From IMG/VR virus record IMGVR_UViG_3300042305_001483: a DNA stretch of 64,000 bases; one strand, written 5' to 3'. This DNA is from a virus. The notes below the pieces were generated by a model that did not search any database, was not told where the DNA came from, and worked only from the letters and a program-made list of their open reading frames with translations. Of this stretch, positions 1-64,000 are shown one piece after another. A program made the translations under genes and the position numbers. Numbering within the stretch: position 1 is the first letter of the stretch; every line of letters begins with the position of its first letter.

Positions 1-15
1 AATAAGGAAACTAAC

Positions 16-303
16 ATGCCAGGACATATCGCAAAACTAACTAAAACAGATCCGTCAACTGAATTTTATGAAGATGATCAGTTCAAGCAATATTTAATTG
101 AAAATTATATCTTAGATGGGAAACTTATCGTAAACGTTGATATTTCTCCAGATGGATTAGAAAAAACCATTTATATGGAATTTTTAGATGCGGATGCATT
201 TCGACTTTGGGCCAATGATCTTGTAGTTACAGAAAACAAAATTAAACAGGGAAATTGGAATCTTGAACACGGAATTAAAGTAGAAGTTACTCCAGTAAAA
301 TAA
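16..303 (+). CDS. hypothetical protein (95 aa)
   Basis: ORF with AAGGA SD; stop overlaps next start (TAATG). Confidence 0.7.
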   Translation: MPGHIAKLTKTDPSTEFYEDDQFKQYLIENYILDGKLIVNVDISPDGLEKTIYMEFLDADAFRLWANDLVVTENKIKQGNWNLEHGIKVEVTPVK

Positions 304-1055
304 TGTTTTCAGCAGATGCCAACACTATATTTAAAATACAAATTTTAACTGCAATTTTAGCAGTTGTTGGCTCTTTTTTTGTTGAATTCAATGTTTTAAA
401 TTTATTAATTGCTGTAATTTCATTTTACATATATAGTATTATTGGAATAAGTTTAACATTACATAGATACTATTCACATAAAAGTTTTAATTTCAGAAGT
501 AATATCCTTAAATGGATTTGTACTTTTATTTCATTATTGTCTGGTAGAGGAAGTCCGTTAGGTTGGGTTTATGTGCATAGGTTGCACCACGCATATTCAG
601 ACACTGATAAAGATCCGCACCCCCCACATTTGCTGGGATTCAAATTATTTGGATTCAAACATATTGACAATCATAGTAAAAAAATAAATTTATTTTTGAT
701 TAAAGATTTAATGACCAAAGAACAAATTTTTATTAATAAGTGGTATTTTGCAATAATATTTTTATGGTTACTATTCTTATCATTTTTTAGTTTTGAATTG
801 GTATTTTTTTCTTGGATCATTCCTGTTATGCTAATCCAATTAAGCCAAAATAGTTTTAATTATTTTTGTCATTTAAAAGGATACAAAAATTTTGATAATA
901 AAGATAAAAGTACTAATAATATTTTTATGTGGCCTTTTATTTTAGGTGATGCATGGCACAACAATCATCACCACAATCCAAAATTGTATTCTACAAAATA
1001 CAAAAAATGGGAAGTTGATCCAGTAGCAAAATTAATAAACATAATAAAATCATGA
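303..1055 (+). CDS. membrane fatty-acid desaturase (delta-9/DesC-like)
   Basis: His boxes HRYYSH, HRLHH, HNNHH; hydrophobic TM segments; DPH motif. Confidence 0.9.
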   Translation: MFSADANTIFKIQILTAILAVVGSFFVEFNVLNLLIAVISFYIYSIIGISLTLHRYYSHKSFNFRSNILKWICTFISLLSGRGSPLGWVYVHRLHHAYSDTDKDPHPPHLLGFKLFGFKHIDNHSKKINLFLIKDLMTKEQIFINKWYFAIIFLWLLFLSFFSFELVFFSWIIPVMLIQLSQNSFNYFCHLKGYKNFDNKDKSTNNIFMWPFILGDAWHNNHHHNPKLYSTKYKKWEVDPVAKLINIIKS

Positions 1056-1825
1056 AGAACATTTTTGTTTCTAGCACTGTAGGAGTTCAATTATTTCTAA
1101 TAGTATCCTTAATTGGATCAGTTATAGGTTTTATAAATTACGGTTTCAATTGGCCGATAGTTGGAATGATATTATTGGGATACTTTTTATATGGATGTCT
1201 AGGCATTGTAGTTACATTTCACAGACAGTTAACACATAGAAGTTATAATACATTTCCATTTTTAACAAAACTTTTTTCAATACTAGGATGTTTCGGCGGA
1301 ACAGGAAGTCCGTTGGCCTGGACAGCCATTCACATTAACCATCACCTTAAAAGTGATAAATTGGAAGATCCACATAGTCCAACTCACAAGGGCCTTAGAA
1401 TCTTTTTACTAAATTACGAACAAGAAATTGACAAAACTACGAAATGGAAAATTCGAAGAATAATAACTGACAAATTTCAGCAGACACTACATCGTTATTA
1501 TTTTTTATTCATTATAGGTTGGAGTAGTTTTTTGTTTTTAATAGGTGGATTTTATTTAATGGTTTTTTTACATTGGGCGCCGGCGGCAATAACTGCAATA
1601 ATGAGTAATGTTGTTAACTATATTGGTCATAAACCAAATTATTATGGTGGCTCTAGAAAATATAATTTATCCGATAACAGCACTAATAACTGGTTATGGG
1701 CCATTCCAACCTGGGGAGAATCTTGGCATAATAATCATCATAGGCATCCAAAGAGATATCATTGCGGTGAAAATTGGAAACAAATAGATATTTCAGCCTA
1801 TGTTATTCGATTAATAAAAATTTAA
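1052..1825 (+). CDS. membrane fatty-acid desaturase (second paralog)
   Basis: His boxes HRQLTH, HINHH, HNNHH; GESWHNNHH motif; TM segments. Confidence 0.9.
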   Translation: MKNIFVSSTVGVQLFLIVSLIGSVIGFINYGFNWPIVGMILLGYFLYGCLGIVVTFHRQLTHRSYNTFPFLTKLFSILGCFGGTGSPLAWTAIHINHHLKSDKLEDPHSPTHKGLRIFLLNYEQEIDKTTKWKIRRIITDKFQQTLHRYYFLFIIGWSSFLFLIGGFYLMVFLHWAPAAITAIMSNVVNYIGHKPNYYGGSRKYNLSDNSTNNWLWAIPTWGESWHNNHHRHPKRYHCGENWKQIDISAYVIRLIKI

Positions 1826-1827
1826 TT

Positions 1828-3357
1828 ATGGTAAATTGTATTATATTTTACGGAAACAGCGATATTACTGTAGGTCCTAAAACAGCAGGTCCGTTTCGAA
1901 TTGCAACAGAATTAAGAAAGCATGGGTTTTCTGTAATATGTATTGATATAACCGCGTTTGATGGGATGGATGATAATTTTAAAGAAATATATTCTTCCTT
2001 AGTATCCTCTGAAACTTTATGGACAGGATTCAGCGGAACATTTATGCGAGACATTTTTGGTAAGCCTTCTTTATTACCATTGGGCTCTAAAAGATTTTTA
2101 GATAAAGATCCAAATCATTTTGATAAAGGTGTGCAAGAATTTGTCGATTTTGCAAAAAGATTAAATCCTAAAATGAAATTACTGTTAGGTGGAGCAAGGT
2201 TGCACCGGTTGAGTTCTTTGGGATTTATAACTTTTGAAAAATATGTTGATAAAGAAATTGTAGATTATACAAAATGGCTAGCAAAACAATCAACAAAAAT
2301 AAATCTCCAATTTTACACCGATACTATTGTTGGAGAAGAATTTAAAGAGTTTTCATCATCGCAGATTTTATATGAAGAAAACGATATTATATTCAAAACC
2401 GACACACTTCCTTTAGAAGTATCTAGAGGATGCATTTTTAAATGTAAATTTTGTTCATACCCATTGAATGGAAAAAAGAAAGGTGACTGGATTAAACAGG
2501 CAAAGTTGTTAAGAGAAGAACTAATTTTAAACTATGAAAAATTTGGAGTTACAAATTATGCTTTGACCGACGATACGTATAACGATTCAGTTGATAAATT
2601 ACTGTTACTTTATGATGAAGTTTGGTCAAAAGTTCCTTTTAAAATTAAATTTTCAACTTACACTAGGTTAGATCTTATTGTAAGATTTCCAGAGATGGTA
2701 GATATTTTAAAAGAATCTGGATTAAAAAGCGCGGTATGTGGTCTAGAAAGCATTAATCCAAAATCTGCAAAATCAATTGGTAAAGGCCTTGATCCTCAAA
2801 TTCAAATTGAATTTGCAAGAGAATTAAAAAAAGATAAATGGAAAGATATTTTAATTTCTTCAAATTTTATTTTAGGATTGCCTCATGATACAAGAGAAAC
2901 AATTGATGAATTTGAAGAATGGGTTTTAGGAGATAAAAATCCATTTGATTACTGGTACATATTTCCTTTAGGTATTTTTCCTCCAGGATCTAATAAATCA
3001 TATACTCAATCAGAATTTGATTTAAATTATAAAGATTATGGTTACGAATTAATTCGAGGTCCTGATGATCCAGATTATCTTTACATAGGCTGGAAAAACG
3101 ATAGAACAAAACTCAATGCGCCATATTGTAATTCTAAATCTAAATTAATATTAGACAGATCTAGAAAGACTAACTGGAAATTTGGCGGATGGTTATGGAG
3201 TATAATGCAAGAATTTATACCAGATGAAGATATTACTCGTCTTTCGAGAAATGAATGTTATAAAAAATACAACCTTGATAAACTGAGAGAAGAAAAGAAA
3301 AAGTTGTATATAAAACGATTATACAAAGTTGTAGAGAACATAAAAAATTCTAAATAA
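1828..3357 (+). CDS. B12-binding-type (class B-like) radical SAM enzyme
   Basis: EVSRGCIFKCKFC, DDTYN, GLES, FILGLPHDT motifs; N-terminal Rossmann-like domain with LLGG; likely start ATG 1828 (track starts at TTG 1774). Confidence 0.8.
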   Translation: MVNCIIFYGNSDITVGPKTAGPFRIATELRKHGFSVICIDITAFDGMDDNFKEIYSSLVSSETLWTGFSGTFMRDIFGKPSLLPLGSKRFLDKDPNHFDKGVQEFVDFAKRLNPKMKLLLGGARLHRLSSLGFITFEKYVDKEIVDYTKWLAKQSTKINLQFYTDTIVGEEFKEFSSSQILYEENDIIFKTDTLPLEVSRGCIFKCKFCSYPLNGKKKGDWIKQAKLLREELILNYEKFGVTNYALTDDTYNDSVDKLLLLYDEVWSKVPFKIKFSTYTRLDLIVRFPEMVDILKESGLKSAVCGLESINPKSAKSIGKGLDPQIQIEFARELKKDKWKDILISSNFILGLPHDTRETIDEFEEWVLGDKNPFDYWYIFPLGIFPPGSNKSYTQSEFDLNYKDYGYELIRGPDDPDYLYIGWKNDRTKLNAPYCNSKSKLILDRSRKTNWKFGGWLWSIMQEFIPDEDITRLSRNECYKKYNLDKLREEKKKLYIKRLYKVVENIKNSK

Positions 3358-3928
3358 AAATAACATCATTTTCAATTAAGGGATTGAGAAAAGTAACACA
3401 ATCTGGGTTCGTTTCAACTTGCATACTTATTCTCGGAACATTGTTCTTGTTCATTTTTACATCATGAGGGACGCTGCTTCTTATAACCGTAGGTCCATCA
3501 AGTTCAAAAGTAGATCTAGCCTGAATGTCTTTTGATACAAATGGTCGATAACTTTTTATTCCGGATTTAGGATTAGTTGTTTTAACTACTCTACAATTTC
3601 CATAAAAAGTTGTTTTAGATCCTTCGGTGTTAAGCAACGGCATTAATACTTTTGCATAAGGGGGCAGTAAATCAATATGTATTGGTCCATGCGAATCGTC
3701 GTACATAACAAAAATAGAAATAAGATAAGGTTCAAGATCTAACTTATTAAAGGACGGTACCAATAAAGGGCAATAACTAGTAAATTTTTTAAAGTCTACA
3801 ATATAGTAACTAGACAATTTTCTTTGAAAAATTTTATCATCATTTTTGACAAATTCTAAACTTTTACTTCTTATTTCTTGAAAATTTGGTAAATCAATCT
3901 TTTTAAAATAAATGTCATCTTGGTTCAT
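3350..3928 (-). CDS. putative 2OG-Fe(II) oxygenase / cupin-fold protein
   Basis: PIHID ... PHDV ... PRISM pattern (HxD...H...R). Confidence 0.6.
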   Translation of the reverse strand: MNQDDIYFKKIDLPNFQEIRSKSLEFVKNDDKIFQRKLSSYYIVDFKKFTSYCPLLVPSFNKLDLEPYLISIFVMYDDSHGPIHIDLLPPYAKVLMPLLNTEGSKTTFYGNCRVVKTTNPKSGIKSYRPFVSKDIQARSTFELDGPTVIRSSVPHDVKMNKNNVPRISMQVETNPDCVTFLNPLIENDVIFI

Positions 3929-3994
3929 TGTACACCTTTTTTATAATTTATACAAACTTAAAATATTAAATAAAGAAAATGAAAAAGGAAAATT

Positions 3995-4486
3995 ATGCCA
4001 TTATATAAAAAAATTGATACCTTTGATGTCGACGAAATCCTTAAACAATACACTGAATTAGAAAATAATATAGTTTGGAGAGAAAGTAGTAGAGGAAAAC
4101 AGGCTGGTATACAATATAAAGAAGGAGAAAATCCTTGGGAAAGTGCAGTTGGAAAATTTAAAGACAGGACCGAAGAATCGTATTCTCTTTTAAATCCTTT
4201 TTTCAAAGATACTATTTTTGAAGAAATTATCAAAAAACATAATTTAATTCGAACAAGATTAATGTGGGTATTCCCAATGTCTTGTTATTCATTTCACAAC
4301 GATGTAGCCCCTAGGATACATTATCCATTAATAACAGATAATGAATGTTATTTCCTTTTTAAAAAAGGAGAACTAATACATTTTCCTGCTGGAGAAGTTT
4401 GGTGGGTTGATACTAGGTTTAAACATACATTTTTAAATGCATCTAACGTAAATCGATTACACATTGTAGGTGTAGTGAAACGTTAA
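3995..4486 (+). CDS. aspartyl/asparaginyl beta-hydroxylase-like 2OG-Fe(II) oxygenase
   Basis: HND...RIHYPL...GEVWWVDT..HTFLN....RLHIV, typical of the AspH-like domain. Confidence 0.75.
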   Translation: MPLYKKIDTFDVDEILKQYTELENNIVWRESSRGKQAGIQYKEGENPWESAVGKFKDRTEESYSLLNPFFKDTIFEEIIKKHNLIRTRLMWVFPMSCYSFHNDVAPRIHYPLITDNECYFLFKKGELIHFPAGEVWWVDTRFKHTFLNASNVNRLHIVGVVKR

Positions 4487-5202
4487 ATTTGTCCTAAGAC
4501 AAATTCTGATACTAACTGATGAGTTTTAATTCCAGGATGTATTAAATCTCTCGCAAAGTCATTTGTCACTTTAAAATCGATTAAAAATAATTTTGGAGCA
4601 TCAAAGCATAAAAACTTTATATTATTTGTTATACAAATATTTTCTATGGCTAAAATATTTTTTTGTTGATTTAAAAAAGAGTTTGTATCGTCTAAAAGCC
4701 ACTTTTTATAAAAAGAATCCATTTGATAAAATTTCATTTGCGATCTATAATAGAATATTTTTTGATTCTCGCATAGTTCTATTCTTGAATTTTCCGGACT
4801 AAACATTATTACAATTTTTGGTTTTAAAGTTGAAATATAATGGTACCCAAATCTAAATGCAGTATCATTCGATGTTCCACCTAGACCTAAATTAAAAAAC
4901 CTAAGTTTTAACTTTTGAGATATTAAATATCCGGCAGTTTCTTCTAACGGTAATCCAGTACCAAAGGTTAAACTACATCCCAAAAAAAGTATTGAATCAG
5001 TATCTGCATCAAATTCAAAAGACCTAAATCCATCACCGTTGAATTTGTAAGTTATTTTTTTATCTATCCAATTATTACTTTTTAATAAATTGAAATTTTT
5101 ATTAAGATTTTCTTCATATCTTTCTTTTGAATCAAAGAGATCCCATTCTTGAATAGTATTAGAAAAAATTTTATATGAATGAAAGCCGAGATCTGTATTC
5201 AT
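4483..5202 (-). CDS. SGNH/GDSL-like hydrolase or acyltransferase
   Basis: FLGCSLTFG block I, NLGLGG block II, DLIHPG block V. Confidence 0.7.
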   Translation of the reverse strand: MNTDLGFHSYKIFSNTIQEWDLFDSKERYEENLNKNFNLLKSNNWIDKKITYKFNGDGFRSFEFDADTDSILFLGCSLTFGTGLPLEETAGYLISQKLKLRFFNLGLGGTSNDTAFRFGYHYISTLKPKIVIMFSPENSRIELCENQKIFYYRSQMKFYQMDSFYKKWLLDDTNSFLNQQKNILAIENICITNNIKFLCFDAPKLFLIDFKVTNDFARDLIHPGIKTHQLVSEFVLGQI

Positions 5203-5240
5203 AAATTTTTAACCTCTAATCTATTTAATTAAATATTGTT

Positions 5241-5864
5241 ATGCAAGATTTATTATTTGGTAAAGTAAATTTTCCTCCTTTAGACAAACAGTTATTAACA
5301 TCTCAAATAATGAGTGTTGATAAAAAATATTGGTTTCGAGACGATTATAGAGCGACTAACATGTTATCTCTGATGACTAAAAATCCTATTCCAGGACCGG
5401 AAGGAACTAAAAATAGTGTTAAAGGTGAGTTTCAGTGGTTACCATATACTCCGACTGCATTAAAAGACTGGTTTGAAAAAGAGATTTTTCCGTGGATGGG
5501 AACAAAAACTCGAATCATGGCTTTATTAACACATGCAAATGATAAAAACAACGAGCATATAGATTGTGATGAAAAAGATATTGGAACATTACAGCACAAA
5601 TTCAGATATGTGATTAAAGGCAAAACCAGTACTCTTTATTTTAAAAACGAAAACAAAGATGTTTTTGTTCCAGAAATTGATGGTCCATTTATAATGGACG
5701 GTAGTTGGCCACATGGTATGTATAATTTCGACAATGATTATAAACTTACTATAGCCGCAGGTTCACCATGGAATGGCAATGTTCAATATTCAAATTTAGC
5801 AGTTCTTATGAAGAAAAGTGAATTGGTATTTCCAAAAGATTATAAAAAATATTTAAAAAAATAA
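5241..5864 (+). CDS. putative 2OG-Fe(II) oxygenase
   Basis: EHID ... DGSWPHGM ... KLTI. Confidence 0.55.
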   Translation: MQDLLFGKVNFPPLDKQLLTSQIMSVDKKYWFRDDYRATNMLSLMTKNPIPGPEGTKNSVKGEFQWLPYTPTALKDWFEKEIFPWMGTKTRIMALLTHANDKNNEHIDCDEKDIGTLQHKFRYVIKGKTSTLYFKNENKDVFVPEIDGPFIMDGSWPHGMYNFDNDYKLTIAAGSPWNGNVQYSNLAVLMKKSELVFPKDYKKYLKK

Positions 5865-5865
5865 T

Positions 5866-6480
5866 ATGTCTTATCGCGTTAAGTCTTACAAAGATCTCAG
5901 TGTTATAGAAACACAACAATTCATTGAGTTTTGCAAATTAGCATCGACAGAAAAAAAAGACCCAGCAAGTGTTAACATGTGGGATGAAAATGAAAATTCT
6001 AAGCACACCATTTTATATAAACTAGATAAAACACCAACGTTTACTGAACCAAACGGAATATTTTTTATACTATTTTATAATGATCAAATAGTAGGATGTA
6101 GCGGCGTTTATAAAAGTTCTTTTTCTAATGAAATTTATATTGCAGGTGCTAGGACTTGGATTGACAAAAGATTTCGAAATCAATCTGTAATTAAAGAATA
6201 CTTTTTTCCTATGCAAAAAAAATGGGTAATAGATAAAGCAGGAAAAATAATTGCGTTAACATTTAACGAATACAACAAAAACATTATAGAAATTTTCAAA
6301 AGAAATAGGTTGGGAGAAAAGAATAATAGGATTAACAAACGATCTGAAGGCGATTTATTCTTTAACGGAATAAACGTTTTAGATTTTCCAGTTAATATAA
6401 ATTATACAAAACAATGGATATGCTATGAACAGTTAGAATCAAATTTTGTTTTTGATTGGGAAAAAATAAAATTTATATAG
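5866..6480 (+). CDS. GNAT-fold acetyltransferase-like protein
   Basis: FFILFYNDQIVGCSG and RTWIDKRFRNQ (acetyl-CoA loop-like). Confidence 0.6.
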   Translation: MSYRVKSYKDLSVIETQQFIEFCKLASTEKKDPASVNMWDENENSKHTILYKLDKTPTFTEPNGIFFILFYNDQIVGCSGVYKSSFSNEIYIAGARTWIDKRFRNQSVIKEYFFPMQKKWVIDKAGKIIALTFNEYNKNIIEIFKRNRLGEKNNRINKRSEGDLFFNGINVLDFPVNINYTKQWICYEQLESNFVFDWEKIKFI

Positions 6481-7930
6481 ACATTAACTTTTCGTAATAC
6501 AAATTTCTAAACGCAGTATTTCTTCTTTTGATCTCTTCCCAATTTAGTTCACTACGTCTTGCTCTTAACATAGTGTTCTTATCGTAACCTAAACTAGTCA
6601 AATGCATGTATGTCCACGGATGCAGTCTAGCAAGTGGTTTTAATTCTAAATCAATTTGTTTCGAACAATCTTCTGCTTCTTGTTGCGTCCAATCATTATT
6701 AAACCATTTTCCGTTACTGTCAACTTTAAATCCATACTTACTAGAATTTTTATCAAATTCACTAGTAACTGTCCATGCTAATGCACTTGAGAAAAATCCA
6801 AGTGCAGTAAATTTAATACTGTGTAGATCATTTTCTTTATACCATTTAATTGTTTCTAATAAATTTTCTTTTGTGTCGTAAGGTAGTCCAACAATAAAAT
6901 TTAAATGCTGTGTTACTTCTTTATTCCATAATTCATTATATAGTTTAGGAAGCCAATCTCTGGCATGTTTACTACTCCATCCTTTTCCTACTAACATAGA
7001 TGCTCGAGGATGTAATGTTTCTATTCCGTGCATTGCTCCTACTAATCCAGAATTTTTTAATAAATCAACAGTTTCGGGAAAAGACCATACTAAGTCTGCT
7101 CTAATATATGCAGTATATTGAATCTTAAATGGCAATGTTTGTATCATATCATGCCATGCTTTAACTTTAAAAACTGTATCATTAAACGTGTCACAGACAA
7201 CGTAATAACTAGTTACTCCAAAATTTTCATAATTATGTATTAGTTCTTCTTTAACACACTCCATGGATCTAATATAATCCATTTTTGCCTTTCCTAAAAG
7301 GTCAAACTGACAAAATTTACATTTAAAAATGCATCCTCGAGATACTTCTATAGGAAGTGTTTCATTGGGAAAAATTAAATCTTGATTAGAAAATTTGAAA
7401 TTGTCTCCTTCAATTTTGTATTTTGAATTATTTGGAGCATGATAATTTAACATCATTTTGTCACCAGATGGCAACAATACTCTTCTAGCCTGAGGAGGAG
7501 GGTCTCCATTTTTATAATGATTTAATAATTCTAAAAATGTATCTTCGGCAAATCCTGTAACAACACATTCTACTAAAGGTGATCCTTTAAATCTATTTCC
7601 AATGTGCCCACCTAAAATAATTTTTAATTTAGGATATTTTTCTTTTAGCATTATAAGTACATTCATCAAAGTTTCAGGAACAAAACTTCCGCCGATATGA
7701 TGAGCGTGATAAATGTGAGTCATACCTATACCAAGAACCATAGTTTTTTCAGTAACAAATTTTGTTGTTAATTTCCAAAGTTCTTCCTGCGACCATGCAG
7801 TAACAAAATCTATCACTTGAGCAGTATACCCGTGATTTCTAATATAACCTGCAATCTTATAAACTCCCATTGTTCTGGCAGACAAATTTGTCGGCGGATT
7901 GGGCATATCATTCCAAAAAACTACGTCCAT
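6473..7930 (-). CDS. B12-binding-type radical SAM enzyme (paralog of 1828..3357)
   Basis: EVSRGCIFKCKFC, DTFND, GIET, FIVGLPYDT; N-terminal domain with IILGG. Confidence 0.8.
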   Translation of the reverse strand: MDVVFWNDMPNPPTNLSARTMGVYKIAGYIRNHGYTAQVIDFVTAWSQEELWKLTTKFVTEKTMVLGIGMTHIYHAHHIGGSFVPETLMNVLIMLKEKYPKLKIILGGHIGNRFKGSPLVECVVTGFAEDTFLELLNHYKNGDPPPQARRVLLPSGDKMMLNYHAPNNSKYKIEGDNFKFSNQDLIFPNETLPIEVSRGCIFKCKFCQFDLLGKAKMDYIRSMECVKEELIHNYENFGVTSYYVVCDTFNDTVFKVKAWHDMIQTLPFKIQYTAYIRADLVWSFPETVDLLKNSGLVGAMHGIETLHPRASMLVGKGWSSKHARDWLPKLYNELWNKEVTQHLNFIVGLPYDTKENLLETIKWYKENDLHSIKFTALGFFSSALAWTVTSEFDKNSSKYGFKVDSNGKWFNNDWTQQEAEDCSKQIDLELKPLARLHPWTYMHLTSLGYDKNTMLRARRSELNWEEIKRRNTAFRNLYYEKLMSI

Positions 7931-7937
7931 AATTTTC

Positions 7938-8372
7938 CTAATTTAATTTTGATATTGTTATAGCAATTCGAGGGTGAGAAATATTCATTACAAAATGATA
8001 TACATCAGTTTGAATTCGATGCCATCTTTCTTTTTCAATTAAAAATTTTTGTTTAAATCTTTTTTGATCATCAAAAAAACATGTATATACATTATCTCCA
8101 CCAGGATCAATAATATAGTTGAAGGCTTCTTTCCTAACTAGATCTTTATGGATAGGAAGACCTTTATAAACAATATGTATCTTTGCTGAATAATCGACTG
8201 TAAAATATTGATAAGCAAAATTTTTTATTTTTTCTCCGGCATTAAATGTTTTGTAATACTGATAACTATCATCCGGATATACATTTTTATTGTTGTTAAT
8301 ACACCAATATGCTTCGTCAATAAGTGATTGATCTATTTTTGGAATAGTATCGATATATTCTAAATAATTCAT
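7938..8372 (-). CDS. putative 2OG-Fe(II) oxygenase / cupin
   Basis: PIHKD ... YHFV ... RIAIT. Confidence 0.55.
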   Translation of the reverse strand: MNYLEYIDTIPKIDQSLIDEAYWCINNNKNVYPDDSYQYYKTFNAGEKIKNFAYQYFTVDYSAKIHIVYKGLPIHKDLVRKEAFNYIIDPGGDNVYTCFFDDQKRFKQKFLIEKERWHRIQTDVYHFVMNISHPRIAITISKLN

Positions 8373-8389
8373 AAAAATATTTATTTGGT

Positions 8390-8884
8390 TTATGATTGCA
8401 GAATAATATTTGCAGCCTCTTCTACTGAAATGTAATTCTTTTTATCCATGGTTGGATATTTTTCTAAAATTTTAGATGTTCCTACGTATCCAAATGATAC
8501 ATATTTTACTTTACAAAACCCAATAACTCTATTTGACATTTCTTTTAGCATTACTTTTTCTGCCTGATAATGTAACAAATTAAGTTTATTATTTGGAAGA
8601 TATTTTATATCTGCAATTCTACTTCCTACATTTATTATAGTTTTATTTCTTAAGTTATACCAACTATTCCATAGATCTATAAACATTAAAGTTTGGCCAA
8701 ATTTGTTTTGGGCATTGTTAATAAAAACATCGCAGTCTTGCACTTCTTCAATTATCTTCAACCGAGAAGAATTTTCATTTATATCGTATCCGTTCGATCT
8801 ACTGAATCCCAATATGTTTGGACTTAATCTATTAAAAATTTCTAAACCAATACCATAGGTATGTCCTGTAATTGCATATTTCAT
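8390..8884 (-). CDS. short-chain dehydrogenase/reductase (minimal)
   Basis: ITGHTYGIG, FINNA, INVGS, YQAEK (YxxxK). Confidence 0.8.
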   Translation of the reverse strand: MKYAITGHTYGIGLEIFNRLSPNILGFSRSNGYDINENSSRLKIIEEVQDCDVFINNAQNKFGQTLMFIDLWNSWYNLRNKTIINVGSRIADIKYLPNNKLNLLHYQAEKVMLKEMSNRVIGFCKVKYVSFGYVGTSKILEKYPTMDKKNYISVEEAANIILQS

Positions 8885-9498
8885 TTAAACCTCAACGTTA
8901 ATCCTAATTTTTCCCCGGTCATTTTAGCCGTGCAATGAATTCTTCTCGAGTCAAATATAATAACACTACCCGAACTAAATGGATAAGCATTTCCACTTAG
9001 ACCAAATAAAGTTTGAAAAGGATACTGCGATAAAAAATTTTTATGTAATTCTTTGTCTATTGGTTCCCCAGTTAAGCCAGTAACAGGATATTCGTATGGA
9101 GAACCTTTAACTCCAATGTTTACTTTAAAATTTTTTACTGGATGATGCATACACCAAGTAACACTATCTAGTTCCCAAATTTGATCAAATATAATTAGAT
9201 GGGGTAACTCACTAGAAAATGATAATGGTATTACTACATTTATTTTTCCATTCTGATAGGTTTTATAATCTGTGTGTGGAAAGTAGGGCTGATTGTGTTT
9301 ATAAAAATTTCCCTGCACATAATCTAACTTTTTTCCTATTTGCTCTTCTAATATAGTCCTAACAATATCTAATGCTTTACCCGGAGGCGCCTTATTCATA
9401 GAAACTGTATCATAAGTACCAATTTCGTTATAATAATCAATTAAATTTTGTACAAGGGCCGAATCAATTATTTCAAAAATTTGTTTTGTTTGCATCAT
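8881..9498 (-). CDS. putative 2OG-Fe(II) oxygenase
   Basis: PHTD ... GSVIIFDSRRIHC ... KLGLTL. Confidence 0.6.
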   Translation of the reverse strand: MMQTKQIFEIIDSALVQNLIDYYNEIGTYDTVSMNKAPPGKALDIVRTILEEQIGKKLDYVQGNFYKHNQPYFPHTDYKTYQNGKINVVIPLSFSSELPHLIIFDQIWELDSVTWCMHHPVKNFKVNIGVKGSPYEYPVTGLTGEPIDKELHKNFLSQYPFQTLFGLSGNAYPFSSGSVIIFDSRRIHCTAKMTGEKLGLTLRFK

Positions 9499-10528
9499 TA
9501 AATTCTTTAACCCACCAAAAAATTTTATCAGCCCAGCCAGGGGTTGCCCACATTGAATCCCATTTATTAGCCCATGTTACATAATTTTTTACATCATCTG
9601 TTTTTGAATAAGCAGAAAATGGTATAGATTGAAAATTATCTATTGTGTGTATTATCTTCTCTGGAAAATTAACGAGATTTGCATATGATGGATACACAAT
9701 AGGTATCGCGGTAAATTTATATTTCCAAAAATTTTTGGCTTTTAAAAAATCCTGTATAGTAAAAGGAGTTAGGGAATAATTTATTTCAACTTCTGAAAAA
9801 TCATTTAAATTTTGTACGCCTACTAATATTTTGTCCCAAGTAGATCCTCTTCTAAACCATTCGTAACTCTCCTCAAATCCGTCAATACTTACAGAACATT
9901 TTATTGTTTTCCATCCTTCCCACAACACGGGTTTAAAATTTGATATACCATTTGTTATGTAATGTAATTCACAATGAGACCTATCAAATTTTTTTAAGTA
10001 TTCTAATATTTTCCAATGATTAAAATCTAGAAAAGGTTCACCCCCGGTGAACTTAATTACAGACAAATTAGGTAAAATTGTAGATAGTTCATTTAAAAAT
10101 TCATCAGTTATTTTAAATCCTTTGTTAATCTTTGAAGAAAGATTAAGTTTTTTTGCCCACGTTGAACTTTGACTAGGGCCGCAATGAAAACATGCTAACT
10201 GACACTTATTACTCATTTTAAATTGAATGAGTTTTAATTCTCTATTTGAACTTAAAAATTTAGTTTTAGTTCTTAAACTTTTTTGATTTCTACTTTCTAA
10301 ATTTTCACACCGAAAGCAAAAAGGCATTGTATTTTTTGAAAATCCTTTTTTTAATTCGTCTCTTAAAAAAATTATTTTTTTATCGTTAAAAGAATTTAAG
10401 ATGCCATTTGATATATGTGAAATTTGAGATTGGATAGAATTTTCTCCGCAACACGGTCTGGTATAACCATCCGTTTCTATAGAAATCATATTTTCTATCC
10501 AAGCACACTTAATTTCATTAGTGATCAT
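9473..10528 (-). CDS. radical SAM enzyme with N-terminal SPASM/twitch-like Cys domain
   Basis: N-terminal C...DGYTRPCC...CFRC; CQLACFHC; FTGGEPF; YITNG; SIDG. Confidence 0.85.
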   Translation of the reverse strand: MITNEIKCAWIENMISIETDGYTRPCCGENSIQSQISHISNGILNSFNDKKIIFLRDELKKGFSKNTMPFCFRCENLESRNQKSLRTKTKFLSSNRELKLIQFKMSNKCQLACFHCGPSQSSTWAKKLNLSSKINKGFKITDEFLNELSTILPNLSVIKFTGGEPFLDFNHWKILEYLKKFDRSHCELHYITNGISNFKPVLWEGWKTIKCSVSIDGFEESYEWFRRGSTWDKILVGVQNLNDFSEVEINYSLTPFTIQDFLKAKNFWKYKFTAIPIVYPSYANLVNFPEKIIHTIDNFQSIPFSAYSKTDDVKNYVTWANKWDSMWATPGWADKIFWWVKEFNDANKTNF

Positions 10529-11226
10529 AAATTAAAATTATAATGACAAATTTGAACATCCATCGTTAATTGTGGTTCTGTAATATAATTTTTTTCTAAA
10601 ACAAGAAAATAATTTTCTAGATCTGGAAATTCTGATCGTTCAATTCCCCACTTATTTTTCCAATACCAATCATTGGCTACATTAACTTCTAAATGATTTT
10701 CTATTATAAAACTTCTAGTTTTAAAATTTTCAATGTTAATCCATTTAAGTAAATTGTCCGGATCTTTATAAAATTCATGGTAATCAGGATATTGAATTTT
10801 TTCAAAACCTCCAGATTTTATCCATGTAAAATAAGCATACTTGTCTGGCCTTAAAACCATTATAATTTTACTTTTTGGAAAAGTATTTTTTATAAAATCA
10901 AGATGAAGTGCAAAATGGTGAGATTTAACTATTCTATATTTGTCCCAGGTCTTATCTTCGTACGCTGCATCAATTTCATTAATAATTTCTTCTTTTGTCA
11001 TCGAAGGTAATTCATGAAATTTTTTACCAAACTCATTTCCCGGTCCCCAATAGCATCCTTGGTGTCCAATAGTATTATTTGTAAGACTATGAAAATATTC
11101 CCTTGATTTATTTTGGTCACTGATATTAATAGGTAGTTTTTTATTTTTAGTTAAAATGTAATAAACAGAACTCCACCTAGAACCCGGTGCTCCGGTAAAA
11201 AATATTAGTTTACTTTCATCAATCAT
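10525..11226 (-). CDS. sulfotransferase-like P-loop protein
   Basis: FFTGAPGSRWS, IVKSH and MVLRPD resemble the 5'PSB, KxH and 3'PB motifs. Confidence 0.5.
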   Translation of the reverse strand: MIDESKLIFFTGAPGSRWSSVYYILTKNKKLPINISDQNKSREYFHSLTNNTIGHQGCYWGPGNEFGKKFHELPSMTKEEIINEIDAAYEDKTWDKYRIVKSHHFALHLDFIKNTFPKSKIIMVLRPDKYAYFTWIKSGGFEKIQYPDYHEFYKDPDNLLKWINIENFKTRSFIIENHLEVNVANDWYWKNKWGIERSEFPDLENYFLVLEKNYITEPQLTMDVQICHYNFNL

Positions 11227-11227
11227 T

Positions 11228-11833
11228 TTATCTCTCTTCTATAGTACAGTTAATGGTGCCAATTTTAAATTTTTTTAATGTGCCTTCTTTTTGCCACCAC
11301 CATGCCATTCTTACGTTTCCAGAAATTGGTATGTTTTCAAAATACACACCCTTTATAACTTTTAAATTAAATTTCTCAGAAAAATCACGAATATCATCTT
11401 CCGTCCAAGAATAACTATTCTTTAACTGACTTATATTTGGAAATGTTCTCATTACAATAAAACCACCGGGCTTAACCCAAGAAACTATTTTTTTTAACTG
11501 AGACTCAACAAATTCCCTATTTCCAAATTGAATACTGCCTAATGCTAAAACAACATCGGCAGATTCTTCTCTAAATTTAATTTCTTCAATTGGCATATGA
11601 ATATCTGCAAAGGGAAATGGTTCAGAATCAAAGCCGATTAAATTTTTAATATGACCTTTAAATCTATTATGACCGCACCCTGCATCAATAACCAAGTCCG
11701 GGTCTAATTCATTAATTTCATTAATTAAATTTACACCGGTATACTTATAATATTCAAACGCCTTGAAGCCATTCCATCTTTCGGGATTGAATCTAAATTT
11801 CACAGTATCTTTAATATCTTGTATATTTTCCAT
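11228..11833 (-). CDS. class I SAM-dependent methyltransferase
   Basis: VIDAGCG, ADVVLALGS, VKPGG; ATG 11833 with AGGA SD. Confidence 0.8.
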   Translation of the reverse strand: MENIQDIKDTVKFRFNPERWNGFKAFEYYKYTGVNLINEINELDPDLVIDAGCGHNRFKGHIKNLIGFDSEPFPFADIHMPIEEIKFREESADVVLALGSIQFGNREFVESQLKKIVSWVKPGGFIVMRTFPNISQLKNSYSWTEDDIRDFSEKFNLKVIKGVYFENIPISGNVRMAWWWQKEGTLKKFKIGTINCTIEER

Positions 11834-11861
11834 AAATTTCCTTAGAATTTTTGTCAACTAT

Positions 11862-12218
11862 TTAACTATAGAGATTTTTAAAGATAAAATAATCGAAGAC
11901 GAATGTTATCTCTGCACCAATGAACACAGATATCCAATAATTGTTAATAAAATTCCAAATTTGTCTTATTAACCACCAAGCAGCAATTACTCGAAGGGTG
12001 TAAATTATATCGGATTTTATATATTCAATTAACTCTGGTATTTCTACCGAATTAAAATAAAATCCAAATATAAATGTGTCATAGGCAAAACTTAATTGCG
12101 CCATTACAAATACAGCAATGTAGTAAGGGAGATATCGATTTAAAAACTTTACAATAACTCCGCTTACCAACAATCTATAAGAAACATAGATTAAATTTAT
12201 AACAAGTAAGTCAATCAA
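11862..12218 (-). CDS. small multi-pass membrane protein
   Basis: about 4 hydrophobic segments; packed within the operon. Confidence 0.6.
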   Translation of the reverse strand: MIDLLVINLIYVSYRLLVSGVIVKFLNRYLPYYIAVFVMAQLSFAYDTFIFGFYFNSVEIPELIEYIKSDIIYTLRVIAAWWLIRQIWNFINNYWISVFIGAEITFVFDYFIFKNLYS

Positions 12219-12791
12219 TTAAAGACCTTTAATAATTTCTAGTATATACGATCTCGTATGATTATTAATAGATCTTTCGGGATGCCATCCTATACCTAAT
12301 ACTCTTTTTTCTTTGTGGATCGCTAATTCTATAACACCGTTATTATCGTTTAACAAAACATCAAATCCCGGTGCTAATTTATCAATCATAATAGAATGAT
12401 GACAAGTAACATCAAATGGGTCTAAATGAACTGCAACATTATCATACGGAGTTTCCATTAATTTATGAGTTCCTCCCAAGACATAATTTATAAAATGACT
12501 TCCTCTACAAATTCCAACTAAAGGTACATTAGAATCAACAGCATCTAAGATTAATTTTTTTTCAAATTCGTCCCGTGGAGGATAATTGTTATCCCTCCAC
12601 GTTGTTATATCATGCATGTCGTTACCACCACATAATATAATTAGATCATAATCTTTTACATTATATTGATCATAACATATTAAAGGAACGATTTGATGTT
12701 CCTTTAAAAAATCATACCATTCATGATTGATAGCCGAATGCCATGTATTTCTTAATTTGAGGGTAGTTTCTAAACTTAGACCTATTTTCAT
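12219..12791 (-). CDS. class I glutamine amidotransferase / peptidase C26 (PuuD-like)
   Basis: LCGGND, GICRG nucleophile elbow, WHPE; start overlaps Bug stop (ATGA). Confidence 0.85.
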   Translation of the reverse strand: MKIGLSLETTLKLRNTWHSAINHEWYDFLKEHQIVPLICYDQYNVKDYDLIILCGGNDMHDITTWRDNNYPPRDEFEKKLILDAVDSNVPLVGICRGSHFINYVLGGTHKLMETPYDNVAVHLDPFDVTCHHSIMIDKLAPGFDVLLNDNNGVIELAIHKEKRVLGIGWHPERSINNHTRSYILEIIKGL

Positions 12792-13744
12792 TTTGGGCTC
12801 GGCATTTGCTTTACATAAGGTTGCCATTGTGCTCTTAAAGATAACATATCCTTTCTAAGATTGTCGGAACCTTGTGCATTTTTATCAACAATAATCATAT
12901 TTTCATCTGCCCATTTTTTAAATTCACTGCTGTTCAATGCAGGAATAAAATTGTCAGTATACCATTGCACAATCTTTGGATCTGTGTTTTTTGGTAAGAC
13001 AATATTCCAACAAGCATAGACGTTTAATCCAGGAACATAATCTTTCATTAAAGGAACATTGGGCATTGCAGCAAGTTTTTGTTCACCGGCTATTCCAAGA
13101 ATTTTAATTTTTCCTGTCTGTACTAAAGTATTAGCAACAGCCACTGGAATAATTCCAAATTCTACAGCGCCGGCAGCAACATCTTGTCCGGCCGGTAGTG
13201 GTCCTTTATATGGAACATTTTGAGCAAATTTTCGATTGCCTTGAACTTTATCCATAAAATATTCAAATGCTAACTGATGTGCAGCACCGCCTGTTGCAAA
13301 ATTTAATATCCTATTTTCTTTTTGAACAGCATTAATCAATTCGGGGACATTGTCAACGTTGCTAGATGCACTTGCAATAAATGCTAAAGGACTTTTTCCA
13401 ATGTTCGTAACTAAAGAAAATTCCATTGGATCAAATTCAATCATATGTTTGTAATGAATATCGCTGGCAACAAAAGTACTTTGACATGCTGGGATAGCAA
13501 TAGTTAATCCGTCTGCTGGTTTTTTACTGAAAATATTCATACCAATGTTTCCATCAGCACCTGCCTTATAATCAAAAATAAATTTTGCTTTTCCTTGTTT
13601 TTCTAGTATACTAGATACAGATCTAAATGCCATTTCATTGCCTGAACCCGGTGCAACAGGTGTAATTACAGTAATGGTTTTAGTTGGTTCCCATGCAAAG
13701 GCCATAATTGGGAAAAATAAAAGTCCTATAAACGTTTTTTCCAT
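12788..13744 (-). CDS. Bug/TctC tripartite tricarboxylate transporter substrate-binding protein
   Basis: signal peptide; ITVITPVAPGSG, KAGADGNIG, PADG, VPYKG, PNVP motifs. Confidence 0.85.
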   Translation of the reverse strand: MEKTFIGLLFFPIMAFAWEPTKTITVITPVAPGSGNEMAFRSVSSILEKQGKAKFIFDYKAGADGNIGMNIFSKKPADGLTIAIPACQSTFVASDIHYKHMIEFDPMEFSLVTNIGKSPLAFIASASSNVDNVPELINAVQKENRILNFATGGAAHQLAFEYFMDKVQGNRKFAQNVPYKGPLPAGQDVAAGAVEFGIIPVAVANTLVQTGKIKILGIAGEQKLAAMPNVPLMKDYVPGLNVYACWNIVLPKNTDPKIVQWYTDNFIPALNSSEFKKWADENMIIVDKNAQGSDNLRKDMLSLRAQWQPYVKQMPSPK

Positions 13745-13794
13745 TGATACATCTCCTCTATATTAAATATGTAAAATGAATATAAATTCTAAGA

Positions 13795-13802
13795 TATTTA
13801 TA
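13795..13802 (-). promoter_or_regulatory. T4-type late promoter consensus TATAAATA upstream of the Bug operon
   Basis: perfect TATAAATA on minus strand about 50 nt upstream of ATG 13744. Confidence 0.5.
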
Positions 13803-13832
13803 AAAATATTCATCGAAAGGAAAAATTTTTAA

Positions 13833-14573
13833 ATGAATACTAAAATTTTTAATTTAATAACAAAAAATTTACAAAATTCTTTTAATTTACCAAAATATAA
13901 AAAAATTATTGATAATTTAGAAAAAAATACAATCGTAAAAGAGTTACCTTGGACACCTGTCAGGTTTCAAAAATTTGAAAACAATATCAAACAAGAACTT
14001 CAGTTTGATAATATTGATCTTTCTGGTACTATAGAAGAAATAGTAAACAGGTTAGATCAAAATTATATGAAAAGATTCTTTGGTGAAATTTGGAAACCTA
14101 CAACTGAGCAGTACCAGTATAGCGGGTGGGCGGTAGTTGAAGAAATTAATAAACAGAATCCAAAATCAGTTTTAGATTTTGGCTGCGGCTATAACCCATT
14201 TAAAAACAGAATTAAAAATATCGTTGGCATTGATCCTTATAACAACTGTGCAGATTACATGGTTGATATATTAGATTTTAAAATTGAACCAAAAAGTTTT
14301 GATCACATCATTGCATTTGGAAGTCTAAACTTTAATAATAAAGATGATATTGAAATTAGATTTCAAAGGTTAGTTGAACTATTGATGGATAACGGGAAAA
14401 TGTATTTTAGAGCAAATCCCGGAATCAGTTGGAAAAACGGACCATACGTTGATATATTTCCGTGGTCGTTTGAGTTCGTCTATGACTTATCCAAAAAATA
14501 CAATTTACATCTCGAAACGTTCAAGATAGACAACAATGAAAGATTGTATTTTGTATTTCACAAAGTTATTTGA
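13833..14573 (+). CDS. class I SAM methyltransferase with an extra N-terminal ~75-aa (ACP-like?) domain
   Basis: VLDFGCG, FDHIIAFGS; paralog of 11228..11833. Confidence 0.75.
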   Translation: MNTKIFNLITKNLQNSFNLPKYKKIIDNLEKNTIVKELPWTPVRFQKFENNIKQELQFDNIDLSGTIEEIVNRLDQNYMKRFFGEIWKPTTEQYQYSGWAVVEEINKQNPKSVLDFGCGYNPFKNRIKNIVGIDPYNNCADYMVDILDFKIEPKSFDHIIAFGSLNFNNKDDIEIRFQRLVELLMDNGKMYFRANPGISWKNGPYVDIFPWSFEFVYDLSKKYNLHLETFKIDNNERLYFVFHKVI

Positions 14574-15150
14574 TTAAAGAGATTAAGCAGTCTTTATAAA
14601 TTTCGCTGTCAAAGGTTACTGTTTTATTAAATTCTTTTTCAAAAAATAATTGAGTAAAATGGTACCATACAGCATTTTGTTTGTATGCAAAATCTAAAAT
14701 AGATTTATTTTGCTGCATAATCTCGGAATACATGTTAATACTGTGTTTGTATTCAGAATAATTTGGGTATGTAATATTAAAGCCGCCTGCTTCGTGCCAC
14801 CAAGAATAGCATAGTATATCCGGTCGATACACCAGTAATATCCAACTTTCTGGAAAAGTTCTTTTTATTTCGTCTAACTGGTATGCCCAATCGTGACTTT
14901 TAATCAATCTTGGTTTTTCTAAATTTGACCAAGCACTGTCGAGGTATTCTAAATTTAATTTTGACTCAAACTCCATACCTCTTCCAAAATATGCTCCTTT
15001 GTGACCTGTAAAATTTTTATGATCATATTCTCTTTCTGCAATTCTATCAGAAGTATTTAGATCTAAAAGTTTTTCTAAATTTTGAGAAATCCCACTCCAT
15101 CGACTTCCAGGTGCTCCAGTAAAAAAAATTCTATTCGGTATTGTATTCAT
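14566..15150 (-). CDS. sulfotransferase-like P-loop protein (paralog of 10525..11226)
   Basis: FFTGAPGSRWS, GHKGAYFG, LIKSH, LVYRPD, GGFNITYPNY; ATG 15150. Confidence 0.5.
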   Translation of the reverse strand: MNTIPNRIFFTGAPGSRWSGISQNLEKLLDLNTSDRIAEREYDHKNFTGHKGAYFGRGMEFESKLNLEYLDSAWSNLEKPRLIKSHDWAYQLDEIKRTFPESWILLVYRPDILCYSWWHEAGGFNITYPNYSEYKHSINMYSEIMQQNKSILDFAYKQNAVWYHFTQLFFEKEFNKTVTFDSEIYKDCLISLIK

Positions 15151-15151
15151 T

Positions 15152-16171
15152 TTAATCTTTCTTTTGATAAGGTTCAACCTTCCTTGAACATTTTATTTTA
15201 CATATACGACTGTCAAATTTTAAGAAGTCTGTTTTCCAAAAAGGATCTAAAAGTATTTCATCTAACGTTTTTAATTTTAAATTAAATTTTGTTTTTGCTA
15301 AATCTAACCAATAATTGTTAACGCTATATCTATTACCTGACCAACAACAGGGATAAAACTCTCCTAGACTGTTTATAAAAACTCCAACTTCTCCTGTTAA
15401 ACAACTTTTTGCTCTTAGTTCAAAAGTTTTTAATTTAAGCGTTCTTTTCCATACTACAGAATAATCATTTGGTCGAATCTTTGAAGTTAGGTCTTCAGCA
15501 GTTACTTCATACTTGTAAGAAGGAGAAACTAAATCCATTCTAGGCTGCAATTCATCAAATCCATCATTTGACCATTTAATATTATAATATCCAAATTTAG
15601 AACTTTTGGTTATACGATACTGATCGAAACCCAAATCTTTAGCCATCTGTTTTTGGTATTCCATCATATCTTGATTAAAACTAAATGGAATCATTCCCCA
15701 AACTCTATATGTAGAATTATTGTTTTTAAAAAAAGAATTTATACCAACAATAATACTTTCCCAATCAGAATTTTTTCTATACTTATTATTGCTTTCGTGA
15801 TCCCAACCATCTAAACTCCATGTTATTTCGTCGTGCTCGTTTAATATACTTGCTAAAGATTGCCACCATTCGGCTGTTTTGTAACTACCATTTGTAACAA
15901 TTCTGATATTAATGATAGGATTAATGCTTTTTATCCATGAACAAATTTCCAAAAATTCTTTGCAGTAAATTGGATCACCATCATTACCACAAAAGTTCAT
16001 CATTCGTATATCACGGATTCTACTTTCAGTAATCTGTGTTTTAAAAAAATTTAAATCCAATTGTTTGTTTAATAAGGTTTCAGGTACTTCAGCCCTTGTA
16101 CACCTCGGACATTTCAATGTACAAATACTGGAAACTTCAACATGCCAATGGTCTAATACTAAATCGCTCAT
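15152..16171 (-). CDS. radical SAM enzyme with C-terminal SPASM/twitch domain
   Basis: CTLKCPRC, FCGNDGDP, VTNGS, SLDG; C-terminal C..GEFYPCCW..CKIKC; likely start ATG 16171. Confidence 0.85.
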   Translation of the reverse strand: MSDLVLDHWHVEVSSICTLKCPRCTRAEVPETLLNKQLDLNFFKTQITESRIRDIRMMNFCGNDGDPIYCKEFLEICSWIKSINPIINIRIVTNGSYKTAEWWQSLASILNEHDEITWSLDGWDHESNNKYRKNSDWESIIVGINSFFKNNNSTYRVWGMIPFSFNQDMMEYQKQMAKDLGFDQYRITKSSKFGYYNIKWSNDGFDELQPRMDLVSPSYKYEVTAEDLTSKIRPNDYSVVWKRTLKLKTFELRAKSCLTGEVGVFINSLGEFYPCCWSGNRYSVNNYWLDLAKTKFNLKLKTLDEILLDPFWKTDFLKFDSRICKIKCSRKVEPYQKKD

Positions 16172-16240
16172 AGAACTATTTACAATTCCTATTAACTTTA
16201 GTAAAATATTTCTATAAATCTTTAGACCATAAATATTATA

Positions 16241-17200
16241 ATGAAATTGCACGGAACAAAAATAATCGAAATCAAAAATGAATCAGACATGATAACAATT
16301 GATTGGACTTTAGGGAATTTTTGCAATTTCAAATGCGGCTATTGTTTTGATGATTGCAACAGTGGCACTATACGACCACCAAAGATAAATGATACTGTAA
16401 AAAATAATATTCAACATTTGATTAATCAAATTAGAAAAAATAATGATAAAAGTATTATTTTTAATTTTGGTGGAGGTGAACCTACCTTATTTCACGATTT
16501 TGAAAACTTAATAAATTTTTGTAGCACACTTGGAAAAATATCAATGGTTACAAACGGAAGTCGAACCATTAATTGGTGGAACGATAACAAAAAATTTATT
16601 AATTTTATCAGTCTTAGTTTTCACGTAGAAGAAACAAATTTTGATCACGTTGTTAATTTAATCAAAGAAATCGGTAATGATGTTTCAATCAGTGTTCATT
16701 TTATCATAGATGATTTACATTTTGACAAATCAACAAATTTATATGAACAATTAAGAAATATAATAATTGAACAAAAGTTGAAAACAAATTTATATATTAA
16801 AACGTTAAGGTCTACTTCAAAACGAAAAATATCGTATGACAAAGATCAAAGTAAAATAATTAACAGTTTGTTACCATACTCGATAAATCCACCCGTTTTT
16901 AAAACTTTAATAAAACTTGAAAATGGAAAAACAGTAGGATGGGATATGAGAAATTTGATAAATTATTCTGAAAATTTTTTTAATTACACCTGCGAGGGAC
17001 ACAAGGAATTTGTTCAAATATTTTTAAATGGTGACGTGGGAATGATGTCGTGTGGTCAATTTTATCTTAACAATATGACAAATATATTTTCTAATGATTT
17101 TTCAAAAAATTTTATCGTCAATGATGAAAAATTAATTTGTAAGCAATTAAGAGATTGCGGATGTTTAGGACTACATACTGCATCAAAATTTATTAACTAA
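16241..17200 (+). CDS. radical SAM enzyme with C-terminal Cys cluster
   Basis: CNFKCGYC, GGGEPT, VTNGS; C-terminal C..SCG..C...DCGC. Confidence 0.85.
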   Translation: MKLHGTKIIEIKNESDMITIDWTLGNFCNFKCGYCFDDCNSGTIRPPKINDTVKNNIQHLINQIRKNNDKSIIFNFGGGEPTLFHDFENLINFCSTLGKISMVTNGSRTINWWNDNKKFINFISLSFHVEETNFDHVVNLIKEIGNDVSISVHFIIDDLHFDKSTNLYEQLRNIIIEQKLKTNLYIKTLRSTSKRKISYDKDQSKIINSLLPYSINPPVFKTLIKLENGKTVGWDMRNLINYSENFFNYTCEGHKEFVQIFLNGDVGMMSCGQFYLNNMTNIFSNDFSKNFIVNDEKLICKQLRDCGCLGLHTASKFIN

Positions 17201-17209
17201 AAAAATATT

Positions 17210-18637
17210 ATGCTAGATTATATCTACTCAGATCAAGAAAACCCATTAATGATGATTGTATGGGACTTAGGGCGGAGATGCAACTATGATTGCACATATT
17301 GCACATCGTGGATGCATTCAACTACTGCACCGTTAAACAGTCTCGAACAATACAAAAAAACTGCTCAATTTATTGACAAATATTATTCTATATATTCTAA
17401 ACATCATAGAAAAAATTGGAATTTGATGATTTCATTTACAGGAGGAGAGCCAGCAGTCAACCCTGCATTTTTTGATCTTTTATCATTTTTAAAAGAAAAT
17501 TATCCTTATATGAAATTGAACCTAACCACTAATGGAACATGGAACGAAAGAAAAGGAAAATTTTTATTAGATCATTTAGATAGCATTACAGTTTCATATC
17601 ATTGTGAAGGTACACAAAAACAAAAAGATCTTGTTAGACATAACCTTAAATGGGTTCGAAACACTATAAAAAATCCTAGTAAATTAAAAGTAAATGTAAT
17701 GATGCATCAAGATTATTTCGACGAATGCGTTGATTTAATTGAAAATTTCTTAAAGCCCAATGATATAAAATACATTCCCAGAGTAATTGGTGATGATAAT
17801 AAATTTAAATCTAAATGGTTTGAAGATATGGACGGTGCCATGCGTCGAACATCGCACACATACACTTTTGAACAATTAGATTATCTTAAAAATCATTGGA
17901 ATAAGAAAAATCAAGAAGCAGCAAATGCTAATTTTAAAAAACAAAAACGAACTAACATTTTTGACTATACCAAAGACAATTTCAAAACAAAAAAAATTAT
18001 TGAAATAAAAGTAGATAATTCACCAATCAATGTAAAAAAAGTCGAAGAAATTGTTGACATGAAAGAAATCGTTAATGTAATAAAAGTTGAAGATCCAATT
18101 GTTACAAAAAAGATTGATACTAGTTTGTTAGAAAAATCACAACCAAAAGCAATAGAAATAAAAACAGAAGTAACCGATGGACTTGCTAGAAAAATGGGGA
18201 GAATGTGTTGCGGTGGTAGATGTATGACTGTTAAAGATAACGGAGAAATTAAGAACGCTGCATTTATTGAACAAAGTAATTTTAAAGGGTATAACTGCAT
18301 GGTAAATTGGTTTTTCTTACATATAGAAGAAGATAAAAACGCTGTATACCATCATCAAACGTGCATGGCAAAACTTCCTAATACTCCAGAAGTTGATATT
18401 GACATGATAAAATTTACCAAAGCAAAATTTACAAACGAAGTTGGCCCAATTACGTCTTTGACCGAATCTGACAGATATTTAGAGTGGTTAGAAAAACAAT
18501 TTGAAAACGGTAGAACTCCTACTATCATTTGCCCCAATACTCATTGCGGGTGCGGTATTTGTGTTACCAAAGCCAGCAATGAATTAGATTTCAGAGAAAT
18601 TGCAAACAAATTTATAAAATTAGGAGAAACTATTTAA
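17210..18637 (+). CDS. radical SAM enzyme with low-complexity insert and Cys-rich C-terminus
   Basis: CNYDCTYC, FTGGEP, TTNG; CCGGRC and CPNTHCGCGIC. Confidence 0.85.
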   Translation: MLDYIYSDQENPLMMIVWDLGRRCNYDCTYCTSWMHSTTAPLNSLEQYKKTAQFIDKYYSIYSKHHRKNWNLMISFTGGEPAVNPAFFDLLSFLKENYPYMKLNLTTNGTWNERKGKFLLDHLDSITVSYHCEGTQKQKDLVRHNLKWVRNTIKNPSKLKVNVMMHQDYFDECVDLIENFLKPNDIKYIPRVIGDDNKFKSKWFEDMDGAMRRTSHTYTFEQLDYLKNHWNKKNQEAANANFKKQKRTNIFDYTKDNFKTKKIIEIKVDNSPINVKKVEEIVDMKEIVNVIKVEDPIVTKKIDTSLLEKSQPKAIEIKTEVTDGLARKMGRMCCGGRCMTVKDNGEIKNAAFIEQSNFKGYNCMVNWFFLHIEEDKNAVYHHQTCMAKLPNTPEVDIDMIKFTKAKFTNEVGPITSLTESDRYLEWLEKQFENGRTPTIICPNTHCGCGICVTKASNELDFREIANKFIKLGETI

Positions 18638-19483
18638 GTGTTTTATCTTGATTTAAAAAAAGGAAATTACGTTGCCACAATTAAATTTAAGGAACTTGAT
18701 CACTCATTATCTAAAAAATGGGCAAAAGTTCTTAAAAAACATATCGACGCTGGCTATCCCATAGCACAACCGAACAGAATCTATAATCTAAACAATGAAT
18801 GGGACGAATTAAAAATTATTAATCAAATAAATCAATGCATTCAAACTATAAACAACTATAAACAGTTTATTGATTTTAAAATTTTATCTCAACAACTTTC
18901 ACAAACTGACTCAAACATCCTACATCATTACTTTGAATTAATGAGAGGAGAAAACGACAGTCCCAATGAATTTTACAGAGACGCCCCCAGGGAAATTAAA
19001 AAAGTAATTGAAGAATATAATGTGTTGATACATAGATGGGAAGATCTAGGTAGTTATGGAAGAATTGTAGTGCATTTCAAAGAACGCCCAATGTTTGAAT
19101 TAGATGACGAGGATTATCAACACTGGACTTTAAATTACGAGCCAGGCGATATAAGACTAAATTATTGTCACAAAGGAAAAACAATTTGGGACTGTTTCAA
19201 AGACGGGGATGATATAGTAGGTGATGATAACATTAGACCTCAACATAGGTACAGTCCAGATTTTAATATTATCTTTGGACGAGGCCCTGGAAAAACTCAA
19301 GCATTTGTAGATTGGTGGGAAAGAATGTCGCCGAAGTTAAATCAATTAGGATTTTACCAAGATGATCCTAAATGTGCAATAGGACATGCTGTAATAGGAA
19401 AAATACAAGGCGACCCAGATGCTGTAAAGAAAAATATTTTAGGAGCAACAGAAATATTAGGAATAAGATATGATAACACTTAA
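18638..19483 (+). CDS. hypothetical protein (281 aa) within the radical SAM run
   Basis: long ORF abutting both neighbours; GTG start with AGGAG SD. Confidence 0.7.
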   Translation: MFYLDLKKGNYVATIKFKELDHSLSKKWAKVLKKHIDAGYPIAQPNRIYNLNNEWDELKIINQINQCIQTINNYKQFIDFKILSQQLSQTDSNILHHYFELMRGENDSPNEFYRDAPREIKKVIEEYNVLIHRWEDLGSYGRIVVHFKERPMFELDDEDYQHWTLNYEPGDIRLNYCHKGKTIWDCFKDGDDIVGDDNIRPQHRYSPDFNIIFGRGPGKTQAFVDWWERMSPKLNQLGFYQDDPKCAIGHAVIGKIQGDPDAVKKNILGATEILGIRYDNT

Positions 19484-19757
19484 ACCAAGATGCATGTATA
19501 AAGATAACAACGGTGTTGTCATGGGAATTGCCTATTGTTCCGACGGGTATCTTCTTCCGTGTTGTTGGCTTGACACAGAATGGTCAAAAAAAACTTTAGT
19601 AGAACTAGGTCTATACGATAATGAACTAAAATTAGAAAATAACAATTCTGTCGAAGATATTGTTAAAAGTAATCAATGGAAAAGTTTTATAAGAATACTG
19701 CAAGAAGAACCAGAATTGGCTCCAAAAAAATGTCACGAAAAATGTAAAAATGATTGA
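19470..19757 (+). CDS. stand-alone SPASM/twitch-like Fe-S domain
   Basis: C...DGYLLPCCW...SVEDIVKS...CHEKC. Confidence 0.7.
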   Translation: MITLKPRCMYKDNNGVVMGIAYCSDGYLLPCCWLDTEWSKKTLVELGLYDNELKLENNNSVEDIVKSNQWKSFIRILQEEPELAPKKCHEKCKND

Positions 19758-20433
19758 TGCTGATGAATTTTTAAATATTCAAAAAGAACAAGGTAGTTCA
19801 AATATAGAACTAACATATAAATGTCCTTTGCAATGTTCTCAATGTTTGAGAACAGATCTCGTAGATAAAAAAGTAGAAAAAAGAAATTACATGAAGGAAA
19901 AAATTTCTCAGTCATCTGATATTTCTTTAGACAATTTTAGAAAATTATGCAAATTTTTTAATAACACAATAGCGTTATGCGGTCAAATATCTGACCCAGT
20001 TTACCATAAAGATTTTTTTGAAATTTTAAAAATTTGTTCTCTAGAGTTTCCAAATAAAAAATTTAAGATACACACAGCAGCACATCAAAAAAATATTGAA
20101 TGGTATGAAAAGGCCTTTGATTTGACTGGTGATAATGTTTTGTGGATGTTTGGATTAGACGGTCTACCGGATACTAGTTACTTGTACAGAAGGGGACAAA
20201 ATTCTCAATTAATTTTTGATGCTATGATGTTGGGTAGTAAATTGAATAAAAAAATAATTTGGCAATTTATTGTATTTGAATTCAACGAACATCAAATAGA
20301 AACTGCTAGATCCATTTGTAAACAAAACAATATCTTATTTAAATTAGTTAAAACTTATCGAACTTCAAAAAATATTAAACTCCCGTCTGAATCATATAGA
20401 CCAAAGGGTTTAATAAAAGAATGGACCGACTAA
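19750..20433 (+). CDS. radical SAM core lacking SPASM domain
   Basis: CPLQCSQC, LCGQISDP, FGLDG, WQFIVFEFNEHQI. Confidence 0.8.
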   Translation: MIDADEFLNIQKEQGSSNIELTYKCPLQCSQCLRTDLVDKKVEKRNYMKEKISQSSDISLDNFRKLCKFFNNTIALCGQISDPVYHKDFFEILKICSLEFPNKKFKIHTAAHQKNIEWYEKAFDLTGDNVLWMFGLDGLPDTSYLYRRGQNSQLIFDAMMLGSKLNKKIIWQFIVFEFNEHQIETARSICKQNNILFKLVKTYRTSKNIKLPSESYRPKGLIKEWTD

Positions 20434-20434
20434 T

Positions 20435-21211
20435 TTATTTGTACCCTATTCTCATGTAACGGGTGTAATCAATTAGTTGTAATTCACCTTCATACAACAC
20501 TTGTGTCATAGGAGTTTGTTTAGCAAAATCTTCTAAAGACTCTGCACAATTTACATGATCTTCAATATCACGATAGTTATTGTTTTGCATCACTAATAAT
20601 TTTCCATCTGGAATTTTATCATACCAATCTTTAAAATTTCTTATGTGTTCGCAACTAGTATTAATGATAGTATCGGGATTATCAGTCAATGTAACAACAG
20701 AATGATCTGCTCTTAACGTATCATACACTAACGGATATGTCATCTTGTGAATATCATACGTTGTTGCTTTGAATTTCCAATCTTCTAAAATATATTTTTT
20801 ATTAACAGTATTAGCAATCGTTAAACAATTTTCGTCAATATCGAAACTTCTTATTTTTTCAATCTTGCAGTTACTTTCAAATAACATAGCAGCCAATGTA
20901 GCATACCAACCTGCACAAAGAAATACAGTTCCTAATTCAACATTTAATTTTTCTAATTCTTTGATAATCCATTTTTTACTTTTAATCTGTCCACGACTAA
21001 ATGCATCGTTATCGAATTCTTCGATTCTATCAATTTTTCTTAATGCTTCTACCAAAGGTGTATCGCTTAAATGTTTTATTAATCTAAATAATGCAAATCT
21101 ATCATCGCTCAAAATAGATTTTCTTAGGTCAACAATTAAATTGTTATCAGGATAAAGTAATTCTAATCGGTCAAGTAGTTCTTCTGTATTCATATTTTTT
21201 CCGTTATTCAA
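20435..21211 (-). CDS. putative SAM-dependent methyltransferase
   Basis: FLCAGWY, SFDID, INTSCEH (Rossmann-like). Confidence 0.55.
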   Translation of the reverse strand: MNNGKNMNTEELLDRLELLYPDNNLIVDLRKSILSDDRFALFRLIKHLSDTPLVEALRKIDRIEEFDNDAFSRGQIKSKKWIIKELEKLNVELGTVFLCAGWYATLAAMLFESNCKIEKIRSFDIDENCLTIANTVNKKYILEDWKFKATTYDIHKMTYPLVYDTLRADHSVVTLTDNPDTIINTSCEHIRNFKDWYDKIPDGKLLVMQNNNYRDIEDHVNCAESLEDFAKQTPMTQVLYEGELQLIDYTRYMRIGYK

Positions 21212-22121
21212 ATGTTGTAAAAATTAAATTAGACTGTCTCGGAGTATTAAAATTGAATTGTTTAAAAAATTTACTTTGTCTTGGCGTAAACATTTCTGGA
21301 ATTTCTAAAATGCCTTTTAATAAATTGCTATATGTTTCAATTTTTTCTTGGACATCATCTTCAGATAAGTCAGATAGTTCATTTTCCCAATAAGAATTTA
21401 AATAATCAAAATTTCTAACTTGTTCAAAATTCCAATTTGAATAAAGTACTTTGCAACATCCCATTCTTGCTCCTAATATTGCCCAAGTACCATATTCTAC
21501 GTCACTGCCAACAGTTGCCCAAACTAATAATCTTTTAACATTCCCATGCCACAAATCTGAAACATGTTGGGGACGAAGACCCTTGTCAAGGCTCATTTTT
21601 ACTCCTTCTCGAAATCCTGCTCTCCATGCCTGCAATTTTGATGAATTGTTTCTTATTTCGCTAAATGATAAATCCAAAGGAATATAATTTATATCCCAAC
21701 AAAAATCTATTTTAGATCTAGGTTTATCATCAGGAGCATTTTCATGAGTCTGCATAGACAAGGCAAGATCAGTTGGCCAACATTTAATTCCTCCATTACC
21801 GTATAATAATCCATTTATTGTATTAAAACTTGGCCAAGAAAAAACAGAGTTCTCGATATCTATCAAATCATCTTTGATAATTAATTTTTGTTTAACAAAG
21901 TTTTCTTTTGTTAAAAAATTGTCACCATCGATTACAACGAATCTTTCTGTTTCTGATTTTCTTGCTGCTTCTTTGTGTGCAGTATCACTGCCCTTTATTC
22001 CATGCACTCTTTTTGCATATGGTATCATTGTAACCAATTGTTGATAATTTTCATCTGCATTTGGTTCATCGTAACTCAAAAAGATAACATCATACTTAGA
22101 CAGATTAATTGATCTCTCCAT
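21204..22121 (-). CDS. GT-A fold glycosyltransferase-like protein
   Basis: YDVIFLSYDEPNA, VIDGDN (DxD), YGNGGIK; ATG 22121 with AGGA SD. Confidence 0.65.
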   Translation of the reverse strand: MERSINLSKYDVIFLSYDEPNADENYQQLVTMIPYAKRVHGIKGSDTAHKEAARKSETERFVVIDGDNFLTKENFVKQKLIIKDDLIDIENSVFSWPSFNTINGLLYGNGGIKCWPTDLALSMQTHENAPDDKPRSKIDFCWDINYIPLDLSFSEIRNNSSKLQAWRAGFREGVKMSLDKGLRPQHVSDLWHGNVKRLLVWATVGSDVEYGTWAILGARMGCCKVLYSNWNFEQVRNFDYLNSYWENELSDLSEDDVQEKIETYSNLLKGILEIPEMFTPRQSKFFKQFNFNTPRQSNLIFTTFE

Positions 22122-22797
22122 ATGTTTCCTTAAATTTATTTTTAAGCCAATCAAAATTGTTAATCATATTCATTTCATTTTTGTGTTGAAGGCCAAATTT
22201 TTTTCCTTCCTTGGCTCCATCAATTGCAAATTTTCCAAATGGTCTATCAATGCCCCGCGTACACCAAACTTCGAGGCGTTCTTCAGTTTCAAAAGATTTT
22301 TGGCGATCAATCATTTTGCTAGATAATTTAGCACACTCTCTAAATGCACTTTTCCAAGTGTTAAATGGATCTGTGTTAAATTCGGTAATGTTACTGATAA
22401 CATTGACAGGTTTGTAAAAATCGCTTATACTGGTTGCAATATCTGGATTTTTAATGTTCAAATTTTGAGTCAAATGTTTTGGTAATAATTTAACTCCACC
22501 GTAACCATAGACCAGATCATTTATCGGATTTTTACTTCTCCAAACATGAACAGTTTTTTTCGCTCCAGTATCATACTCTGGAATTTCATAATCAAAATTA
22601 AAACTTTCTAAAATTATAGCATCACCGTCTACTACATAAAACATCTCTGTATCAACTAGTTTAGCCGCAATTTTATGAGCATTTTGAATACCCTTTATAC
22701 CGTGTATTCTTTTAATTTTACCGTTCTTTTTCTTCAAAATTTGCCAATTTTTTTCTGCATTTGGCTCGTTGAAACTGATAAAAACAACATCGTACAT
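22105..22797 (-). CDS. GT-A fold glycosyltransferase-like protein (paralog)
   Basis: YDVVFISFNEPNA, VVDGDA (DxD), YGYGGVK, AFRECAKL. Confidence 0.65.
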   Translation of the reverse strand: MYDVVFISFNEPNAEKNWQILKKKNGKIKRIHGIKGIQNAHKIAAKLVDTEMFYVVDGDAIILESFNFDYEIPEYDTGAKKTVHVWRSKNPINDLVYGYGGVKLLPKHLTQNLNIKNPDIATSISDFYKPVNVISNITEFNTDPFNTWKSAFRECAKLSSKMIDRQKSFETEERLEVWCTRGIDRPFGKFAIDGAKEGKKFGLQHKNEMNMINNFDWLKNKFKETYGEIN

Positions 22798-22888
22798 AGT
22801 TTATTTGTAAATATAATTGCACATATTTACCGAGCACTAAAACTGCTGACAAATTTTAGCGATTACAAAAAATATTTTAGAGAAAATT

Positions 22889-23611
22889 ATGAGTTATTTT
22901 GATTGGTCAGTTTTAAATCGAAAAGACATTGTTGATCATATGTTAATGATAATGCCAAACATAATTAAAAAAGAATTATCAATTGATGTGTTTCATAAAA
23001 TGATAACTAATCATATCAAAAAATTAGCCCCAGTTAAGTGTAGAAAATATAAAAATGTTCACGAAAACGTAAACTGGGTATATATAGGCGGCATGTATCA
23101 CGGTGATTTAGACAAAGACAGAAAAAAATGTATAGAACTTATTTTTGAATATTCCTTTTTAGATCCAAACCTTTATATCTCAATAAACAAATACAAGTCA
23201 ATTTGTAAATTGATTGCTGACACACTGTTACACGAAATCATACATATGAAGCAATACAGAAGCAGGAGATTTAAAATATTGGCAAATTATCGAAGCAATT
23301 CGTCAATAGACTATATTCGAAGAGAACAAGAATATTTAGGTTGTCCAGATGAAATGGATGCTTACAGTTTTAATATTGCCTGTGAATTAAAAGATCATTT
23401 TGAAGGCAACGTTTCAAAAATAAAAAAGTTTTTGAATCAAACCAAATTAGAAAGAAAAAAAATATCTCCCTCCTGGAACAAGTATGTGAGAGCATTTGAA
23501 AAAAATTATGATCATCCTATAATTCAAAAGTTAAAAAAGAAAATTATTAAATACTTGCCAATGGCAAACATTGGCAAACCTTACAGAAGAAATAATTGGA
23601 TAAATCATTGA
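22889..23611 (+). CDS. HExxH zincin-like metalloprotein
   Basis: LLHEIIHMKQ with downstream EMDAY. Confidence 0.55.
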   Translation: MSYFDWSVLNRKDIVDHMLMIMPNIIKKELSIDVFHKMITNHIKKLAPVKCRKYKNVHENVNWVYIGGMYHGDLDKDRKKCIELIFEYSFLDPNLYISINKYKSICKLIADTLLHEIIHMKQYRSRRFKILANYRSNSSIDYIRREQEYLGCPDEMDAYSFNIACELKDHFEGNVSKIKKFLNQTKLERKKISPSWNKYVRAFEKNYDHPIIQKLKKKIIKYLPMANIGKPYRRNNWINH

Positions 23612-23658
23612 TTTTCACGTTAATTTATATTAGCATGTACTTTTTGTAAGCGAATAAC

Positions 23659-23889
23659 ATGTCATTTAACGTATGTAAAAGCCAAATCAAAACTATTAAA
23701 CAATCTAATCCAAATTTTTTAATTCGTGATGGATTTACTATAGCCCCAAGGGCAGGATTTGAAATATCTAACTCATGTCCGTACGAATATCTATTGATCA
23801 TTGACGAATGTTTAAAAAATGGATGGCTCAAACCTGTTGCCAATGTTACTGAAAAAGAATTAATGTTTATAGGACTAACTAATGAATAA
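23659..23889 (+). CDS. hypothetical protein
   Basis: ORF downstream of TTGATT-17-TAGCAT (23608-23636). Confidence 0.65.
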   Translation: MSFNVCKSQIKTIKQSNPNFLIRDGFTIAPRAGFEISNSCPYEYLLIIDECLKNGWLKPVANVTEKELMFIGLTNE

Positions 23890-24688
23890 AATAAAAATTG
23901 GAATAATAGGTCTAGGATTTGTAGGAAATGCAGTACGACGATCCTACGACGATCCTTTCGTCGAAATAATTGAAATTGATTCAGATCCGTCAAAAGGGTG
24001 TACTGGAACATATAATGATTTACATGACACCGATGGTGTCTTTATCTGTGTGCCAAGTCCAATGAACACCGATGGAAGTTGTGATACCAGTCCATTAGAA
24101 TCAGTTTTAGAAAATCTAAAAGATTTTCGAGGGGTAATCATTTCCAAAGTAACTGCACCCCCTTCTGTCTATGAACGTCTGCAGGCTAATTTTACAAATC
24201 TTGTTCATGCTCCAGAGTTTTTAACTGCTGCTAATGCTGTACAAGACTATCTATCAAGTAAACATTCTATCATAGGTGGAGAAAATAAAGCCTATATGCA
24301 CGAAGCAGACAGGATCATTAGACTAGGTCTTAAAAATTTAGAAACTACTTTTTTCTGTACTATTAAAGAAGCCAGTTTAACAAAGTATACGATCAACACT
24401 TTTTTAGCAACAAAAGTTATATTCATGAATGAAATGGCCGACCTTGCAAAATCTATCGACGTTGATTGGAATAAAGTTAGACAACTGATTGCATTAGACG
24501 CAGGGCGAGTCGGCAATAGTCACACACAGGTCCCCGGACCAGACGGTGAATACGGATTTGGTGGCGCTTGTTTCCCCAAGGATACTGCTGCCTTACTGAG
24601 ATATGCAGAAAGTTTAAATGTTCAAATGAATGTATTAGATGCGGCTGTAAAGAAAAATTTGTTGTTAAGGTTGACAGATTCTAAATAA
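23882..24688 (+). CDS. ugd: UDP-glucose/GDP-mannose dehydrogenase family protein (no C-terminal domain)
   Basis: GIIGLGFVG, FICVPSP, PEFL, KYTINTFLATK, GFGGACFPKD. Confidence 0.85.
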   Translation: MNKIKIGIIGLGFVGNAVRRSYDDPFVEIIEIDSDPSKGCTGTYNDLHDTDGVFICVPSPMNTDGSCDTSPLESVLENLKDFRGVIISKVTAPPSVYERLQANFTNLVHAPEFLTAANAVQDYLSSKHSIIGGENKAYMHEADRIIRLGLKNLETTFFCTIKEASLTKYTINTFLATKVIFMNEMADLAKSIDVDWNKVRQLIALDAGRVGNSHTQVPGPDGEYGFGGACFPKDTAALLRYAESLNVQMNVLDAAVKKNLLLRLTDSK

Positions 24689-24699
24689 TCCTATATTAT
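24671..24699 (+). promoter_or_regulatory. sigma70-like promoter of folE
   Basis: TTGACA-17-TATTAT. Confidence 0.6.
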
Positions 24700-24716
24700 T
24701 GAAGAAAGAGATCAAC

Positions 24717-25511
24717 ATGACTACACAATTTCAACCAGATAAAATTATGGCCAGTAAAGAAAAACCAGAATATGTACCAATAACTCATCCGCAGATCTTT
24801 GTAAAAGCAGATGATGCTCAAAAACTTGCTACTGAAAAAAACTTATCTCAAGTAATTAGAGAAAGAATTAAAAATGCAGGTGCAAGATTTCATTGTAATG
24901 ATAATATTTCAGAATTTATCAAAGACAACGAAATTGATCGTCTAGTCGATGAAGTTGCAGATCGATTCCAAGAAGTATTAAAATCATTAATTATTGATAC
25001 CGACAATGATCATAATACTCAAGATACTGCACGACGAGTTGCAAAAATGTTTGTCAACGAAACATTTAGCGGCCGATATAGACCTACTCCAAAAGTTACA
25101 GCATTTCCTAATATGGGATATAAAAGTCTGTACACCACAGGTCCTATTAGCATTCGCAGTACCTGTGCTCACCACTTTCAAAATATTGTAGGTAAGTGTT
25201 GGGTCGGAATTGTCCCCCAAGAAGAAGTTATAGGACTAAGTAAGTTTAATCGACTTGTACATCACATCTGTGAACGTCCTCAAATTCAAGAAGAAATGAC
25301 CACGCAAATTGCCGACGCACTAAAACAATATGCAAAGACAGAGCATATTGCAGTTGTGGTTAAAGCCGAGCATCATTGCATGACACACCGAGGTGTGAGA
25401 GAACATGAAAGTGATATGACCACAGCAATCATGTTAGGTGCATTTGAAAAAGATCCCGCACTCAAAAAAGAATTTTATGATATCTGTCTATCAATGAAGG
25501 GTCACAATTAA
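24717..25511 (+). CDS. folE: GTP cyclohydrolase I
   Basis: TARRVAKM, STCAHH, IGLSKFNR, PQIQEE, AEHHCMTHRGV. Confidence 0.95.
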   Translation: MTTQFQPDKIMASKEKPEYVPITHPQIFVKADDAQKLATEKNLSQVIRERIKNAGARFHCNDNISEFIKDNEIDRLVDEVADRFQEVLKSLIIDTDNDHNTQDTARRVAKMFVNETFSGRYRPTPKVTAFPNMGYKSLYTTGPISIRSTCAHHFQNIVGKCWVGIVPQEEVIGLSKFNRLVHHICERPQIQEEMTTQIADALKQYAKTEHIAVVVKAEHHCMTHRGVREHESDMTTAIMLGAFEKDPALKKEFYDICLSMKGHN

Positions 25512-25521
25512 AAGGAAAAAA

Positions 25522-26256
25522 ATGAAAAAAACAAAACTTAATATTCCATCGAGACAAAATACTCCTCTGGCAACAGAAAAACCTACAACTAATACTGCGC
25601 CAGCAGGTAGCACAGATCAAATTCCTAGGCAACCCAGCGTTATGATTGCTGTGCCTGCTATGGAAATGGTCAATGCAGAGTTTGCTCAGCATTTGGCTAT
25701 GGCGGCTGCTAACTTAGTAGCACACGGAGTTAAAATCAACTGCGCATTTAATATCGGAAGCGTAATTACAATTGCTCGAAGAAACTTAGTTGACATTTTC
25801 TTAAAGTCAAATTTTGACTATATTTGGTGGGTCGATTCGGACATGAAATTTCCAATCGATACTCCTATTAGATTATTGAAAAGAAATAAAGACATTGTTG
25901 GTGCAAACTATCGACGCCGTCGTTTCCCTAACGCCAACTTTACAGGAATGATGGGAACAAATGGTAGTTTTAGAGAATTCGTAACCACTGATAACAGTCC
26001 GGCAATGGAATTAATTGATGTATTACCGCATGGCTGCGTTTTAGTTAAACGTCATGTTTATGAAAAAATTCCTCAGCCACACTATCTACAAGAATTTATT
26101 CCTTCTCTAAATTTAGAAATTGGAGAAGACATTTTCTTTTGTCAACAAGCACAAAAAGCAGGATTCGAAGTTTGGTGTGATCAAGAATTAAGTAAAGAGA
26201 TTGCACATATTGGAATTTTCCACTTTAACTATAATCTCAGCGTACCTAAACAATAA
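25522..26256 (+). CDS. glycosyltransferase family 2-like protein
   Basis: VMIAVP, ARRNLV, WVDSD (DxD), GEDIFFC. Confidence 0.75.
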   Translation: MKKTKLNIPSRQNTPLATEKPTTNTAPAGSTDQIPRQPSVMIAVPAMEMVNAEFAQHLAMAAANLVAHGVKINCAFNIGSVITIARRNLVDIFLKSNFDYIWWVDSDMKFPIDTPIRLLKRNKDIVGANYRRRRFPNANFTGMMGTNGSFREFVTTDNSPAMELIDVLPHGCVLVKRHVYEKIPQPHYLQEFIPSLNLEIGEDIFFCQQAQKAGFEVWCDQELSKEIAHIGIFHFNYNLSVPKQ

Positions 26257-26267
26257 AAGGTAATTTT

Positions 26268-26441
26268 ATGTATGAATCTATAGAAATTCGCAAAGTTAAA
26301 AATGGAGTCATTGTGACTTTGCGAACCGAAGATGAAGATCAAGAGTATGTCTATGACACAGATAGAAAAGCAATCAAATTTGTCAAAGACATGCTCGAAA
26401 CTAAAAATCCTTCATTAAAAGATAAACAATTGGTGAGTTAA
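26268..26441 (+). CDS. small hypothetical protein (57 aa; not in ORF track)
   Basis: MYESIEIRKVKNGVIV...; AAGG SD; fills the gap between neighbours. Confidence 0.65.
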   Translation: MYESIEIRKVKNGVIVTLRTEDEDQEYVYDTDRKAIKFVKDMLETKNPSLKDKQLVS

Positions 26442-26442
26442 A

Positions 26443-26883
26443 ATGGAAGTTAAAAAAGACTACCAGATTGATGATTCGGTCTGGATATATGGTATAACTA
26501 AAAATAATAGGTTAGTTGAAGGTAAAATTATTAAAAAGTTTACCATGGACTATCAGGGGTACGATGACGAACCTTATTATGTAGTAGCAATTCCTACTGA
26601 GATCGAACCCTTGTTAGAAATTAGAACTTGGCATAATATTAGTCAAGATAAACACGGGCCTATCGGCGCATTTCGAAATATCAATACTAAAGATATAGTA
26701 GATCGATTTATTAAAAAAGTAGGATACAATGCATCTGACGATGACGATGACATAGAAGAACCTACAGCAGCCGAAATTCATGCGGCATTAGAAAAATCTA
26801 AATTGTCCGTTGTTCATCAACCACTGAACATGAAAGAAAACAAACCTAAAAAAAGATATTATCACAGGGCTAAAAAATCTTGA
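26443..26883 (+). CDS. hypothetical protein
   Basis: ORF in tightly packed operon. Confidence 0.7.
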   Translation: MEVKKDYQIDDSVWIYGITKNNRLVEGKIIKKFTMDYQGYDDEPYYVVAIPTEIEPLLEIRTWHNISQDKHGPIGAFRNINTKDIVDRFIKKVGYNASDDDDDIEEPTAAEIHAALEKSKLSVVHQPLNMKENKPKKRYYHRAKKS

Positions 26884-27215
26884 ACTCGGCTTGGATTTCG
26901 ACTTTAGAACAGTTAGAACCTAACTATCATTATTTTGCAAAAATGATAGAAGAAGGTCCAACGATCGTAGCTAGATTAGAAAAATCTACTTTTAAAAAAT
27001 GGATTGTTCATATTGCTGAAGACTGGTATAAATCTAAAGGAAATATCTATTATACAGCATCATATAATAATAGAGATATTTGTGTCGATTGGACAACAGA
27101 ACAACTAAAAAATTGGAAATTTGTTAATAGAATATCTCATGATAAATGGATATTTCTTAGAAAACAAGATGCTGAAAAGTTTATAACCTTGTTTAATTTA
27201 AAGTGGGGTTCATAA
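26880..27215 (+). CDS. hypothetical protein
   Basis: packed ORF; C-terminal F...FNLKW motif. Confidence 0.6.
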   Translation: MNSAWISTLEQLEPNYHYFAKMIEEGPTIVARLEKSTFKKWIVHIAEDWYKSKGNIYYTASYNNRDICVDWTTEQLKNWKFVNRISHDKWIFLRKQDAEKFITLFNLKWGS

Positions 27216-27500
27216 ATGTTTTATCAATGTAAAGTAAATGATAAAAATGAAGTTGAAGAACTTCATAAAATAGTAGTACATAGGTTTATTGTTACTGATG
27301 AAGATCCTGTTTTACATGCTGCTCAACCTTTATGGGAGTGGGAACAAAGTGAAGCAGGTCAATATGTAATAAAGAACGCTTATCAAACACCAGAATGGAA
27401 ACACCAAGTGTGTGTATCAACATTCGGTTATGAGTTTGCAATCATAGCAATACTCGAAAAAAAGAAACTCAGCGAATTTTACCTAAAATTCAAAAAATAA
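27216..27500 (+). CDS. hypothetical protein
   Basis: packed ORF; C-terminal FYLKF motif. Confidence 0.65.
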   Translation: MFYQCKVNDKNEVEELHKIVVHRFIVTDEDPVLHAAQPLWEWEQSEAGQYVIKNAYQTPEWKHQVCVSTFGYEFAIIAILEKKKLSEFYLKFKK

Positions 27501-27513
27501 ATAAAGGAAAAAT

Positions 27514-27882
27514 ATGAATCCGTTTCGTGATCAAGAAAAGTTTATGATCGCCTGCGATCAAACAGTTACAGGCTTTAATGAAGAACAATTTAAACTCTAT
27601 GTTAAACTTATCGAAGAAGAATGTAGAGAACTTAGCATGGCTATTTCGGATCAAGATAAGTTAGAAATTCTAGATGCATTAATTGATATTTTAGTTGTTA
27701 CCATCGGTGCTGTTCATAGTATGGGTGCAAACGGCGAAGGAGCATGGAAAGAAGTTATGCGAACAAATTTTGCCAAAATTGATCGAGAAACTGGTAAAGT
27801 TAGAAAAAGAGATGATGGCAAGGTCTTAAAGCCATCGGGGTGGACCGCACCTGACCTAAAACCTTATCTTACAAAGGAGTAA
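27514..27882 (+). CDS. MazG-like/HisE-type all-alpha NTP pyrophosphohydrolase
   Basis: LIEEECREL...EILDALID; RDDGKVLKP. Confidence 0.8.
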   Translation: MNPFRDQEKFMIACDQTVTGFNEEQFKLYVKLIEEECRELSMAISDQDKLEILDALIDILVVTIGAVHSMGANGEGAWKEVMRTNFAKIDRETGKVRKRDDGKVLKPSGWTAPDLKPYLTKE

Positions 27883-27886
27883 AAAT

Positions 27887-28582
27887 ATGTTTGGAGCAAG
27901 TTATGGCCTGCCACAGGCCAGTTATCGAACAGCAGGAGAATTAAATTCTGCTATGGGTAAGGTCTATGCTAATATGGGATTGGCTGTCCTTACTTCTATG
28001 ATTATCAGTATGCTGGTTGCTAGTAGCCCGGCATTGATGTCATTCTTGTTTACAGGATTTATGAAATGGATTGTAATTTTTGCACCGTTAGTAGCAGTCT
28101 TTGCAATTAGCATTGCATTAAATGCAAATCCTCCGGCTCCCCTAGCACATCTAATGCTACACGGGTTCGCAGCATTAATGGGTCTCAGTTTCGCTACAAT
28201 TTTTGTAGTTTACAATTTAGGTAGTATTGTTAGTGCGTTTATGGGTGCTGCTGTTTTATTTGGTGCTATGAGTTTCTATGGGTACTTTACCAAAAAAAGC
28301 CTAGATAGTCTAGGAAAATGGATGTTTGTGGGGTTGATCGCAATCGTTATTGCTAGTATAATCAACATATTCGTAGGAAGTTCTGTGGCTCAAACGGTAA
28401 TCAGCGCATTGGCCATTATAATTTTCCTTGGATTAACTGCTTGGGATACTCAAAGAATCCGTGAAGAACTGTCGTCAAATACCAGTCCTGCTGCGGAAGT
28501 TAATGGTGCCCTAAGTCTTTACATTAACTTTATCAACATTTTCTTAAACTTGTTGAACCTATTTGGAAGTAAAAACGAATAA
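27887..28582 (+). CDS. Bax inhibitor-1/YccA family membrane protein
   Basis: 7 TM; LTAWDTQRI, ALSLYINFINIFL. Confidence 0.9.
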   Translation: MFGASYGLPQASYRTAGELNSAMGKVYANMGLAVLTSMIISMLVASSPALMSFLFTGFMKWIVIFAPLVAVFAISIALNANPPAPLAHLMLHGFAALMGLSFATIFVVYNLGSIVSAFMGAAVLFGAMSFYGYFTKKSLDSLGKWMFVGLIAIVIASIINIFVGSSVAQTVISALAIIIFLGLTAWDTQRIREELSSNTSPAAEVNGALSLYINFINIFLNLLNLFGSKNE

Positions 28583-29430
28583 TGGCACAAAGAACTCATT
28601 ACTGGAGTTGCAGTTCTTTCGCAGATTGGCTTCGAGGCACAGCCAAAAACGGAGCCAAGACTGCTGAAGGATGGCGTGATTGGCGGAAGGATGCAGAAAC
28701 AAAGTATCCTTTCCGTTATTGGCTTGCAGAAGAAGGATTGGATAAAATCCAAAATTTTATTTGGTGGCCAGTGGACAGATTGTACGATATCAAATATTAT
28801 ATTAACAATCGATTCATTAGCCGCACTCATTGTCTTACCGCTCACCCTAGAGACATTAGACCGGGTCAGTGGCGCGATGTTGGTAATCGCTTTTTGCCTT
28901 GTCTTTTCAATGAACTTGTTGATTATGTCGAAGTCGAACTAGCGTGGTGGCACCTTGTTTGGGATAAAGAATCTAGATCCAAATACAATGCACCGTGGTG
29001 GAGATTTGGCTGGTGGAACATGCGTCTGTGGCGCTGCCCACAAGCAGGTCTCGACAATCTCAAGTGGCAAAGTGAACTTGTTTGGAAAGAAGATGAATGT
29101 GAACCTGGTAGTCCCAATATTGGAAAACCTACCTATCAAGCAGAAAAAGCCCTAGAAATTCTAGCACTGTACAAGTGGTGGACCGAAGTTTATCCGAATC
29201 GTCCAGATGTATACGATGTCAGCGGTTGGACCAAGTACTGCGATCTCAAGAGAGAACTTTATGGAAATAAAGATCTTGATTGGTTTTGCGACGACAAAAC
29301 TCCTGCTGATCTAAGAGAATTTGGAGATCAGACTCTAAAAAAGAGTCGAGAAATTGAAGAAGCCTATGAACAAGAAGATGAAGAAATGCTAATTCGTCTT
29401 ATCAAAATTCGCAACTCACTTTGGACTTAA
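28582..29430 (+). CDS. hypothetical Trp-rich protein
   Basis: 282-aa ORF, translationally coupled. Confidence 0.75.
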   Translation: MAQRTHYWSCSSFADWLRGTAKNGAKTAEGWRDWRKDAETKYPFRYWLAEEGLDKIQNFIWWPVDRLYDIKYYINNRFISRTHCLTAHPRDIRPGQWRDVGNRFLPCLFNELVDYVEVELAWWHLVWDKESRSKYNAPWWRFGWWNMRLWRCPQAGLDNLKWQSELVWKEDECEPGSPNIGKPTYQAEKALEILALYKWWTEVYPNRPDVYDVSGWTKYCDLKRELYGNKDLDWFCDDKTPADLREFGDQTLKKSREIEEAYEQEDEEMLIRLIKIRNSLWT

Positions 29431-29433
29431 ATT

Positions 29434-29643
29434 ATGAACGACACAGACAACAAAATTAAAATCACATTTGCACCCGGATGTTTTGATAACTTTGACGGTT
29501 CTCAAGAAGAACTAGATGAGTTGATCAAAGAAATTACTCGCCTAGCAGAAAGCGGCGAACTTCTAGAAAATTCTAAGCCGGTAGAAATTCCAGAAGATTT
29601 TGATTTTGATGATGTTGAAATACCTAAAAGAAATTTGCAATGA
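29434..29643 (+). CDS. small acidic hypothetical protein
   Basis: packed ORF. Confidence 0.65.
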   Translation: MNDTDNKIKITFAPGCFDNFDGSQEELDELIKEITRLAESGELLENSKPVEIPEDFDFDDVEIPKRNLQ

Positions 29644-30194
29644 TATCTAAAAGTCCAGAACGTCATACCTTTCAAAAAGAAGGATATGTAAAACGCTGTG
29701 AAGAAAACGGCGAAACTCCTAGTGAGGATTACTTGGACATGTTCCAAAAGATACTTGAACAAGAGGACCGCAAGTGGGACGATCCTAAGGCCAGAGAAAA
29801 CAACATGGAATGGGATCTTGTTACTACTGATTGGATTTTGGCAAAGGCTCGTGCCAACGAAAACTATGCTCAAAACATCTACGCAGCATTGTGCAATAAC
29901 GGCTTTATCAAATTAGATGTAATTCCTATTCTTACGGAAAAAGAATGGAGTTGTTCGTGGCGCCATGCCGGGGGCATTGTTGCAGACATGCGACAAGAAG
30001 GTGACTACATTGATTGGTATTGCAGTGGCATAGGCGGACAAATCGTCGAGGAAGAAGGTAAAGAAACTACTGAACAATGGCGTGCTCGAACTGGCTTCAT
30101 GCCCGAAGGTATGATAACCAAAGAAATTCGAGAAGATTTTCAAAAACTAGGTTGGATACCTGCCAAAGGCGGAGATTGGGAACACTTTGAGTAA
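29640..30194 (+). CDS. hypothetical protein
   Basis: packed ORF, ATGA overlap. Confidence 0.7.
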   Translation: MISKSPERHTFQKEGYVKRCEENGETPSEDYLDMFQKILEQEDRKWDDPKARENNMEWDLVTTDWILAKARANENYAQNIYAALCNNGFIKLDVIPILTEKEWSCSWRHAGGIVADMRQEGDYIDWYCSGIGGQIVEEEGKETTEQWRARTGFMPEGMITKEIREDFQKLGWIPAKGGDWEHFE

Positions 30195-30438
30195 GCCAAT
30201 TATTCTTAAACCTGCTCAATGGGAAAAACTGAGAGAACAACTTAAAAAAGACTATAGACCCAGTGTTCTACTCATACGACAACGAATGCGCGATACTTTG
30301 GGATTTTTAGACCGCGAACATCGCTGGTATACAGAACAGCACGGGTATATGACTCAAATCTGTTTAGATTTCTACAACGAACCAAAACGAACTATGTTCA
30401 TGCTCAAATATAGTGAATTTATAGATAAACAATCATGA
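30187..30438 (+). CDS. hypothetical protein
   Basis: packed ORF; C-terminal FMLKY motif. Confidence 0.6.
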   Translation: MSKPIILKPAQWEKLREQLKKDYRPSVLLIRQRMRDTLGFLDREHRWYTEQHGYMTQICLDFYNEPKRTMFMLKYSEFIDKQS

Positions 30439-30791
30439 AATCAGGAAAAATTTGGGGCAGCACTGAATTAATACATGCCAACGGTGTTCTAGAATTTCAT
30501 AGGATTGAATTTAAATCTGGATTCAAATGTTCGGAACACCTACACAAATATAAATGGAATGGCTTTTTCGTTGAATCTGGAAAATTGTTAGTTCGAGTCT
30601 GGCAAGATGACCAAAATGGTTTAATCGACGAAACCATTTTAAATCCGGGAGAATTTACTCAAGTCAAACCAGGAAAGATACATCAATTCGAAGGCCTAGA
30701 AGATGGTGTTGCATTTGAACTATACTGGGCCGAATTCAACCACGATGATATTGTTCGAAGAACTGTTGGATCAAAAGTTTTGCACGACTAG
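30435..30791 (+). CDS. cupin-domain protein
   Basis: KIWG, CSEHLHKYK, GFFVESG, PGKIHQF. Confidence 0.75.
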   Translation: MKSGKIWGSTELIHANGVLEFHRIEFKSGFKCSEHLHKYKWNGFFVESGKLLVRVWQDDQNGLIDETILNPGEFTQVKPGKIHQFEGLEDGVAFELYWAEFNHDDIVRRTVGSKVLHD

Positions 30792-30802
30792 TAAATAGTC
30801 TG

Positions 30803-30831
30803 TTGACAAAATTTTAGTTTGATGCTATACT
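30803..30831 (+). promoter_or_regulatory. sigma70-like early promoter
   Basis: TTGACA-17-TATACT with extended -10 TG. Confidence 0.7.
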
Positions 30832-30860
30832 ATTGAAACAGTCAATGTTCAGGAGCAATT

Positions 30861-32048
30861 ATGGCTACTTCTACTGCCAAACGAATCAAAGCCCATCAGG
30901 CCCTTCAATCTAGCAAACGAGATCATAGCCCAAAGTGGGACGATGCAGAAAATTGGTCTGGAGAAAAATTTACTGCATACTTTAGAAGTGCAATGGGATA
31001 TTATAACCTTAACCATAATGGTAAGGATCTCAAGCCTCAAGTTATTAATTGGATGGCTAGAAATGGATATTCCAAGACTGTTATCGAACAGTTCAAGAAA
31101 ACTAAAGATTGGCGTTGCCAAATTACCATAGGTGCAGTTGCTGCCTGCCTCAACAAAGGCATGCCCAATGTTCATCCCGGATTTAACAACGGCAGAGATA
31201 CTGCTACCTGGCTTGGTGCAGAAATTTCTCGTGTGTTAACTGATGGCAAAAACGATATTGATCCTGAAGAGACAGTCAAGGTTGAAAAAGTAGCGACTCC
31301 TGTTGTAACTATTCAAGACCGTCTTCGAGAAGCCGCCGGCACCATGTGTGAAGAACTTGACGTTGCTATTGACAGTTTTATTCTTGATCCAGAAAACTTT
31401 GACCCTAAATCTTTCAAAATTATTAATCTTTTGAGAGGCAAAGGAGCCAAGGCTGCTCATGCACGATACATCAAAAGTTTTTTCCAATTCGGTCATGACG
31501 AACTTCAAGAACTGGCCAGTGGTAATGCCGATGACCAACTTCGAGAGGCTTATAAGCATCACCCCAGAAAACACGTTCGTAAGTTGATTGAATTTTACGA
31601 AAGCATTATGTCTGCTTGCGATCAGATCGCCGCAGAGCAAAAAGTGCTAAAGAAGCCTCGTGCTAAGAAAGTTAAGCCAGTTGAAGATTTGGTCAAGAAA
31701 CTCAAATTTTGTATTAAGGACGACAAGTTGGGTATTGTAAGCACCCCTCCTGCTCAAATTGTTAGGGCACAAGGTGTTGTTGTTTACAATGTAAAAACTA
31801 GAAAACTAGGCTACTACATTGCTAATAGCAGTAACGGATTTGGTGTAAAAGGAACAACTATCACGGACTTTACCACTAAAAGTATTCAAAAGACTTTGCG
31901 CAAGCCCCCGGAACAGATCAAAGAGTTCAAGGAACAAAATACGCAAAAACGGTTTGAAACTTGGTTTAGCAAGAGTGTCAAAACTACTGAAACTGCACTG
32001 AATGGCCGTGTCAATGAAGACATTGTTATCCTTAAGGTTTTCAAATAG
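30861..32048 (+). CDS. hypothetical phage protein (395 aa, basic C-terminus)
   Basis: long ORF, AGGAG SD, directly after a promoter. Confidence 0.8.
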   Translation: MATSTAKRIKAHQALQSSKRDHSPKWDDAENWSGEKFTAYFRSAMGYYNLNHNGKDLKPQVINWMARNGYSKTVIEQFKKTKDWRCQITIGAVAACLNKGMPNVHPGFNNGRDTATWLGAEISRVLTDGKNDIDPEETVKVEKVATPVVTIQDRLREAAGTMCEELDVAIDSFILDPENFDPKSFKIINLLRGKGAKAAHARYIKSFFQFGHDELQELASGNADDQLREAYKHHPRKHVRKLIEFYESIMSACDQIAAEQKVLKKPRAKKVKPVEDLVKKLKFCIKDDKLGIVSTPPAQIVRAQGVVVYNVKTRKLGYYIANSSNGFGVKGTTITDFTTKSIQKTLRKPPEQIKEFKEQNTQKRFETWFSKSVKTTETALNGRVNEDIVILKVFK

Positions 32049-32103
32049 CCACTAAGGTATAAAATGAAACTTGTGCAATTTAACAAAACTCCCTGATCAA
32101 ATC

Positions 32104-32304
32104 ATGAATAAATCTACAGAAAAAGTACTTCCTGCACCCGAAGCATTGATGCAATTAGACCATCCTATGGCTAGTAAGTTTGCTAAATTTTGGACGACTT
32201 ATCAGTTTGATCCCACAGGAGCAAAGTCCTGGATAGAGGCTAATCCTAAAGAAGCACAAGAACTTAGGGCTTTTGTACAGAAATTTGGGTCACAGTTTAT
32301 CTAA
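32104..32304 (+). CDS. hypothetical protein
   Basis: ORF, ATG 32104. Confidence 0.45.
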   Translation: MNKSTEKVLPAPEALMQLDHPMASKFAKFWTTYQFDPTGAKSWIEANPKEAQELRAFVQKFGSQFI

Positions 32305-32309
32305 CATTT

Positions 32310-32507
32310 ATGAATACTAGTTATCAACCCACCCGAAGCCAACAATTAATGCTGGCATCTGCTGTAGCAGAAAAGTATGGCAAGCGTTCTCCCTACGAAC
32401 GTATCATTGTACACTATGTACTTAAAGATACACACTTGGTTTTGCACCTTCAAATTGAAAGACAGTGTCCAGAGCATGGGGTGTTTTTTGAACGTGTATA
32501 TCTATAA
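32310..32507 (+). CDS. hypothetical protein
   Basis: packed ORF. Confidence 0.5.
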   Translation: MNTSYQPTRSQQLMLASAVAEKYGKRSPYERIIVHYVLKDTHLVLHLQIERQCPEHGVFFERVYL

Positions 32508-32518
32508 TCGGAGTTAAA

Positions 32519-32815
32519 ATGAACCGAGAGGATGAAAAACTTAAAAATTCCAAACGCAGGCATCGTGATGAAGTTGCTGTAAAACGCCAGGCTAAAATTG
32601 CCAAAGAACATGGTGCACCAGTTAAGGACCCACATAAACTGCATAAAAAACATGCTATGGATTGTGGTAACCCGGGTTGTTTCTTGTGTGGAAACCCTCG
32701 AAAGATTCATAAGGATAAACTTACTCAGCAAGAAAAACGTCTTTTTCAAGACATCGATGCACCCAATGACAGACACAGTAATGGAGTAAAAAATGACCAA
32801 GAAGATTTACTATGA
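32519..32815 (+). CDS. basic His/Cys-motif hypothetical protein
   Basis: GGAG SD; HAMDCGNPGCFLCGNPR. Confidence 0.7.
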   Translation: MNREDEKLKNSKRRHRDEVAVKRQAKIAKEHGAPVKDPHKLHKKHAMDCGNPGCFLCGNPRKIHKDKLTQQEKRLFQDIDAPNDRHSNGVKNDQEDLL

Positions 32816-33251
32816 AAAAAAGGGACGAAGGTATGTACCCGTAGCCGAGTATGACAGCGACTATTTAGATAGTTTTCCCAAGGGAAATCATCTTGTTATG
32901 TGCTACCCCGGAGGATCTAGCCGAGTATTCAATATCAATCCAGACTATGCTAGTCTTATTGCTGCTAGTCGGGTAGCACATGATGCTATGTGCAGATCTA
33001 TTGTCAAAGCCAGTGAAATGAAACCTAAGAAAACGCCCCTTACCCTCGAACAAAGGCAGGCATGGGATAATCTAAAAAAAGCATTTGGTGATGAAATGTA
33101 TTCTCTAAAAATTGACAGTGCCTATGACGTTGCTCAAGCAGGCATAAAGGCTTTACAAGAGGAAGCAAAGATGCTACAATCTAATGAAGCCGTTAAAAAG
33201 GCTATGGATCATCTCAATCTCATTGTCGAACTTACAAAGGAACAAAAATGA
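32793..33251 (+). CDS. hypothetical protein
   Basis: GGAG SD, packed. Confidence 0.7.
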   Translation: MTKKIYYEKKGRRYVPVAEYDSDYLDSFPKGNHLVMCYPGGSSRVFNINPDYASLIAASRVAHDAMCRSIVKASEMKPKKTPLTLEQRQAWDNLKKAFGDEMYSLKIDSAYDVAQAGIKALQEEAKMLQSNEAVKKAMDHLNLIVELTKEQK

Positions 33252-33823
33252 TTAATCTTAAACAGTGGATGGAAGTTGTTGATTACCGTATTACCGAAGG
33301 TGATCAATATTACAGTGAAGTATTTGGCAACGACGCCAGATGCTATTGCCTCAGTGCATGGAATGGTGACCACGACGGTTATACTTTCAATATTATATTT
33401 GACACTGATACTCAAGTGGTCTATATGGTAGAGGCATGCGATTACAAACATAATCGGGCATATCGTCGAATCAATCCAAATTTTGTTGATGCATACAATA
33501 AAAATGCCAATGAAATGGATCATGTTGCCTGGGACGATGTAAAGTACATTGATCTTGATGTCGATGATGATTGGATGGACAAGGCGCTTGCTATCAAATC
33601 AGGTGAAGACTATGATACTCGCGTTAGTATTCCTTTAGATTTTACAGATGAAGAACTACTGAAGTACATGAAAATGGCTCATGAAAAAGATATGACCTTT
33701 AATAAGTTTGTTGAAGAAGCACTTAAGGCTGCAATTGACCACTATGAAAAGGATCCAGAAGGAGCCTTGGCTCGTGCCAAGGAATGGAAAGAATCTCAAT
33801 TGATCAAATCGGAAGATTGCTGA
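33248..33823 (+). CDS. hypothetical protein with C-terminal ribbon-helix-helix-like segment
   Basis: AHEKDMTFNKFVEEAL resembles HicB-type RHH tails. Confidence 0.6.
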   Translation: MINLKQWMEVVDYRITEGDQYYSEVFGNDARCYCLSAWNGDHDGYTFNIIFDTDTQVVYMVEACDYKHNRAYRRINPNFVDAYNKNANEMDHVAWDDVKYIDLDVDDDWMDKALAIKSGEDYDTRVSIPLDFTDEELLKYMKMAHEKDMTFNKFVEEALKAAIDHYEKDPEGALARAKEWKESQLIKSEDC

Positions 33824-33824
33824 A

Positions 33825-34079
33825 ATGACTTTACCCGACGAAAGATATCGTGCTGTAATGTGGGCTAAAAGGTTTTTAGAGAGTGTTGCTTACAAACCAT
33901 CAGTCTACCCTCGTGTACCAAAATATTTACGAAGAGAAGCAAATAGTATCCTTCGTCATTTTCCCAGTGAGTGGGACTTACAACAAGCAGCCGAAAAGGC
34001 ACCATCTGTGTTTCAAGAAAAAATGGAACCGTTGTATCGAATGGTCAAACAACACGAACAGGATAAACAAGATGTATAA
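33825..34079 (+). CDS. hypothetical protein
   Basis: packed ORF. Confidence 0.65.
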   Translation: MTLPDERYRAVMWAKRFLESVAYKPSVYPRVPKYLRREANSILRHFPSEWDLQQAAEKAPSVFQEKMEPLYRMVKQHEQDKQDV

Positions 34080-34503
34080 CGAAAATGAATATGATATCTT
34101 CGAAAAAAAGATGATGGAGACCTATCCTAAAATGTTTGCAAATCCCTACGGTGGGATTGCAATTGGTTCAGGCTGGTGGCCAATTATCGAAACTCTGTGC
34201 CGACATATTCAACATCACATTGATTGGAAACAACAACAAAAGGAAAAGTACGGCCGTGGTGAAGGTTGTGAACAAGTCGTAGTTGCTCAAATTAAAGAAA
34301 AATTTGGTGGACTGAGATTTTATTACGACGGCGGGGACGATGTAATTGGCGGTATGGTCCGTATGGCAGAGGCTTGGGCAGGTAATTCCTGCGAAGAATG
34401 TGGTAAGCCCGGAAAGAGCCGTGAAGGGGGTTGGATACGAACTCTCTGTGACGAGCACGAAGCCGAATATCAGGCAAGAAAAACTCAAAATGAAATTAAG
34501 TGA
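34072..34503 (+). CDS. hypothetical protein with C-terminal Zn-ribbon
   Basis: QIKEKFGGLRFY; CEECG...TLCDEH; start likely ATG 34072. Confidence 0.7.
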   Translation: MYNENEYDIFEKKMMETYPKMFANPYGGIAIGSGWWPIIETLCRHIQHHIDWKQQQKEKYGRGEGCEQVVVAQIKEKFGGLRFYYDGGDDVIGGMVRMAEAWAGNSCEECGKPGKSREGGWIRTLCDEHEAEYQARKTQNEIK

Positions 34504-34816
34504 ACTTAAACGACTAGTTGAACGCTACGATCTTAATCCATACCACGAAGATGCAGAAGTAGTGATCCAAATTAAACTGCCATACTCTACCGTTGGTGGT
34601 ACGCCATTCGTCAAAGTAAAAACCGTTTATCCTGGATTTGACTGGGATCAGGGCAAGTTCTTCATTATTCCAGAAGAAGATGTTACGCCCAGTGATCGTG
34701 ACTTCGCCAAGCAGATGAAAGAGATGCAAGATCGTGCTGGTTGGGCAGACTATGAGAACCGCAACCTCAAGGCTGAGATCAAGCAATTGAAGAAGAAGTT
34801 GAAGACAGAAGAATGA
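34490..34816 (+). CDS. hypothetical protein with coiled-coil tail
   Basis: start likely ATG 34490. Confidence 0.65.
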   Translation: MKLSELKRLVERYDLNPYHEDAEVVIQIKLPYSTVGGTPFVKVKTVYPGFDWDQGKFFIIPEEDVTPSDRDFAKQMKEMQDRAGWADYENRNLKAEIKQLKKKLKTEE

Positions 34817-35007
34817 ACGAACAAATTAAGAAACTGTTGGATAAAGGATATTCACATTGCGCAATCGCTATGTACTGTGGAGGTCCAGTTGGAACAGCAG
34901 AGTACTATAAAGTGCTAAATGAGTTAGATCCACATCGTCCTATAGGTTGCCCACATTGTGGAGAACCTTGTTTCGGTACTGGTGATTGTAATTGTCGGGA
35001 TTCATAA
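34813..35007 (+). CDS. small Cys-rich hypothetical protein (MNEQ start)
   Basis: CPHCGEPC...CNC; ATGA overlap. Confidence 0.6.
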   Translation: MNEQIKKLLDKGYSHCAIAMYCGGPVGTAEYYKVLNELDPHRPIGCPHCGEPCFGTGDCNCRDS

Positions 35008-35008
35008 A

Positions 35009-35314
35009 ATGAATGAACGTCTCAAGGAACTATACGAACAAGCACATATGATCAGGGAATACTCAGCAGATGATCCTATGCGTGGCGGGAATCCTTCGAC
35101 GGTGTACTGGGATGGTGAACGCAGCGCCAAGAAGTTTGCTGAGTTGATTGTGCGGGAATGTGTTGATAGCATGGAAAAATGTTTTGCTGGCGGCATAGGG
35201 ACCGATAATAACAAAGACGTATGGGGACCTTCGGCAAGCACATTCAAGGCGTGGAACGGCGCAATTAAGTTTAGTCGTGACAAGATTAAAGAACATTTCG
35301 GAGTTAAAGAATGA
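35009..35314 (+). CDS. MNER-family paralog 1
   Basis: MNERLKEL...KFAELIVREC...IKEHFGVKE. Confidence 0.7.
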   Translation: MNERLKELYEQAHMIREYSADDPMRGGNPSTVYWDGERSAKKFAELIVRECVDSMEKCFAGGIGTDNNKDVWGPSASTFKAWNGAIKFSRDKIKEHFGVKE

Positions 35315-35520
35315 AACCAAAGTCAGCCAACGGTGTAAATGGTGTTTTGATAAGAACACTTAACGGATATATGTTCCGTGTCTACGATGACGAACATAAT
35401 TTTGTAGATTATGATTTACAACATAGTGACCTATCTGTTACAATAACTGATGAAGATGCGTATTTCCATCTCAACTCAGTATTGGATCACGCTCCTGCAA
35501 CATTAGGACACGAAGAATGA
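35311..35520 (+). CDS. hypothetical protein
   Basis: ATGA overlaps on both sides. Confidence 0.65.
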   Translation: MKPKSANGVNGVLIRTLNGYMFRVYDDEHNFVDYDLQHSDLSVTITDEDAYFHLNSVLDHAPATLGHEE

Positions 35521-35735
35521 ACGAACGAATTAACGGACTTTGGTGGAAGGCTCGGATAGGCTATAACAATCAAAACTGTGATCCAGAAGTGTTAGAAAAG
35601 TTCGCCGAGTTGATTGTAGAGGAATGTAGGACGGTTGTAACTGAGGTGTATCGTAATACTCCTTTAGAACTATGTGGTCCTTTGCTCACAGCCGATGAAA
35701 AGATTGCAGAACATTTTTACAGAGTTAAAGAATGA
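35517..35735 (+). CDS. MNER-family paralog 2
   Basis: MNERINGL...KFAELIVEEC...IAEHFYRVKE. Confidence 0.7.
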   Translation: MNERINGLWWKARIGYNNQNCDPEVLEKFAELIVEECRTVVTEVYRNTPLELCGPLLTADEKIAEHFYRVKE

Positions 35736-35914
35736 TTTTGTATTTTATTTTATTTCTTATCTTATGGACAGTTGTTAGTGTTTGGTGGTTCTTCTATAAT
35801 CTACCAAACAAAAACAAACCTGGTCGTTGGTATCAGTGGATATTTGTGCCGCCTTGTCTGGCAATCGCATTTATAGTTGGAAAGGTCATAAAGTTCAGGA
35901 GTAAATTAAAATGA
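35732..35914 (+). CDS. small 2-TM membrane protein
   Basis: two hydrophobic segments; ATGA overlaps. Confidence 0.6.
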   Translation: MILYFILFLILWTVVSVWWFFYNLPNKNKPGRWYQWIFVPPCLAIAFIVGKVIKFRSKLK

Positions 35915-36156
35915 ACGAACGAATTAAAGAACTCGCCATCAGTGCCGGTATGACAAAGATGAACCAGCGCAGTGATGGGTTGTATGTTGTAGGCGAAGAG
36001 GTCTTTGATACATTTGCTAAAATGCTTATTGAAAAATGTGTAGGTGCGTGTTCCTTGAACGCAGTAGGTATGGTAGGAACTCATGCTAGCGCATATAATA
36101 GCGCAATCGGTGCTTGTGTTAAAAATATTAAACAAACATTTGAGATCGAACCATGA
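35911..36156 (+). CDS. MNER-family paralog 3
   Basis: MNERIKEL...FAKMLIEKC...IKQTFEIE. Confidence 0.7.
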   Translation: MNERIKELAISAGMTKMNQRSDGLYVVGEEVFDTFAKMLIEKCVGACSLNAVGMVGTHASAYNSAIGACVKNIKQTFEIEP

Positions 36157-36392
36157 ACAAGCATTTACGTAGACTAGAAGATCAATGTTGGGAAGAGCGA
36201 ATTGTTGATGGTGAACCAATTTGGTATTTTGATACTGAACGATATGCTAAACTAATACTACTTGAAGTTACAGATATTCTTTCCACCTATCGTCTAAAGG
36301 TTGATTTTATTGATGGATTCGAATATAATTGTGTTCACTCTATTCAAGCGATAGAAAAACATTTCGGAGTAAAAAATGAAGATCGGACTTAG
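36153..36392 (+). CDS. MNER-family paralog 4 (divergent)
   Basis: MNKHLRRL...YAKLILLEV...IEKHFGVK. Confidence 0.65.
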   Translation: MNKHLRRLEDQCWEERIVDGEPIWYFDTERYAKLILLEVTDILSTYRLKVDFIDGFEYNCVHSIQAIEKHFGVKNEDRT

Positions 36393-36795
36393 TTTTAGCA
36401 GATGTATTAAAGATATCTTCCTAGGAGAAGTAGACTATGAAGATGTGCTAATAATTATTGCCAGAACTCGATTTAACCCTAACGACGACCAAGAATGGGA
36501 AGGTATCTGGTCGGGATATCATCACGGCGGAATGTGGAGTCATCCAGAATGGAATGAGATCCCAGATGACAAAGAAGGGGAACTAAGGGCACTGGCCTGT
36601 ATGTTATACAACGACGGCAAACTTCATCAGCCTAGATATTTTGGTGCCGGAGTGCCTCGTAGGCCGGAAATTTGGTTGGAAACGGTGTTACCTAGCCGTG
36701 AACTAGAAAAGAATCCTGCTGCTAAAAAAGCATGGGATCACTTTCAAGTTGTAGCAGGGCTGACCAAAGTTGATCTTAATAAGGATTACGGATGA
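36376..36795 (+). CDS. hypothetical protein
   Basis: GGAG SD, packed. Confidence 0.7.
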   Translation: MKIGLSFSRCIKDIFLGEVDYEDVLIIIARTRFNPNDDQEWEGIWSGYHHGGMWSHPEWNEIPDDKEGELRALACMLYNDGKLHQPRYFGAGVPRRPEIWLETVLPSRELEKNPAAKKAWDHFQVVAGLTKVDLNKDYG

Positions 36796-37055
36796 AAAAC
36801 TTTTTTGGTTTTATTCGTTGGCAATGGCGAAAGTGGGAAACATGGCAAAAGATGTTTATTTTTTCTATGTTTTTTGTTGTTTTAAGCACTCAATTTGAAG
36901 GTATTATGCGGACACTTCTATCAGCAATACCACTGCTGGTAGTATTTTCTTATGCATTAAAATGGTTTGTTTGGGAACAGACTAAAGAAAATTATCAAAA
37001 GTATAAAAAAGAAAAACAGAGCCTGCTCGAAACAATTAAAACATCTGATCAATAA
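36792..37055 (+). CDS. 2-TM membrane protein
   Basis: hydrophobic segments. Confidence 0.65.
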   Translation: MKNFFGFIRWQWRKWETWQKMFIFSMFFVVLSTQFEGIMRTLLSAIPLLVVFSYALKWFVWEQTKENYQKYKKEKQSLLETIKTSDQ

Positions 37056-37402
37056 TGACAAAAAACGCATTTATTTTCAGTTGGGACTGTAATGGCATCG
37101 AGTCTATTATTCCCATTTCTAAATACGAACACTGGGATAAAGAAAATCTAATCAGATTACTTAAAGAACAATCCAGAACAAGAAATCCTTTAGATTCAAT
37201 TGTTCATAATTTAATTCTTCGTGCAAGAGTTAACACACAGCGGCGTTATGAGATTTATGCTATTGATTGCGATCCTAGCCTCGACGAAGAATTTTGGCGT
37301 CGGCAGTGGGAAGAACACCCGCAGTTTACCGCAGATCTTATTCGAGAAAAAGGACATAAAATTTACAGCGATAGGCAAACTACGCAATCAGTTATAACTT
37401 AA
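37055..37402 (+). CDS. hypothetical protein
   Basis: packed ORF. Confidence 0.65.
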   Translation: MTKNAFIFSWDCNGIESIIPISKYEHWDKENLIRLLKEQSRTRNPLDSIVHNLILRARVNTQRRYEIYAIDCDPSLDEEFWRRQWEEHPQFTADLIREKGHKIYSDRQTTQSVIT

Positions 37403-37411
37403 AGGAAATAT

Positions 37412-37996
37412 ATGTTAGTACCAATGGTAATTGAAAAAACAGGACAAGGTGAAAGAGCATTTGATATCTACAGTAGATTACTCAATGAAAGAATCGTTTT
37501 CCTAAATGGTCCAGTAGACGATGTCAGTGCAAATCTTGTAGTAGCACAGATATTGCACTTAGAAAGCCAGGACAGCGAAAAGGATATTAATTTTTATATT
37601 AACAGTCCAGGTGGAGTAATCACAGCAGGAATGGCCATTTACGACGTAATGCAATTTGTTAAACCCGATGTTTCTACTTATGTTATGGGGCAGGCTTGTA
37701 GCATGGGAAGTTTTTTAGCGCAGGCAGGCACTCCGGGAAAAAGATATATGTTGCCTAATTCCAGACATATGATTCATCAACCCAGCGGAGGTGCAAGAGG
37801 CATGGCGTCGGACATTGAAATTAGTTACAAAGAAATCATGTTTTGGAAAACTAGATTAACTATGCTGTATGTAAAGCATAATTCTGCTGGAAAAACTTAT
37901 AATGATTTTGAAAGAGATATGGACCGAGATACCTTTATGAGCGCAGAAGAATCGTTAAAGTATGGCTTGTGTGATCATATAGTTCAACATAGATAA
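37412..37996 (+). CDS. clpP: ATP-dependent Clp protease proteolytic subunit
   Basis: [21 protein letters not shown] (Ser), MIHQPSGG (His), DRD. Confidence 0.95.
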
Positions 37997-38020
37997 TTAA
38001 CTTCTATGTTATTTTTAAAG

Positions 38021-38057
38021 GTTCTTTGAGTAAATATCTTACTCAAGGAACTTTTTT
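38021..38057 (+). terminator. hairpin plus U-tract after clpP, containing a TAAATA motif and the SD of the next gene
   Basis: GTTCTTTGAGTAA-ATATC-TTACTCAAGGAAC followed by TTTTTT. Confidence 0.6.
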
Positions 38058-38369
38058 ATGGCAAACAAATTACAACAATATAGAAGCAAAATTAAAAAAA
38101 TTAATGAAAATCAAATTTTATGGCTCAGACTTAGTGGGTTCGTAGTTATTTCTATTTTCATAGTTCTATTAGGATGGAATTTTTTAACAGATAACACTTT
38201 TATATACATAATCATTTTTTCTGGTTTAATTTTATCATGTTTCTGGTGGTATTTAACTATTAAATTAATAAAAGATTTATTAAACCACAGGAACACCGAA
38301 GTAGAAATTTTGAATGAAATAATTCAAGAACTTAAAGTTATCAAAGAAGATGTTAAAAAAATATCCTAA
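38058..38369 (+). CDS. 2-TM membrane protein with coiled-coil tail
   Basis: two hydrophobic helices, charged C-terminus. Confidence 0.65.
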   Translation: MANKLQQYRSKIKKINENQILWLRLSGFVVISIFIVLLGWNFLTDNTFIYIIIFSGLILSCFWWYLTIKLIKDLLNHRNTEVEILNEIIQELKVIKEDVKKIS

Positions 38370-38373
38370 CCTA

Positions 38374-38402
38374 TTGACAAGTTAAATAATAACTTATAAC
38401 AT
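38374..38402 (+). promoter_or_regulatory. sigma70-like promoter of queD
   Basis: TTGACA-17-TAACAT; predicted start about 38409. Confidence 0.55.
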
Positions 38403-38409
38403 AATACAT

Positions 38410-38452
38410 AGAGGACTTGACGCTCGACCCTCTTTAAATATTCCGCCCGTCA
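38410..38452 (+). ncRNA. candidate preQ1-I-like pseudoknot (riboswitch variant) in the queD leader
   Basis: P1 AGAGG/CCTCT, AC immediately before the P1 3' strand, P2 TGACG/CGTCA, A-rich linker; upstream of queD. Confidence 0.45.
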
Positions 38453-38486
38453 TCAAACTTGCTACCTAACATAAAGGAGACTAGAG

Positions 38487-38996
38487 ATGGCAAATCAACC
38501 TATTACCTATAAATGGACCAGCACTAAAGAATACCACGATTCTTTTCCCTGTGCATACAGACAATGGCGAGCCGATAGTCATTGTAATCTAATTCACGGC
38601 TACAGTTTTAGCATGAAGTTCTACTTTGGAACTAATGACCTCGATGTTCGAAACTGGGCTGCGGACTATGGCGGTCTTAAAGAACTCAAAAAAGTTTTAG
38701 AAGATCAATTCGATCACACGTTACTAGTTGCTCAAGACGATCCCCAACTTGAAACATTCAAACTACTCCAAGAAAAGAAAATGGCTAAACTTACTATCCT
38801 TCCAAGATTAGGTTGTGAAGGTCTAGCAGATATGTTATACAAGTATGTTAATGGAGTATATATTCCTCAACTATGGGGAGATGGGGAATCAAAACGTCTA
38901 TGGTGTTATAGAGTCGAAGTTCGTGAAACACAAAGCAACATGGCTTTTAGAGAAGGCCATCGTGAATGGAACGAAGATTTATTTGAAGAATTTTAA
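38487..38996 (+). CDS. queD: 6-carboxytetrahydropterin synthase / 6-pyruvoyl-tetrahydropterin synthase
   Basis: CNLIHGY, DYGGLK, FDHTLL, CEGLA, VEVRET. Confidence 0.85.
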   Translation: MANQPITYKWTSTKEYHDSFPCAYRQWRADSHCNLIHGYSFSMKFYFGTNDLDVRNWAADYGGLKELKKVLEDQFDHTLLVAQDDPQLETFKLLQEKKMAKLTILPRLGCEGLADMLYKYVNGVYIPQLWGDGESKRLWCYRVEVRETQSNMAFREGHREWNEDLFEEF

Positions 38997-38998
38997 AA

Positions 38999-39682
38999 AT
39001 GCTGTCAACTCAAATTATCATGGTCGGTACAACTAGTATACCGGCATTGGATAATTCAATAATTGATCAATTATTAGATTGGCACGATTCTAAAAAAACA
39101 ATTTTAGAAAATCCAGGGAGTATTGGTTTGAATACTCCCTGGGTGCATACAAAAATAAGAGATTCCGATCCGATGGAAAAATCAATACAAATAAAAAATT
39201 CAATCAGCGGATCTCCTTGGAATTTAGATTTTGTAGAAAATTTTCCAACTTTAGTAGAAAGTTTTAATCAATTACCACTAAATTTCATTAACAAAATTCT
39301 TATATTAGAAACTGTAAAAGAATGTGTTCCTCATATAGATGGAAGTAGTAGGACTTACTTAGATAAAAGTATCGAACCTTGTAATTATAGAATGCTTTTG
39401 AGAAAACCTAAAAACAGTAAGGGTTTTTATGTTCAACCATTATTAAAAGAAAATTTTGGAATTAGTGCAAGAAAAGAAATTGATACACCTTATTCTAAAA
39501 ATTATTACTCTCCAGAAATAGGAAAATGGTGGGTACTGAACAATTGGTGTTGCCAGCATGGCAGCGATTGGTTACCGGAAGATAATAAAGCGTTAATATC
39601 AGTGATAGGTACTCCATCTAATGAACACAAACAAATATTAAATTCATTATCAAACACAATTAAACACCCCGATTATACCTAA
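38999..39682 (+). CDS. putative 2OG-Fe(II) oxygenase
   Basis: VPHID ... WWVLNN..CQHGS ... KALISV. Confidence 0.5.
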   Translation: MLSTQIIMVGTTSIPALDNSIIDQLLDWHDSKKTILENPGSIGLNTPWVHTKIRDSDPMEKSIQIKNSISGSPWNLDFVENFPTLVESFNQLPLNFINKILILETVKECVPHIDGSSRTYLDKSIEPCNYRMLLRKPKNSKGFYVQPLLKENFGISARKEIDTPYSKNYYSPEIGKWWVLNNWCCQHGSDWLPEDNKALISVIGTPSNEHKQILNSLSNTIKHPDYT

Positions 39683-39693
39683 AAGGATTAAAA

Positions 39694-39825
39694 ATGAACA
39701 TGATGGACAAAGATTGGCTAGAAAGAATAATCATTGCATATAAAGCATATCCATATCCCAATAAAGATATCGAAAGTTTTATTAACTGGCTTTACAAACA
39801 ATATGGAATTGTACAACCAAAATAA
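39694..39825 (+). CDS. small hypothetical protein (43 aa; not in track)
   Basis: AAGGA SD; MNMMDKDWLERII... Confidence 0.55.
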   Translation: MNMMDKDWLERIIIAYKAYPYPNKDIESFINWLYKQYGIVQPK

Positions 39826-39908
39826 CCGATAAGATAAGTTATTGACTATTTTCAAAAGTTGTTATAAAATATAACTGTAGACATTATTGCTTAATAGGTG
39901 CAAAAATT

Positions 39909-40166
39909 ATGCTAGATCTTTCACAGCATTCGATTGACCCAACAACTATCAAGATTCACGTTCCCGAACGTATGTTCACTTTTGAAAAAAAAGAAATTGA
40001 ACAATCAAGTATAACCTTTCATACTCAACATAGTGAAATGTTAAAAATTACACCCGATGGGTTTTATGTTAGAGGAATTAAGGTGCCTGCGGATGATCAA
40101 GAAGCAGAATCGGTATACCGAGCATTTAAAGAATTTTTAATTTGGTCTGCACTTACAAGGAACTAA
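39909..40166 (+). CDS. hypothetical protein
   Basis: downstream of TTGACT-17-TAAAAT (39842-39870). Confidence 0.6.
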   Translation: MLDLSQHSIDPTTIKIHVPERMFTFEKKEIEQSSITFHTQHSEMLKITPDGFYVRGIKVPADDQEAESVYRAFKEFLIWSALTRN

Positions 40167-40167
40167 A

Positions 40168-40338
40168 ATGGAAAATCGTAGTTGGACCCTTACTGTAGAA
40201 GAAGATCCTAAAACTGGAGAATTAATTCTTCCTCTTCCCGCAGAATTACTTGCTATGCAAGGATGGTTCGAGGGCGACACCCTCGAATGGGAAGATAATA
40301 AAGACGGAAGTTGGACTCTTAAGAAAGTCGAAAAATGA
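40168..40338 (+). CDS. AbrB/MazE-like small DNA-binding protein (56 aa; not in track)
   Basis: GELILPLPAELL..QGWFEGDTLEW; AAGGA SD; ATGA overlap with uvsE. Confidence 0.65.
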   Translation: MENRSWTLTVEEDPKTGELILPLPAELLAMQGWFEGDTLEWEDNKDGSWTLKKVEK

Positions 40339-41363
40339 CTAAACGCATTGGCTTTGCCTGCAAGTGGATTGACAATCCTGATCAAGTCAACGGTATTAAA
40401 CCCAAAGATGCTTGTAAAAAGTACAATACAGGCAGTACCACCGTTGCTTGGTTAAATAGACAAAGCAAAGATAAGGCCGTAGAAAAACTATGGGACCTTA
40501 TGAAGGGTAATATTGAATCTGCCCGTTTGCTAGTTGAACGAGTGGGCAATTTAAATGAAATTTTGCGAATGGTACGACTATCTAGCGACATCCTTCCTGT
40601 GTATACTGAGCCAAGCTGGTCTTGGTTTTACAGATCAACCGATGTCAGAGATTACGCAGAAAGACATTTTAAACGAATTGGAGATTCGGCCCGTGCGAAT
40701 AATGTTCGCCTTAGTTTTCATCCCGGTCAATTTTGCGTTTTGGCATCTGATAACCCAGATATTGTAAATAGATCAATAGAGGAGTTTGAATATCATGTGG
40801 ATATGGCCCGCTGGATGGGATACGGTAACGTATTTCAAGATTTTAAAATCAACGTACACATCGCGGGTCGAGTCGGTCCAGCCGGTATCCGAGCAGCACT
40901 TAAGAGACTCAGTCCAGAAGCAAAAAACACCATTACCATCGAAAATGACGAAATATCTTGGGGAATCGACTCAAGTCTCGAACTCGTCAACGATCTCGCT
41001 TTGGTGCTAGACATACACCATCATTGGATACACACAGGAGAATATATTGAAACTACTGACGATCGTATTAAAAGGATTATTGACAGTTGGCGTGGTGTGC
41101 GCCCTGTTATACACTATTCCGTTTCTAGGGAAGATGTACTTACAGGCCATCCCGGATTACAACGCCCCTCTCTTCCGACCCTCTTAGAATCTGGTTATAA
41201 GAAGTCTAAACTAAGAGCGCACAGTGATTTTTATTGGAATGATTCAGTCAATGAGTGGGCTTTGACTCACAGTCAATGGGCCGACATTATGTGCGAATCA
41301 AAGGGAAAAAATCTAGCCAGTGTTAATCTGGCTAGTATGGGAAAACAATTAGGACTTCTTTGA
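40335..41363 (+). CDS. uvsE: UV damage endonuclease
   Basis: IGFACK, RLSSD, RLSFHPGQF, IENDE, LDIHHH, HYS, AHSD, MCESKGK. Confidence 0.9.
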   Translation: MTKRIGFACKWIDNPDQVNGIKPKDACKKYNTGSTTVAWLNRQSKDKAVEKLWDLMKGNIESARLLVERVGNLNEILRMVRLSSDILPVYTEPSWSWFYRSTDVRDYAERHFKRIGDSARANNVRLSFHPGQFCVLASDNPDIVNRSIEEFEYHVDMARWMGYGNVFQDFKINVHIAGRVGPAGIRAALKRLSPEAKNTITIENDEISWGIDSSLELVNDLALVLDIHHHWIHTGEYIETTDDRIKRIIDSWRGVRPVIHYSVSREDVLTGHPGLQRPSLPTLLESGYKKSKLRAHSDFYWNDSVNEWALTHSQWADIMCESKGKNLASVNLASMGKQLGLL

Positions 41364-41786
41364 TCTACGCTTTGTAACTGAGACTGTTTCGGCAGTCTTT
41401 TTACTTTTTCTTGCAACAGATTTTACATCTTTAACAGTTACTTTTCCGTCGCCATCGACATCGGCTGCTTTTTTAACTCGAGATCTAGTTTTCTTAACTA
41501 CTTCTGCAGCATCTTTAAGATCGACTTTACCATCCTTATTAACATCTAATACATTTGTTTTTTGAACATCTGTGTTAGGTGTTGTTTCTTGCTGAGCCAC
41601 TGGAGCAGGCTGCACTGCCGGCGAATCAACTACTTCTACAGTTTTATTGCTCGCTGTAGAAACTCCCTCATCCGATCGATTAACATAATCTAACGGATGC
41701 TTTCCATTACCACTTTCTTTATTTAATGCTCGATAAATTAACCAAAGAGCAATTCCCCCTAAGGCTACAAAAAGTAAAAATTCCAT
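41349..41786 (-). CDS. membrane-anchored protein with two EF-hand/dockerin-like Ca loops
   Basis: N-terminal TM; DVNKDGKVDLKD and DVDGDGKVTVKD. Confidence 0.65.
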   Translation of the reverse strand: MEFLLFVALGGIALWLIYRALNKESGNGKHPLDYVNRSDEGVSTASNKTVEVVDSPAVQPAPVAQQETTPNTDVQKTNVLDVNKDGKVDLKDAAEVVKKTRSRVKKAADVDGDGKVTVKDVKSVARKSKKTAETVSVTKRRSKKS

Positions 41787-41906
41787 AATAGTTCCTTTAT
41801 AAAAGTATTGTATTTAATGTCTATAAATACTTTAGAATTAATTTTGAATAACGAAAGGAGGACATAAATTTTAAATTCTAATTAATTTCAAAACCAGGAG
41901 AAAATT

Positions 41907-42122
41907 ATGTCCCGAGAAAATATCGAGAATTTTGAAGAAACTGACGACTCAGAAGAATGGGAAGAAGGCGATTATGGATTTATAGTTGGTCCAGACGGAG
42001 AACTAAAAAGTATTATGTTCCCGGAGAATTTGTTTTCAGATCCTCCAGCAGAAATTAAAAAAATATTAAAAATATTTGGAATTAAAAATATATACGAAAT
42101 AGAAAACAGAACCATTCACTAA
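41907..42122 (+). CDS. small acidic hypothetical protein
   Basis: AGGAG SD. Confidence 0.65.
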   Translation: MSRENIENFEETDDSEEWEEGDYGFIVGPDGELKSIMFPENLFSDPPAEIKKILKIFGIKNIYEIENRTIH

Positions 42123-42168
42123 ATAAACAATTTTTCGGTAAATATCTCTATAGTACAGAGGTATTTTA

Positions 42169-43236
42169 ATGTTAAATTGGGTTACAACATCATCATTAGG
42201 ATCTATCGAAACCGGAAGTATCAGTGAACTTTCTGTTTCAGCAACGCAATCATTATCTCAATCTGAAATTACATATAAATTAACTTCTGGAAATTTACCA
42301 AACGGACTTCAACTTAGACACGATGGGACTATTGAAGGGCAGGCAATTTACGATTCTACTGGCACGTTTACATTTTCTATCGAAGCATTTGATGCAACTA
42401 ATGTTGAATTAATCAGTAAAGAATTTCAACTTCAAGTTATTCAAAACAGCAGTAAAAAATTTACATCAATTTATGTTAAACCTTTGTTGTCAGTTCAAAA
42501 ACGAAAAGAATATTCTCAATTTATAAAAAATAATAAAATTTTTGACCCAAATTTAATATATCGATCCTATGATAAAAACTTTGGAATTCAAAGTAAAATT
42601 AAATTAATTTTAGATTTTGGCATAGAACAGTTAAATTTAGTCGAATATCTTTATCCTCTTTACGAAAATTTCTACAAAAAAAGAATTAGATTAGGGTCTA
42701 TTAAAACTGCAATTGCAAAAAATTCACAAGGAACGCATATATACGATGTAATTTATGCCAATGTTATCGATGAGTTAGCAGGAGCCTCAAGAATTTTCTA
42801 TACTGATTTTAATGATGAAATTTATTATCCTGGCAGTATAGATAACATGAAATTGCAACTGCAAGAAATAACATTGCAAAATTATAGTCAAATTACAGTC
42901 AACGAAAAGTTGCAACCTAGATTTATGCTAACAAATCAGGAAAATGATTTTAGATTAAAAACTTACTTTGCTGCCGTTCCAATTTGTTATACTTTACCTG
43001 GAAAAAGTCAGATAATTGTAAACAATATTAATAAAAGCAATTTTAAATTTAATGTAATAGATTTCGAAATTGATCGAATTTATGTGACAAAAAGTTTAGA
43101 TTACCAAGCGGATAAATATCTAATATTTGACAGACAATCCTTGGGCGATTTGGTAGATACTGATCAATATCTACTAGGCCCCGAAGGTTGGATAAGATTA
43201 GATGATGAAAATGATCAACCATTATTAAGAGAATAA
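42169..43236 (+). CDS. putative virion structural protein (N-terminal Ig-like domain; baseplate-like)
   Basis: YKLTSGNLPNGLQL..GTIEG..GTFTFSIEA Ig-like motif; late context. Confidence 0.6.
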   Translation: MLNWVTTSSLGSIETGSISELSVSATQSLSQSEITYKLTSGNLPNGLQLRHDGTIEGQAIYDSTGTFTFSIEAFDATNVELISKEFQLQVIQNSSKKFTSIYVKPLLSVQKRKEYSQFIKNNKIFDPNLIYRSYDKNFGIQSKIKLILDFGIEQLNLVEYLYPLYENFYKKRIRLGSIKTAIAKNSQGTHIYDVIYANVIDELAGASRIFYTDFNDEIYYPGSIDNMKLQLQEITLQNYSQITVNEKLQPRFMLTNQENDFRLKTYFAAVPICYTLPGKSQIIVNNINKSNFKFNVIDFEIDRIYVTKSLDYQADKYLIFDRQSLGDLVDTDQYLLGPEGWIRLDDENDQPLLRE

Positions 43237-43239
43237 GCA

Positions 43240-44850
43240 ATGGCAAGAATTACAAATTTACAAACTTTAACTACCTTAACCAGTCTATTAGTAATTCCCG
43301 TTGTCGATGTTTCACAATTACCTAATAAAACTAGAAAATTGGGAATAAATGATTTAATTACTATTATTAACGGAAACATCGATAATTCATTAGATCCTGT
43401 TGCTAACATTCTAACTGTAACTAATACAACACAATCAATTTCTATTGAATCTGGATCAGTACAGATTGCAGGTGGAGTAGGAATCGGCAAAAATTTGTTT
43501 GTAGGCGGTTCAATTAATTCAAACAAAGAAATTTACACTAATAAATTCTTTAGAAGTCAATCTCCAATAATTGCTCCAACTAGTGCAGCATATCAAGGAT
43601 CTGGAGAACTTTCATTAACAACTTATAAAATTTCAACTGGATTAGGTCCTTGGAGTATTGTATTTCATTATACTGGTAAATTTTTATATGTAACTAACAG
43701 TAGCGGCAATAATATTAGCAAATATTCGATTAATCAAAATAACGGATTAATTAGTGAAATTTCAAGCCCAACATTTTCTGGTGCAGGAACAAGAAGTCTT
43801 TCTATTCATCCAAATGGAAAATATTTATATGCAGTAAATTTTTCAGGAGATTCAGTAAGTCAATTCTTTATTGACCAAAATACTGGTGAATTATCGACTA
43901 TTACATCTGCCATTCCTACAGGAAACGATCCTAACGGAATTGCAATAACACCTTCTGGTGAATTCGTATATGTTACCAACGGAGGTGGAACTATTAATCA
44001 ATACTCGGTTAACCTTTCTACTGGAGTGTTAACTTCATTAGGAAGTTTTAGTTCCGGAGGACTAACACCATTTGGGATTACTGTAGATCCATCAGAAAGA
44101 TTTGTTTATGTAACAAACAGCAGCGGAAATAATATTGGACAATTTGCTATCAATCAAACAACAGGTGTATTAAGTGCAATCACTTCTCCAATAGCATCAG
44201 ATAATGAACCAACCGGAATTGCTGTAGATCCAACAGGAAGATTTGTTTATGTAACAAATAATAATTCCAATACAATAAGTCAATATTCAATTAACCAAAC
44301 ATCAGGATCTTTAACAATTATTGCCTCTCCTATTGCAACAGGTGTAGAACCATTAGGAATTACAGTCGATCCATTTGGTAAATTTGTTTACATTACAAAC
44401 TATATTTCAGACACTGTAGGTCAATACAGTATCAACCAATTAACTGGAGAATTATCTGCTATTTCTACAGGCATTTCTTGTGGCAATGGTGCAAATTCAA
44501 TTGTAGTCGACCCAACAAATAGATTCGTATTGGCTACAAATTTTATAGAAAGAACCATTAGTAATTTTTCTGTTAAAAGTTTTAGTGCAGGGCAATCAGT
44601 GATTGCTTCAACAATTGATTCAACTTCAACAGATACCGGAGCATTACAAATTGCAGGAGGAGTCGGAATTGGTGGGAATGTTCATCTGGGTCAAATATTA
44701 TCATTAAGTATTTCTTCATCTGCTCCATCAATTACAAAAACTGGAATTATTGCAGTTGCAGACGGAATTAATTGGGATCCTTCTTCTAAAGCGACAGGCA
44801 GACCATACCCTGTATTTTATGATGGAACAAATTGGAATGCATTTTACTGA
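43240..44850 (+). CDS. virion fibre/receptor-binding protein with YVTN/lactonase-like beta-propeller
   Basis: 7 repeats of P.GI.VDP.G.FVYVTN flanked by QIAGGVGIG fibre motifs. Confidence 0.7.
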   Translation: MARITNLQTLTTLTSLLVIPVVDVSQLPNKTRKLGINDLITIINGNIDNSLDPVANILTVTNTTQSISIESGSVQIAGGVGIGKNLFVGGSINSNKEIYTNKFFRSQSPIIAPTSAAYQGSGELSLTTYKISTGLGPWSIVFHYTGKFLYVTNSSGNNISKYSINQNNGLISEISSPTFSGAGTRSLSIHPNGKYLYAVNFSGDSVSQFFIDQNTGELSTITSAIPTGNDPNGIAITPSGEFVYVTNGGGTINQYSVNLSTGVLTSLGSFSSGGLTPFGITVDPSERFVYVTNSSGNNIGQFAINQTTGVLSAITSPIASDNEPTGIAVDPTGRFVYVTNNNSNTISQYSINQTSGSLTIIASPIATGVEPLGITVDPFGKFVYITNYISDTVGQYSINQLTGELSAISTGISCGNGANSIVVDPTNRFVLATNFIERTISNFSVKSFSAGQSVIASTIDSTSTDTGALQIAGGVGIGGNVHLGQILSLSISSSAPSITKTGIIAVADGINWDPSSKATGRPYPVFYDGTNWNAFY

Positions 44851-44884
44851 TAAATATAAAAATAATTATAATAGGTCCTAAAAA

Positions 44885-47800
44885 ATGTCAATTAGAGCAT
44901 CGCTATCAGAAGTTTTATCAATTGATTTAACGAATCCAACAGACAGTCAAACTGTTTTTATAGTAGGGCACGACGGTGTTGAGCAGACTCTTACTCCAGA
45001 AAGAGCAAGAACACTATTAAATACTGCCGGACCTGTTGGACCTCAAGGACCTCAAGGTATTACCGGACCTGTTGGACCTCAAGGTCCGCAGGGTGTACAA
45101 GGACCGCAGGGTGTACAAGGACCACAAGGTGTTCAGGGTCCGCAGGGTGTACAAGGACCACAAGGTGTTCAGGGTCCGCAGGGTGTACAAGGACCACAGG
45201 GTGTACAAGGTCCACAAGGTGTTCAGGGTCCGCAAGGTGTTCAGGGTCCACAAGGTGTACAAGGACCACAAGGTGTACAAGGACCACAAGGTGTACAAGG
45301 ACCTCAAGGTGTTACCGGCCCAAGCGGACCAACAGAAGTAACTGACGTACAAGGTGGAACTACTGGATCTATTCTAATTCAAAGTGCTTCCAGTCAAACA
45401 GCATTTATACCGTTAGGGCAAATAGGAAACATTTTACAGGTAATAGACGACAGCACCGCATCATGGGTAAGCACTTCGACCGTCCTAGTTGAAAGATCAA
45501 CAAAAGCAGAAACAATTTATGTAGATAATTTAGGTACATTAGAAATAACACCATTAAGATATATTACAATGTCTCTTGGTTCTGCAGATTATCAAGAATT
45601 AGGAGCCAGTTTAGGCCTATCTTATAACACTAACGAAAAAACATTAATTGTTGCTGCATTAACTGTTACAAATAATACAATATCTTCATCTCCACAAACC
45701 GGTGCTTTAAGAGTACAAGGTGGAGTTGGTATTGGTGGAGATCTGCATGTAGCAGGTGAAATTGTTTCACAAAAATTAACAATCGAATTAACCACGGTCA
45801 CTACTACGTTAATTGTAACAGATGATATTATCAAAACAAATAATACATCAAATTCTGTTTCAACAACAACAGGAGCATTAGTAGTTGCCGGAGGAGCAGG
45901 AATTGGCAGCGATTTAGTTGTCGGCGGAATTTTATACGCAGATAATATTTCTGGTAATATTACAACTGCAACAAATATAAAAGACGGTACTGTAAATCAA
46001 GTACCGTATCAAACAGGTCCGGGAACTACAGCATTTTTTGGCCCCGGTGAAGTCGGGCAAGTATTATTAAGCACAGGAACGAACACAGGTGGTCCCGTAT
46101 TTGTTGACCAAACTGAACTATATGTAGGTCGTTCTTTACTTGTAGATGATATTTTAGGTGGTGCAACAGGAAGTTTGCCATATCAAAGCACTTCAAACCA
46201 AACTGTGTTTTTAAGTTTAGGAAGCACAGGATCTGTACTAACTGCTGGTGCAGACGCTCCTGTATGGGTTCCACCTGATAACTTAACAATAGCGTTTGCA
46301 AATACTGCAACAAACCTAAAAGACGGAGCAGCAGGAAGTCTTCCATATCAAAGCGGCCCAGGTACAACTGTTTTCTTACCAATTGGTACCGAAGATCAAT
46401 TACTAAGTGTCAACAATTCTAATGCTCCAATTTGGGTTAATCGTTCTTCTATTACAGTATCAACTGCATCATTTGCAAACGATTTATTAGGTGGAGCATC
46501 TGGTTCTATTGTCTATCAAACTTCAGTTAATGATACTACATTTTTACCAATAGGAGCAGAAAAACAAATACTTACAGTTTCATCATCTGGTATTCCTCAA
46601 TGGATTAATAGAGAGGATGTTTCTGTTACCACTGCTACAAACATAGAAGATGGAACAATCAATCAAGTTCCTTATCAAATAAGCCCAGGAATTACAGGAT
46701 TTTTTGGACCGGGTCTTGTTGGACAGGTATTGTTAAGCACAGGAACCAATGCAGGGGGCCCTGTATTTGTTAATCAAACTGAACTATACGTAGGGCGTTC
46801 TTTACTTGCAGACGATATCGTAGGAGGCGCAACAGGAAGTATAGTTTATCAAAGCACAGCCAACAATACAGTATTTTTACCTATTGGAACAGAAACTCAA
46901 GTATTATCTGTAAATTCTCAAGGATTACCAGATTGGATCAATAGAGATAGTTTACAGGTTAATATTTCTGTTTATGCAGATAACTTATTAGGCGGATTGC
47001 CGGGATCTATTCCTTATCAAAGTGATATTGATACTACTACATTTTTAAATATAGGATCTACCGGAACAATATTAACTGTTAATTCATCAGGTTCACCGGT
47101 ATGGGTTAACAGAGATACTATATCTGTTTCCACTGCATCTTTTGCACAAGATTTATTAGGCGGTATTCAAGGAAGTATACCTTATCAAAACGCAGTTAAT
47201 GATACTGTGTTTTTAGGTATAGGATCGGAGGGTCAGGTACTAACAGTTAATTCTGCAGGGGTGCCTGTATGGGTTAACAGAGATTCATTATCAGTTACAA
47301 CTGCAACATTTGCACTTGATTTATTAGGTGGCGTAAAAGGTAGTATTCCATATCAAAATGCAGTAGACGATACTGTATTCTTAGCGATTGGAACCGAAGG
47401 GCAGGTTCTAACAGTTAATTCTGCAGGTGTTCCTGTATGGGTTAATAGAGGTACTATATCAGTTACTACTGCATCTTTTGCACAAGATTTATTAGGTGGT
47501 GCAACAGGAAGTATACCTTATCAAAATGCAGTAGATGACACTGTGTTCCTAGCAATCGGAACTGAAGATCAAATTTTAACAGTTAATGCCAGCGGATTAC
47601 CAGTATGGGTCAACAGAAGTACTGTAGCAGTTACTACTGCATCTTTTGCACAAGATTTACTAGGTGGCGTAAAAGGTAGTATTCCATATCAAAATGCAGT
47701 CAATGATACTGTGTTTTTAGGTATAGGATCACAAAATCAATTGTTATCTGTTAATGCCAGCGGATTACCAGTATGGATTAATAGAACAACATTATCTGTA

Positions 47801-50425
47801 ACAACAGCAACAAATATTGACGGCGGAACAATAAATCAAATACCGTATCAAATTGATTTTGGTCTCACTGGATTCTTTGGTCCTGGCGACACCGATCAAG
47901 TGTTAATTAGTAAAGGAACCGATCCCGGAGGACCAGCATTTGTAGATCAATCTACGTTAAGTGTAGGAAGTGCTAATATAGCCAACGAATTAAGTGGCGG
48001 TTCGGCAGGAAGTCTTCCATATCAGTCCGGTGCTAATAATACAACATTTTTATCTCTTGGATCTTTTGGATCTATACTAACTGCCGGTTCTACAGCACCA
48101 ACTTGGAGTGATCCGGGGGCGTTAACAATAGCAAATGCCAATACCGCAACAAACCTTGCAGGGGGCACAATTGGCAGTGTTCCATACCAAAGTAATCCTG
48201 GAACAACTACATTCTTAGGAATTGGTCTTCAATCACAAATTTTAACAGTAGGTGCTGGAAATTCATTAGAATGGGTAGATAGAGATACATTATCGGTTAC
48301 AACTGCAACATTTGCATTTGATTTGTTAGGCGGCGTAAAGGGAAGTATACCTTATCAAAATAATGCTAACGATACTATATTCTTAGGAATTGGCACACAA
48401 AATCAATTGTTATCTGTAAGCGCAGGAGGAGTACCTGTATGGGTTAACAGAGATACAGTATCTGTTACTACAGCATCTCTGGCTCAAGATTTAATAGGCG
48501 GATCAACTGGCGCTATTCCATATCAAAATACAGTTAATGACACGGTGTTTTTAAATATTGGTTCACCGACACAAATTTTGTCCGTTGGTTCGGGAAATAC
48601 ACCAGAATGGGTTGATAGTAGCAGTATGGCATCTTCTACTGCAACCAATCTTGCAGGTGGTGTAAAAGGAAGCATTCCATATCAAAGTAATCCAGGATTA
48701 ACTACATTCTTAGGAATTGGAGCACAAAATCAATTGTTATCTGTTAATGCTAGCGGGGTACCTGCATGGGTTAATAGAGATACATTGTCGGTTACAACTG
48801 CATCGTTTGCACAAGATGTACTAGGTGGAGCAAAGGGCAGTATTCTTTATCAAAATGCCGTAGATGATACTGTATTCCTAGCAATAGGAACAGAAAATCA
48901 AATTTTAACAGTTAATGCCAGTGGTGTTCCTGAATGGGTTAACAGAGACACATTGTCAGTAACATCTGCAGATAATTTAACAGGTGGCGCTGTTGGTTCT
49001 ATACCGTATCAAAATAGTGTAAATGATACTGTATTTTTGTCTATAGGATCAGAAAACCAAGTATTAACTGTAGGTAGTAACGGAAAGCCAACATGGTCTG
49101 GAAACGTTAATCAATCTAATACTTCTTTAACTTCAACAACTGCAACCAATCTTGCAGGAGGAGTAAAAGGCAGTATTCCATATCAAAGTAATCCAGGATT
49201 AACTACATTCTTAGGCATCGGCTTAGAAAATCAAATCTTGAAGGTCAGTGCAGAAGGTATTCCATTTTGGTCAGATACAGCAGGTGCTGCTGGTTCAGCA
49301 GCGGATGCAGATAAATTAGATGGTTTAAATTCTACACAATTCTTAAGAAGCGATGTAGGCGATACATGGGCTGCAACTGATGGTCCGTTAATTATAACAA
49401 CGCCTACAGGTGCTTTAGGAAATAATACAGGACAGGTTAACACACTTCAAGTTTATCAAGCGACTCTTAACACAGATGCATATATGACCTTCCATATTGG
49501 AAGTGATTATGCTGTACATTTTGGTCTAGATGGAACAACCAATGATTTATTCGTCGGTGGTTGGAGTGCAGGTGCTGTTAAAAATAAAATACTTCATTTA
49601 GGTAATACTTCATCAACAGATGTTACTTTTGATGTAGTAAGGGCTAAACAGTTTTACGATTCTGAAAATAGCAATTATTCATGGAATCCAAATACCAGCG
49701 ATGCTCATCGATTTAATACACCATCTGGATGGTTAGATTTAGGGCCAATGAATTCCAGTTATTGTCATTTCCAAACTGATAGAGATTTATTTTATTTTAA
49801 TAAAACAATAGATGTAGACGGAAGTGTTAGATTATATGATGACAATGCTAACAGATTTGATCTAGGAACATTAGTGTTGAGAGGTGCAAGTCCAACAGTA
49901 TACCTACGAGACACAAATAATAACTCAGCAATGTTACATTGCACTAGTGATTTATTTTATATTTTAAGAGGTGGCAATGACACAGAAACCTGGAGTCAAG
50001 TAAACAGTCAATGGCCTGCTTATTGGAACTTAACTAATAATCATATGTTTGCCGGTGGCGACATTAATGCCGTAGGCGAAGTTACAGCATATTATTCAGA
50101 TAGAAGATTAAAAACAAATGTTAAACCTTTAGAAAATGCATTAGAAAAAGTAGAAAAACTAAACGGTATAACATACAACCCAAATGACTTGGCTGAAAGT
50201 TTTGGATATGATAAATCAACTAACTTAGTTGGATTATTTGCTGATGAGGTAGAATCAGTTTTACCCGAAGCAGTAAAAAATGCACCTTTTGATAGAGATG
50301 AAAACGGAAATAGTAAATCTGGAGAAAATTACAAAACTGTTCAATATGAAAGATTAATTCCGTTATTAATCGAAGCAATTAAAGAACTATCAGAAGAAGT
50401 AAAGCAATTAAAATCAAAACAATAA
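44885..50425 (+). CDS. long tail fibre protein: collagen segment, ~20 tandem ~55-60-aa repeats, C-terminal peptidase S74 chaperone
   Basis: (GXY)34; GGxxGSIPYQ repeats; [11 protein letters not shown]...LIEAIKEL. Confidence 0.85.
45029..45334 (+). repeat. collagen-like tandem repeat, including 12 x 18-bp GPQGVQ units (45083-45298)
   Basis: 34 Gly-X-Y triplets counted. Confidence 0.95.
45960..49270 (+). repeat. about 20 degenerate tandem coding repeats of ~160-180 bp
   Basis: recurrent A.DLLGG..GSIPYQ....TVFL.IG...Q.L.V...G.P.W. Confidence 0.85.
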
Positions 50426-50426
50426 C

Positions 50427-50681
50427 ATGACAAGTACGGTAACTAATTTTAGCAATTTAATAAATGAAAATTTTCCAGTAAAAGGAAAACTCAATGACTT
50501 AAAAGGATTTAGAAACAACTTTGATAAAATCAAAACTTCTATTGAAATAGTCGACGGCGAAATAAACAATATTAAATCTAGTGGAGTGTATTTGAACAAC
50601 ACAAACGATTTCAATTATTTCGGAACTATAACTAACGCCGTGATTGATAATTGTGAAATTTTTCTAAAAAGTTATCCTTAA
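50427..50681 (+). CDS. small putative structural protein
   Basis: INENFPVKG..NDLKGFRNNF; paralog of next ORF. Confidence 0.6.
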   Translation: MTSTVTNFSNLINENFPVKGKLNDLKGFRNNFDKIKTSIEIVDGEINNIKSSGVYLNNTNDFNYFGTITNAVIDNCEIFLKSYP

Positions 50682-50693
50682 ATCGGAGTACAC

Positions 50694-51077
50694 ATGGCAA
50701 GTACAATAACAGATTATACAGAATTAATAGATATAAATTTTCCAACCCCCGGTGAAGATAATGATAGTCAAGGTTTTAGAACCAATTTTTCTATGATTAA
50801 GTCTGCATTAGATGTTGCAGGTGATGAGATTAGTACCTTGCAATCTAACCTAATTAGTTTATCATCAACAAATAACTTTGGTGGTAATATAATTAAAAAA
50901 GCAGCACTTGAAAATTGTTCTATAATATTAAAAAATTATACCCTGGCTGAATTAAGTGCGTTAGTAGACGAAGGTACCGCAATTAATGGTACATTAGTTT
51001 TTGTAACAGACACTTATAATTGCCCAGCGTATTATTATAATGGAAATTGGTATGCTATTTCGGGAACCTTGATCTAA
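50694..51077 (+). CDS. small putative structural protein
   Basis: IDINFPTPGEDNDSQGFRTNF. Confidence 0.65.
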   Translation: MASTITDYTELIDINFPTPGEDNDSQGFRTNFSMIKSALDVAGDEISTLQSNLISLSSTNNFGGNIIKKAALENCSIILKNYTLAELSALVDEGTAINGTLVFVTDTYNCPAYYYNGNWYAISGTLI

Positions 51078-51078
51078 A

Positions 51079-51321
51079 ATGTTTAATCCTCTTTTACCAG
51101 ATTTAAGTAAATTAAAAAACGAAGATATTGACAATAGAATAACAGAGTTAATGAAAAAATTTCTTGTGGCTTCGAGGTCTGGACAAGGCGGAGTATGTAA
51201 CCAAATTTCTATAATACTAGAAGCATATAGAGAGGAACAGTCTAAGCGCCATCAAGCAGCGTTGGAAAAATTGGAATCAAAAGGCAAAAATTTTGATGAT
51301 TTTATCAACGTTGATCATTGA
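51079..51321 (+). CDS. hypothetical protein
   Basis: packed ORF. Confidence 0.65.
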   Translation: MFNPLLPDLSKLKNEDIDNRITELMKKFLVASRSGQGGVCNQISIILEAYREEQSKRHQAALEKLESKGKNFDDFINVDH

Positions 51322-51352
51322 TTTTATTCAAGATATATGTTATCGTTAGTAA

Positions 51353-51868
51353 ATGAACATTGATAAATTTGGAAGAATTTTATTATCTCAAGATGAATTT
51401 TTTAGTCACTTGTATTCGGGTCAAATTAAAAATTATCAAAATATTTTTTTAAATGACGCAGAAACAGATAAATTTAATTCTTCACTAGATAAAAATAAAG
51501 ATAACTTTTCAAAATTAAAAAAGTATGTAGATCTAGATATTTCTACAGAAGAGTTCGATAAAAATAACCAAATTAATTGGTTTATGCCAAAAAATTATTG
51601 CCCAGAATTAATCGAACAATTATATTTACAATGCAATAGTGTTGAAGAAACTAACCGGGTAACAACTGAATTAGAACTTTTTGCTCAATATAATATGATA
51701 GATTTGTTGTATTATCTTAAATATTTAATAGATACAATGCGTAAACATAATATTGTTTGGGGTGTAGGAAGAGGATCAAGTGTTGCTAGTTTTGTTCTTT
51801 ACTTGATTGGGGTACATAAAATAAACAGTATTAAATACGAACTAGACATACATGAATTCCTAAAATAA
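51353..51868 (+). CDS. stand-alone fragment of DNA polymerase III alpha (DnaE-like)
   Basis: RVTTELELF...WGVGRGSSVASFVLYLIGVHKINSIKYEL..EFL. Confidence 0.75.
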   Translation: MNIDKFGRILLSQDEFFSHLYSGQIKNYQNIFLNDAETDKFNSSLDKNKDNFSKLKKYVDLDISTEEFDKNNQINWFMPKNYCPELIEQLYLQCNSVEETNRVTTELELFAQYNMIDLLYYLKYLIDTMRKHNIVWGVGRGSSVASFVLYLIGVHKINSIKYELDIHEFLK

Positions 51869-51878
51869 GGAGAATAAA

Positions 51879-52187
51879 ATGGGACGAATATATAGAACTA
51901 TGCAAGGCAAAGAAGTTGACATGGATAAATTAATGCGTCAGCACGAACTTATGCCAGCAATCGGAAATGTAAAAGTTAATGCTAGAGGTGATGAACTAGG
52001 ATCTGGTGGAAAAATTATTCGTAAACGAGAAGAAGTAATGGCAGAATATTACGAAAACAATCCAAAAGTAAAAAAAGAAGGTTCTAGAATTGTTGAAACG
52101 AAACCTCAACAAAATAATGTTCAACCTCAAACTACAGTAAATCCTCCAAAAAAAGTAAAAAATAACGAGAACGAAAATGAAAATTAA
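51879..52187 (+). CDS. hypothetical phage protein
   Basis: AGGAG SD. Confidence 0.7.
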   Translation: MGRIYRTMQGKEVDMDKLMRQHELMPAIGNVKVNARGDELGSGGKIIRKREEVMAEYYENNPKVKKEGSRIVETKPQQNNVQPQTTVNPPKKVKNNENENEN

Positions 52188-52512
52188 AGGTAAAATTTTA
52201 CCAATTAGAGATCATGTCTTAGTATCAGATATGAACTTTGGGGTACAACAAACTAAATCCGGAATTATTATTAATTCAGATGATGGAAAAACTTCCGGAA
52301 TCAAACCTCGTTGGGGTCGAGTTTGGGCAGTAGGACCTGAACAAAAAGATATCAAAGTTGGTGAATGGGTCTGTGTTGAACACGGTAGATGGACCAGAAC
52401 TATTGAACTTGAACAAGACGACGGCAGTATCTTAGAACTTAGGAGAGTCGAAACAAATGCTATTATGCTCACTGCCGACGAAAACCCCAGTGATGTCGAT
52501 GTTAGAGTTTGA
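52177..52512 (+). CDS. groES: GroES-like co-chaperonin (gp31-like)
   Basis: PIRDHVLV, TKSGII, GRVWAVGP, IKVGE. Confidence 0.8.
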   Translation: MKIKGKILPIRDHVLVSDMNFGVQQTKSGIIINSDDGKTSGIKPRWGRVWAVGPEQKDIKVGEWVCVEHGRWTRTIELEQDDGSILELRRVETNAIMLTADENPSDVDVRV

Positions 52513-52528
52513 GAACTTGTGTAACGGC

Positions 52529-52560
52529 AAAATAGGACCTTGACAGGTCCTATTTTTTTT
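52529..52560 (+). terminator. rho-independent terminator after groES
   Basis: AAAATAGGACCT-TGAC-AGGTCCTATTTT plus T tract. Confidence 0.8.
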
Positions 52561-52568
52561 ATTATAAT
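52540..52568 (+). promoter_or_regulatory. consensus sigma70 promoter overlapping the terminator
   Basis: TTGACA(52540-45)-17-TATAAT(52563-68). Confidence 0.8.
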
Positions 52569-52574
52569 AAAAAT

Positions 52575-52814
52575 ATGACCTATATTAAAAATTGGAGCGT
52601 GGAAGATATTTCTAGGCAAATTAATAATGCCTATCGAATTTGTGCATCGCCTCGACAAGATGGGTTTACTGCATGGGGTGTAAAACAAGATCTTTATCAA
52701 TTAAAATGGCTTTTAGACGAAGCAATTAAAAAATGCCCCACTTTTTCTCCAGAAGACGAATGGCTGAGAGAACAAGAAAAAAAGAAAGTAATTAAGATCT
52801 TAAAAGAAGAATAA
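52575..52814 (+). CDS. hypothetical protein
   Basis: ATG 6 nt after the -10 box (possibly leaderless). Confidence 0.65.
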   Translation: MTYIKNWSVEDISRQINNAYRICASPRQDGFTAWGVKQDLYQLKWLLDEAIKKCPTFSPEDEWLREQEKKKVIKILKEE

Positions 52815-52815
52815 T

Positions 52816-53292
52816 ATGATTTTTAATAAAATTAAAGAACTTCAAGAAAAGAAAGTTGGTATTACTTTTAGTACCTTTGACCTTTTACATGCAGGGCATA
52901 TTGCTATGCTTAGTGAAGCAAAAAGACACTGTGATTATCTAATTGCAGCACTTCAAACAGATCCCACCATTGACAGACCTAATACTAAAAATAATCCTGT
53001 ACAAAGCATTGTAGAGCGGCAAATTCAACTTCAAGCAGTTAGGTATGTTGACGAAATCGTAGTATACCAAACAGAAAAAGATCTTGAAGATATACTGTTG
53101 ACTTTACCAATCAATGTTAGAATTTTAGGTGTTGAATATCAAGGAAAAGATTTTACTGGTAAAGATATTTGTATTAAAAGAGGAATTGAATTGGTATATA
53201 ACGGTAGGGATCATAGTTTTAGCTCTAGTAATCTTCGTAAACGAGTTAAAGAAGCAGAAACATTAAAAACTAATTTATCGGAGAAATGGTAA
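52816..53292 (+). CDS. cytidylyltransferase (TagD/RfaE-like)
   Basis: TFDLLHAGH (HxGH), YVDEIV, SFSSS. Confidence 0.85.
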   Translation: MIFNKIKELQEKKVGITFSTFDLLHAGHIAMLSEAKRHCDYLIAALQTDPTIDRPNTKNNPVQSIVERQIQLQAVRYVDEIVVYQTEKDLEDILLTLPINVRILGVEYQGKDFTGKDICIKRGIELVYNGRDHSFSSSNLRKRVKEAETLKTNLSEKW

Positions 53293-53293
53293 A

Positions 53294-53635
53294 ATGCACT
53301 ACGGGGCTCAAGCAAAACTATCATCAATAAACAATGTAAGAAGGGTTAATACACACATGAAAAAACATAGAATGCGTCGTTGGATACGAAATTGGTTAAT
53401 GAACTTTGACAGTCAACCTGAAAGAGAATCTGTGTTGTCTGTAGAACCAGCAGGTCTTCAATCCGAAGGAATGAAGTTTCAATTATATAGAGCCGCGGGT
53501 GGGTATGTTATTGAAACTACAACTTATGATCGGCATAAAGATCGTCGAAATACTAAAATGCATATTGTAACTGATGATCAAGATTTAGGTGATCAACTAG
53601 GTAAAATTGTTACAATGGAGGCTTTACGTGCCTAA
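53294..53635 (+). CDS. hypothetical protein
   Basis: packed ORF. Confidence 0.65.
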   Translation: MHYGAQAKLSSINNVRRVNTHMKKHRMRRWIRNWLMNFDSQPERESVLSVEPAGLQSEGMKFQLYRAAGGYVIETTTYDRHKDRRNTKMHIVTDDQDLGDQLGKIVTMEALRA

Positions 53636-53789
53636 TTGTCGTATATGCAGACAGCCAATTAGTCCTTCCTGTGATTATAATCAAGGTCGGTGCCCACATA
53701 GGCCTCCCACAATTGACATACATCATTTGAGATTTTATAATCTTGTTAAAACAATTAAAGGATGGTTTAAAAATGAACGTTCAACCTAA
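53628..53789 (+). CDS. small Cys-rich hypothetical protein
   Basis: GTG start with GGAGG SD; CRIC...C...CPH. Confidence 0.55.
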   Translation: MPNCRICRQPISPSCDYNQGRCPHRPPTIDIHHLRFYNLVKTIKGWFKNERST

Positions 53790-53964
53790 AGATACAAGCA
53801 AGGGACACTTTTATGTTAGCCTTGTTAAAAGCGGTCTAAGAATTGTTGCTTCTGGATCTATTGTTGCTGCTGGATATATTATTCCTCACGGTGAATGGTT
53901 AATTGCCGGGGGAGTATTATTATTTTTAGCAGAAATTTTAGGTATTGCTGAGGAACTAGTATGA
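53773..53964 (+). CDS. small 2-TM membrane protein
   Basis: hydrophobic; ends GIAEELV. Confidence 0.6.
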   Translation: MNVQPKDTSKGHFYVSLVKSGLRIVASGSIVAAGYIIPHGEWLIAGGVLLFLAEILGIAEELV

Positions 53965-54887
53965 AAGAACTTTGGACTGAAAAATATCGCCCAAAAAACG
54001 TAAAAGATTATGTCTTTCGAGATAATGCTCAAAAAAAGCAAGTAGAAAGTTGGATTAAGCAAGGTAGTATCCCCCACTTGCTACTTAGTGGAGGACCGGG
54101 TATCGGAAAAACTACACTGGCCAAAGTTTTGCTAAATGAATTAGGAATTCAATCCTTTGACATTTTAGAAATGAACGCCAGTAGAGAACGAGGCATCGAC
54201 GAAGTTAAAAATAGAATTACAAATTTTATTCAAATGATTCCGTTTGGCCCATTTAAAGTAGTATTATTAGATGAGGCAGATTATCTAACACCAGAAGCAC
54301 AGGCTGCAATGCGAGGTGTTATGGAAGAATACTCAGCCACTAGTAGATTTATTTTAACCTGCAATCACCCTAATAGGATTATACCAGCAATCCATAGTCG
54401 GTGCCAAGGTTTCCATATGGAAAAAATAGATCAAACAGAATTCACAGCCAGATTAGCCACAATTCTAATTTCAGAGAACGTTGATTTTGATTTAGATATC
54501 CTTGATACATATGTTAAATTGGCTTACCCTGACTTAAGAAAATGCATCAATTTAGTCCAACAAAACATTATTGATAACAAACTTATAGAACCAAATAGCG
54601 GAAACGAAATGATTGGTGATTATAAGATTGAAATGGTCGAACTATTTAAAAAGAAAAAAATACAAGAAGCAAGAAAATTACTGTGCAGCAGAGCAAGACC
54701 AGAAGAAATTCCCGGAATTTATACCTGGATGTATGACAATATAGATTTATTCGGCGATACTGAAGAAACTAAAGATCAAGCATTATTAATTATTAAACAA
54801 GGACTTGTTGATCACACCTTAATTTTAGATCCGGAGATTAATTTAGCAGCAGTGTTAATTAAACTTGGAAGAAATTTGAAATCTTGA
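53961..54887 (+). CDS. sliding-clamp loader AAA+ subunit (T4 gp44/RFC-like)
   Basis: LWTEKYRP, GGPGIGKTT, NASRERG, LLDEAD, SRC. Confidence 0.92.
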   Translation: MKELWTEKYRPKNVKDYVFRDNAQKKQVESWIKQGSIPHLLLSGGPGIGKTTLAKVLLNELGIQSFDILEMNASRERGIDEVKNRITNFIQMIPFGPFKVVLLDEADYLTPEAQAAMRGVMEEYSATSRFILTCNHPNRIIPAIHSRCQGFHMEKIDQTEFTARLATILISENVDFDLDILDTYVKLAYPDLRKCINLVQQNIIDNKLIEPNSGNEMIGDYKIEMVELFKKKKIQEARKLLCSRARPEEIPGIYTWMYDNIDLFGDTEETKDQALLIIKQGLVDHTLILDPEINLAAVLIKLGRNLKS

Positions 54888-54900
54888 AAATAAATAATGG

Positions 54901-55962
54901 ATGCTTATAAGAGAACTTATTTTTGAAGGTGGGTGGACCACTGGCGATAATCCTGGAATTAAAGCCAAGTTAGTTAAAGTAGGAATTCAATCTGTTAAAA
55001 ACTTTTTAAAAGATTTTAATCCTTGGTTAAAGTCTCAAGGATTAGGTCCTGCAGAAGTAGGCCATCCCACAGGTTCTGCTGCATATCACGAACTTGATGA
55101 TCCAGAAAACACCATATACGGTGATATGGATCTTCAACTTATTATTCCTGATATGCCCGAGTATGATTCAATGACCAGCGGTCAACTCCAGGGTAAATGG
55201 GGGTCGTTAATTGATTCTTTTATAAAAAACTCAAATTTATCATACATTGATAAAAATGAAAGTAAAGGTAGTCAACCAATGTTTATACTACCTGGAGGTG
55301 ATAAATTACAAGTCGATCTCATGCCTCACCCTGCTAAAACTTCAGAGTGGGGTAGATTTCGAGCCACCGGCGAACATGGACTTAAAGGCCTATTAAATGG
55401 AAACATGTTTGCCACAATGAGTGAATTATACCCTGTTAATCTGCAACACAAAGGAATTCAATATAAAACTATTAATGGTAAAAAAGTTAACTACGGTAAA
55501 ACACTTAAAGGTTATCAATTACATACCGTAGGTACTGATATTAAACGTTGGATACTAGACATATTTTTACACGAAGCAGAAGAACAAGGAATAGAAAATC
55601 CAAAAATTGATCCATTGCTAAAAAATAACCCGGGCGTCGATACACAAAATGTTAATGTTTTAAGATTAGTCAACGGTATAAAAGGATTCGCAAAAAGTTG
55701 CGAACTCAATAACATGTTTGGTCAAGGTAACTTAGAAAGATTTAATTCAGCAGATGATTTTCTAAGTCAATTTTTAAATCATTACGTTGAGAAGAGTCAA
55801 CACGCTATAACTGCACCAAAAAGAGACAAAGCCAGTACTCCAGCAAGTCAGGCAAGAGCAGTTAAAGATAGAGAAGCACTATCTCGAGGGTTAGAATACG
55901 TTAAAAGTTTATTTACTGGTTCAGAAAACAATCAACCTCGATATCGAGACTGGAAGAAATAG
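54901..55962 (+). CDS. putative Pol-beta-superfamily nucleotidyltransferase
   Basis: TGSA...YGDMDL...LQVDLM catalytic signature. Confidence 0.55.
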   Translation: MLIRELIFEGGWTTGDNPGIKAKLVKVGIQSVKNFLKDFNPWLKSQGLGPAEVGHPTGSAAYHELDDPENTIYGDMDLQLIIPDMPEYDSMTSGQLQGKWGSLIDSFIKNSNLSYIDKNESKGSQPMFILPGGDKLQVDLMPHPAKTSEWGRFRATGEHGLKGLLNGNMFATMSELYPVNLQHKGIQYKTINGKKVNYGKTLKGYQLHTVGTDIKRWILDIFLHEAEEQGIENPKIDPLLKNNPGVDTQNVNVLRLVNGIKGFAKSCELNNMFGQGNLERFNSADDFLSQFLNHYVEKSQHAITAPKRDKASTPASQARAVKDREALSRGLEYVKSLFTGSENNQPRYRDWKK

Positions 55963-55998
55963 GTCAAATAGCCTAGGCAGGTTGTGCTATTTGACCTA
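55960..55998. terminator. hairpin between convergent genes
   Basis: 13-bp perfect inverted repeat TAGGTCAAATAGC/GCTATTTGACCTA. Confidence 0.65.
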
Positions 55999-56003
55999 AT
56001 AAT

Positions 56004-56759
56004 TCAATCCAACTCTTTATATATTTTCAATACTTCTTGAACCACAGGATGTCTCTCAATATCCTTGGTTTCAAATTTTGCCATAGCAATCATACGATGT
56101 TCACCTCCTTGGCCGTATAAATTGCAGAATTCTAGCAAGCCGTTTTCCCTAGGCCGGTCCGCCTGATTTAAATCTCCAGTCACTACCATTCGACTGTAGT
56201 CACCTAATCTCGTTAACAGCATTTTCATTTGACTAGGTGTTGCGTTTTGCATTTCGTCTGCCACAATAAACGAATTTTTAAAAGTTCGACCTCTCATGTA
56301 GGCTAATGGCGAAATTTCAACGATTCCATCTTCTAACATTTCCTGTATTTCTCTAGGATGGAAATATTCCTCAAAAACATCAAATATAGGTCTTGTCCAA
56401 GGTTCCATTTTTTGATTTAATGTTCCTGGTAAAAACCCATGTTCTTCATCAACGCTAACAGCCGGCCGTGTGACAATAATTTTTTTAATCACCCCCTCTT
56501 TTAATAATTTGATGGCCATTTGAACTGCAATCATAGTTTTTCCCGTGCCTGCTGGACCCACAGCAAAAACTATTGATTTTTTGGAATTTTTTAACAGTTC
56601 TAGATAAGTTTCTTGACTTAAATTTCTCGGAATAATAGAAACTTCTTGTTTGCGTTTAAGATACGGCTTAATTTGAATTAAATTACTACTATTTTCTTTG
56701 TTGAATCTAGGGTCTTTTTCTAAGAAAAATTCCCTTTCTCTTCTCTTGGTTCTAGGCAA
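56004..56759 (-). CDS. phoH: PhoH-family ATPase
   Basis: GPAGTGKT, TRPAV, GFLPG, AYMRGRTF, DEMQN, TGDLNQ, RH; TTG start with AGGAGG SD. Confidence 0.95.
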   Translation of the reverse strand: MPRTKRREREFFLEKDPRFNKENSSNLIQIKPYLKRKQEVSIIPRNLSQETYLELLKNSKKSIVFAVGPAGTGKTMIAVQMAIKLLKEGVIKKIIVTRPAVSVDEEHGFLPGTLNQKMEPWTRPIFDVFEEYFHPREIQEMLEDGIVEISPLAYMRGRTFKNSFIVADEMQNATPSQMKMLLTRLGDYSRMVVTGDLNQADRPRENGLLEFCNLYGQGGEHRMIAMAKFETKDIERHPVVQEVLKIYKELD

Positions 56760-56896
56760 TTGATACCTCCTATAATGAGATCAACCTGCACAAATATTTA
56801 AAATCAATTTAAAATATACGCCTAAAATAGCCGAATTTTTAAAATAAATTTCATCGGGCGTATAGATAAATATTTTTAACAAGAGAGCCAACTACT

Positions 56897-57418
56897 ATGC
56901 ACGATATACTCGAAGTAATTAAAAATGTACAAACATTAAGCGAAAACAATTCAGCATTTAAAATTCTAAAAGATTTTGAACGTGTTTTAGATGAATTAAA
57001 CATTTATGTGTTTAAAAATTGGGAAGAAGGGGAATTAATTTCAGGACCTCATGTTAATCGTTATTCAGTAACCTGTAAATTTATGTGGCCAGAGTTAGAC
57101 ATGCCTGACCCAAAAGGTGGAAAACGATTAATAGAGTACGGCTGTAAAGTAGTGTTTTCTAAAGACCATGTGTTAATGCCTAGAAAGATTAAAGATCCCG
57201 GAGACTTCCGCCCAGGAACCAAAAAAGGAAAAATTGATGAATATCCAATTTGGACTGTAGAAATTACTATGCCTAAAAAACTAATGCAAGATGTTTACAT
57301 TGGTAAAGAAAATAAAGAAAACAACAGAATGGCCGAATTGATGAAATATCATCAAGAGCAGGTAACTCCAGAAACTGCTGCACAAGAAGCACCAGAGGAA
57401 CCACAACAAAATGTATAA
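56897..57418 (+). CDS. hypothetical phage protein
   Basis: ORF after TAAATA motif. Confidence 0.75.
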   Translation: MHDILEVIKNVQTLSENNSAFKILKDFERVLDELNIYVFKNWEEGELISGPHVNRYSVTCKFMWPELDMPDPKGGKRLIEYGCKVVFSKDHVLMPRKIKDPGDFRPGTKKGKIDEYPIWTVEITMPKKLMQDVYIGKENKENNRMAELMKYHQEQVTPETAAQEAPEEPQQNV

Positions 57419-58157
57419 GCAAAAATTAACTGAAAGCCTTCGAAGAGGTGACTTAAAAGATTATGTATCTGATATTTTTACCGTAGATAGATATAAAAGT
57501 AAAATGGGAGAAGACCAAGATATTTTAGTGCTTGGTTTTAAAGTAAAAGAAAAATATCCAGCAATTGATCTCATGGAATTTATTGAAAAAGGATACAATT
57601 TTATTTTGGATGCAGATATCAGTGCTGGAGAAGAAAGAGATGGGCAGTATCAGGTGTTTGTTGAAATTGAAAGAACGCCGGGGTTGACTGAACAATTAAA
57701 AGAGTTAGTAAATGGTATAAGTCAACTTTGTGATTGCTATGAATGGAAATTTAGATATCAATCGACTCCAAGGTATTTTTTGTTTAACGAAGATACTATT
57801 AAAAAACAAATTCCAATGACCCCAGAAGGCTATAAATCAAAAATTTTAGAAATTAAAAATTCTGATGTTAAAGATTTTTTTAATCAAGGAGCCGTTGAAG
57901 TAACTTTGGACGAAAGCAATAATTTAATTTTTAAGAAACCATTCGCTGGTGATTTATATGCAAAATTTGTTTCTATAGGAAAATACAAAGACGTTGAAAA
58001 AACATTACCAGGAGCAATTTCATTAGATGAAAGTAGTCAAAGTCAAGTTTTATTTTTAAACAAATATATCGGCAATTATGATATTCACAAAATTGGTAAT
58101 AAATTTTTAATTAGAAATGGAAATGATGCAATTATTATCGAAAAGGATAGGTGGTAA
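57411..58157 (+). CDS. hypothetical phage protein
   Basis: 248-aa packed ORF. Confidence 0.75.
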   Translation: MYKQKLTESLRRGDLKDYVSDIFTVDRYKSKMGEDQDILVLGFKVKEKYPAIDLMEFIEKGYNFILDADISAGEERDGQYQVFVEIERTPGLTEQLKELVNGISQLCDCYEWKFRYQSTPRYFLFNEDTIKKQIPMTPEGYKSKILEIKNSDVKDFFNQGAVEVTLDESNNLIFKKPFAGDLYAKFVSIGKYKDVEKTLPGAISLDESSQSQVLFLNKYIGNYDIHKIGNKFLIRNGNDAIIIEKDRW

Positions 58158-58642
58158 TTATGTGGCAAATATCTTGGATGCTAAGTTTATTACCTGAATG
58201 GTTTTGGTGGTCAGTTTTAATCTTAGGTCTAATAGCATTAGCACTTTCTTGGTTTCCTGTTCCTGCACAATTTAAATTTCCGTTAAAAATTGGAGGACTT
58301 GCCGGAATATTTTTAGGAACTTATATGGTAGGTATGGCTGCTAACGAGGCAAAATGGCAAGCAAAAATAAAAGAACTACAAGAACAATTAGAAATTGCTA
58401 AGAATCAAAGTAAAGAAGAAGTTGTTAGAATTGAAGAAAAAATTGTTTATAAAGACAGGATAATAAAAGAAAAAGGACAAACTCAAATTCAGTATATTGA
58501 TCGAGTCATTAAAGAAAAAGAAGAAATAAAAGTGTTTATAGAAAATTGTCCTATACCTAAAGACATTGTAGATGAACACAATAAAGCAGCAATCAATCAA
58601 TTGAATGAGGCCGCAAAGCCACCTAAGGGAGAAAAGAAATGA
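58151..58642 (+). CDS. putative i-spanin (Rz-like)
   Basis: N-terminal TMs, coiled coil, C-terminal Cys; precedes lipoprotein and endolysin. Confidence 0.65.
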   Translation: MVIMWQISWMLSLLPEWFWWSVLILGLIALALSWFPVPAQFKFPLKIGGLAGIFLGTYMVGMAANEAKWQAKIKELQEQLEIAKNQSKEEVVRIEEKIVYKDRIIKEKGQTQIQYIDRVIKEKEEIKVFIENCPIPKDIVDEHNKAAINQLNEAAKPPKGEKK

Positions 58643-58917
58643 AATTATTAGTAGTTTTACTATCGTTGCTTATAGCAGGATGTGGAACTACTGTTCCCGT
58701 TAAACAAACTTTTCCCGATGTAGGAAAATCACTACAAGAAAAATGTCCAGACTTAAAAACGATTGAAGGTGAAAGAGTTTCAATCACAGACATGTTAAAA
58801 GTAGTCGTCGAAAACTACAATACCTATTACTCGTGTTCAAATAAAGTTGACGGTTGGAACGAATGGTATGTAAAACAAAAAGAAATTTTCGATAGAGTAA
58901 ATCAAAATAAAAAATAA
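58639..58917 (+). CDS. putative o-spanin lipoprotein (Rz1-like)
   Basis: lipobox LIAGC; P...CP.L...Y.SC pattern. Confidence 0.7.
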   Translation: MKLLVVLLSLLIAGCGTTVPVKQTFPDVGKSLQEKCPDLKTIEGERVSITDMLKVVVENYNTYYSCSNKVDGWNEWYVKQKEIFDRVNQNKK

Positions 58918-58926
58918 GGAGCACAT

Positions 58927-59562
58927 ATGTCAAACTTTATACTCAGCAGAGATCAACTTGCAGAATTAATTAAGGGTAACCCTTATGTAGATAACTGGTA
59001 TCATGCCATGGAATTATGTTTACCAGATTATGATATTAATACCCCCCAACGAGTGGCTGCTTTTGTTGCCCAGTGTGCTCACGAAAGTGCAGGATTTAAA
59101 TTTTTAAAGGAGAATTTAAATTATAGAGCAGCAAGTTTGAGAAAAGTATTTCCTAAGTATTTTCCTAATGATGACATAGCAAATCAATATGCTAATAGAC
59201 CAAATAAAGCAGAGGCGATTGCAAATAGAGTTTATGCTAATAGAATGGGCAATGGTCCAGAAGAAAGCGGAGATGGATTCCGCTATTGTGGTAGAGGGTT
59301 AATTCAATTAACTGGCAAACATAATTATGAAGCGTTTGCTATGAGCATAGAAACACCCGTCGAAGACATACCCGAGTATTTACAAACATTTGAAGGTGCA
59401 GTACAAAGTGCTTGTTGGTTTTGGGAAACAAATGGATTAAATCGTTGGGCCGATGCTGGAGATATTAAAGAATTAACAAGAAGAATTAATGGAGGATACA
59501 TCGGCCTTGATGATAGAATCAAACATTACAACCATGCACTTCATGTTATGGGTATACACTAA
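58927..59562 (+). CDS. glycoside hydrolase family 19 endolysin
   Basis: AQCAHES, YCGRGLIQLTGKHNY, SACWFW, TRRINGG. Confidence 0.92.
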   Translation: MSNFILSRDQLAELIKGNPYVDNWYHAMELCLPDYDINTPQRVAAFVAQCAHESAGFKFLKENLNYRAASLRKVFPKYFPNDDIANQYANRPNKAEAIANRVYANRMGNGPEESGDGFRYCGRGLIQLTGKHNYEAFAMSIETPVEDIPEYLQTFEGAVQSACWFWETNGLNRWADAGDIKELTRRINGGYIGLDDRIKHYNHALHVMGIH

Positions 59563-59582
59563 ACACTATTAAGGAGCAAATC

Positions 59583-60170
59583 GTGGCAACATCAGAAGAA
59601 TATGAAAAAATGAGCGCTAGCGAAAAGAAAAAAGAAGATTGGATGAATGCAAAGTGGCGTCCTATGATGGGATGGAGTTACATGGCCACATGTATAACTG
59701 ACTTTGTAATTTTTCCTATACTATGGTCTGTTGCGCAAATAATTGGCGGCGGTGAAGTTAAAATGCAATGGCAACCTATTACATTAATGGGTGCAGGTTT
59801 ATATCACGTTGCTATGGGTGCTGTATTAGGTTTAGCAGCATGGGGACGTACACAAGAAAAATTAAATGGAGCAAACAATGGCGGAATACAAACAGCATCA
59901 ATGGGCAGCACTCCAACATTTAGCCAACCTCAGACAGGAGGATTCGTTACACCAACCTCGTTTAATTCTTCAAATGCGTCAGGAGGTTTTACAAGAGTAT
60001 CAGCAGGCGGCTTTGGGGGAAATTCCGGAAGTAGTTTTAGTGCAGCGCCAGTTGCAGTAGCAGGATTTGGTGCGGCGGCAGCAGCATCTGTTCCTTTTAT
60101 GACAAATGAGGTTGTACTAGGACCAAACGGAAAGCCGGCTCCAGTACAACCAGAACAACCAGAAATTTAA
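59583..60170 (+). CDS. putative holin (GTA 3TM-like) with long Gly/Ser/Ala tail
   Basis: KWRPMMGW, MGAVLGL..WGRTQEK; adjacent to endolysin. Confidence 0.65.
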   Translation: MATSEEYEKMSASEKKKEDWMNAKWRPMMGWSYMATCITDFVIFPILWSVAQIIGGGEVKMQWQPITLMGAGLYHVAMGAVLGLAAWGRTQEKLNGANNGGIQTASMGSTPTFSQPQTGGFVTPTSFNSSNASGGFTRVSAGGFGGNSGSSFSAAPVAVAGFGAAAAASVPFMTNEVVLGPNGKPAPVQPEQPEI

Positions 60171-60180
60171 GGAGATCAAA

Positions 60181-60222
60181 ATGGAAGAGTGTCCAAAATG
60201 TGGCGGAAAACATTGTAAATAA
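60181..60222 (+). CDS. 13-aa Cys-rich micro-ORF MEECPKCGGKHCK
   Basis: AAGGAG SD with normal spacing; fills the gap between neighbours exactly. Confidence 0.45.
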   Translation: MEECPKCGGKHCK

Positions 60223-60231
60223 GGAGAATAT

Positions 60232-60465
60232 ATGAAACATGTAATTTTTGTAGCAGGGTTAGCATTGACTCTATCGTACCCTGTACAGGCATCAAATGAA
60301 GGTCCAGGAAAAGGAGAAGTAAAAAAGGTTTGTACAGACAAAAAAGGAAAAGATGGAAAACCTGTATTAGATAAAGAAAAGAAACCAGTTCAAGAATGTA
60401 AGGATATAAAAGTTCGTAAAAAATTAGAAGGGACTGAGATTCCAGAAGATAAGAAAAAGAAATAA
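60232..60465 (+). CDS. small secreted Lys-rich protein
   Basis: signal peptide (VQA), Cys pair, AAGGAG SD. Confidence 0.7.
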   Translation: MKHVIFVAGLALTLSYPVQASNEGPGKGEVKKVCTDKKGKDGKPVLDKEKKPVQECKDIKVRKKLEGTEIPEDKKKK

Positions 60466-60472
60466 TATTTTC

Positions 60473-60518
60473 TTGACTTAATCAAAAAGGTATAGTATTA
60501 TTATTACTATACCTTTTT
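60473..60518 (+). promoter_or_regulatory. promoter TTGACT-17-TATTAT overlapped by a perfect 14-bp inverted repeat (terminator or operator)
   Basis: AAAAAGGTATAGTA-TTATTAT-TACTATACCTTTTT at 60484-60518. Confidence 0.65.
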
Positions 60519-60522
60519 CTTT

Positions 60523-61353
60523 ATGAGTAATCATTATCAAACATTAGGCGTTAAAGCAAACGCTACCCAAGAAGAAATAAAAAAGGCCTATAGAAAATTA
60601 GCGGCACAGCATCACCCTGACAGAGGCGGCGATACAAAAAAATTTCAAGAAATTCAAGCAGCATATGATGTGTTAAGTGACCCAACAAAAAAACAACAAT
60701 ACGATAATCCAAATTCACAATTTGAAGAATTTCGAACATATGGAGGAATGCCGCCAGGGTTTGAAGATCTTATGAGTCAAATGTTTAATGGTGGGGGATT
60801 TACAGATCTTTTTGGAAAAAGACCAAATTCTTATAAAAACAAAACATTAAACTTTCAAACAACTATTTCTTTAGAAGATGCATTCTATGGTAAAATAATA
60901 ACAACAAATTTAAATCTCCCCAGAGGAGATGTTCAAACTTTAGAGGTAAAAATACCTGCAGGTATTAAAAATGGTAATGTTATAAGATTGGCAGGAGTAG
61001 GAGATAATTCTATACCCAATGCCCCCAGGGGAGATATTCATATAACAATTAATATTTCCAATCACTCGGTATTTACTAGAGAAAATGATGATCTTAGAAT
61101 GTCAGTAGAAATAGATTGCTTTGATGCAATACTGGGTAAAACATTGAAATTTAATTCAATAGATGGAAAAGTTTTAGAGACTGCAATTCCCCCCGGAATA
61201 CAACCTGGTCAAATGTTAAACATTCAAGGTTATGGTATGCCAAACATTTCGAATCCGTTAGCAAGAGGAAGACTGTTGTTAGAAATTAACATAACAATTC
61301 CAAAAACGTTAACAGACGAACAAAAAGATCAATTAAAAAAAATTATCAGTTAA
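60523..61353 (+). CDS. dnaJ: DnaJ-class co-chaperone without Zn finger (CbpA-like)
   Basis: J-domain HPD, G/F region, DnaJ C-terminal domain. Confidence 0.9.
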   Translation: MSNHYQTLGVKANATQEEIKKAYRKLAAQHHPDRGGDTKKFQEIQAAYDVLSDPTKKQQYDNPNSQFEEFRTYGGMPPGFEDLMSQMFNGGGFTDLFGKRPNSYKNKTLNFQTTISLEDAFYGKIITTNLNLPRGDVQTLEVKIPAGIKNGNVIRLAGVGDNSIPNAPRGDIHITINISNHSVFTRENDDLRMSVEIDCFDAILGKTLKFNSIDGKVLETAIPPGIQPGQMLNIQGYGMPNISNPLARGRLLLEINITIPKTLTDEQKDQLKKIIS

Positions 61354-61378
61354 ATATTAAAAAATAAAGGAAACATAG

Positions 61379-63655
61379 ATGTTACAACCAAATAAAGATC
61401 TAGAGAAAATTTTTGAATTCGCTGTAGAAGTAGCCAGCGAAAAAAATCATGAATATGTGACTTTAGAACACTTTCTTTATGGAATGATTTCTAACGATGA
61501 GTTCGCTAAACTTCTAGAAAATTTTGGAGCCGATGTTAAAAGTTTGATTAAAAATTTAGAGCAATATATCAATGTAGAACTAAACGACATCGTTAACCCC
61601 AATGTTGATAAACCTAAAAAAACTACGTCAATTGATCGAGTTTTGAATAGAGCATTTACACATGTGTTGTTTGGCGGGCGAACTGTAATAGAGCCATTAG
61701 ATTGTTTCATCAGTATGTTTGCAGAAAAGAAAAGTCATGCAAATTATTTTATTAAAAAAGCAAACATTGATAAAGATCGATTTTTAAATTTCATTCAGAA
61801 AAAATATCAAGAAGAAAATGAAGAAGAATCAAGTTCTCAAAAAATTAATCCTCAAATTGAAAAAATGATCAATCAATTTTGCATTAATTTAACTGCAAAA
61901 GCCAAATCTAAAAAGATTGATCCAGTGATCGGAAGAGAAAAAGAAATTGAAGAAGTACAACTAGTTCTCGCAAGAAGAAATAAAAGCAATGTTATTTTGA
62001 TTGGAGATCCGGGTGTAGGTAAAACTGCAATTGCAGAAGGCATCGCTAAAAAAATTGTCGAAGGATCAGTTCCAAAATTTATCCAAGATCATATTGTGTA
62101 TAGTCTAGATATCAGTTCGTTATTAGCAGGAAGTAAATATCGAGGAGATTTCGAAGAACGCATTAAAATGATCATCAATGTTTTAGAAAGAAAAAAGAAT
62201 TGTATTCTTTTTATTGATGAGGCACACATGATGAACGGAGCCGGTGCTGCCAGCGGCAACAGCAATGATCTAGCAAATATGTTAAAACCAGCATTAACTA
62301 AGGGCACATTGAAAGTAATTGCCAGCACTACATGGGACGAGTTTAGAAAACATTTTGAAAAGGATCGTGCATTAATGCGTCGATTCCAACGTGTCACAGT
62401 TGATGAGCCAACCGAAGAAACATGTATTAAAATTCTAAAAGGTGTTAAAAAATATTACGAAAAACATCATAAAGTTAAAATTACCAATCAAGCATTAATT
62501 GATGCCGTAACATATTCTGTCAAATACATGACAGATAAAAAACTACCCGATAAAGCATTAGATTTAATCGATTGTGCTTGTGCTAGATTTAAGATTAAAG
62601 ATGAAGAAGGTGGAGTTGTCGACCACGATGAAATCGTTTACGAAGTTTCTAAACTTGCTAACCTTCCTGTTGAACAAGTAAGTTCCAAAGAAAGTGTAAA
62701 CCTTTCAAATCTAGAGAAAAATTTACGAAACAAAATTTTTGGTCAAGAGCAAGCAATTAGTTCTTTACTCGATAAAATTTTTATCAGTCAAGCAGGCCTC
62801 AAATCGTTTAATAAACCAATTGGTAGTTTTCTGTTTGTCGGACCAACAGGCGTTGGTAAAACTGAGGCTGCTAAACAACTAGCATCAGGATTAAATGTAA
62901 AACTTATACGTTTTGACATGAGTGAATTCCAAGAAAAGCATTCTGTAGCCAAATTTATCGGTGCTCCACCGGGATATATTGGGTTTGATGACAACGCAGG
63001 ACAATTAATTACTAATCTACAAGAAAATCCTAATTGTGTATTATTGCTTGATGAAGTTGAAAAGGCTCACCCAGATGTATTGACCATACTGTTACAATTA
63101 ATGGATAACGGATTTATCACTGGAAATAATGGAAAAAAAGCCGACGGAAGAAATGCTATTATTATTATGACTAGTAACCTCGGTGCTGTTGATGCTGAGA
63201 AAAATAGCGTAGGATTTGGTAATTTAGAAAGAGACGGTGATCCCAAAGACGCTGTTAATAGATTTTTTGCACCGGAATTTAGAAATAGACTTGACGGCAT
63301 TGTTAAATTTGGTAAACTTGATAAACCGACTATGTCTAAAATTGTCAAGAAGTTTATTGAAGAACTTAATGCACTTATTAAAGATAAAAGTATTCATGTT
63401 AAACCTACCAATGAAGCAGTAGAATTATTGATCGAAAAAGGATTTAATAGTAAAATGGGTGCAAGGCCCTTACAAAGAATTATCGATGAATTTATTAAGA
63501 AGCCAATGAGTAGAGAAATTTTGTTTGGAAAACTTGTTAATGGAGGTATTGTAGAAGTTAATGTCGTAGATAATAATCTCAATCTTAATATTATTGATCC
63601 AATGCCAATTTCAAAAGTGAAAGAAACAAATGAAAATTCAGAAACAAAAATCTAG
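61379..63655 (+). CDS. clpA: ClpA-like AAA+ chaperone
   Basis: Clp N-domain; GDPGVGKT and GPTGVGKT; DMSEFQEKH; VGF loop; GARPL; no ClpB middle domain. Confidence 0.9.
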   Translation: MLQPNKDLEKIFEFAVEVASEKNHEYVTLEHFLYGMISNDEFAKLLENFGADVKSLIKNLEQYINVELNDIVNPNVDKPKKTTSIDRVLNRAFTHVLFGGRTVIEPLDCFISMFAEKKSHANYFIKKANIDKDRFLNFIQKKYQEENEEESSSQKINPQIEKMINQFCINLTAKAKSKKIDPVIGREKEIEEVQLVLARRNKSNVILIGDPGVGKTAIAEGIAKKIVEGSVPKFIQDHIVYSLDISSLLAGSKYRGDFEERIKMIINVLERKKNCILFIDEAHMMNGAGAASGNSNDLANMLKPALTKGTLKVIASTTWDEFRKHFEKDRALMRRFQRVTVDEPTEETCIKILKGVKKYYEKHHKVKITNQALIDAVTYSVKYMTDKKLPDKALDLIDCACARFKIKDEEGGVVDHDEIVYEVSKLANLPVEQVSSKESVNLSNLEKNLRNKIFGQEQAISSLLDKIFISQAGLKSFNKPIGSFLFVGPTGVGKTEAAKQLASGLNVKLIRFDMSEFQEKHSVAKFIGAPPGYIGFDDNAGQLITNLQENPNCVLLLDEVEKAHPDVLTILLQLMDNGFITGNNGKKADGRNAIIIMTSNLGAVDAEKNSVGFGNLERDGDPKDAVNRFFAPEFRNRLDGIVKFGKLDKPTMSKIVKKFIEELNALIKDKSIHVKPTNEAVELLIEKGFNSKMGARPLQRIIDEFIKKPMSREILFGKLVNGGIVEVNVVDNNLNLNIIDPMPISKVKETNENSETKI

Positions 63656-64000
63656 TAAATTATTTTATAAAAAGTACCCTTTTAAAATAGAATGTTTGTG
63701 TGCCGGAGCACATAAATTGTCATCGTATTACTATAAAAATAGTGGAGATTTATTATTCAATAAAACGGATAAACCAGAAGATAGAAAAAAAATAAAAGAA
63801 TTTAGCGAAAAAACTAAGTTTTTAAGTTCTATGAGTGATCTAAGAATCAGAACTGAAGGAGTTCATTTTAATATTTTTTGTATGAATTTTGAACAGGTAG
63901 AACACATTGAAAAAGAATTAAGTCCATGGATTTCTGCAATTAGAGGTCCAACATCTAAAGAAGAACTTGAATTTTTATTAGAAAATGGGCCTAAAAAAAT
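63630..64000 (+). CDS. hypothetical protein, truncated by the window end
   Basis: open frame MKIQKQKSSKLFYKKYPFK... to the end. Confidence 0.6.
   Translation, partial: MKIQKQKSSKLFYKKYPFKIECLCAGAHKLSSYYYKNSGDLLFNKTDKPEDRKKIKEFSEKTKFLSSMSDLRIRTEGVHFNIFCMNFEQVEHIEKELSPWISAIRGPTSKEELEFLLENGPKK

Follow-up and report, generated by a model that had tools for sequence, protein, structure and literature searches.

An island of tailoring enzymes in an uncultured jumbo myophage, interpreted as an accessory-gene hotspot of separately inherited cassettes

Cyanophages carry DesC-like desaturases (vFADs) that desaturate C16 chains at the delta-9 position in yeast (Roitman et al. 2017, PMC5776448). Large variable islands are known from pelagimyophages and cyanomyophages, where the HRC is defined by its place between VrlC and gp14 and by internal tail fibre genes; the study describing it gave no function to its radical SAM (rSAM) cassettes, and a desaturase/B12-rSAM unit is absent from its account (Zaragoza-Solas et al. 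2020, PMC7029224). Glycosylation of mycobacteriophage capsids and tails has also been described (Freeman et al. 2023, as cited in PMC12801897). The window analysed here, a stretch of viral DNA of 64,000 nucleotides, contains an island that we read, with a probability of roughly 0.55, as an accessory-gene hotspot in an uncultured jumbo myophage that gathers three or more cassettes, each with its own inheritance, instead of forming a single pathway, with cassette A acting on acyl chains and cassette C on sugars.

Composition and phage context of the island

The ORF map places around 30 modifying enzymes, closely packed, in 22-23 kb (Table 1), matching the dense block of tailoring enzymes that a sequence-only reading had proposed at 303-22797. 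GC content is 29-30% in the island versus 33-41% over the remaining window, and seven rSAM genes within 22 kb combined with this drop of 4-10 points far exceed chance. The coding strand changes eleven times, convergent gene ends overlap, intergenic gaps nowhere exceed 91 nt and the catalytic motifs of the island enzymes are all intact. No NRPS/PKS domains were seen by domain search of the island and no precursor peptide was found there, in line with the earlier claim that scaffold enzyme and precursor are missing; as all gaps are this short, a hidden precursor gene has no room.

Enzyme calls were largely confirmed by Pfam, NCBIfam or fold; the remaining ones are by motif or weak match. Both desaturases named in the sequence-only reading score above the FA_desaturase cut-off, and its GATase, Bug protein and two GT-A proteins are present by domain or fold evidence. 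Its seven rSAMs all contain CxxxCxxC, with five above the Radical_SAM cut-off, one at it and one weak, and none reached a curated NCBIfam equivalog cut-off. Other calls held in part: the two B12-type rSAMs align to B12-rSAM models but gave no Pfam match to a B12-binding domain, and the free SPASM domain is present as a Cys-rich piece whose match is weak. Four of the five HxD..H oxygenase-like proteins have a Pfam, fold or profile link and the fifth (8881-9498) was called by this motif; the SGNH and SDR proteins were each called by the motif of their own family, and GNAT and both sulfotransferase-like calls are sub-cut-off matches. Among the three methyltransferases, one was recovered by fold and two by weak Pfam matches, which apart from Methyltransf_11 lie under their cut-offs.

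Clamp loader, tail fibre, PhoH, ClpP, holin and endolysin genes in the window bear out the phage origin assumed earlier. The backbone is PA5oct/Atu_ph07-like, with replication genes of that type, the whole genome probably spans ~300 kb and the host is probably something other than a cyanobacterium. The sequence TAAATA(T) is enriched about ten-fold 5' of genes and stands before several units of the island as well as before a virion gene, a placing that suggests late expression of the island.

Table 1 Features of the island and its right-hand flank (cassette A, 303-10528; B, 10525-15177; C, 15152-22797)
Cassette	Feature	Position	Strand	Evidence
A	Membrane desaturase, delta-9/DesC type	303-1055	+	FA_desaturase PF00487, 56 bits (cut-off 29.7)
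A	Membrane desaturase, delta-9/DesC type	1052-1825	+	FA_desaturase PF00487, 67 bits (cut-off 29.7)
A	B12-type rSAM	1774-3357	+	PF04055, 63.8 bits; CIFKCKFC motif
A	HxD..H oxygenase-like	3350-3928	-	Profile link to 7938-8372
A	Asp_Arg_Hydrox	3995-4486	+	Pfam PF05118
A	SGNH-like	4483-5202	-	Motif only
A	AspH-fold HxD..H protein	5241-5864	+	Atlas structure, TM 0.7-0.78 to Asp_Arg_Hydrox clusters
A	GNAT-like	5866-6480	+	Pfam 17.5 bits, below cut-off; PDB profile GNAT acetyltransferases, E 0.002-0.04
A	Second B12-type rSAM	6473-7930	-	Radical_SAM above cut-off
A	HxD..H protein	7938-8372	-	Profile link to 3350-3928
A	Short SDR-like protein	8390-8884	-	Motif only
A	HxD..H protein	8881-9498	-	Motif only
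A	N-terminal-twitch rSAM	9473-10528	-	Radical_SAM above cut-off
B	Sulfotransferase-like	10525-11226	-	Weak match, 18.4 bits (cut-off 27)
B	Methyltransferase	11228-11857	-	Methyltransf_11, 23 bits (cut-off 21.2)
B	118-aa membrane protein	11862-12218	-	
B	GATase/Peptidase_C26	12219-12827	-	Pfam/NCBIfam/fold
B	Secreted Bug/TctC	12788-13744	-	103 bits
B	Methyltransferase	13833-14573	+	Weak Pfam matches
B	Sulfotransferase-like	14566-15177	-	Weak match, 18.4 bits (cut-off 27)
C	SPASM-type rSAM	15152-16252	-	Radical_SAM at cut-off, 29.4 vs 29.5
C	rSAM	16241-17200	+	Radical_SAM above cut-off
C	rSAM	17210-18637	+	Radical_SAM above cut-off
C	Unassigned protein	18638-19483	+	
C	Cys-rich twitch/SPASM-like piece, 95 aa	19470-19757	+	Weak, 18.8 bits
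C	rSAM core	19750-20433	+	Weak Radical_SAM; CxxxCxxC
C	Class I SAM methyltransferase	20435-21211	-	Fold; AF2 pLDDT 84.6
C	GT-A-fold protein	21204-22154	-	pLDDT 90.9; Z 8-10.4 to GT-A domains
C	GT-A-fold protein, paralogue of 21204-22154	22105-22797	-	
	Right-hand backbone, outside island: 240-aa protein, truncated ugd-like, GTP cyclohydrolase I, Bax1-I, anchor gene (28582-29430)	22889-29430	+	

Separate distribution of the cassettes

Sub-blocks of the island are syntenic with other viral contigs at 46-74% identity. For example, cassette A has overall synteny with L001-L004/L028 (46-68%), which keep the 3350-5864 run whole (46-67%), while 8390-10528 is shared with L001/L002/L004 (57-68%), and in cassette C the 17210-20433 run, including the split Cys-rich piece and core, is found in L081 (52-74%). 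In cassette B, both the sulfotransferase-like and the methyltransferase genes are paralogue pairs, and a methyltransferase-Bug-sulfotransferase-like trio occurs in the related phage L153 at 61-64% identity and at another genome position. The sulfotransferase-like family has few members (206 cluster representatives among 1.84 billion), and neither island member had a PDB match. Two further cassette B products are predicted to be a gamma-glutamyl-type amidohydrolase (GATase) and a secreted carboxylate-binding protein (Bug).

Co-occurrence within 10-kb flanks, the limit of these counts, was assessed around two genes. Loci centred on the GT-A gene (n = 80) contained a methyltransferase in 52 cases, a SPASM/twitch rSAM in 35, a B12 rSAM in one and a desaturase in none, and the cassette C methyltransferase was present in only 13 of 82 loci centred on the B12 rSAM. 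Cassettes A and C therefore appear to be inherited independently. Together with the relocation of cassette B genes in L153 and the eleven strand switches with many separate putative promoters, these counts argue against a single integrated pathway, in which all ~30 enzymes would act successively on one macromolecule such as a glycolipid, lipoglycan or decorated virion fibre, and they give no support to the earlier view that the island works as a unit on a single substrate. Such a pathway is unlikely, although it would account for the dense packing and short gaps, for the adjacency of A and C in six further contigs (L081, L030, L040, L042, L058 and L073), which may reflect a functional link between these two cassettes, for the return of the same enzyme types at the hotspot of relatives, and for bacterial Sulfotransfer_3-Asp_Arg_Hydrox fusions, which tie two island enzyme types together.

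At the same hotspot, related phages encode the enzyme types of the island at identities of just 25-40%. Island content varies among close relatives and B12 rSAMs occupy differing positions in related genomes, which, with the low GC and mixed strands, would fit a permissive insertion hotspot that has gathered unrelated auxiliary genes without shared or cassette-level function. This explanation is very improbable, as it conflicts with the multi-gene synteny across contigs, the translational coupling of the desaturase-desaturase-rSAM run, the intact catalytic motifs and the retention of the four-gene cassette C as far as a cultured Ralstonia phage; the synteny and the refilling of the hotspot with the same enzyme types also uphold the earlier view that these genes are more than singletons scattered at random. 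The direct observations are those of gene content, folds, motifs, synteny, separate cassette distribution and hotspot position.

The backbone to the right of the island is syntenic at 40-89% in the closest relatives (L237, L243, L253, L256, L264 and L268) and includes the ugd-like gene in a conserved truncated form of 268 aa. This gene is the one confirmed member of the sugar-supply set proposed earlier for the rest of the window, as GT2 and cytidylyltransferase genes were not found there by family search among the ORFs scanned. The backbone GTP cyclohydrolase I (FolE, 24699-25511) and a PTPS/QueD gene (38487-38996) raise the prospect that the rSAMs, GT-A proteins and methyltransferases modify nucleotides or phage DNA, as do a viperin-like best match of 16241-17200 (57.8 bits) and PP-loop/QueC-like genes repeated in related islands. 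However, FolE is a syntenic gene outside the island, the viperin match covers only the rSAM core and lies far under the cut-off of 180, QueC, QueE and DpdA were unrecognised within the window, and the desaturases, SGNH protein and Bug protein fit poorly, making nucleotide modification the most remote of the readings considered.

Proposed roles of cassettes A and C

Substrates and products of every enzyme are predicted here from family and context. Within the hotspot of separate cassettes, the most likely role of cassette A would be to tailor fatty-acyl chains in infected cells, on a membrane lipid or a molecule resembling one. Its desaturases are tandem and translationally coupled, each with the His boxes HRxxxH, HxxHH and HNNHH and two long hydrophobic blocks, and the coupling extends to the first B12-type rSAM, whose likely real start is an ATG at 1828, 2 nt past the desaturase stop. 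The delta-9/DesC-type di-iron desaturases would put in double bonds, and the coupled, virus-specific rSAM would then modify that chain by a radical mechanism; among B12-type rSAM enzymes, the most frequent reaction is to methylate an unactivated carbon. AspH/LpxO-type Fe/2OG hydroxylases, the SGNH esterase and the GNAT acyltransferase would hydroxylate and swap acyl groups.

Relatives of the first B12-type rSAM are encoded by at least 304 IMG/VR contigs, whereas its nearest cellular relative among 185,579 species genomes is 29% identical and lacks the island neighbours, and the viral enzymes form a group of their own. Its top NCBIfam matches are HpnJ, the ladderane-lipid rSAM and PhpK, all far under cut-off. 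The desaturase family is its top neighbour (35 of 82 loci; 71 proteins, mostly one to two genes away), the GNAT-like family ranks third (16 loci), and FA_hydroxylase, alpha/beta hydrolase, 2OG oxygenase and PP-loop enzymes also recur. The second B12-type rSAM was so assigned as it aligns, from around residue 20 onwards, to B12-rSAM models, and the 6473-10528 run contains an NF033640 match of 155 bits (cut-off 170). Within the 3350-5864 run, H84, D86, H155 and R166 are invariant in the protein designated A6, and a profile-to-profile link (A6-A9) aligns HxD..H..R between 3350-3928 and 7938-8372.

Cassette C would most likely build and edit a sugar decoration, whose acceptor may be a protein of the virion or a glycan of the cell envelope. 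The two GT-A transferases would attach sugars, the class I methyltransferase would methylate, and the variable array of SPASM/twitch rSAMs would edit the sugar. The GT-A protein 21204-22154 has an invariant DxD (D76/D78) and more than 7150 homologues, chiefly fused two-domain forms of ~535 aa, and its gene occurs in at least 590 viral contigs. The methyltransferase has 2562 homologues, with NodS, RebM/AtmM and PMTs as best Foldseek matches.

The best Foldseek matches of the GT-A protein, with weak scores, are ppGalNAcT, SunS/ThuS and PBCV-1 A64R, enzymes that add sugars to peptides or to capsid protein. For AspH-type hydroxylases and SPASM/twitch rSAMs, peptide substrates are no less common than lipids or sugars. 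These points, the RiPP rSAM maturases among secondary NCBIfam matches, the many AspH-fold proteins and the Nif11 leader domains on some bacterial AspH clusters are compatible with protein or peptide hypermodification, RiPP-like or on virion proteins and resembling proteusin/glycocin maturation, in which B12 rSAM C-methyltransferases, SPASM/twitch rSAMs, Asp/Asn beta-hydroxylases, methyltransferases and GT-A proteins would modify phage-protein residues. We consider this doubtful, as RiPP-family scores were all far under cut-off, NHLP, Nif11, PqqD and RRE domains were not found in the island by Pfam/NCBIfam search, a precursor-like small ORF has neither been found nor has room, and the B12 rSAM is most closely associated with delta-9 His-box membrane desaturases, which are lipid enzymes.

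Comparison with described systems

Like the cyanophage vFADs (PMC5776448), the island desaturases are phage-borne membrane di-iron enzymes with three delta-9-family His boxes, but they occur as two divergent copies coupled to a B12-type rSAM, and genes for hydroxylases, an esterase and an acyltransferase surround them. When 50,697 phage records were searched by tblastn, no more than a 27% match was found, from an Acinetobacter phage, and vFAD orthology was therefore rejected. Both B12-type enzymes resemble class B lipid-pathway rSAMs (HpnJ, HpnP/HpnR and the ladderane-associated TIGR04072) in placing a Rossmann-like domain at the N-terminus, ahead of the CxxxCxxC core, and these families give their top curated scores (50-56 bits versus cut-offs of 360-578), yet identity to cellular relatives does not exceed 29-34%, and these relatives do not share their neighbours.

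As in the HRC and hypervariable regions of pelagimyophages and cyanomyophages (PMC7029224), a large non-syntenic island is found in a big aquatic myophage, and glycosyltransferases and rSAM cassettes are gained and lost between close relatives. In contrast to the HRC, this island contains no fibre gene, belongs to a PA5oct/Atu_ph07-like backbone and lies ~22 kb from the tail fibre, whereas other lineages have a fibre-adjacent layout. Virus-encoded virion glycosylation (PBCV-1 A64R; mycobacteriophage capsid and tail) likewise uses GT-A enzymes, sometimes with methyltransferases, but is not known to involve rSAM enzymes, and the similarity of the island GT-A to A64R is weak (E ~1e-3; TM 0.27-0.38 by normalisation).

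Among the cultured phages in the 50,697 records, the GT-A gene was found in the Ralstonia jumbo phage RsoM2USA alone (MG752970; PMC8504454), where ORF350-347 encode the cassette C set (GT-A/rSAM/GT-A/methyltransferase) at 30-43% identity. These genes are annotated as hypothetical, differ in order from those of the island and have no desaturase/B12-rSAM cassette nearby; they lie a few genes from the tail sheath gene ORF359 and the virion protein genes ORF356/361.

Composition of the island and its phage setting

The enzyme island at the left end of the window is a genuine, non-random feature, for which the best interpretation is a mosaic of separable cassettes, here called A (303-10528, lipid-type), B (10525-15177) and C (15152-22797, sugar-type). 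GC content is 29-30% from position 1 to ~23,000 versus 33-41% for the remaining window. The ~30 island genes are overlapping and tightly packed, with a largest intergenic gap of at most 91 nt and eleven strand switches; the genes downstream lie almost all on the plus strand. The ORF map computed here agrees with that of the sequence-only reading, and searches of Pfam and NCBIfam bore out much of its enzyme inventory, namely two FA_desaturase proteins, seven radical SAM (rSAM) proteins, one Asp_Arg_Hydrox protein, a class I GATase/Peptidase_C26 protein and a Bug/TctC protein. The CxxxCxxC motif is intact in all seven rSAMs. The SPASM-like 95-aa ORF and the methyltransferase, GNAT and sulfotransferase assignments correspond to weak matches in these databases, and the sulfotransferase call is unproven, while the SGNH, SDR and fifth HxD..H proteins have a motif basis only. 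NCBIfam returned nothing for the HxD..H, GNAT-like, SGNH or SDR proteins, and PHROGs assigned no family to ten functionally unannotated island ORFs.

As the same reading had noted, no NRPS/PKS or precursor peptide was seen in the island, and no island ORF matched the NHLP, Nif11 or PqqD domains. A RiPP cluster would comprise a precursor gene and an RRE/PqqD recognition element; the island has no gap above 91 nt, and no recognition domain was seen in it. None of the GT2 and cytidylyltransferase genes proposed for other parts of the window turned up in the scanned ORFs.

The window comes from a phage. Its clamp loader has 55% identity to the PA5oct protein (Pseudomonas jumbo phage) and 47% to the Atu_ph07 protein (Agrobacterium phage), and the window also encodes PhoH, a GH19 endolysin and a holin, with no tRNA genes. 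Proteins of the window recur on contigs as long as 167 kb, and related contigs reach 331 kb at an estimated completeness of 93%, which makes a jumbo-sized genome probable. Neither the island nor the 40-60 kb region gave a megablast match in 50,697 phage records. ClpP and a Lon-like protease are both encoded by this one phage. The FolE and PTPS/QueD-like genes, 13 kb apart, suggest a partial pterin or 7-deazaguanine route; QueC, QueE and DpdA were not recognised among the window ORFs scanned. The short ugd-like form is kept at 57-61% identity in six related contigs and is therefore no assembly artefact. NCBIfam returned nothing for 38999-39682, 25522-26256, 22889-23611, 57411-58157 or 54901-55962.

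Features of the window and of related viral contigs (L312, L314), with coordinates
Feature	Coordinates	Size	Remarks
Cys-rich twitch/SPASM-like ORF and rSAM core	19470-20433	95 aa and 227 aa	8-nt overlap; core without such a domain
UDP-glucose dehydrogenase-like (ugd-like) gene	23882-24688	268 aa	Part of N domain plus central domain, without C-terminal domain
GTP cyclohydrolase I (FolE)	24699-25511		
Bax1-I family (BI-1/YccA-like) seven-helix membrane protein	27887-28582		174.7 bits; conserved backbone of the lineage
ClpP protease subunit	37412-37996		
6-Pyruvoyl-tetrahydropterin synthase (PTPS)/QueD-like gene	38487-38996		
Virion protein gene	42169 (start)		
Tail fibre	44885-50425	1846 aa	
Lon-like ATP-dependent protease	61379-63655	758 aa	
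AspH-like and Bug/TctC-like divergent pair, same hotspot	L312 9055-10434; L314 12840-14218		

With 3 matches where 11.7 were expected, the T4 late promoter TATAAATA is underrepresented. TAAATA(T) is approximately ten-fold enriched in upstream intergenic gaps (15 of 40 versus 1.5 expected) and is a candidate phage promoter element. Its sites include 3967, 5227(-), 13800(-) and 22829(-). At 3995, 4483(-) and 22105(-) it lies 24-38 nt ahead of the gene start, as it also does at the virion gene 42169, at 38058, at PhoH (56004(-)) and at 56897. As this spacing is common to island genes and virion gene 42169, late expression of the island is possible. Near-consensus sigma-70-type promoters precede 30861 (TTGACA-N17-TATACT), 39909 and 60523, and their sequences suggest that the backbone, the conserved phage genes to the right of the island, has host-polymerase-dependent transcription units.

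Distribution of the cassettes and turnover at the hotspot

The distribution of the cassettes was assessed in two samples of IMG/VR loci. The first was centred on relatives of the B12-type rSAM 1774-3357, which are encoded by at least 304 contigs, and comprised 81 loci (counts are given per 82 loci); the second comprised 80 loci around relatives of the GT-A, drawn from at least 590 contigs. Single-protein scans of IMG/VR returned 0 loci for the sulfotransferase-like protein and 1 locus for GT-A, for which an alignment query was required. ORF clustering of the B12-rSAM loci identified the desaturase family as the commonest neighbour (35 of 82 loci), with 38 of its 71 proteins one or two genes from the B12 rSAM; the GNAT-like family was present in 16 loci and the 20435-like methyltransferase in 13. 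GT-A-centred loci encoded the methyltransferase in 52 of 80 cases and SPASM/twitch rSAMs in 35, with the B12 rSAM at a single locus and desaturases at none. These sharply different counts show that cassettes A and C are inherited independently. Cassette B had no relatives in either sample.

Individual loci show how the cassettes are combined. For example, the 303-10528 run is common to five related loci (L001-L004 and L028) at 46-68% identity, and another (L081) carries 15152-22797 at 52-74% identity together with a desaturase pair, a B12 rSAM and the GNAT-like gene. Recurrent neighbours of the B12 rSAM that are absent from the window comprise FA_hydroxylase, alpha/beta hydrolase, 2OG oxygenase and PP-loop/QueC-like proteins. 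In the GT-A-centred lineage, a conserved block with three fibre-like genes is followed immediately by the GT-A gene, the first of a variable rSAM array, and none of the families of that block occurs in the window. A related 30-kb contig (L153) holds the methyltransferase/Bug/sulfotransferase-like trio (7206-9442, 61-64% identity) in a different place, adjoining homologues of window genes at 56-57.7 kb, and has a 17210-like rSAM (2446-3510) inserted immediately behind the clamp loader, showing that single cassettes move within the lineage.

The island also lies at a hotspot. In all, 68 viral contigs carry the anchor gene of the backbone (28582-29430), at 49-80% identity. The closest relatives match the window over the whole backbone (22889-32048) but not at the GT-A end of its island, and more distant relatives carry rSAM/methyltransferase arrays immediately upstream of the anchor gene. 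Left of the backbone, three long relatives encode B12 rSAMs, AspH-like and SGNH-like proteins, three tandem desaturases and a Bug-like protein. As the same enzyme types recur at this site at only 25-40% identity to the window's genes, versus 40-89% for backbone genes, the enzyme theme is conserved while the genes turn over quickly. This pattern does not fit the unlinked singletons, differing at random between relatives, that the sequence-only reading had named as evidence against itself, nor does it fit a fixed single pathway. Two of the three long relatives have the Bug-like gene next to one for an AspH-like protein, and a Bug-type binding protein may be a regular partner of these enzyme sets rather than a stray uptake gene.

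Proposed chemistry of the cassettes

The desaturases of cassette A (303-1055 and 1052-1825) scored 56.1 and 67.3 bits against PF00487 (gathering cut-off 29.7) and contain delta-9-type His boxes (HRYYSH/HRLHH/HNNHHH in one and HRQLTH/HINHH/HNNHH in the other). Each has two long hydrophobic blocks, at ~8-54 before box 1 and at ~141-181 between boxes 2 and 3. Both proteins therefore have the sequence characters of a delta-9 (DesC/stearoyl-CoA type) membrane desaturase, the predicted activity. A tblastn search of 50,697 phage records (E <= 1e-5) showed no close kinship to cyanophage vFAD families I/II; its sole hits were a pair of Acinetobacter phage records (27% identity).

The B12-type rSAMs 1774-3357 and 6473-7930 are paralogues that align over nearly the full length; they scored 63.8 and 45.5 bits against PF04055, and both contain CIFKCKFC. 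The Pfam B12-binding domain gave no match, and 6473-7930 aligned with B12-rSAM models from residue ~21. Their best matches were to hopanoid (HpnJ), ladderane-lipid and PhpK models (50-72 bits, cut-offs 360-600), with best curated scores of 56 bits for 1774-3357 (HpnJ, cut-off 578) and 72 bits for 6473-7930 (PhpK family, cut-off 600). All scores against characterised class B equivalogs (HpnJ, HpnR, BchE, PhpK, GenK-like and others) were far below cut-off, and none of the seven island rSAMs reached a curated equivalog score. Neither B12 rSAM had a tblastn match in the 50,697 phage records. Across 185,579 cellular species (one genome per species), the best matches to 1774-3357 were 29% identical and came from Enhygromyxa, a Terriglobales MAG and a Burkholderiales MAG; the same three genes are closer to the paralogue 6473-7930 (33-34% over its full length). 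The remaining matches to 1774-3357, from Planctomycetota, covered the rSAM core alone, and no further island gene was near any cellular match. The B12-type rSAM together with its desaturase partners was shown to be a virus-specific unit that lacks close counterparts in cells.

Among the other cassette A proteins, 5241-5864 has an Asp/Asn hydroxylase fold (Atlas, TM 0.7-0.78), and the families of 3350-3928 and 7938-8372 were joined profile-to-profile with their HxD..H..R positions aligned. PDB profile searches returned nothing usable for the cassette A families A6, A7 and A8. The rSAM 9473-10528 scored 155 bits against NF033640 (N-terminal-twitch rSAM, cut-off 170), spanning profile positions 5-349 of 398. 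Cassette A probably acts on an acyl chain, because its two delta-9-type membrane desaturases are translationally coupled to an rSAM that weakly resembles lipid-pathway families, and because FA_hydroxylase, lipase-type hydrolases and acyltransferase-fold proteins are repeatedly found nearby. Two enzymes that hydroxylate lipids, LpxO (lipid A) and OlsC (ornithine lipids), also belong to PF05118, and by analogy it is plausible that the AspH-like proteins act on acyl chains. Cyanophage delta-9 desaturases provide an experimental precedent for those of cassette A (PMC5776448).

In cassette B, the sulfotransferase-like protein scored 18.4 bits (PF13469/PF00685, Pfam cut-off 27), and its 26-sequence profile had no PDB match; it contains a P-loop-like TGAPGSxWS motif together with an invariant His. 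The family is rare (206 cluster representatives in 1.84 billion). NCBIfam returned nothing for the sulfotransferase-like or Bug proteins, and chance-level scores of 15-18 bits for the two methyltransferases. The Bug protein scored 103.5 bits against PF03401 (cut-off 27) and has a hydrophobic N-terminus ending in AFA, consistent with a Bug/TctC protein carrying a predicted export signal; no TctA/TctB partner was seen in the scanned ORFs. The closest family to the GATase is gamma-glutamyl-CDP-amidate hydrolase (65 bits, cut-off 250). Pseudomonadota and Acidobacteriota encode fusions of Sulfotransfer_3 with Asp_Arg_Hydrox, often with DUF4915/TIGR03032, a Rosetta-stone link between two enzyme types that adjoin in the island. 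As bacteria fuse these domains, there are hints, by analogy, that hydroxylation and sulfation may go together.

In cassette C, 21204-22154 has a GT-A fold over residues 15-173 (AF2 pLDDT 90.9), and 22105-22797 is its paralogue. The former matched B4GALNT1, STIV A197, ThuS, mimivirus R699 and the LH3 GT domain (VIA Z 8-10.4), and nucleotidyltransferases of the same superfamily also match it (Z ~8). Foldseek gave peptide- or capsid-protein-glycosylating enzymes as best matches, with weak scores. D76 and D78 of the DxD motif are invariant in 32 sequences. Neither window protein matched Pfam (including GT2), and PF00535/PF13641 were recorded only for a few fused homologues. The family has >7150 metagenomic members, mostly fused two-domain proteins of ~535 aa; the two window genes represent the N half and the C half of the fused form, split and in reversed order, with the C-half-like gene first. 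A frameshifted fused gene was ruled out by this swap.

The modelled 20435-21211 protein (pLDDT 84.6) is a class I SAM methyltransferase, with NodS, RebM/AtmM and phosphoethanolamine methyltransferases as top Foldseek matches; PDB profile searches returned nothing usable for its family or the GT-A family. The gene pair at 19470-20433 resembles the N-terminal-twitch architecture of 9473-10528, with two separate genes in place of the fusion, and the same split is kept in L081 (12081-13044). No usable ESM Atlas match, and nothing in NCBIfam, was found for 18638-19483. The GT-A transferases and the methyltransferase would act on a glycan, because the cassette combines two GT-A proteins with a methyltransferase most similar in structure to enzymes that methylate sugars or small amines, and the SPASM/twitch rSAMs would edit that glycan.

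In a more far-reaching view, the desaturases and B12-type rSAM could constitute a phage-only pathway to a new kind of acyl chain, such as one both methyl-branched and unsaturated, in infected-cell membranes, and the GT-A/methyltransferase/rSAM cassette, separately, a means of radical editing of a sugar decoration, both across hundreds of uncultured aquatic jumbo phages. This reading is tentative, with a probability of roughly one in four. To our knowledge, radical editing of a sugar decoration has been described for no virus.

Relation to known phage islands

In the genomes of aquatic jumbo phages, hypervariable enzyme islands rank with the largest stretches still lacking an explanation, and the present analysis divides one of them into separately testable units. 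Should the enzymes yield new lipids or radical-edited glycans, phages would have more ways to remodel host envelopes or decorate virions, and new radical SAM chemistry would be involved. Single phage desaturases have been documented (PMC5776448), and hypervariable islands with glycosyltransferases and radical SAM cassettes are reported from pelagi- and cyanomyophages, with no function given (PMC7029224). A full-text literature search found no paper combining phage, radical SAM, fatty acid desaturase and B12, and matched a B12-binding rSAM as a phage auxiliary gene in one unrelated paper. The window brings A, B and C side by side in a PA5oct/Atu_ph07-like backbone, and its analysis contributes a numerical test of the independence of cassettes A and C, a hotspot comparison and a Bug-linked cassette.

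Among 50,697 deposited phage genomes, the GT-A matched only the Ralstonia jumbo phage RsoM2USA, where ORF350, 349, 348 and 347 encode GT-A, rSAM, GT-A and methyltransferase, respectively. These genes lie a few genes from the tail sheath ORF359 and from ORF356 and ORF361, virion proteins confirmed by mass spectrometry (PMC8504454). This cultured phage, with its sugar cassette, could serve as a bench model. The host recognition cluster (HRC) of T4-like marine myophages lies in the structural module with tail fibre genes, whereas the island has no fibre gene in 1-22797; the two have in common that they are hypervariable between relatives and carry glycosyltransferases and radical SAM cassettes.

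Follow-up and report, generated by a model that had tools for sequence, protein, structure and literature searches.

What kind of RNA precedes the queD gene of this phage? The stretch of viral DNA analysed here (the window, 64,000 nt) has an intergenic leader upstream of queD, the preceding ORF stopping at 38369. The earlier note described this leader as a variant preQ1-I-like riboswitch, a pseudoknot with which a phage queD mRNA begins, perhaps tuned to another ligand or bound by a protein. By sequence inspection, P1 is formed by AGAGG (38410–38414) and CCUCU (38429–38433), and P2 by UGACG (38418–38422) and CGUCA (38448–38452). Folded alone, the window leader is unremarkable (MFE z = −1.14), and the question was therefore settled by comparison with relatives. 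The parts of the locus, including those recognised through that comparison, are these:

24699–25511 (+): GTP cyclohydrolase I (FolE), which acts one step ahead of QueD; 13 kb upstream of queD
38374–38402 (+): sigma-70-like promoter TTGACA-17-TAACAT, 10 of 12 matches, a consensus match only
38415–38417 (+): L1, ACU; the family form is NCU, with C and U nearly invariant
38418–38423 (+): P2 5′ strand UGACG(C); 38418–38422 pair with 38448–38452, and C38423 lies opposite C38447
38424–38426 (+): U38424, opposite C38446, followed by C38425 and G38426 of the P2 extension
38427–38428 (+): the 2-nt junction A-C, the true L2; C38428 is at the position of the preQ1-I specificity cytosine
38434–38443 (+): L3, UUAAAUAUUC; family form WUAMAWA-YUC
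38444–38446 (+): 3′ side of the P2 extension, C38444 and G38445, then C38446
38447–38452 (+): P2 3′ strand (C)CGUCA, which doubles as the 5′ arm of the putative start-codon-sequestering helix
38449–38454 (+): GUCAUC, pairing with GAUGGC at 38486–38491, which contains the AUG (38487–38489); this pairing and P2 exclude each other
38461–38467 (+): GCUACCU, predicted (MFE only) to pair with the Shine-Dalgarno (SD) region 38475–38481 when the aptamer is unfolded
38475–38479 (+): SD sequence AGGAG, by sequence inspection
38487–38996 (+): QueD-like 6-carboxy-tetrahydropterin synthase/PTPS gene, ATG at 38487
38999–39682 (+): 227-aa ORF, starting 3 nt after queD

The downstream gene is indeed of the QueD/PTPS type, as the earlier note had it. 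The ORF at 38487–38996 matches PF01242 (7e-16) and phrog_2389 (4e-37), and its product is 44% identical to the QueD of Microcystis phage Me-ZS1, the SHCxxIHGY motif being common to both. The Me-ZS1 protein sits in a QueE–QueC–QueD–FolE–TGT cluster. Judged by these matches, the QueD family of the window is genuine. In the window, tblastn detected no QueC, QueE or TGT. Two CheckV-complete carriers of the motif (383 kb and 283 kb) each encode FolE and a single QueD preceded by the motif, and neither gave a Pfam match to QueC or TGT; QueE is possible in the carriers because many radical-SAM genes are present there. Since no QueC or TGT was found in the window or in the two complete carriers, the regulated QueD appears to be a stand-alone early-pathway enzyme. 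The 227-aa ORF is probably co-transcribed with queD. It has no Pfam family, its 22 relatives are all annotated "hypothetical", and it is not conserved beside QueD in the relatives.

We found that the leader belongs to a large family of phage loci. With the QueD protein as query, 588 relatives were confirmed in IMG/VR, and 80 loci were kept; counting the window, the motif lies directly upstream of the QueD ORF in 77 of 81 loci, and of the four loci without it two are truncated, one has a mismatch in P1 and one lacks a leader. A DNA pattern for the RNA core, independent of the protein, matched at least 120 viral stretches; of 80 matches examined, 79 have QueD no more than 1 kb downstream, and the QueDs recovered in this way include some only 31–60% identical to that of the window. 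A second pattern, for the window's variant, yielded at least 119 more loci, about 116 of them with QueD; joined by 10 matches from scans for discordant pairs these make 129 loci, and among the matches listed QueD is downstream in 120 of the 129. The pooled set comprises at least 273 phage loci, with 186 distinct aptamers among the matches listed, and a QueD-like gene follows in about 270 loci among those matches. The motif is single-copy per phage record.

This abundance on viral contigs has almost no counterpart in bacteria, and the motif is essentially phage-restricted. When one genome from each of 185,579 bacterial and archaeal species was scanned, five pattern matches were returned, of which four were rejected as chance partial matches. 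The sole true motif precedes a QueD gene on an 8-kb contig from a Chitinophagales MAG. The carriers are uncultivated environmental metagenome contigs from IMG/VR, the 283-kb and 383-kb genomes included. BLAST of three aptamers against 50,697 GenBank phage records returned no match, and the cultured phages ACP17, R5C, Me-ZS1 and BUDD, which have the same QueD family, showed neither the leader nor a match to the covariance model (R1) that we built from relatives. We found no description of this motif in the literature searched.

Across the family the element is an H-type pseudoknot of about 48 nt, built from a 5-bp P1, an L1 of NCU plus 0–10 nt, a 2-nt N-C junction and a 10-nt L3 (WUAMAWA-YUC). 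P2 is composite and has 7–8 layers: 3–5 variable pairs, a U/C mismatch, a C-G pair, and then an A-U or G-C pair. The last two layers form an extension in which the "CA" of the loop UCAYC contacts the "UG" of the invariant tail YUCUGC, a change of A to G being matched by one of U to C. Among the 186 distinct aptamers listed, this pair is A-U in 111, G-C in 72 and something else in 3, and dedicated pattern scans for discordant extension pairs gave one true A·C and no G·U among the matches listed. The C just before the P1 3′ strand is invariant (186/186), and the base preceding it is U in 106, A in 53, C in 26 and G in 1. The GG/CC at the end of P1 is likewise invariant across the family, L1 begins ACU in 77, UCU in 56 and CCU in 47 of the 186, and about 15 unpaired bases per aptamer are invariant.

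The window's element fits this description closely. Its extension pairs are C38425-G38445 and G38426-C38444, separated from P2 by the two mismatches C38423/C38447 and U38424/C38446. Its UCGAC loop is that of one large sub-family (52 of the 186 listed aptamers), and UCGAC, UUAAAUA and UUCCGC together are the consensus of the G-C sub-family, so that by its sequence the window aptamer is a typical G-C member and not a degenerate copy. The earlier note's P1 and P2, an H-type pseudoknot, are exact in the sequence and covary across 150–186 distinct listed relatives; its scheme missed the extension, and its L2 is really A38427-C38428. Of the AC that it drew before the P1 3′ strand, the C stands as invariant, and the A is not family-wide, UC and CC being found in 106 and 26 of the aptamers.

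Covariation carries the pairing model. P1 is wholly paired in 174 of 186 distinct listed aptamers, with three positions covarying, and it is paired in 100% of the sequences of a MAFFT alignment, again with three variable positions; the variants in that alignment are AGCGG/CCGCU, AGAGG/CCUCU, AGUGG/CCACU, ACCGG/CCGGU and UGCGG/CCGCA. In pattern matches selected blind to the 5′ strand, the middle P1 pair is complementary in 76 of 76. R1 gives a single match in the 64 kb of the window, at 38408–38455 (41.8 bits, E = 1.4e-5), and under-scores it because the model was trained on the other, A-U sub-family, towards which it is biased. Because R1 also failed to re-register the 4-bp and 5-bp classes of P2, this helix was assessed on gap-free, rule-based alignments, its register following a rule that takes no account of pairing: five bases preceding the L2 loop were set opposite the five that follow the conserved tail. 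In 96 sequences with this rule-fixed register, 79% of P2 cells are paired versus 54% when shuffled. Furthermore, in an unfitted, gap-free alignment of 150 distinct sequences, P2 plus its extension has 84.2% of cells paired versus 60.0% shuffled, with none of 500 shuffles as high, and its covariation score is 0.675 versus 0.249 shuffled; slid controls are 24–45% paired. Both conservation and covariation are therefore strong in P1 and P2 among the collected phage queD leaders, in a comparison of the kind that the earlier note had proposed.

A further relation links L3 to P1. In raw counts over related sequences, with no phylogeny weighting, the fourth base of L3 is A in 76 of 76 aptamers whose middle P1 pair is A-U or U-A, and C or U in 102 of 106 in which that pair is C-G. 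This tracking looks like a base triple and would probably arise if L3 lay in the minor groove of P1. A pairing of the tail CUGC with the P1 sequence GCGG was also considered and rejected, as it does not track the changes in P1.

The region downstream of the aptamer is much more varied. The SD lies 10–25 nt beyond P2, and there are at least five designs, in each of which the 3′ strand of the aptamer is complementary to the SD or to the start codon. The design of the window (type a) is GUCAUC/GAUGGC over the start codon, with the helix kept in 39 of 39 leaders; another, CCUAUG/CAUAGG over the SD, is kept in 42–45 of 45. Further designs are GCCAUUG/CAAUGGC and AUGUCU/AGACAU, and the G-C sub-family also has ACUCC/GGAGU as well as pairing by the tail CUCC itself. 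Within each design the changes in the sequestering helix are one-sided, with no compensatory changes, because the SD, the AUG and the Ala codon after it constrain the 3′ arms.

Because the 3′ strand of P2 can pair instead with the SD or the start, formation of the pseudoknot should free the ribosome site, that is, act as an ON switch. For the SD of the window, the predicted probability of being unpaired rises from 0.22 when the P2 3′ strand is free to 0.83 when that strand is blocked. In partition-function folding of two sub-families, the predicted accessibility of the SD increases when the tail and the P2 3′ strand are withheld: in one sub-family (n = 112) from 0.27 to 0.74, in the other (n = 72) from 0.34 to 0.77. 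It goes up in 163 and down in 5 of 184 distinct leaders. We infer the ON direction from such thermodynamic modelling only.

The transcript probably begins with the aptamer. The promoter boxes of the window, TTGACA (38374–38379) and TAACAT (38397–38402), have a 17-nt spacer, and the start predicted from them would be at about 38409–38410, where P1 begins. Of 136 distinct upstream regions, 84 have a T4-late-like TAA[AG]TA that ends 3–14 nt before P1, and 19 more have a sigma-70-like site. Such sites just before P1 make the aptamer the probable 5′ terminus of the mRNA. In type-b leaders, an extended −10-like TGnTAnnnT lies inside the hairpin loop in 71 of 76, and it may provide a second, unregulated start downstream of the aptamer.

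We next set the motif against the Rfam models. A scan of the window and 20 relatives with Rfam 15 at the gathering score gave no matching family, preQ1-I, -II and -III included, and a scan of the window leader and the L064 leader at E ≤ 10 gave no relevant match; rimP, snR33 and freshwater-2 matches were dismissed as chance. The models for SAM-II/V, guanidine-III, fluoride and THF-I/II had no match in the window, two leaders or 20 relatives. The best score for the preQ1-I model RF00522, obtained in one of five phage records, is 14.6 bits against a gathering score of 39, so the Infernal check that the earlier note had proposed for the preQ1 models went against membership. That 14.6-bit match is the motif itself, and it is the top match in its 108-kb phage record. 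Conversely, when R1 was run on 75 kb around 25 genuine preQ1-I riboswitches, four of the five best sub-threshold matches fell exactly on those aptamers. The string common to the two RNAs is AGNGG...(U/A)C-CCNCU-AUAAAAA. The "preQ1-I-like variant" of the earlier note thus holds for P1, the invariant C, the A-rich L3 and the queuosine gene, and fails on Rfam score, L1, the YUCYGC element and the logic of the platform. Membership of preQ1-I is not supported on these grounds; the motif may descend from the preQ1-I fold, homology being unproven.

Taken together, the leaders have the features generic to riboswitches: a conserved 5′ UTR aptamer, covarying helices, invariant loops, variable platforms and mutually exclusive pairing. 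We consider it somewhat better than an even bet that 38410–38452 of the window is a phage-specific translational ON riboswitch candidate with a preQ1-I-like fold and a ligand with a guanine-like face. More tentatively, and with rather less than even confidence, we propose that it represents a riboswitch class without precedent in being at once widespread and essentially confined to phages, an offshoot or mimic of preQ1-I by which a 7-deazaguanine or pterin switches a stand-alone QueD ON. We infer small-molecule binding and the ligand by analogy, and the role given to C38428 follows the description of preQ1-I in PMC11625349.

The proposed mechanism would run as follows. The queD mRNA would open with the aptamer, the invariant C of the junction being stacked on the G-C end of P1 and L3 lying in the P1 minor groove. 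As long as the pseudoknot is unformed, its 3′ strand would sequester the ribosome site, in the window through GUCAUC (38449–38454) with GAUGGC (38486–38491) together with the SD pairing. A small molecule captured between P1 and P2 and paired with the invariant C38428 would stabilise the pseudoknot, the ribosome site would be released, and QueD would be translated. Because the fold resembles that of preQ1-I, the ligand most likely has a guanine-like face. Candidates would be a 7-deazaguanine made by the host (preQ1 or preQ0) or, alternatively, a pterin such as the QueD substrate 7,8-dihydroneopterin triphosphate, which the phage FolE would make. One may speculate that the ON direction serves feed-forward on the FolE product, or senses that the host can finish the pathway; the phage would then gauge how the host queuosine/pterin pathway stands before any GTP-derived flux is spent on it. 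Biosynthetic genes are seldom under an ON switch, and the logic would be counter-intuitive if the ligand were the end product of the pathway.

The hedge of the earlier note, which allowed for a variant, another ligand or a bound protein, was apt, and three other readings have to be weighed. Phages use translational operators, the pseudoknot in the T4 gene 32 leader being a precedent, and here a phage or host protein, possibly QueD, might shift the balance between the pseudoknot and the sequestering helix. PMC3985624 describes the E. coli rpsO (S15) leader pseudoknot as such a protein-bound translational operator. Invariant single-stranded bases and covarying stems would suit a protein as well as a metabolite. 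However, the RNA is nearly invariant while the linked QueDs diverge to 31–40% identity, and the leader is absent from the cultured phages examined whose QueD is of the same family. The motif is moreover only 48 nt long and single-copy per genome, and its invariant C on a G-C-closed P1, with the A-rich L3, reproduces the layout of the preQ1-I small-molecule pocket. We therefore regard a protein operator as unlikely, though it is the strongest of the three competitors.

An element that needs no ligand and gives QueD translation a fixed or physically tuned level, whether by stabilising the 5′ end of the mRNA, by timing its folding or by sensitivity to temperature or Mg, would agree with the aptamer's place at the predicted 5′ end of the transcript, with a competition between pseudoknot and hairpin that can respond to temperature or ions alone, and with carriers that come from environmental metagenome contigs. 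A stabiliser or thermometer would nevertheless have no need of some 15 invariant unpaired bases, a conserved junction C and a triple-like contact, and the use of one aptamer on at least five platforms is a modularity typical of sensors; we give this reading a lower probability than the operator. Least probable is an ordinary preQ1-I member that binds preQ1 and turns queD off. P1, the specificity C, the A-rich L3 and the gene context are common to both, and the AGAGG/AC/CCUCU of the window is identical to the preQ1-I type II sequences examined. Against this, RF00522 fails its gathering score in the window and 20 relatives and reaches at most 14.6 of 39 bits elsewhere, L1 differs, the YUCYGC tail and the long P2 are extra, and the predicted logic is opposite, the 3′ strand of P2 being able to pair with the SD or AUG. 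The ON riboswitch candidate with a guanine-faced ligand remains our preferred reading.

Surveys have concluded that phages rarely use riboswitches, with the speculation that undiscovered classes are favoured (PMC5473149). The motif is a concrete candidate for such a phage-favoured class, at 48 nt, with very strong covariation and on hundreds of phage contigs. Should metabolite binding prove true, it would be a new class among the preQ1-like pseudoknot folds, in which the same scaffold has been rewired from OFF to ON. It would also offer a way into the question why large phages encode FolE and QueD alone, and engineers would gain a natural ON switch of very small size.

The closest comparison is with preQ1-I, an H-type pseudoknot in which the specificity C follows a U (type I) or an A (types II and III), a G-C pair closes P1 as the floor of the pocket, L1 carries UU, the 3′ tail is A-rich, and the ligand occludes the SD or promotes termination (PMC11625349). 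Like RF00522, the phage motif is an H-type pseudoknot with a 5-bp P1 closed by G-C and covariation in both helices. Immediately before the P1 3′ strand it has the invariant C, which follows a U (as in type I) or an A (as in types II and III); the L3 of the motif is A-rich and starts AUAAAAA or AUACAAA, and the element is small and lies upstream of a queuosine-pathway gene. The differences are also family-wide. L1 is NCU, whereas that of preQ1-I is UU(C), bona fide examples having UUC; this departure and the longer P2, which the earlier note had recognised in the window, hold throughout. L2 has only 2 nt, L3 has 10 nt and P2 has 7–8 layers, and an extra invariant YUCYGC tail follows L3, its CR/YG pairing extending P2. 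The SD is neither in nor beside P2, and the P2 3′ strand serves instead as a predicted anti-SD or anti-start. The preQ1 riboswitches described so far all repress, whereas the phage motif is predicted to activate. Unlike preQ1-I, it is essentially phage-only, and the carriers searched are without QueC and TGT.

Other known RNAs share parts of this design. The SAM-II/SAM-V, guanidine-III and fluoride riboswitches are small H-type pseudoknots, and some of them are ON switches. As in these, the ligand of the phage motif could be clamped at the junction, with a 3′ strand common to aptamer and expression platform, but the conserved nucleotides and the gene association are unrelated. With the T4 gene 32 and E. 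coli rpsO (S15) leaders the motif has in common a 5′ pseudoknot that competes with an alternative fold and, as predicted here, controls translation. Those pseudoknots are autoregulatory and repressing, however, whereas the phage motif has no evident partner protein, and its pocket layout, unlike theirs, mimics a small-molecule aptamer. Finally, the phage riboswitches reported so far are the glutamine/glnA RNAs of cyanophages and pelagiphage-like phages and c-di-GMP-I in C. difficile prophages (PMC5473149, PMC9004378). The motif resembles them as a phage-encoded candidate metabolite sensor; they are rare copies of bacterial classes, whereas the motif described here is abundant on viral contigs.

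The hairpin that sequesters the SD in type-b leaders has a loop reading TGnTAnnnT (mostly TGCTATAAT) in 71 of the 76 distinct leaders of this design, and TAnnnT is retained by all loop variants. The element is located 15–21 nt 5' of the start codon; two relative phage loci serve as examples:

L007:2975-2995, TGnTAnnnT hairpin loop of a type-b leader
L064:2967-2990, TGnTAnnnT hairpin loop of a type-b leader

Judged by its sequence, the loop looks like an extended -10 promoter embedded within the leader, from which a transcript without the aptamer could be produced. In the relative L073, the 5' half of the aptamer (UAUGCGGACUUAGACAUUCAUCCCGC) is present as a partial second copy at 2215–2255, scoring 19.9 bits with R1, the covariance model built from the relatives' aptamers. 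This copy lies ~640 nt 5' of the complete motif and is probably a remnant.

The motif is separated from QueD by an extra ORF in a few contigs (L150, L160, and L189), so it is able to head a small operon. Two of these ORFs, and the gene array of a further relative, L006, are as follows:

L150, 113 aa, cupin-like protein
L160, 243 aa, protein with a DLGCGWN methyltransferase-like motif
L006:1295-6156, FolE, cytidylyltransferase-like, motif-QueD, 215-aa unknown, DAO-type FAD oxidoreductase, 298-aa protein, in that order

The terminal 298-aa protein has weak radical-SAM/Fer4_12 matches. The QueD neighbourhood is otherwise not conserved among relatives. We found the following around the queD locus of the window:

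37412-37996, ClpP protease homologue, a short way 5' of the locus
39113-39142, minus strand, terminator-like 12-bp hairpin followed by a T-rich tail, within the 227-aa ORF 38999-39682
40335-41363, UvdE UV-endonuclease, a short way 3' of the locus

UvdE is also found downstream of QueD in a complete 383-kb relative (L040). Elsewhere in the window, a very long ORF of 1846 aa (44885–50425) follows two structural-protein-like genes.

The large phage records of four relatives, G001–G004 (L074, L040, L068, and L046), each encode 6–14 radical-SAM domain proteins, partly in clusters (e.g., G002, 220–237 kb), among which a divergent QueE could be present. This is an unusually high radical-SAM load for a phage.
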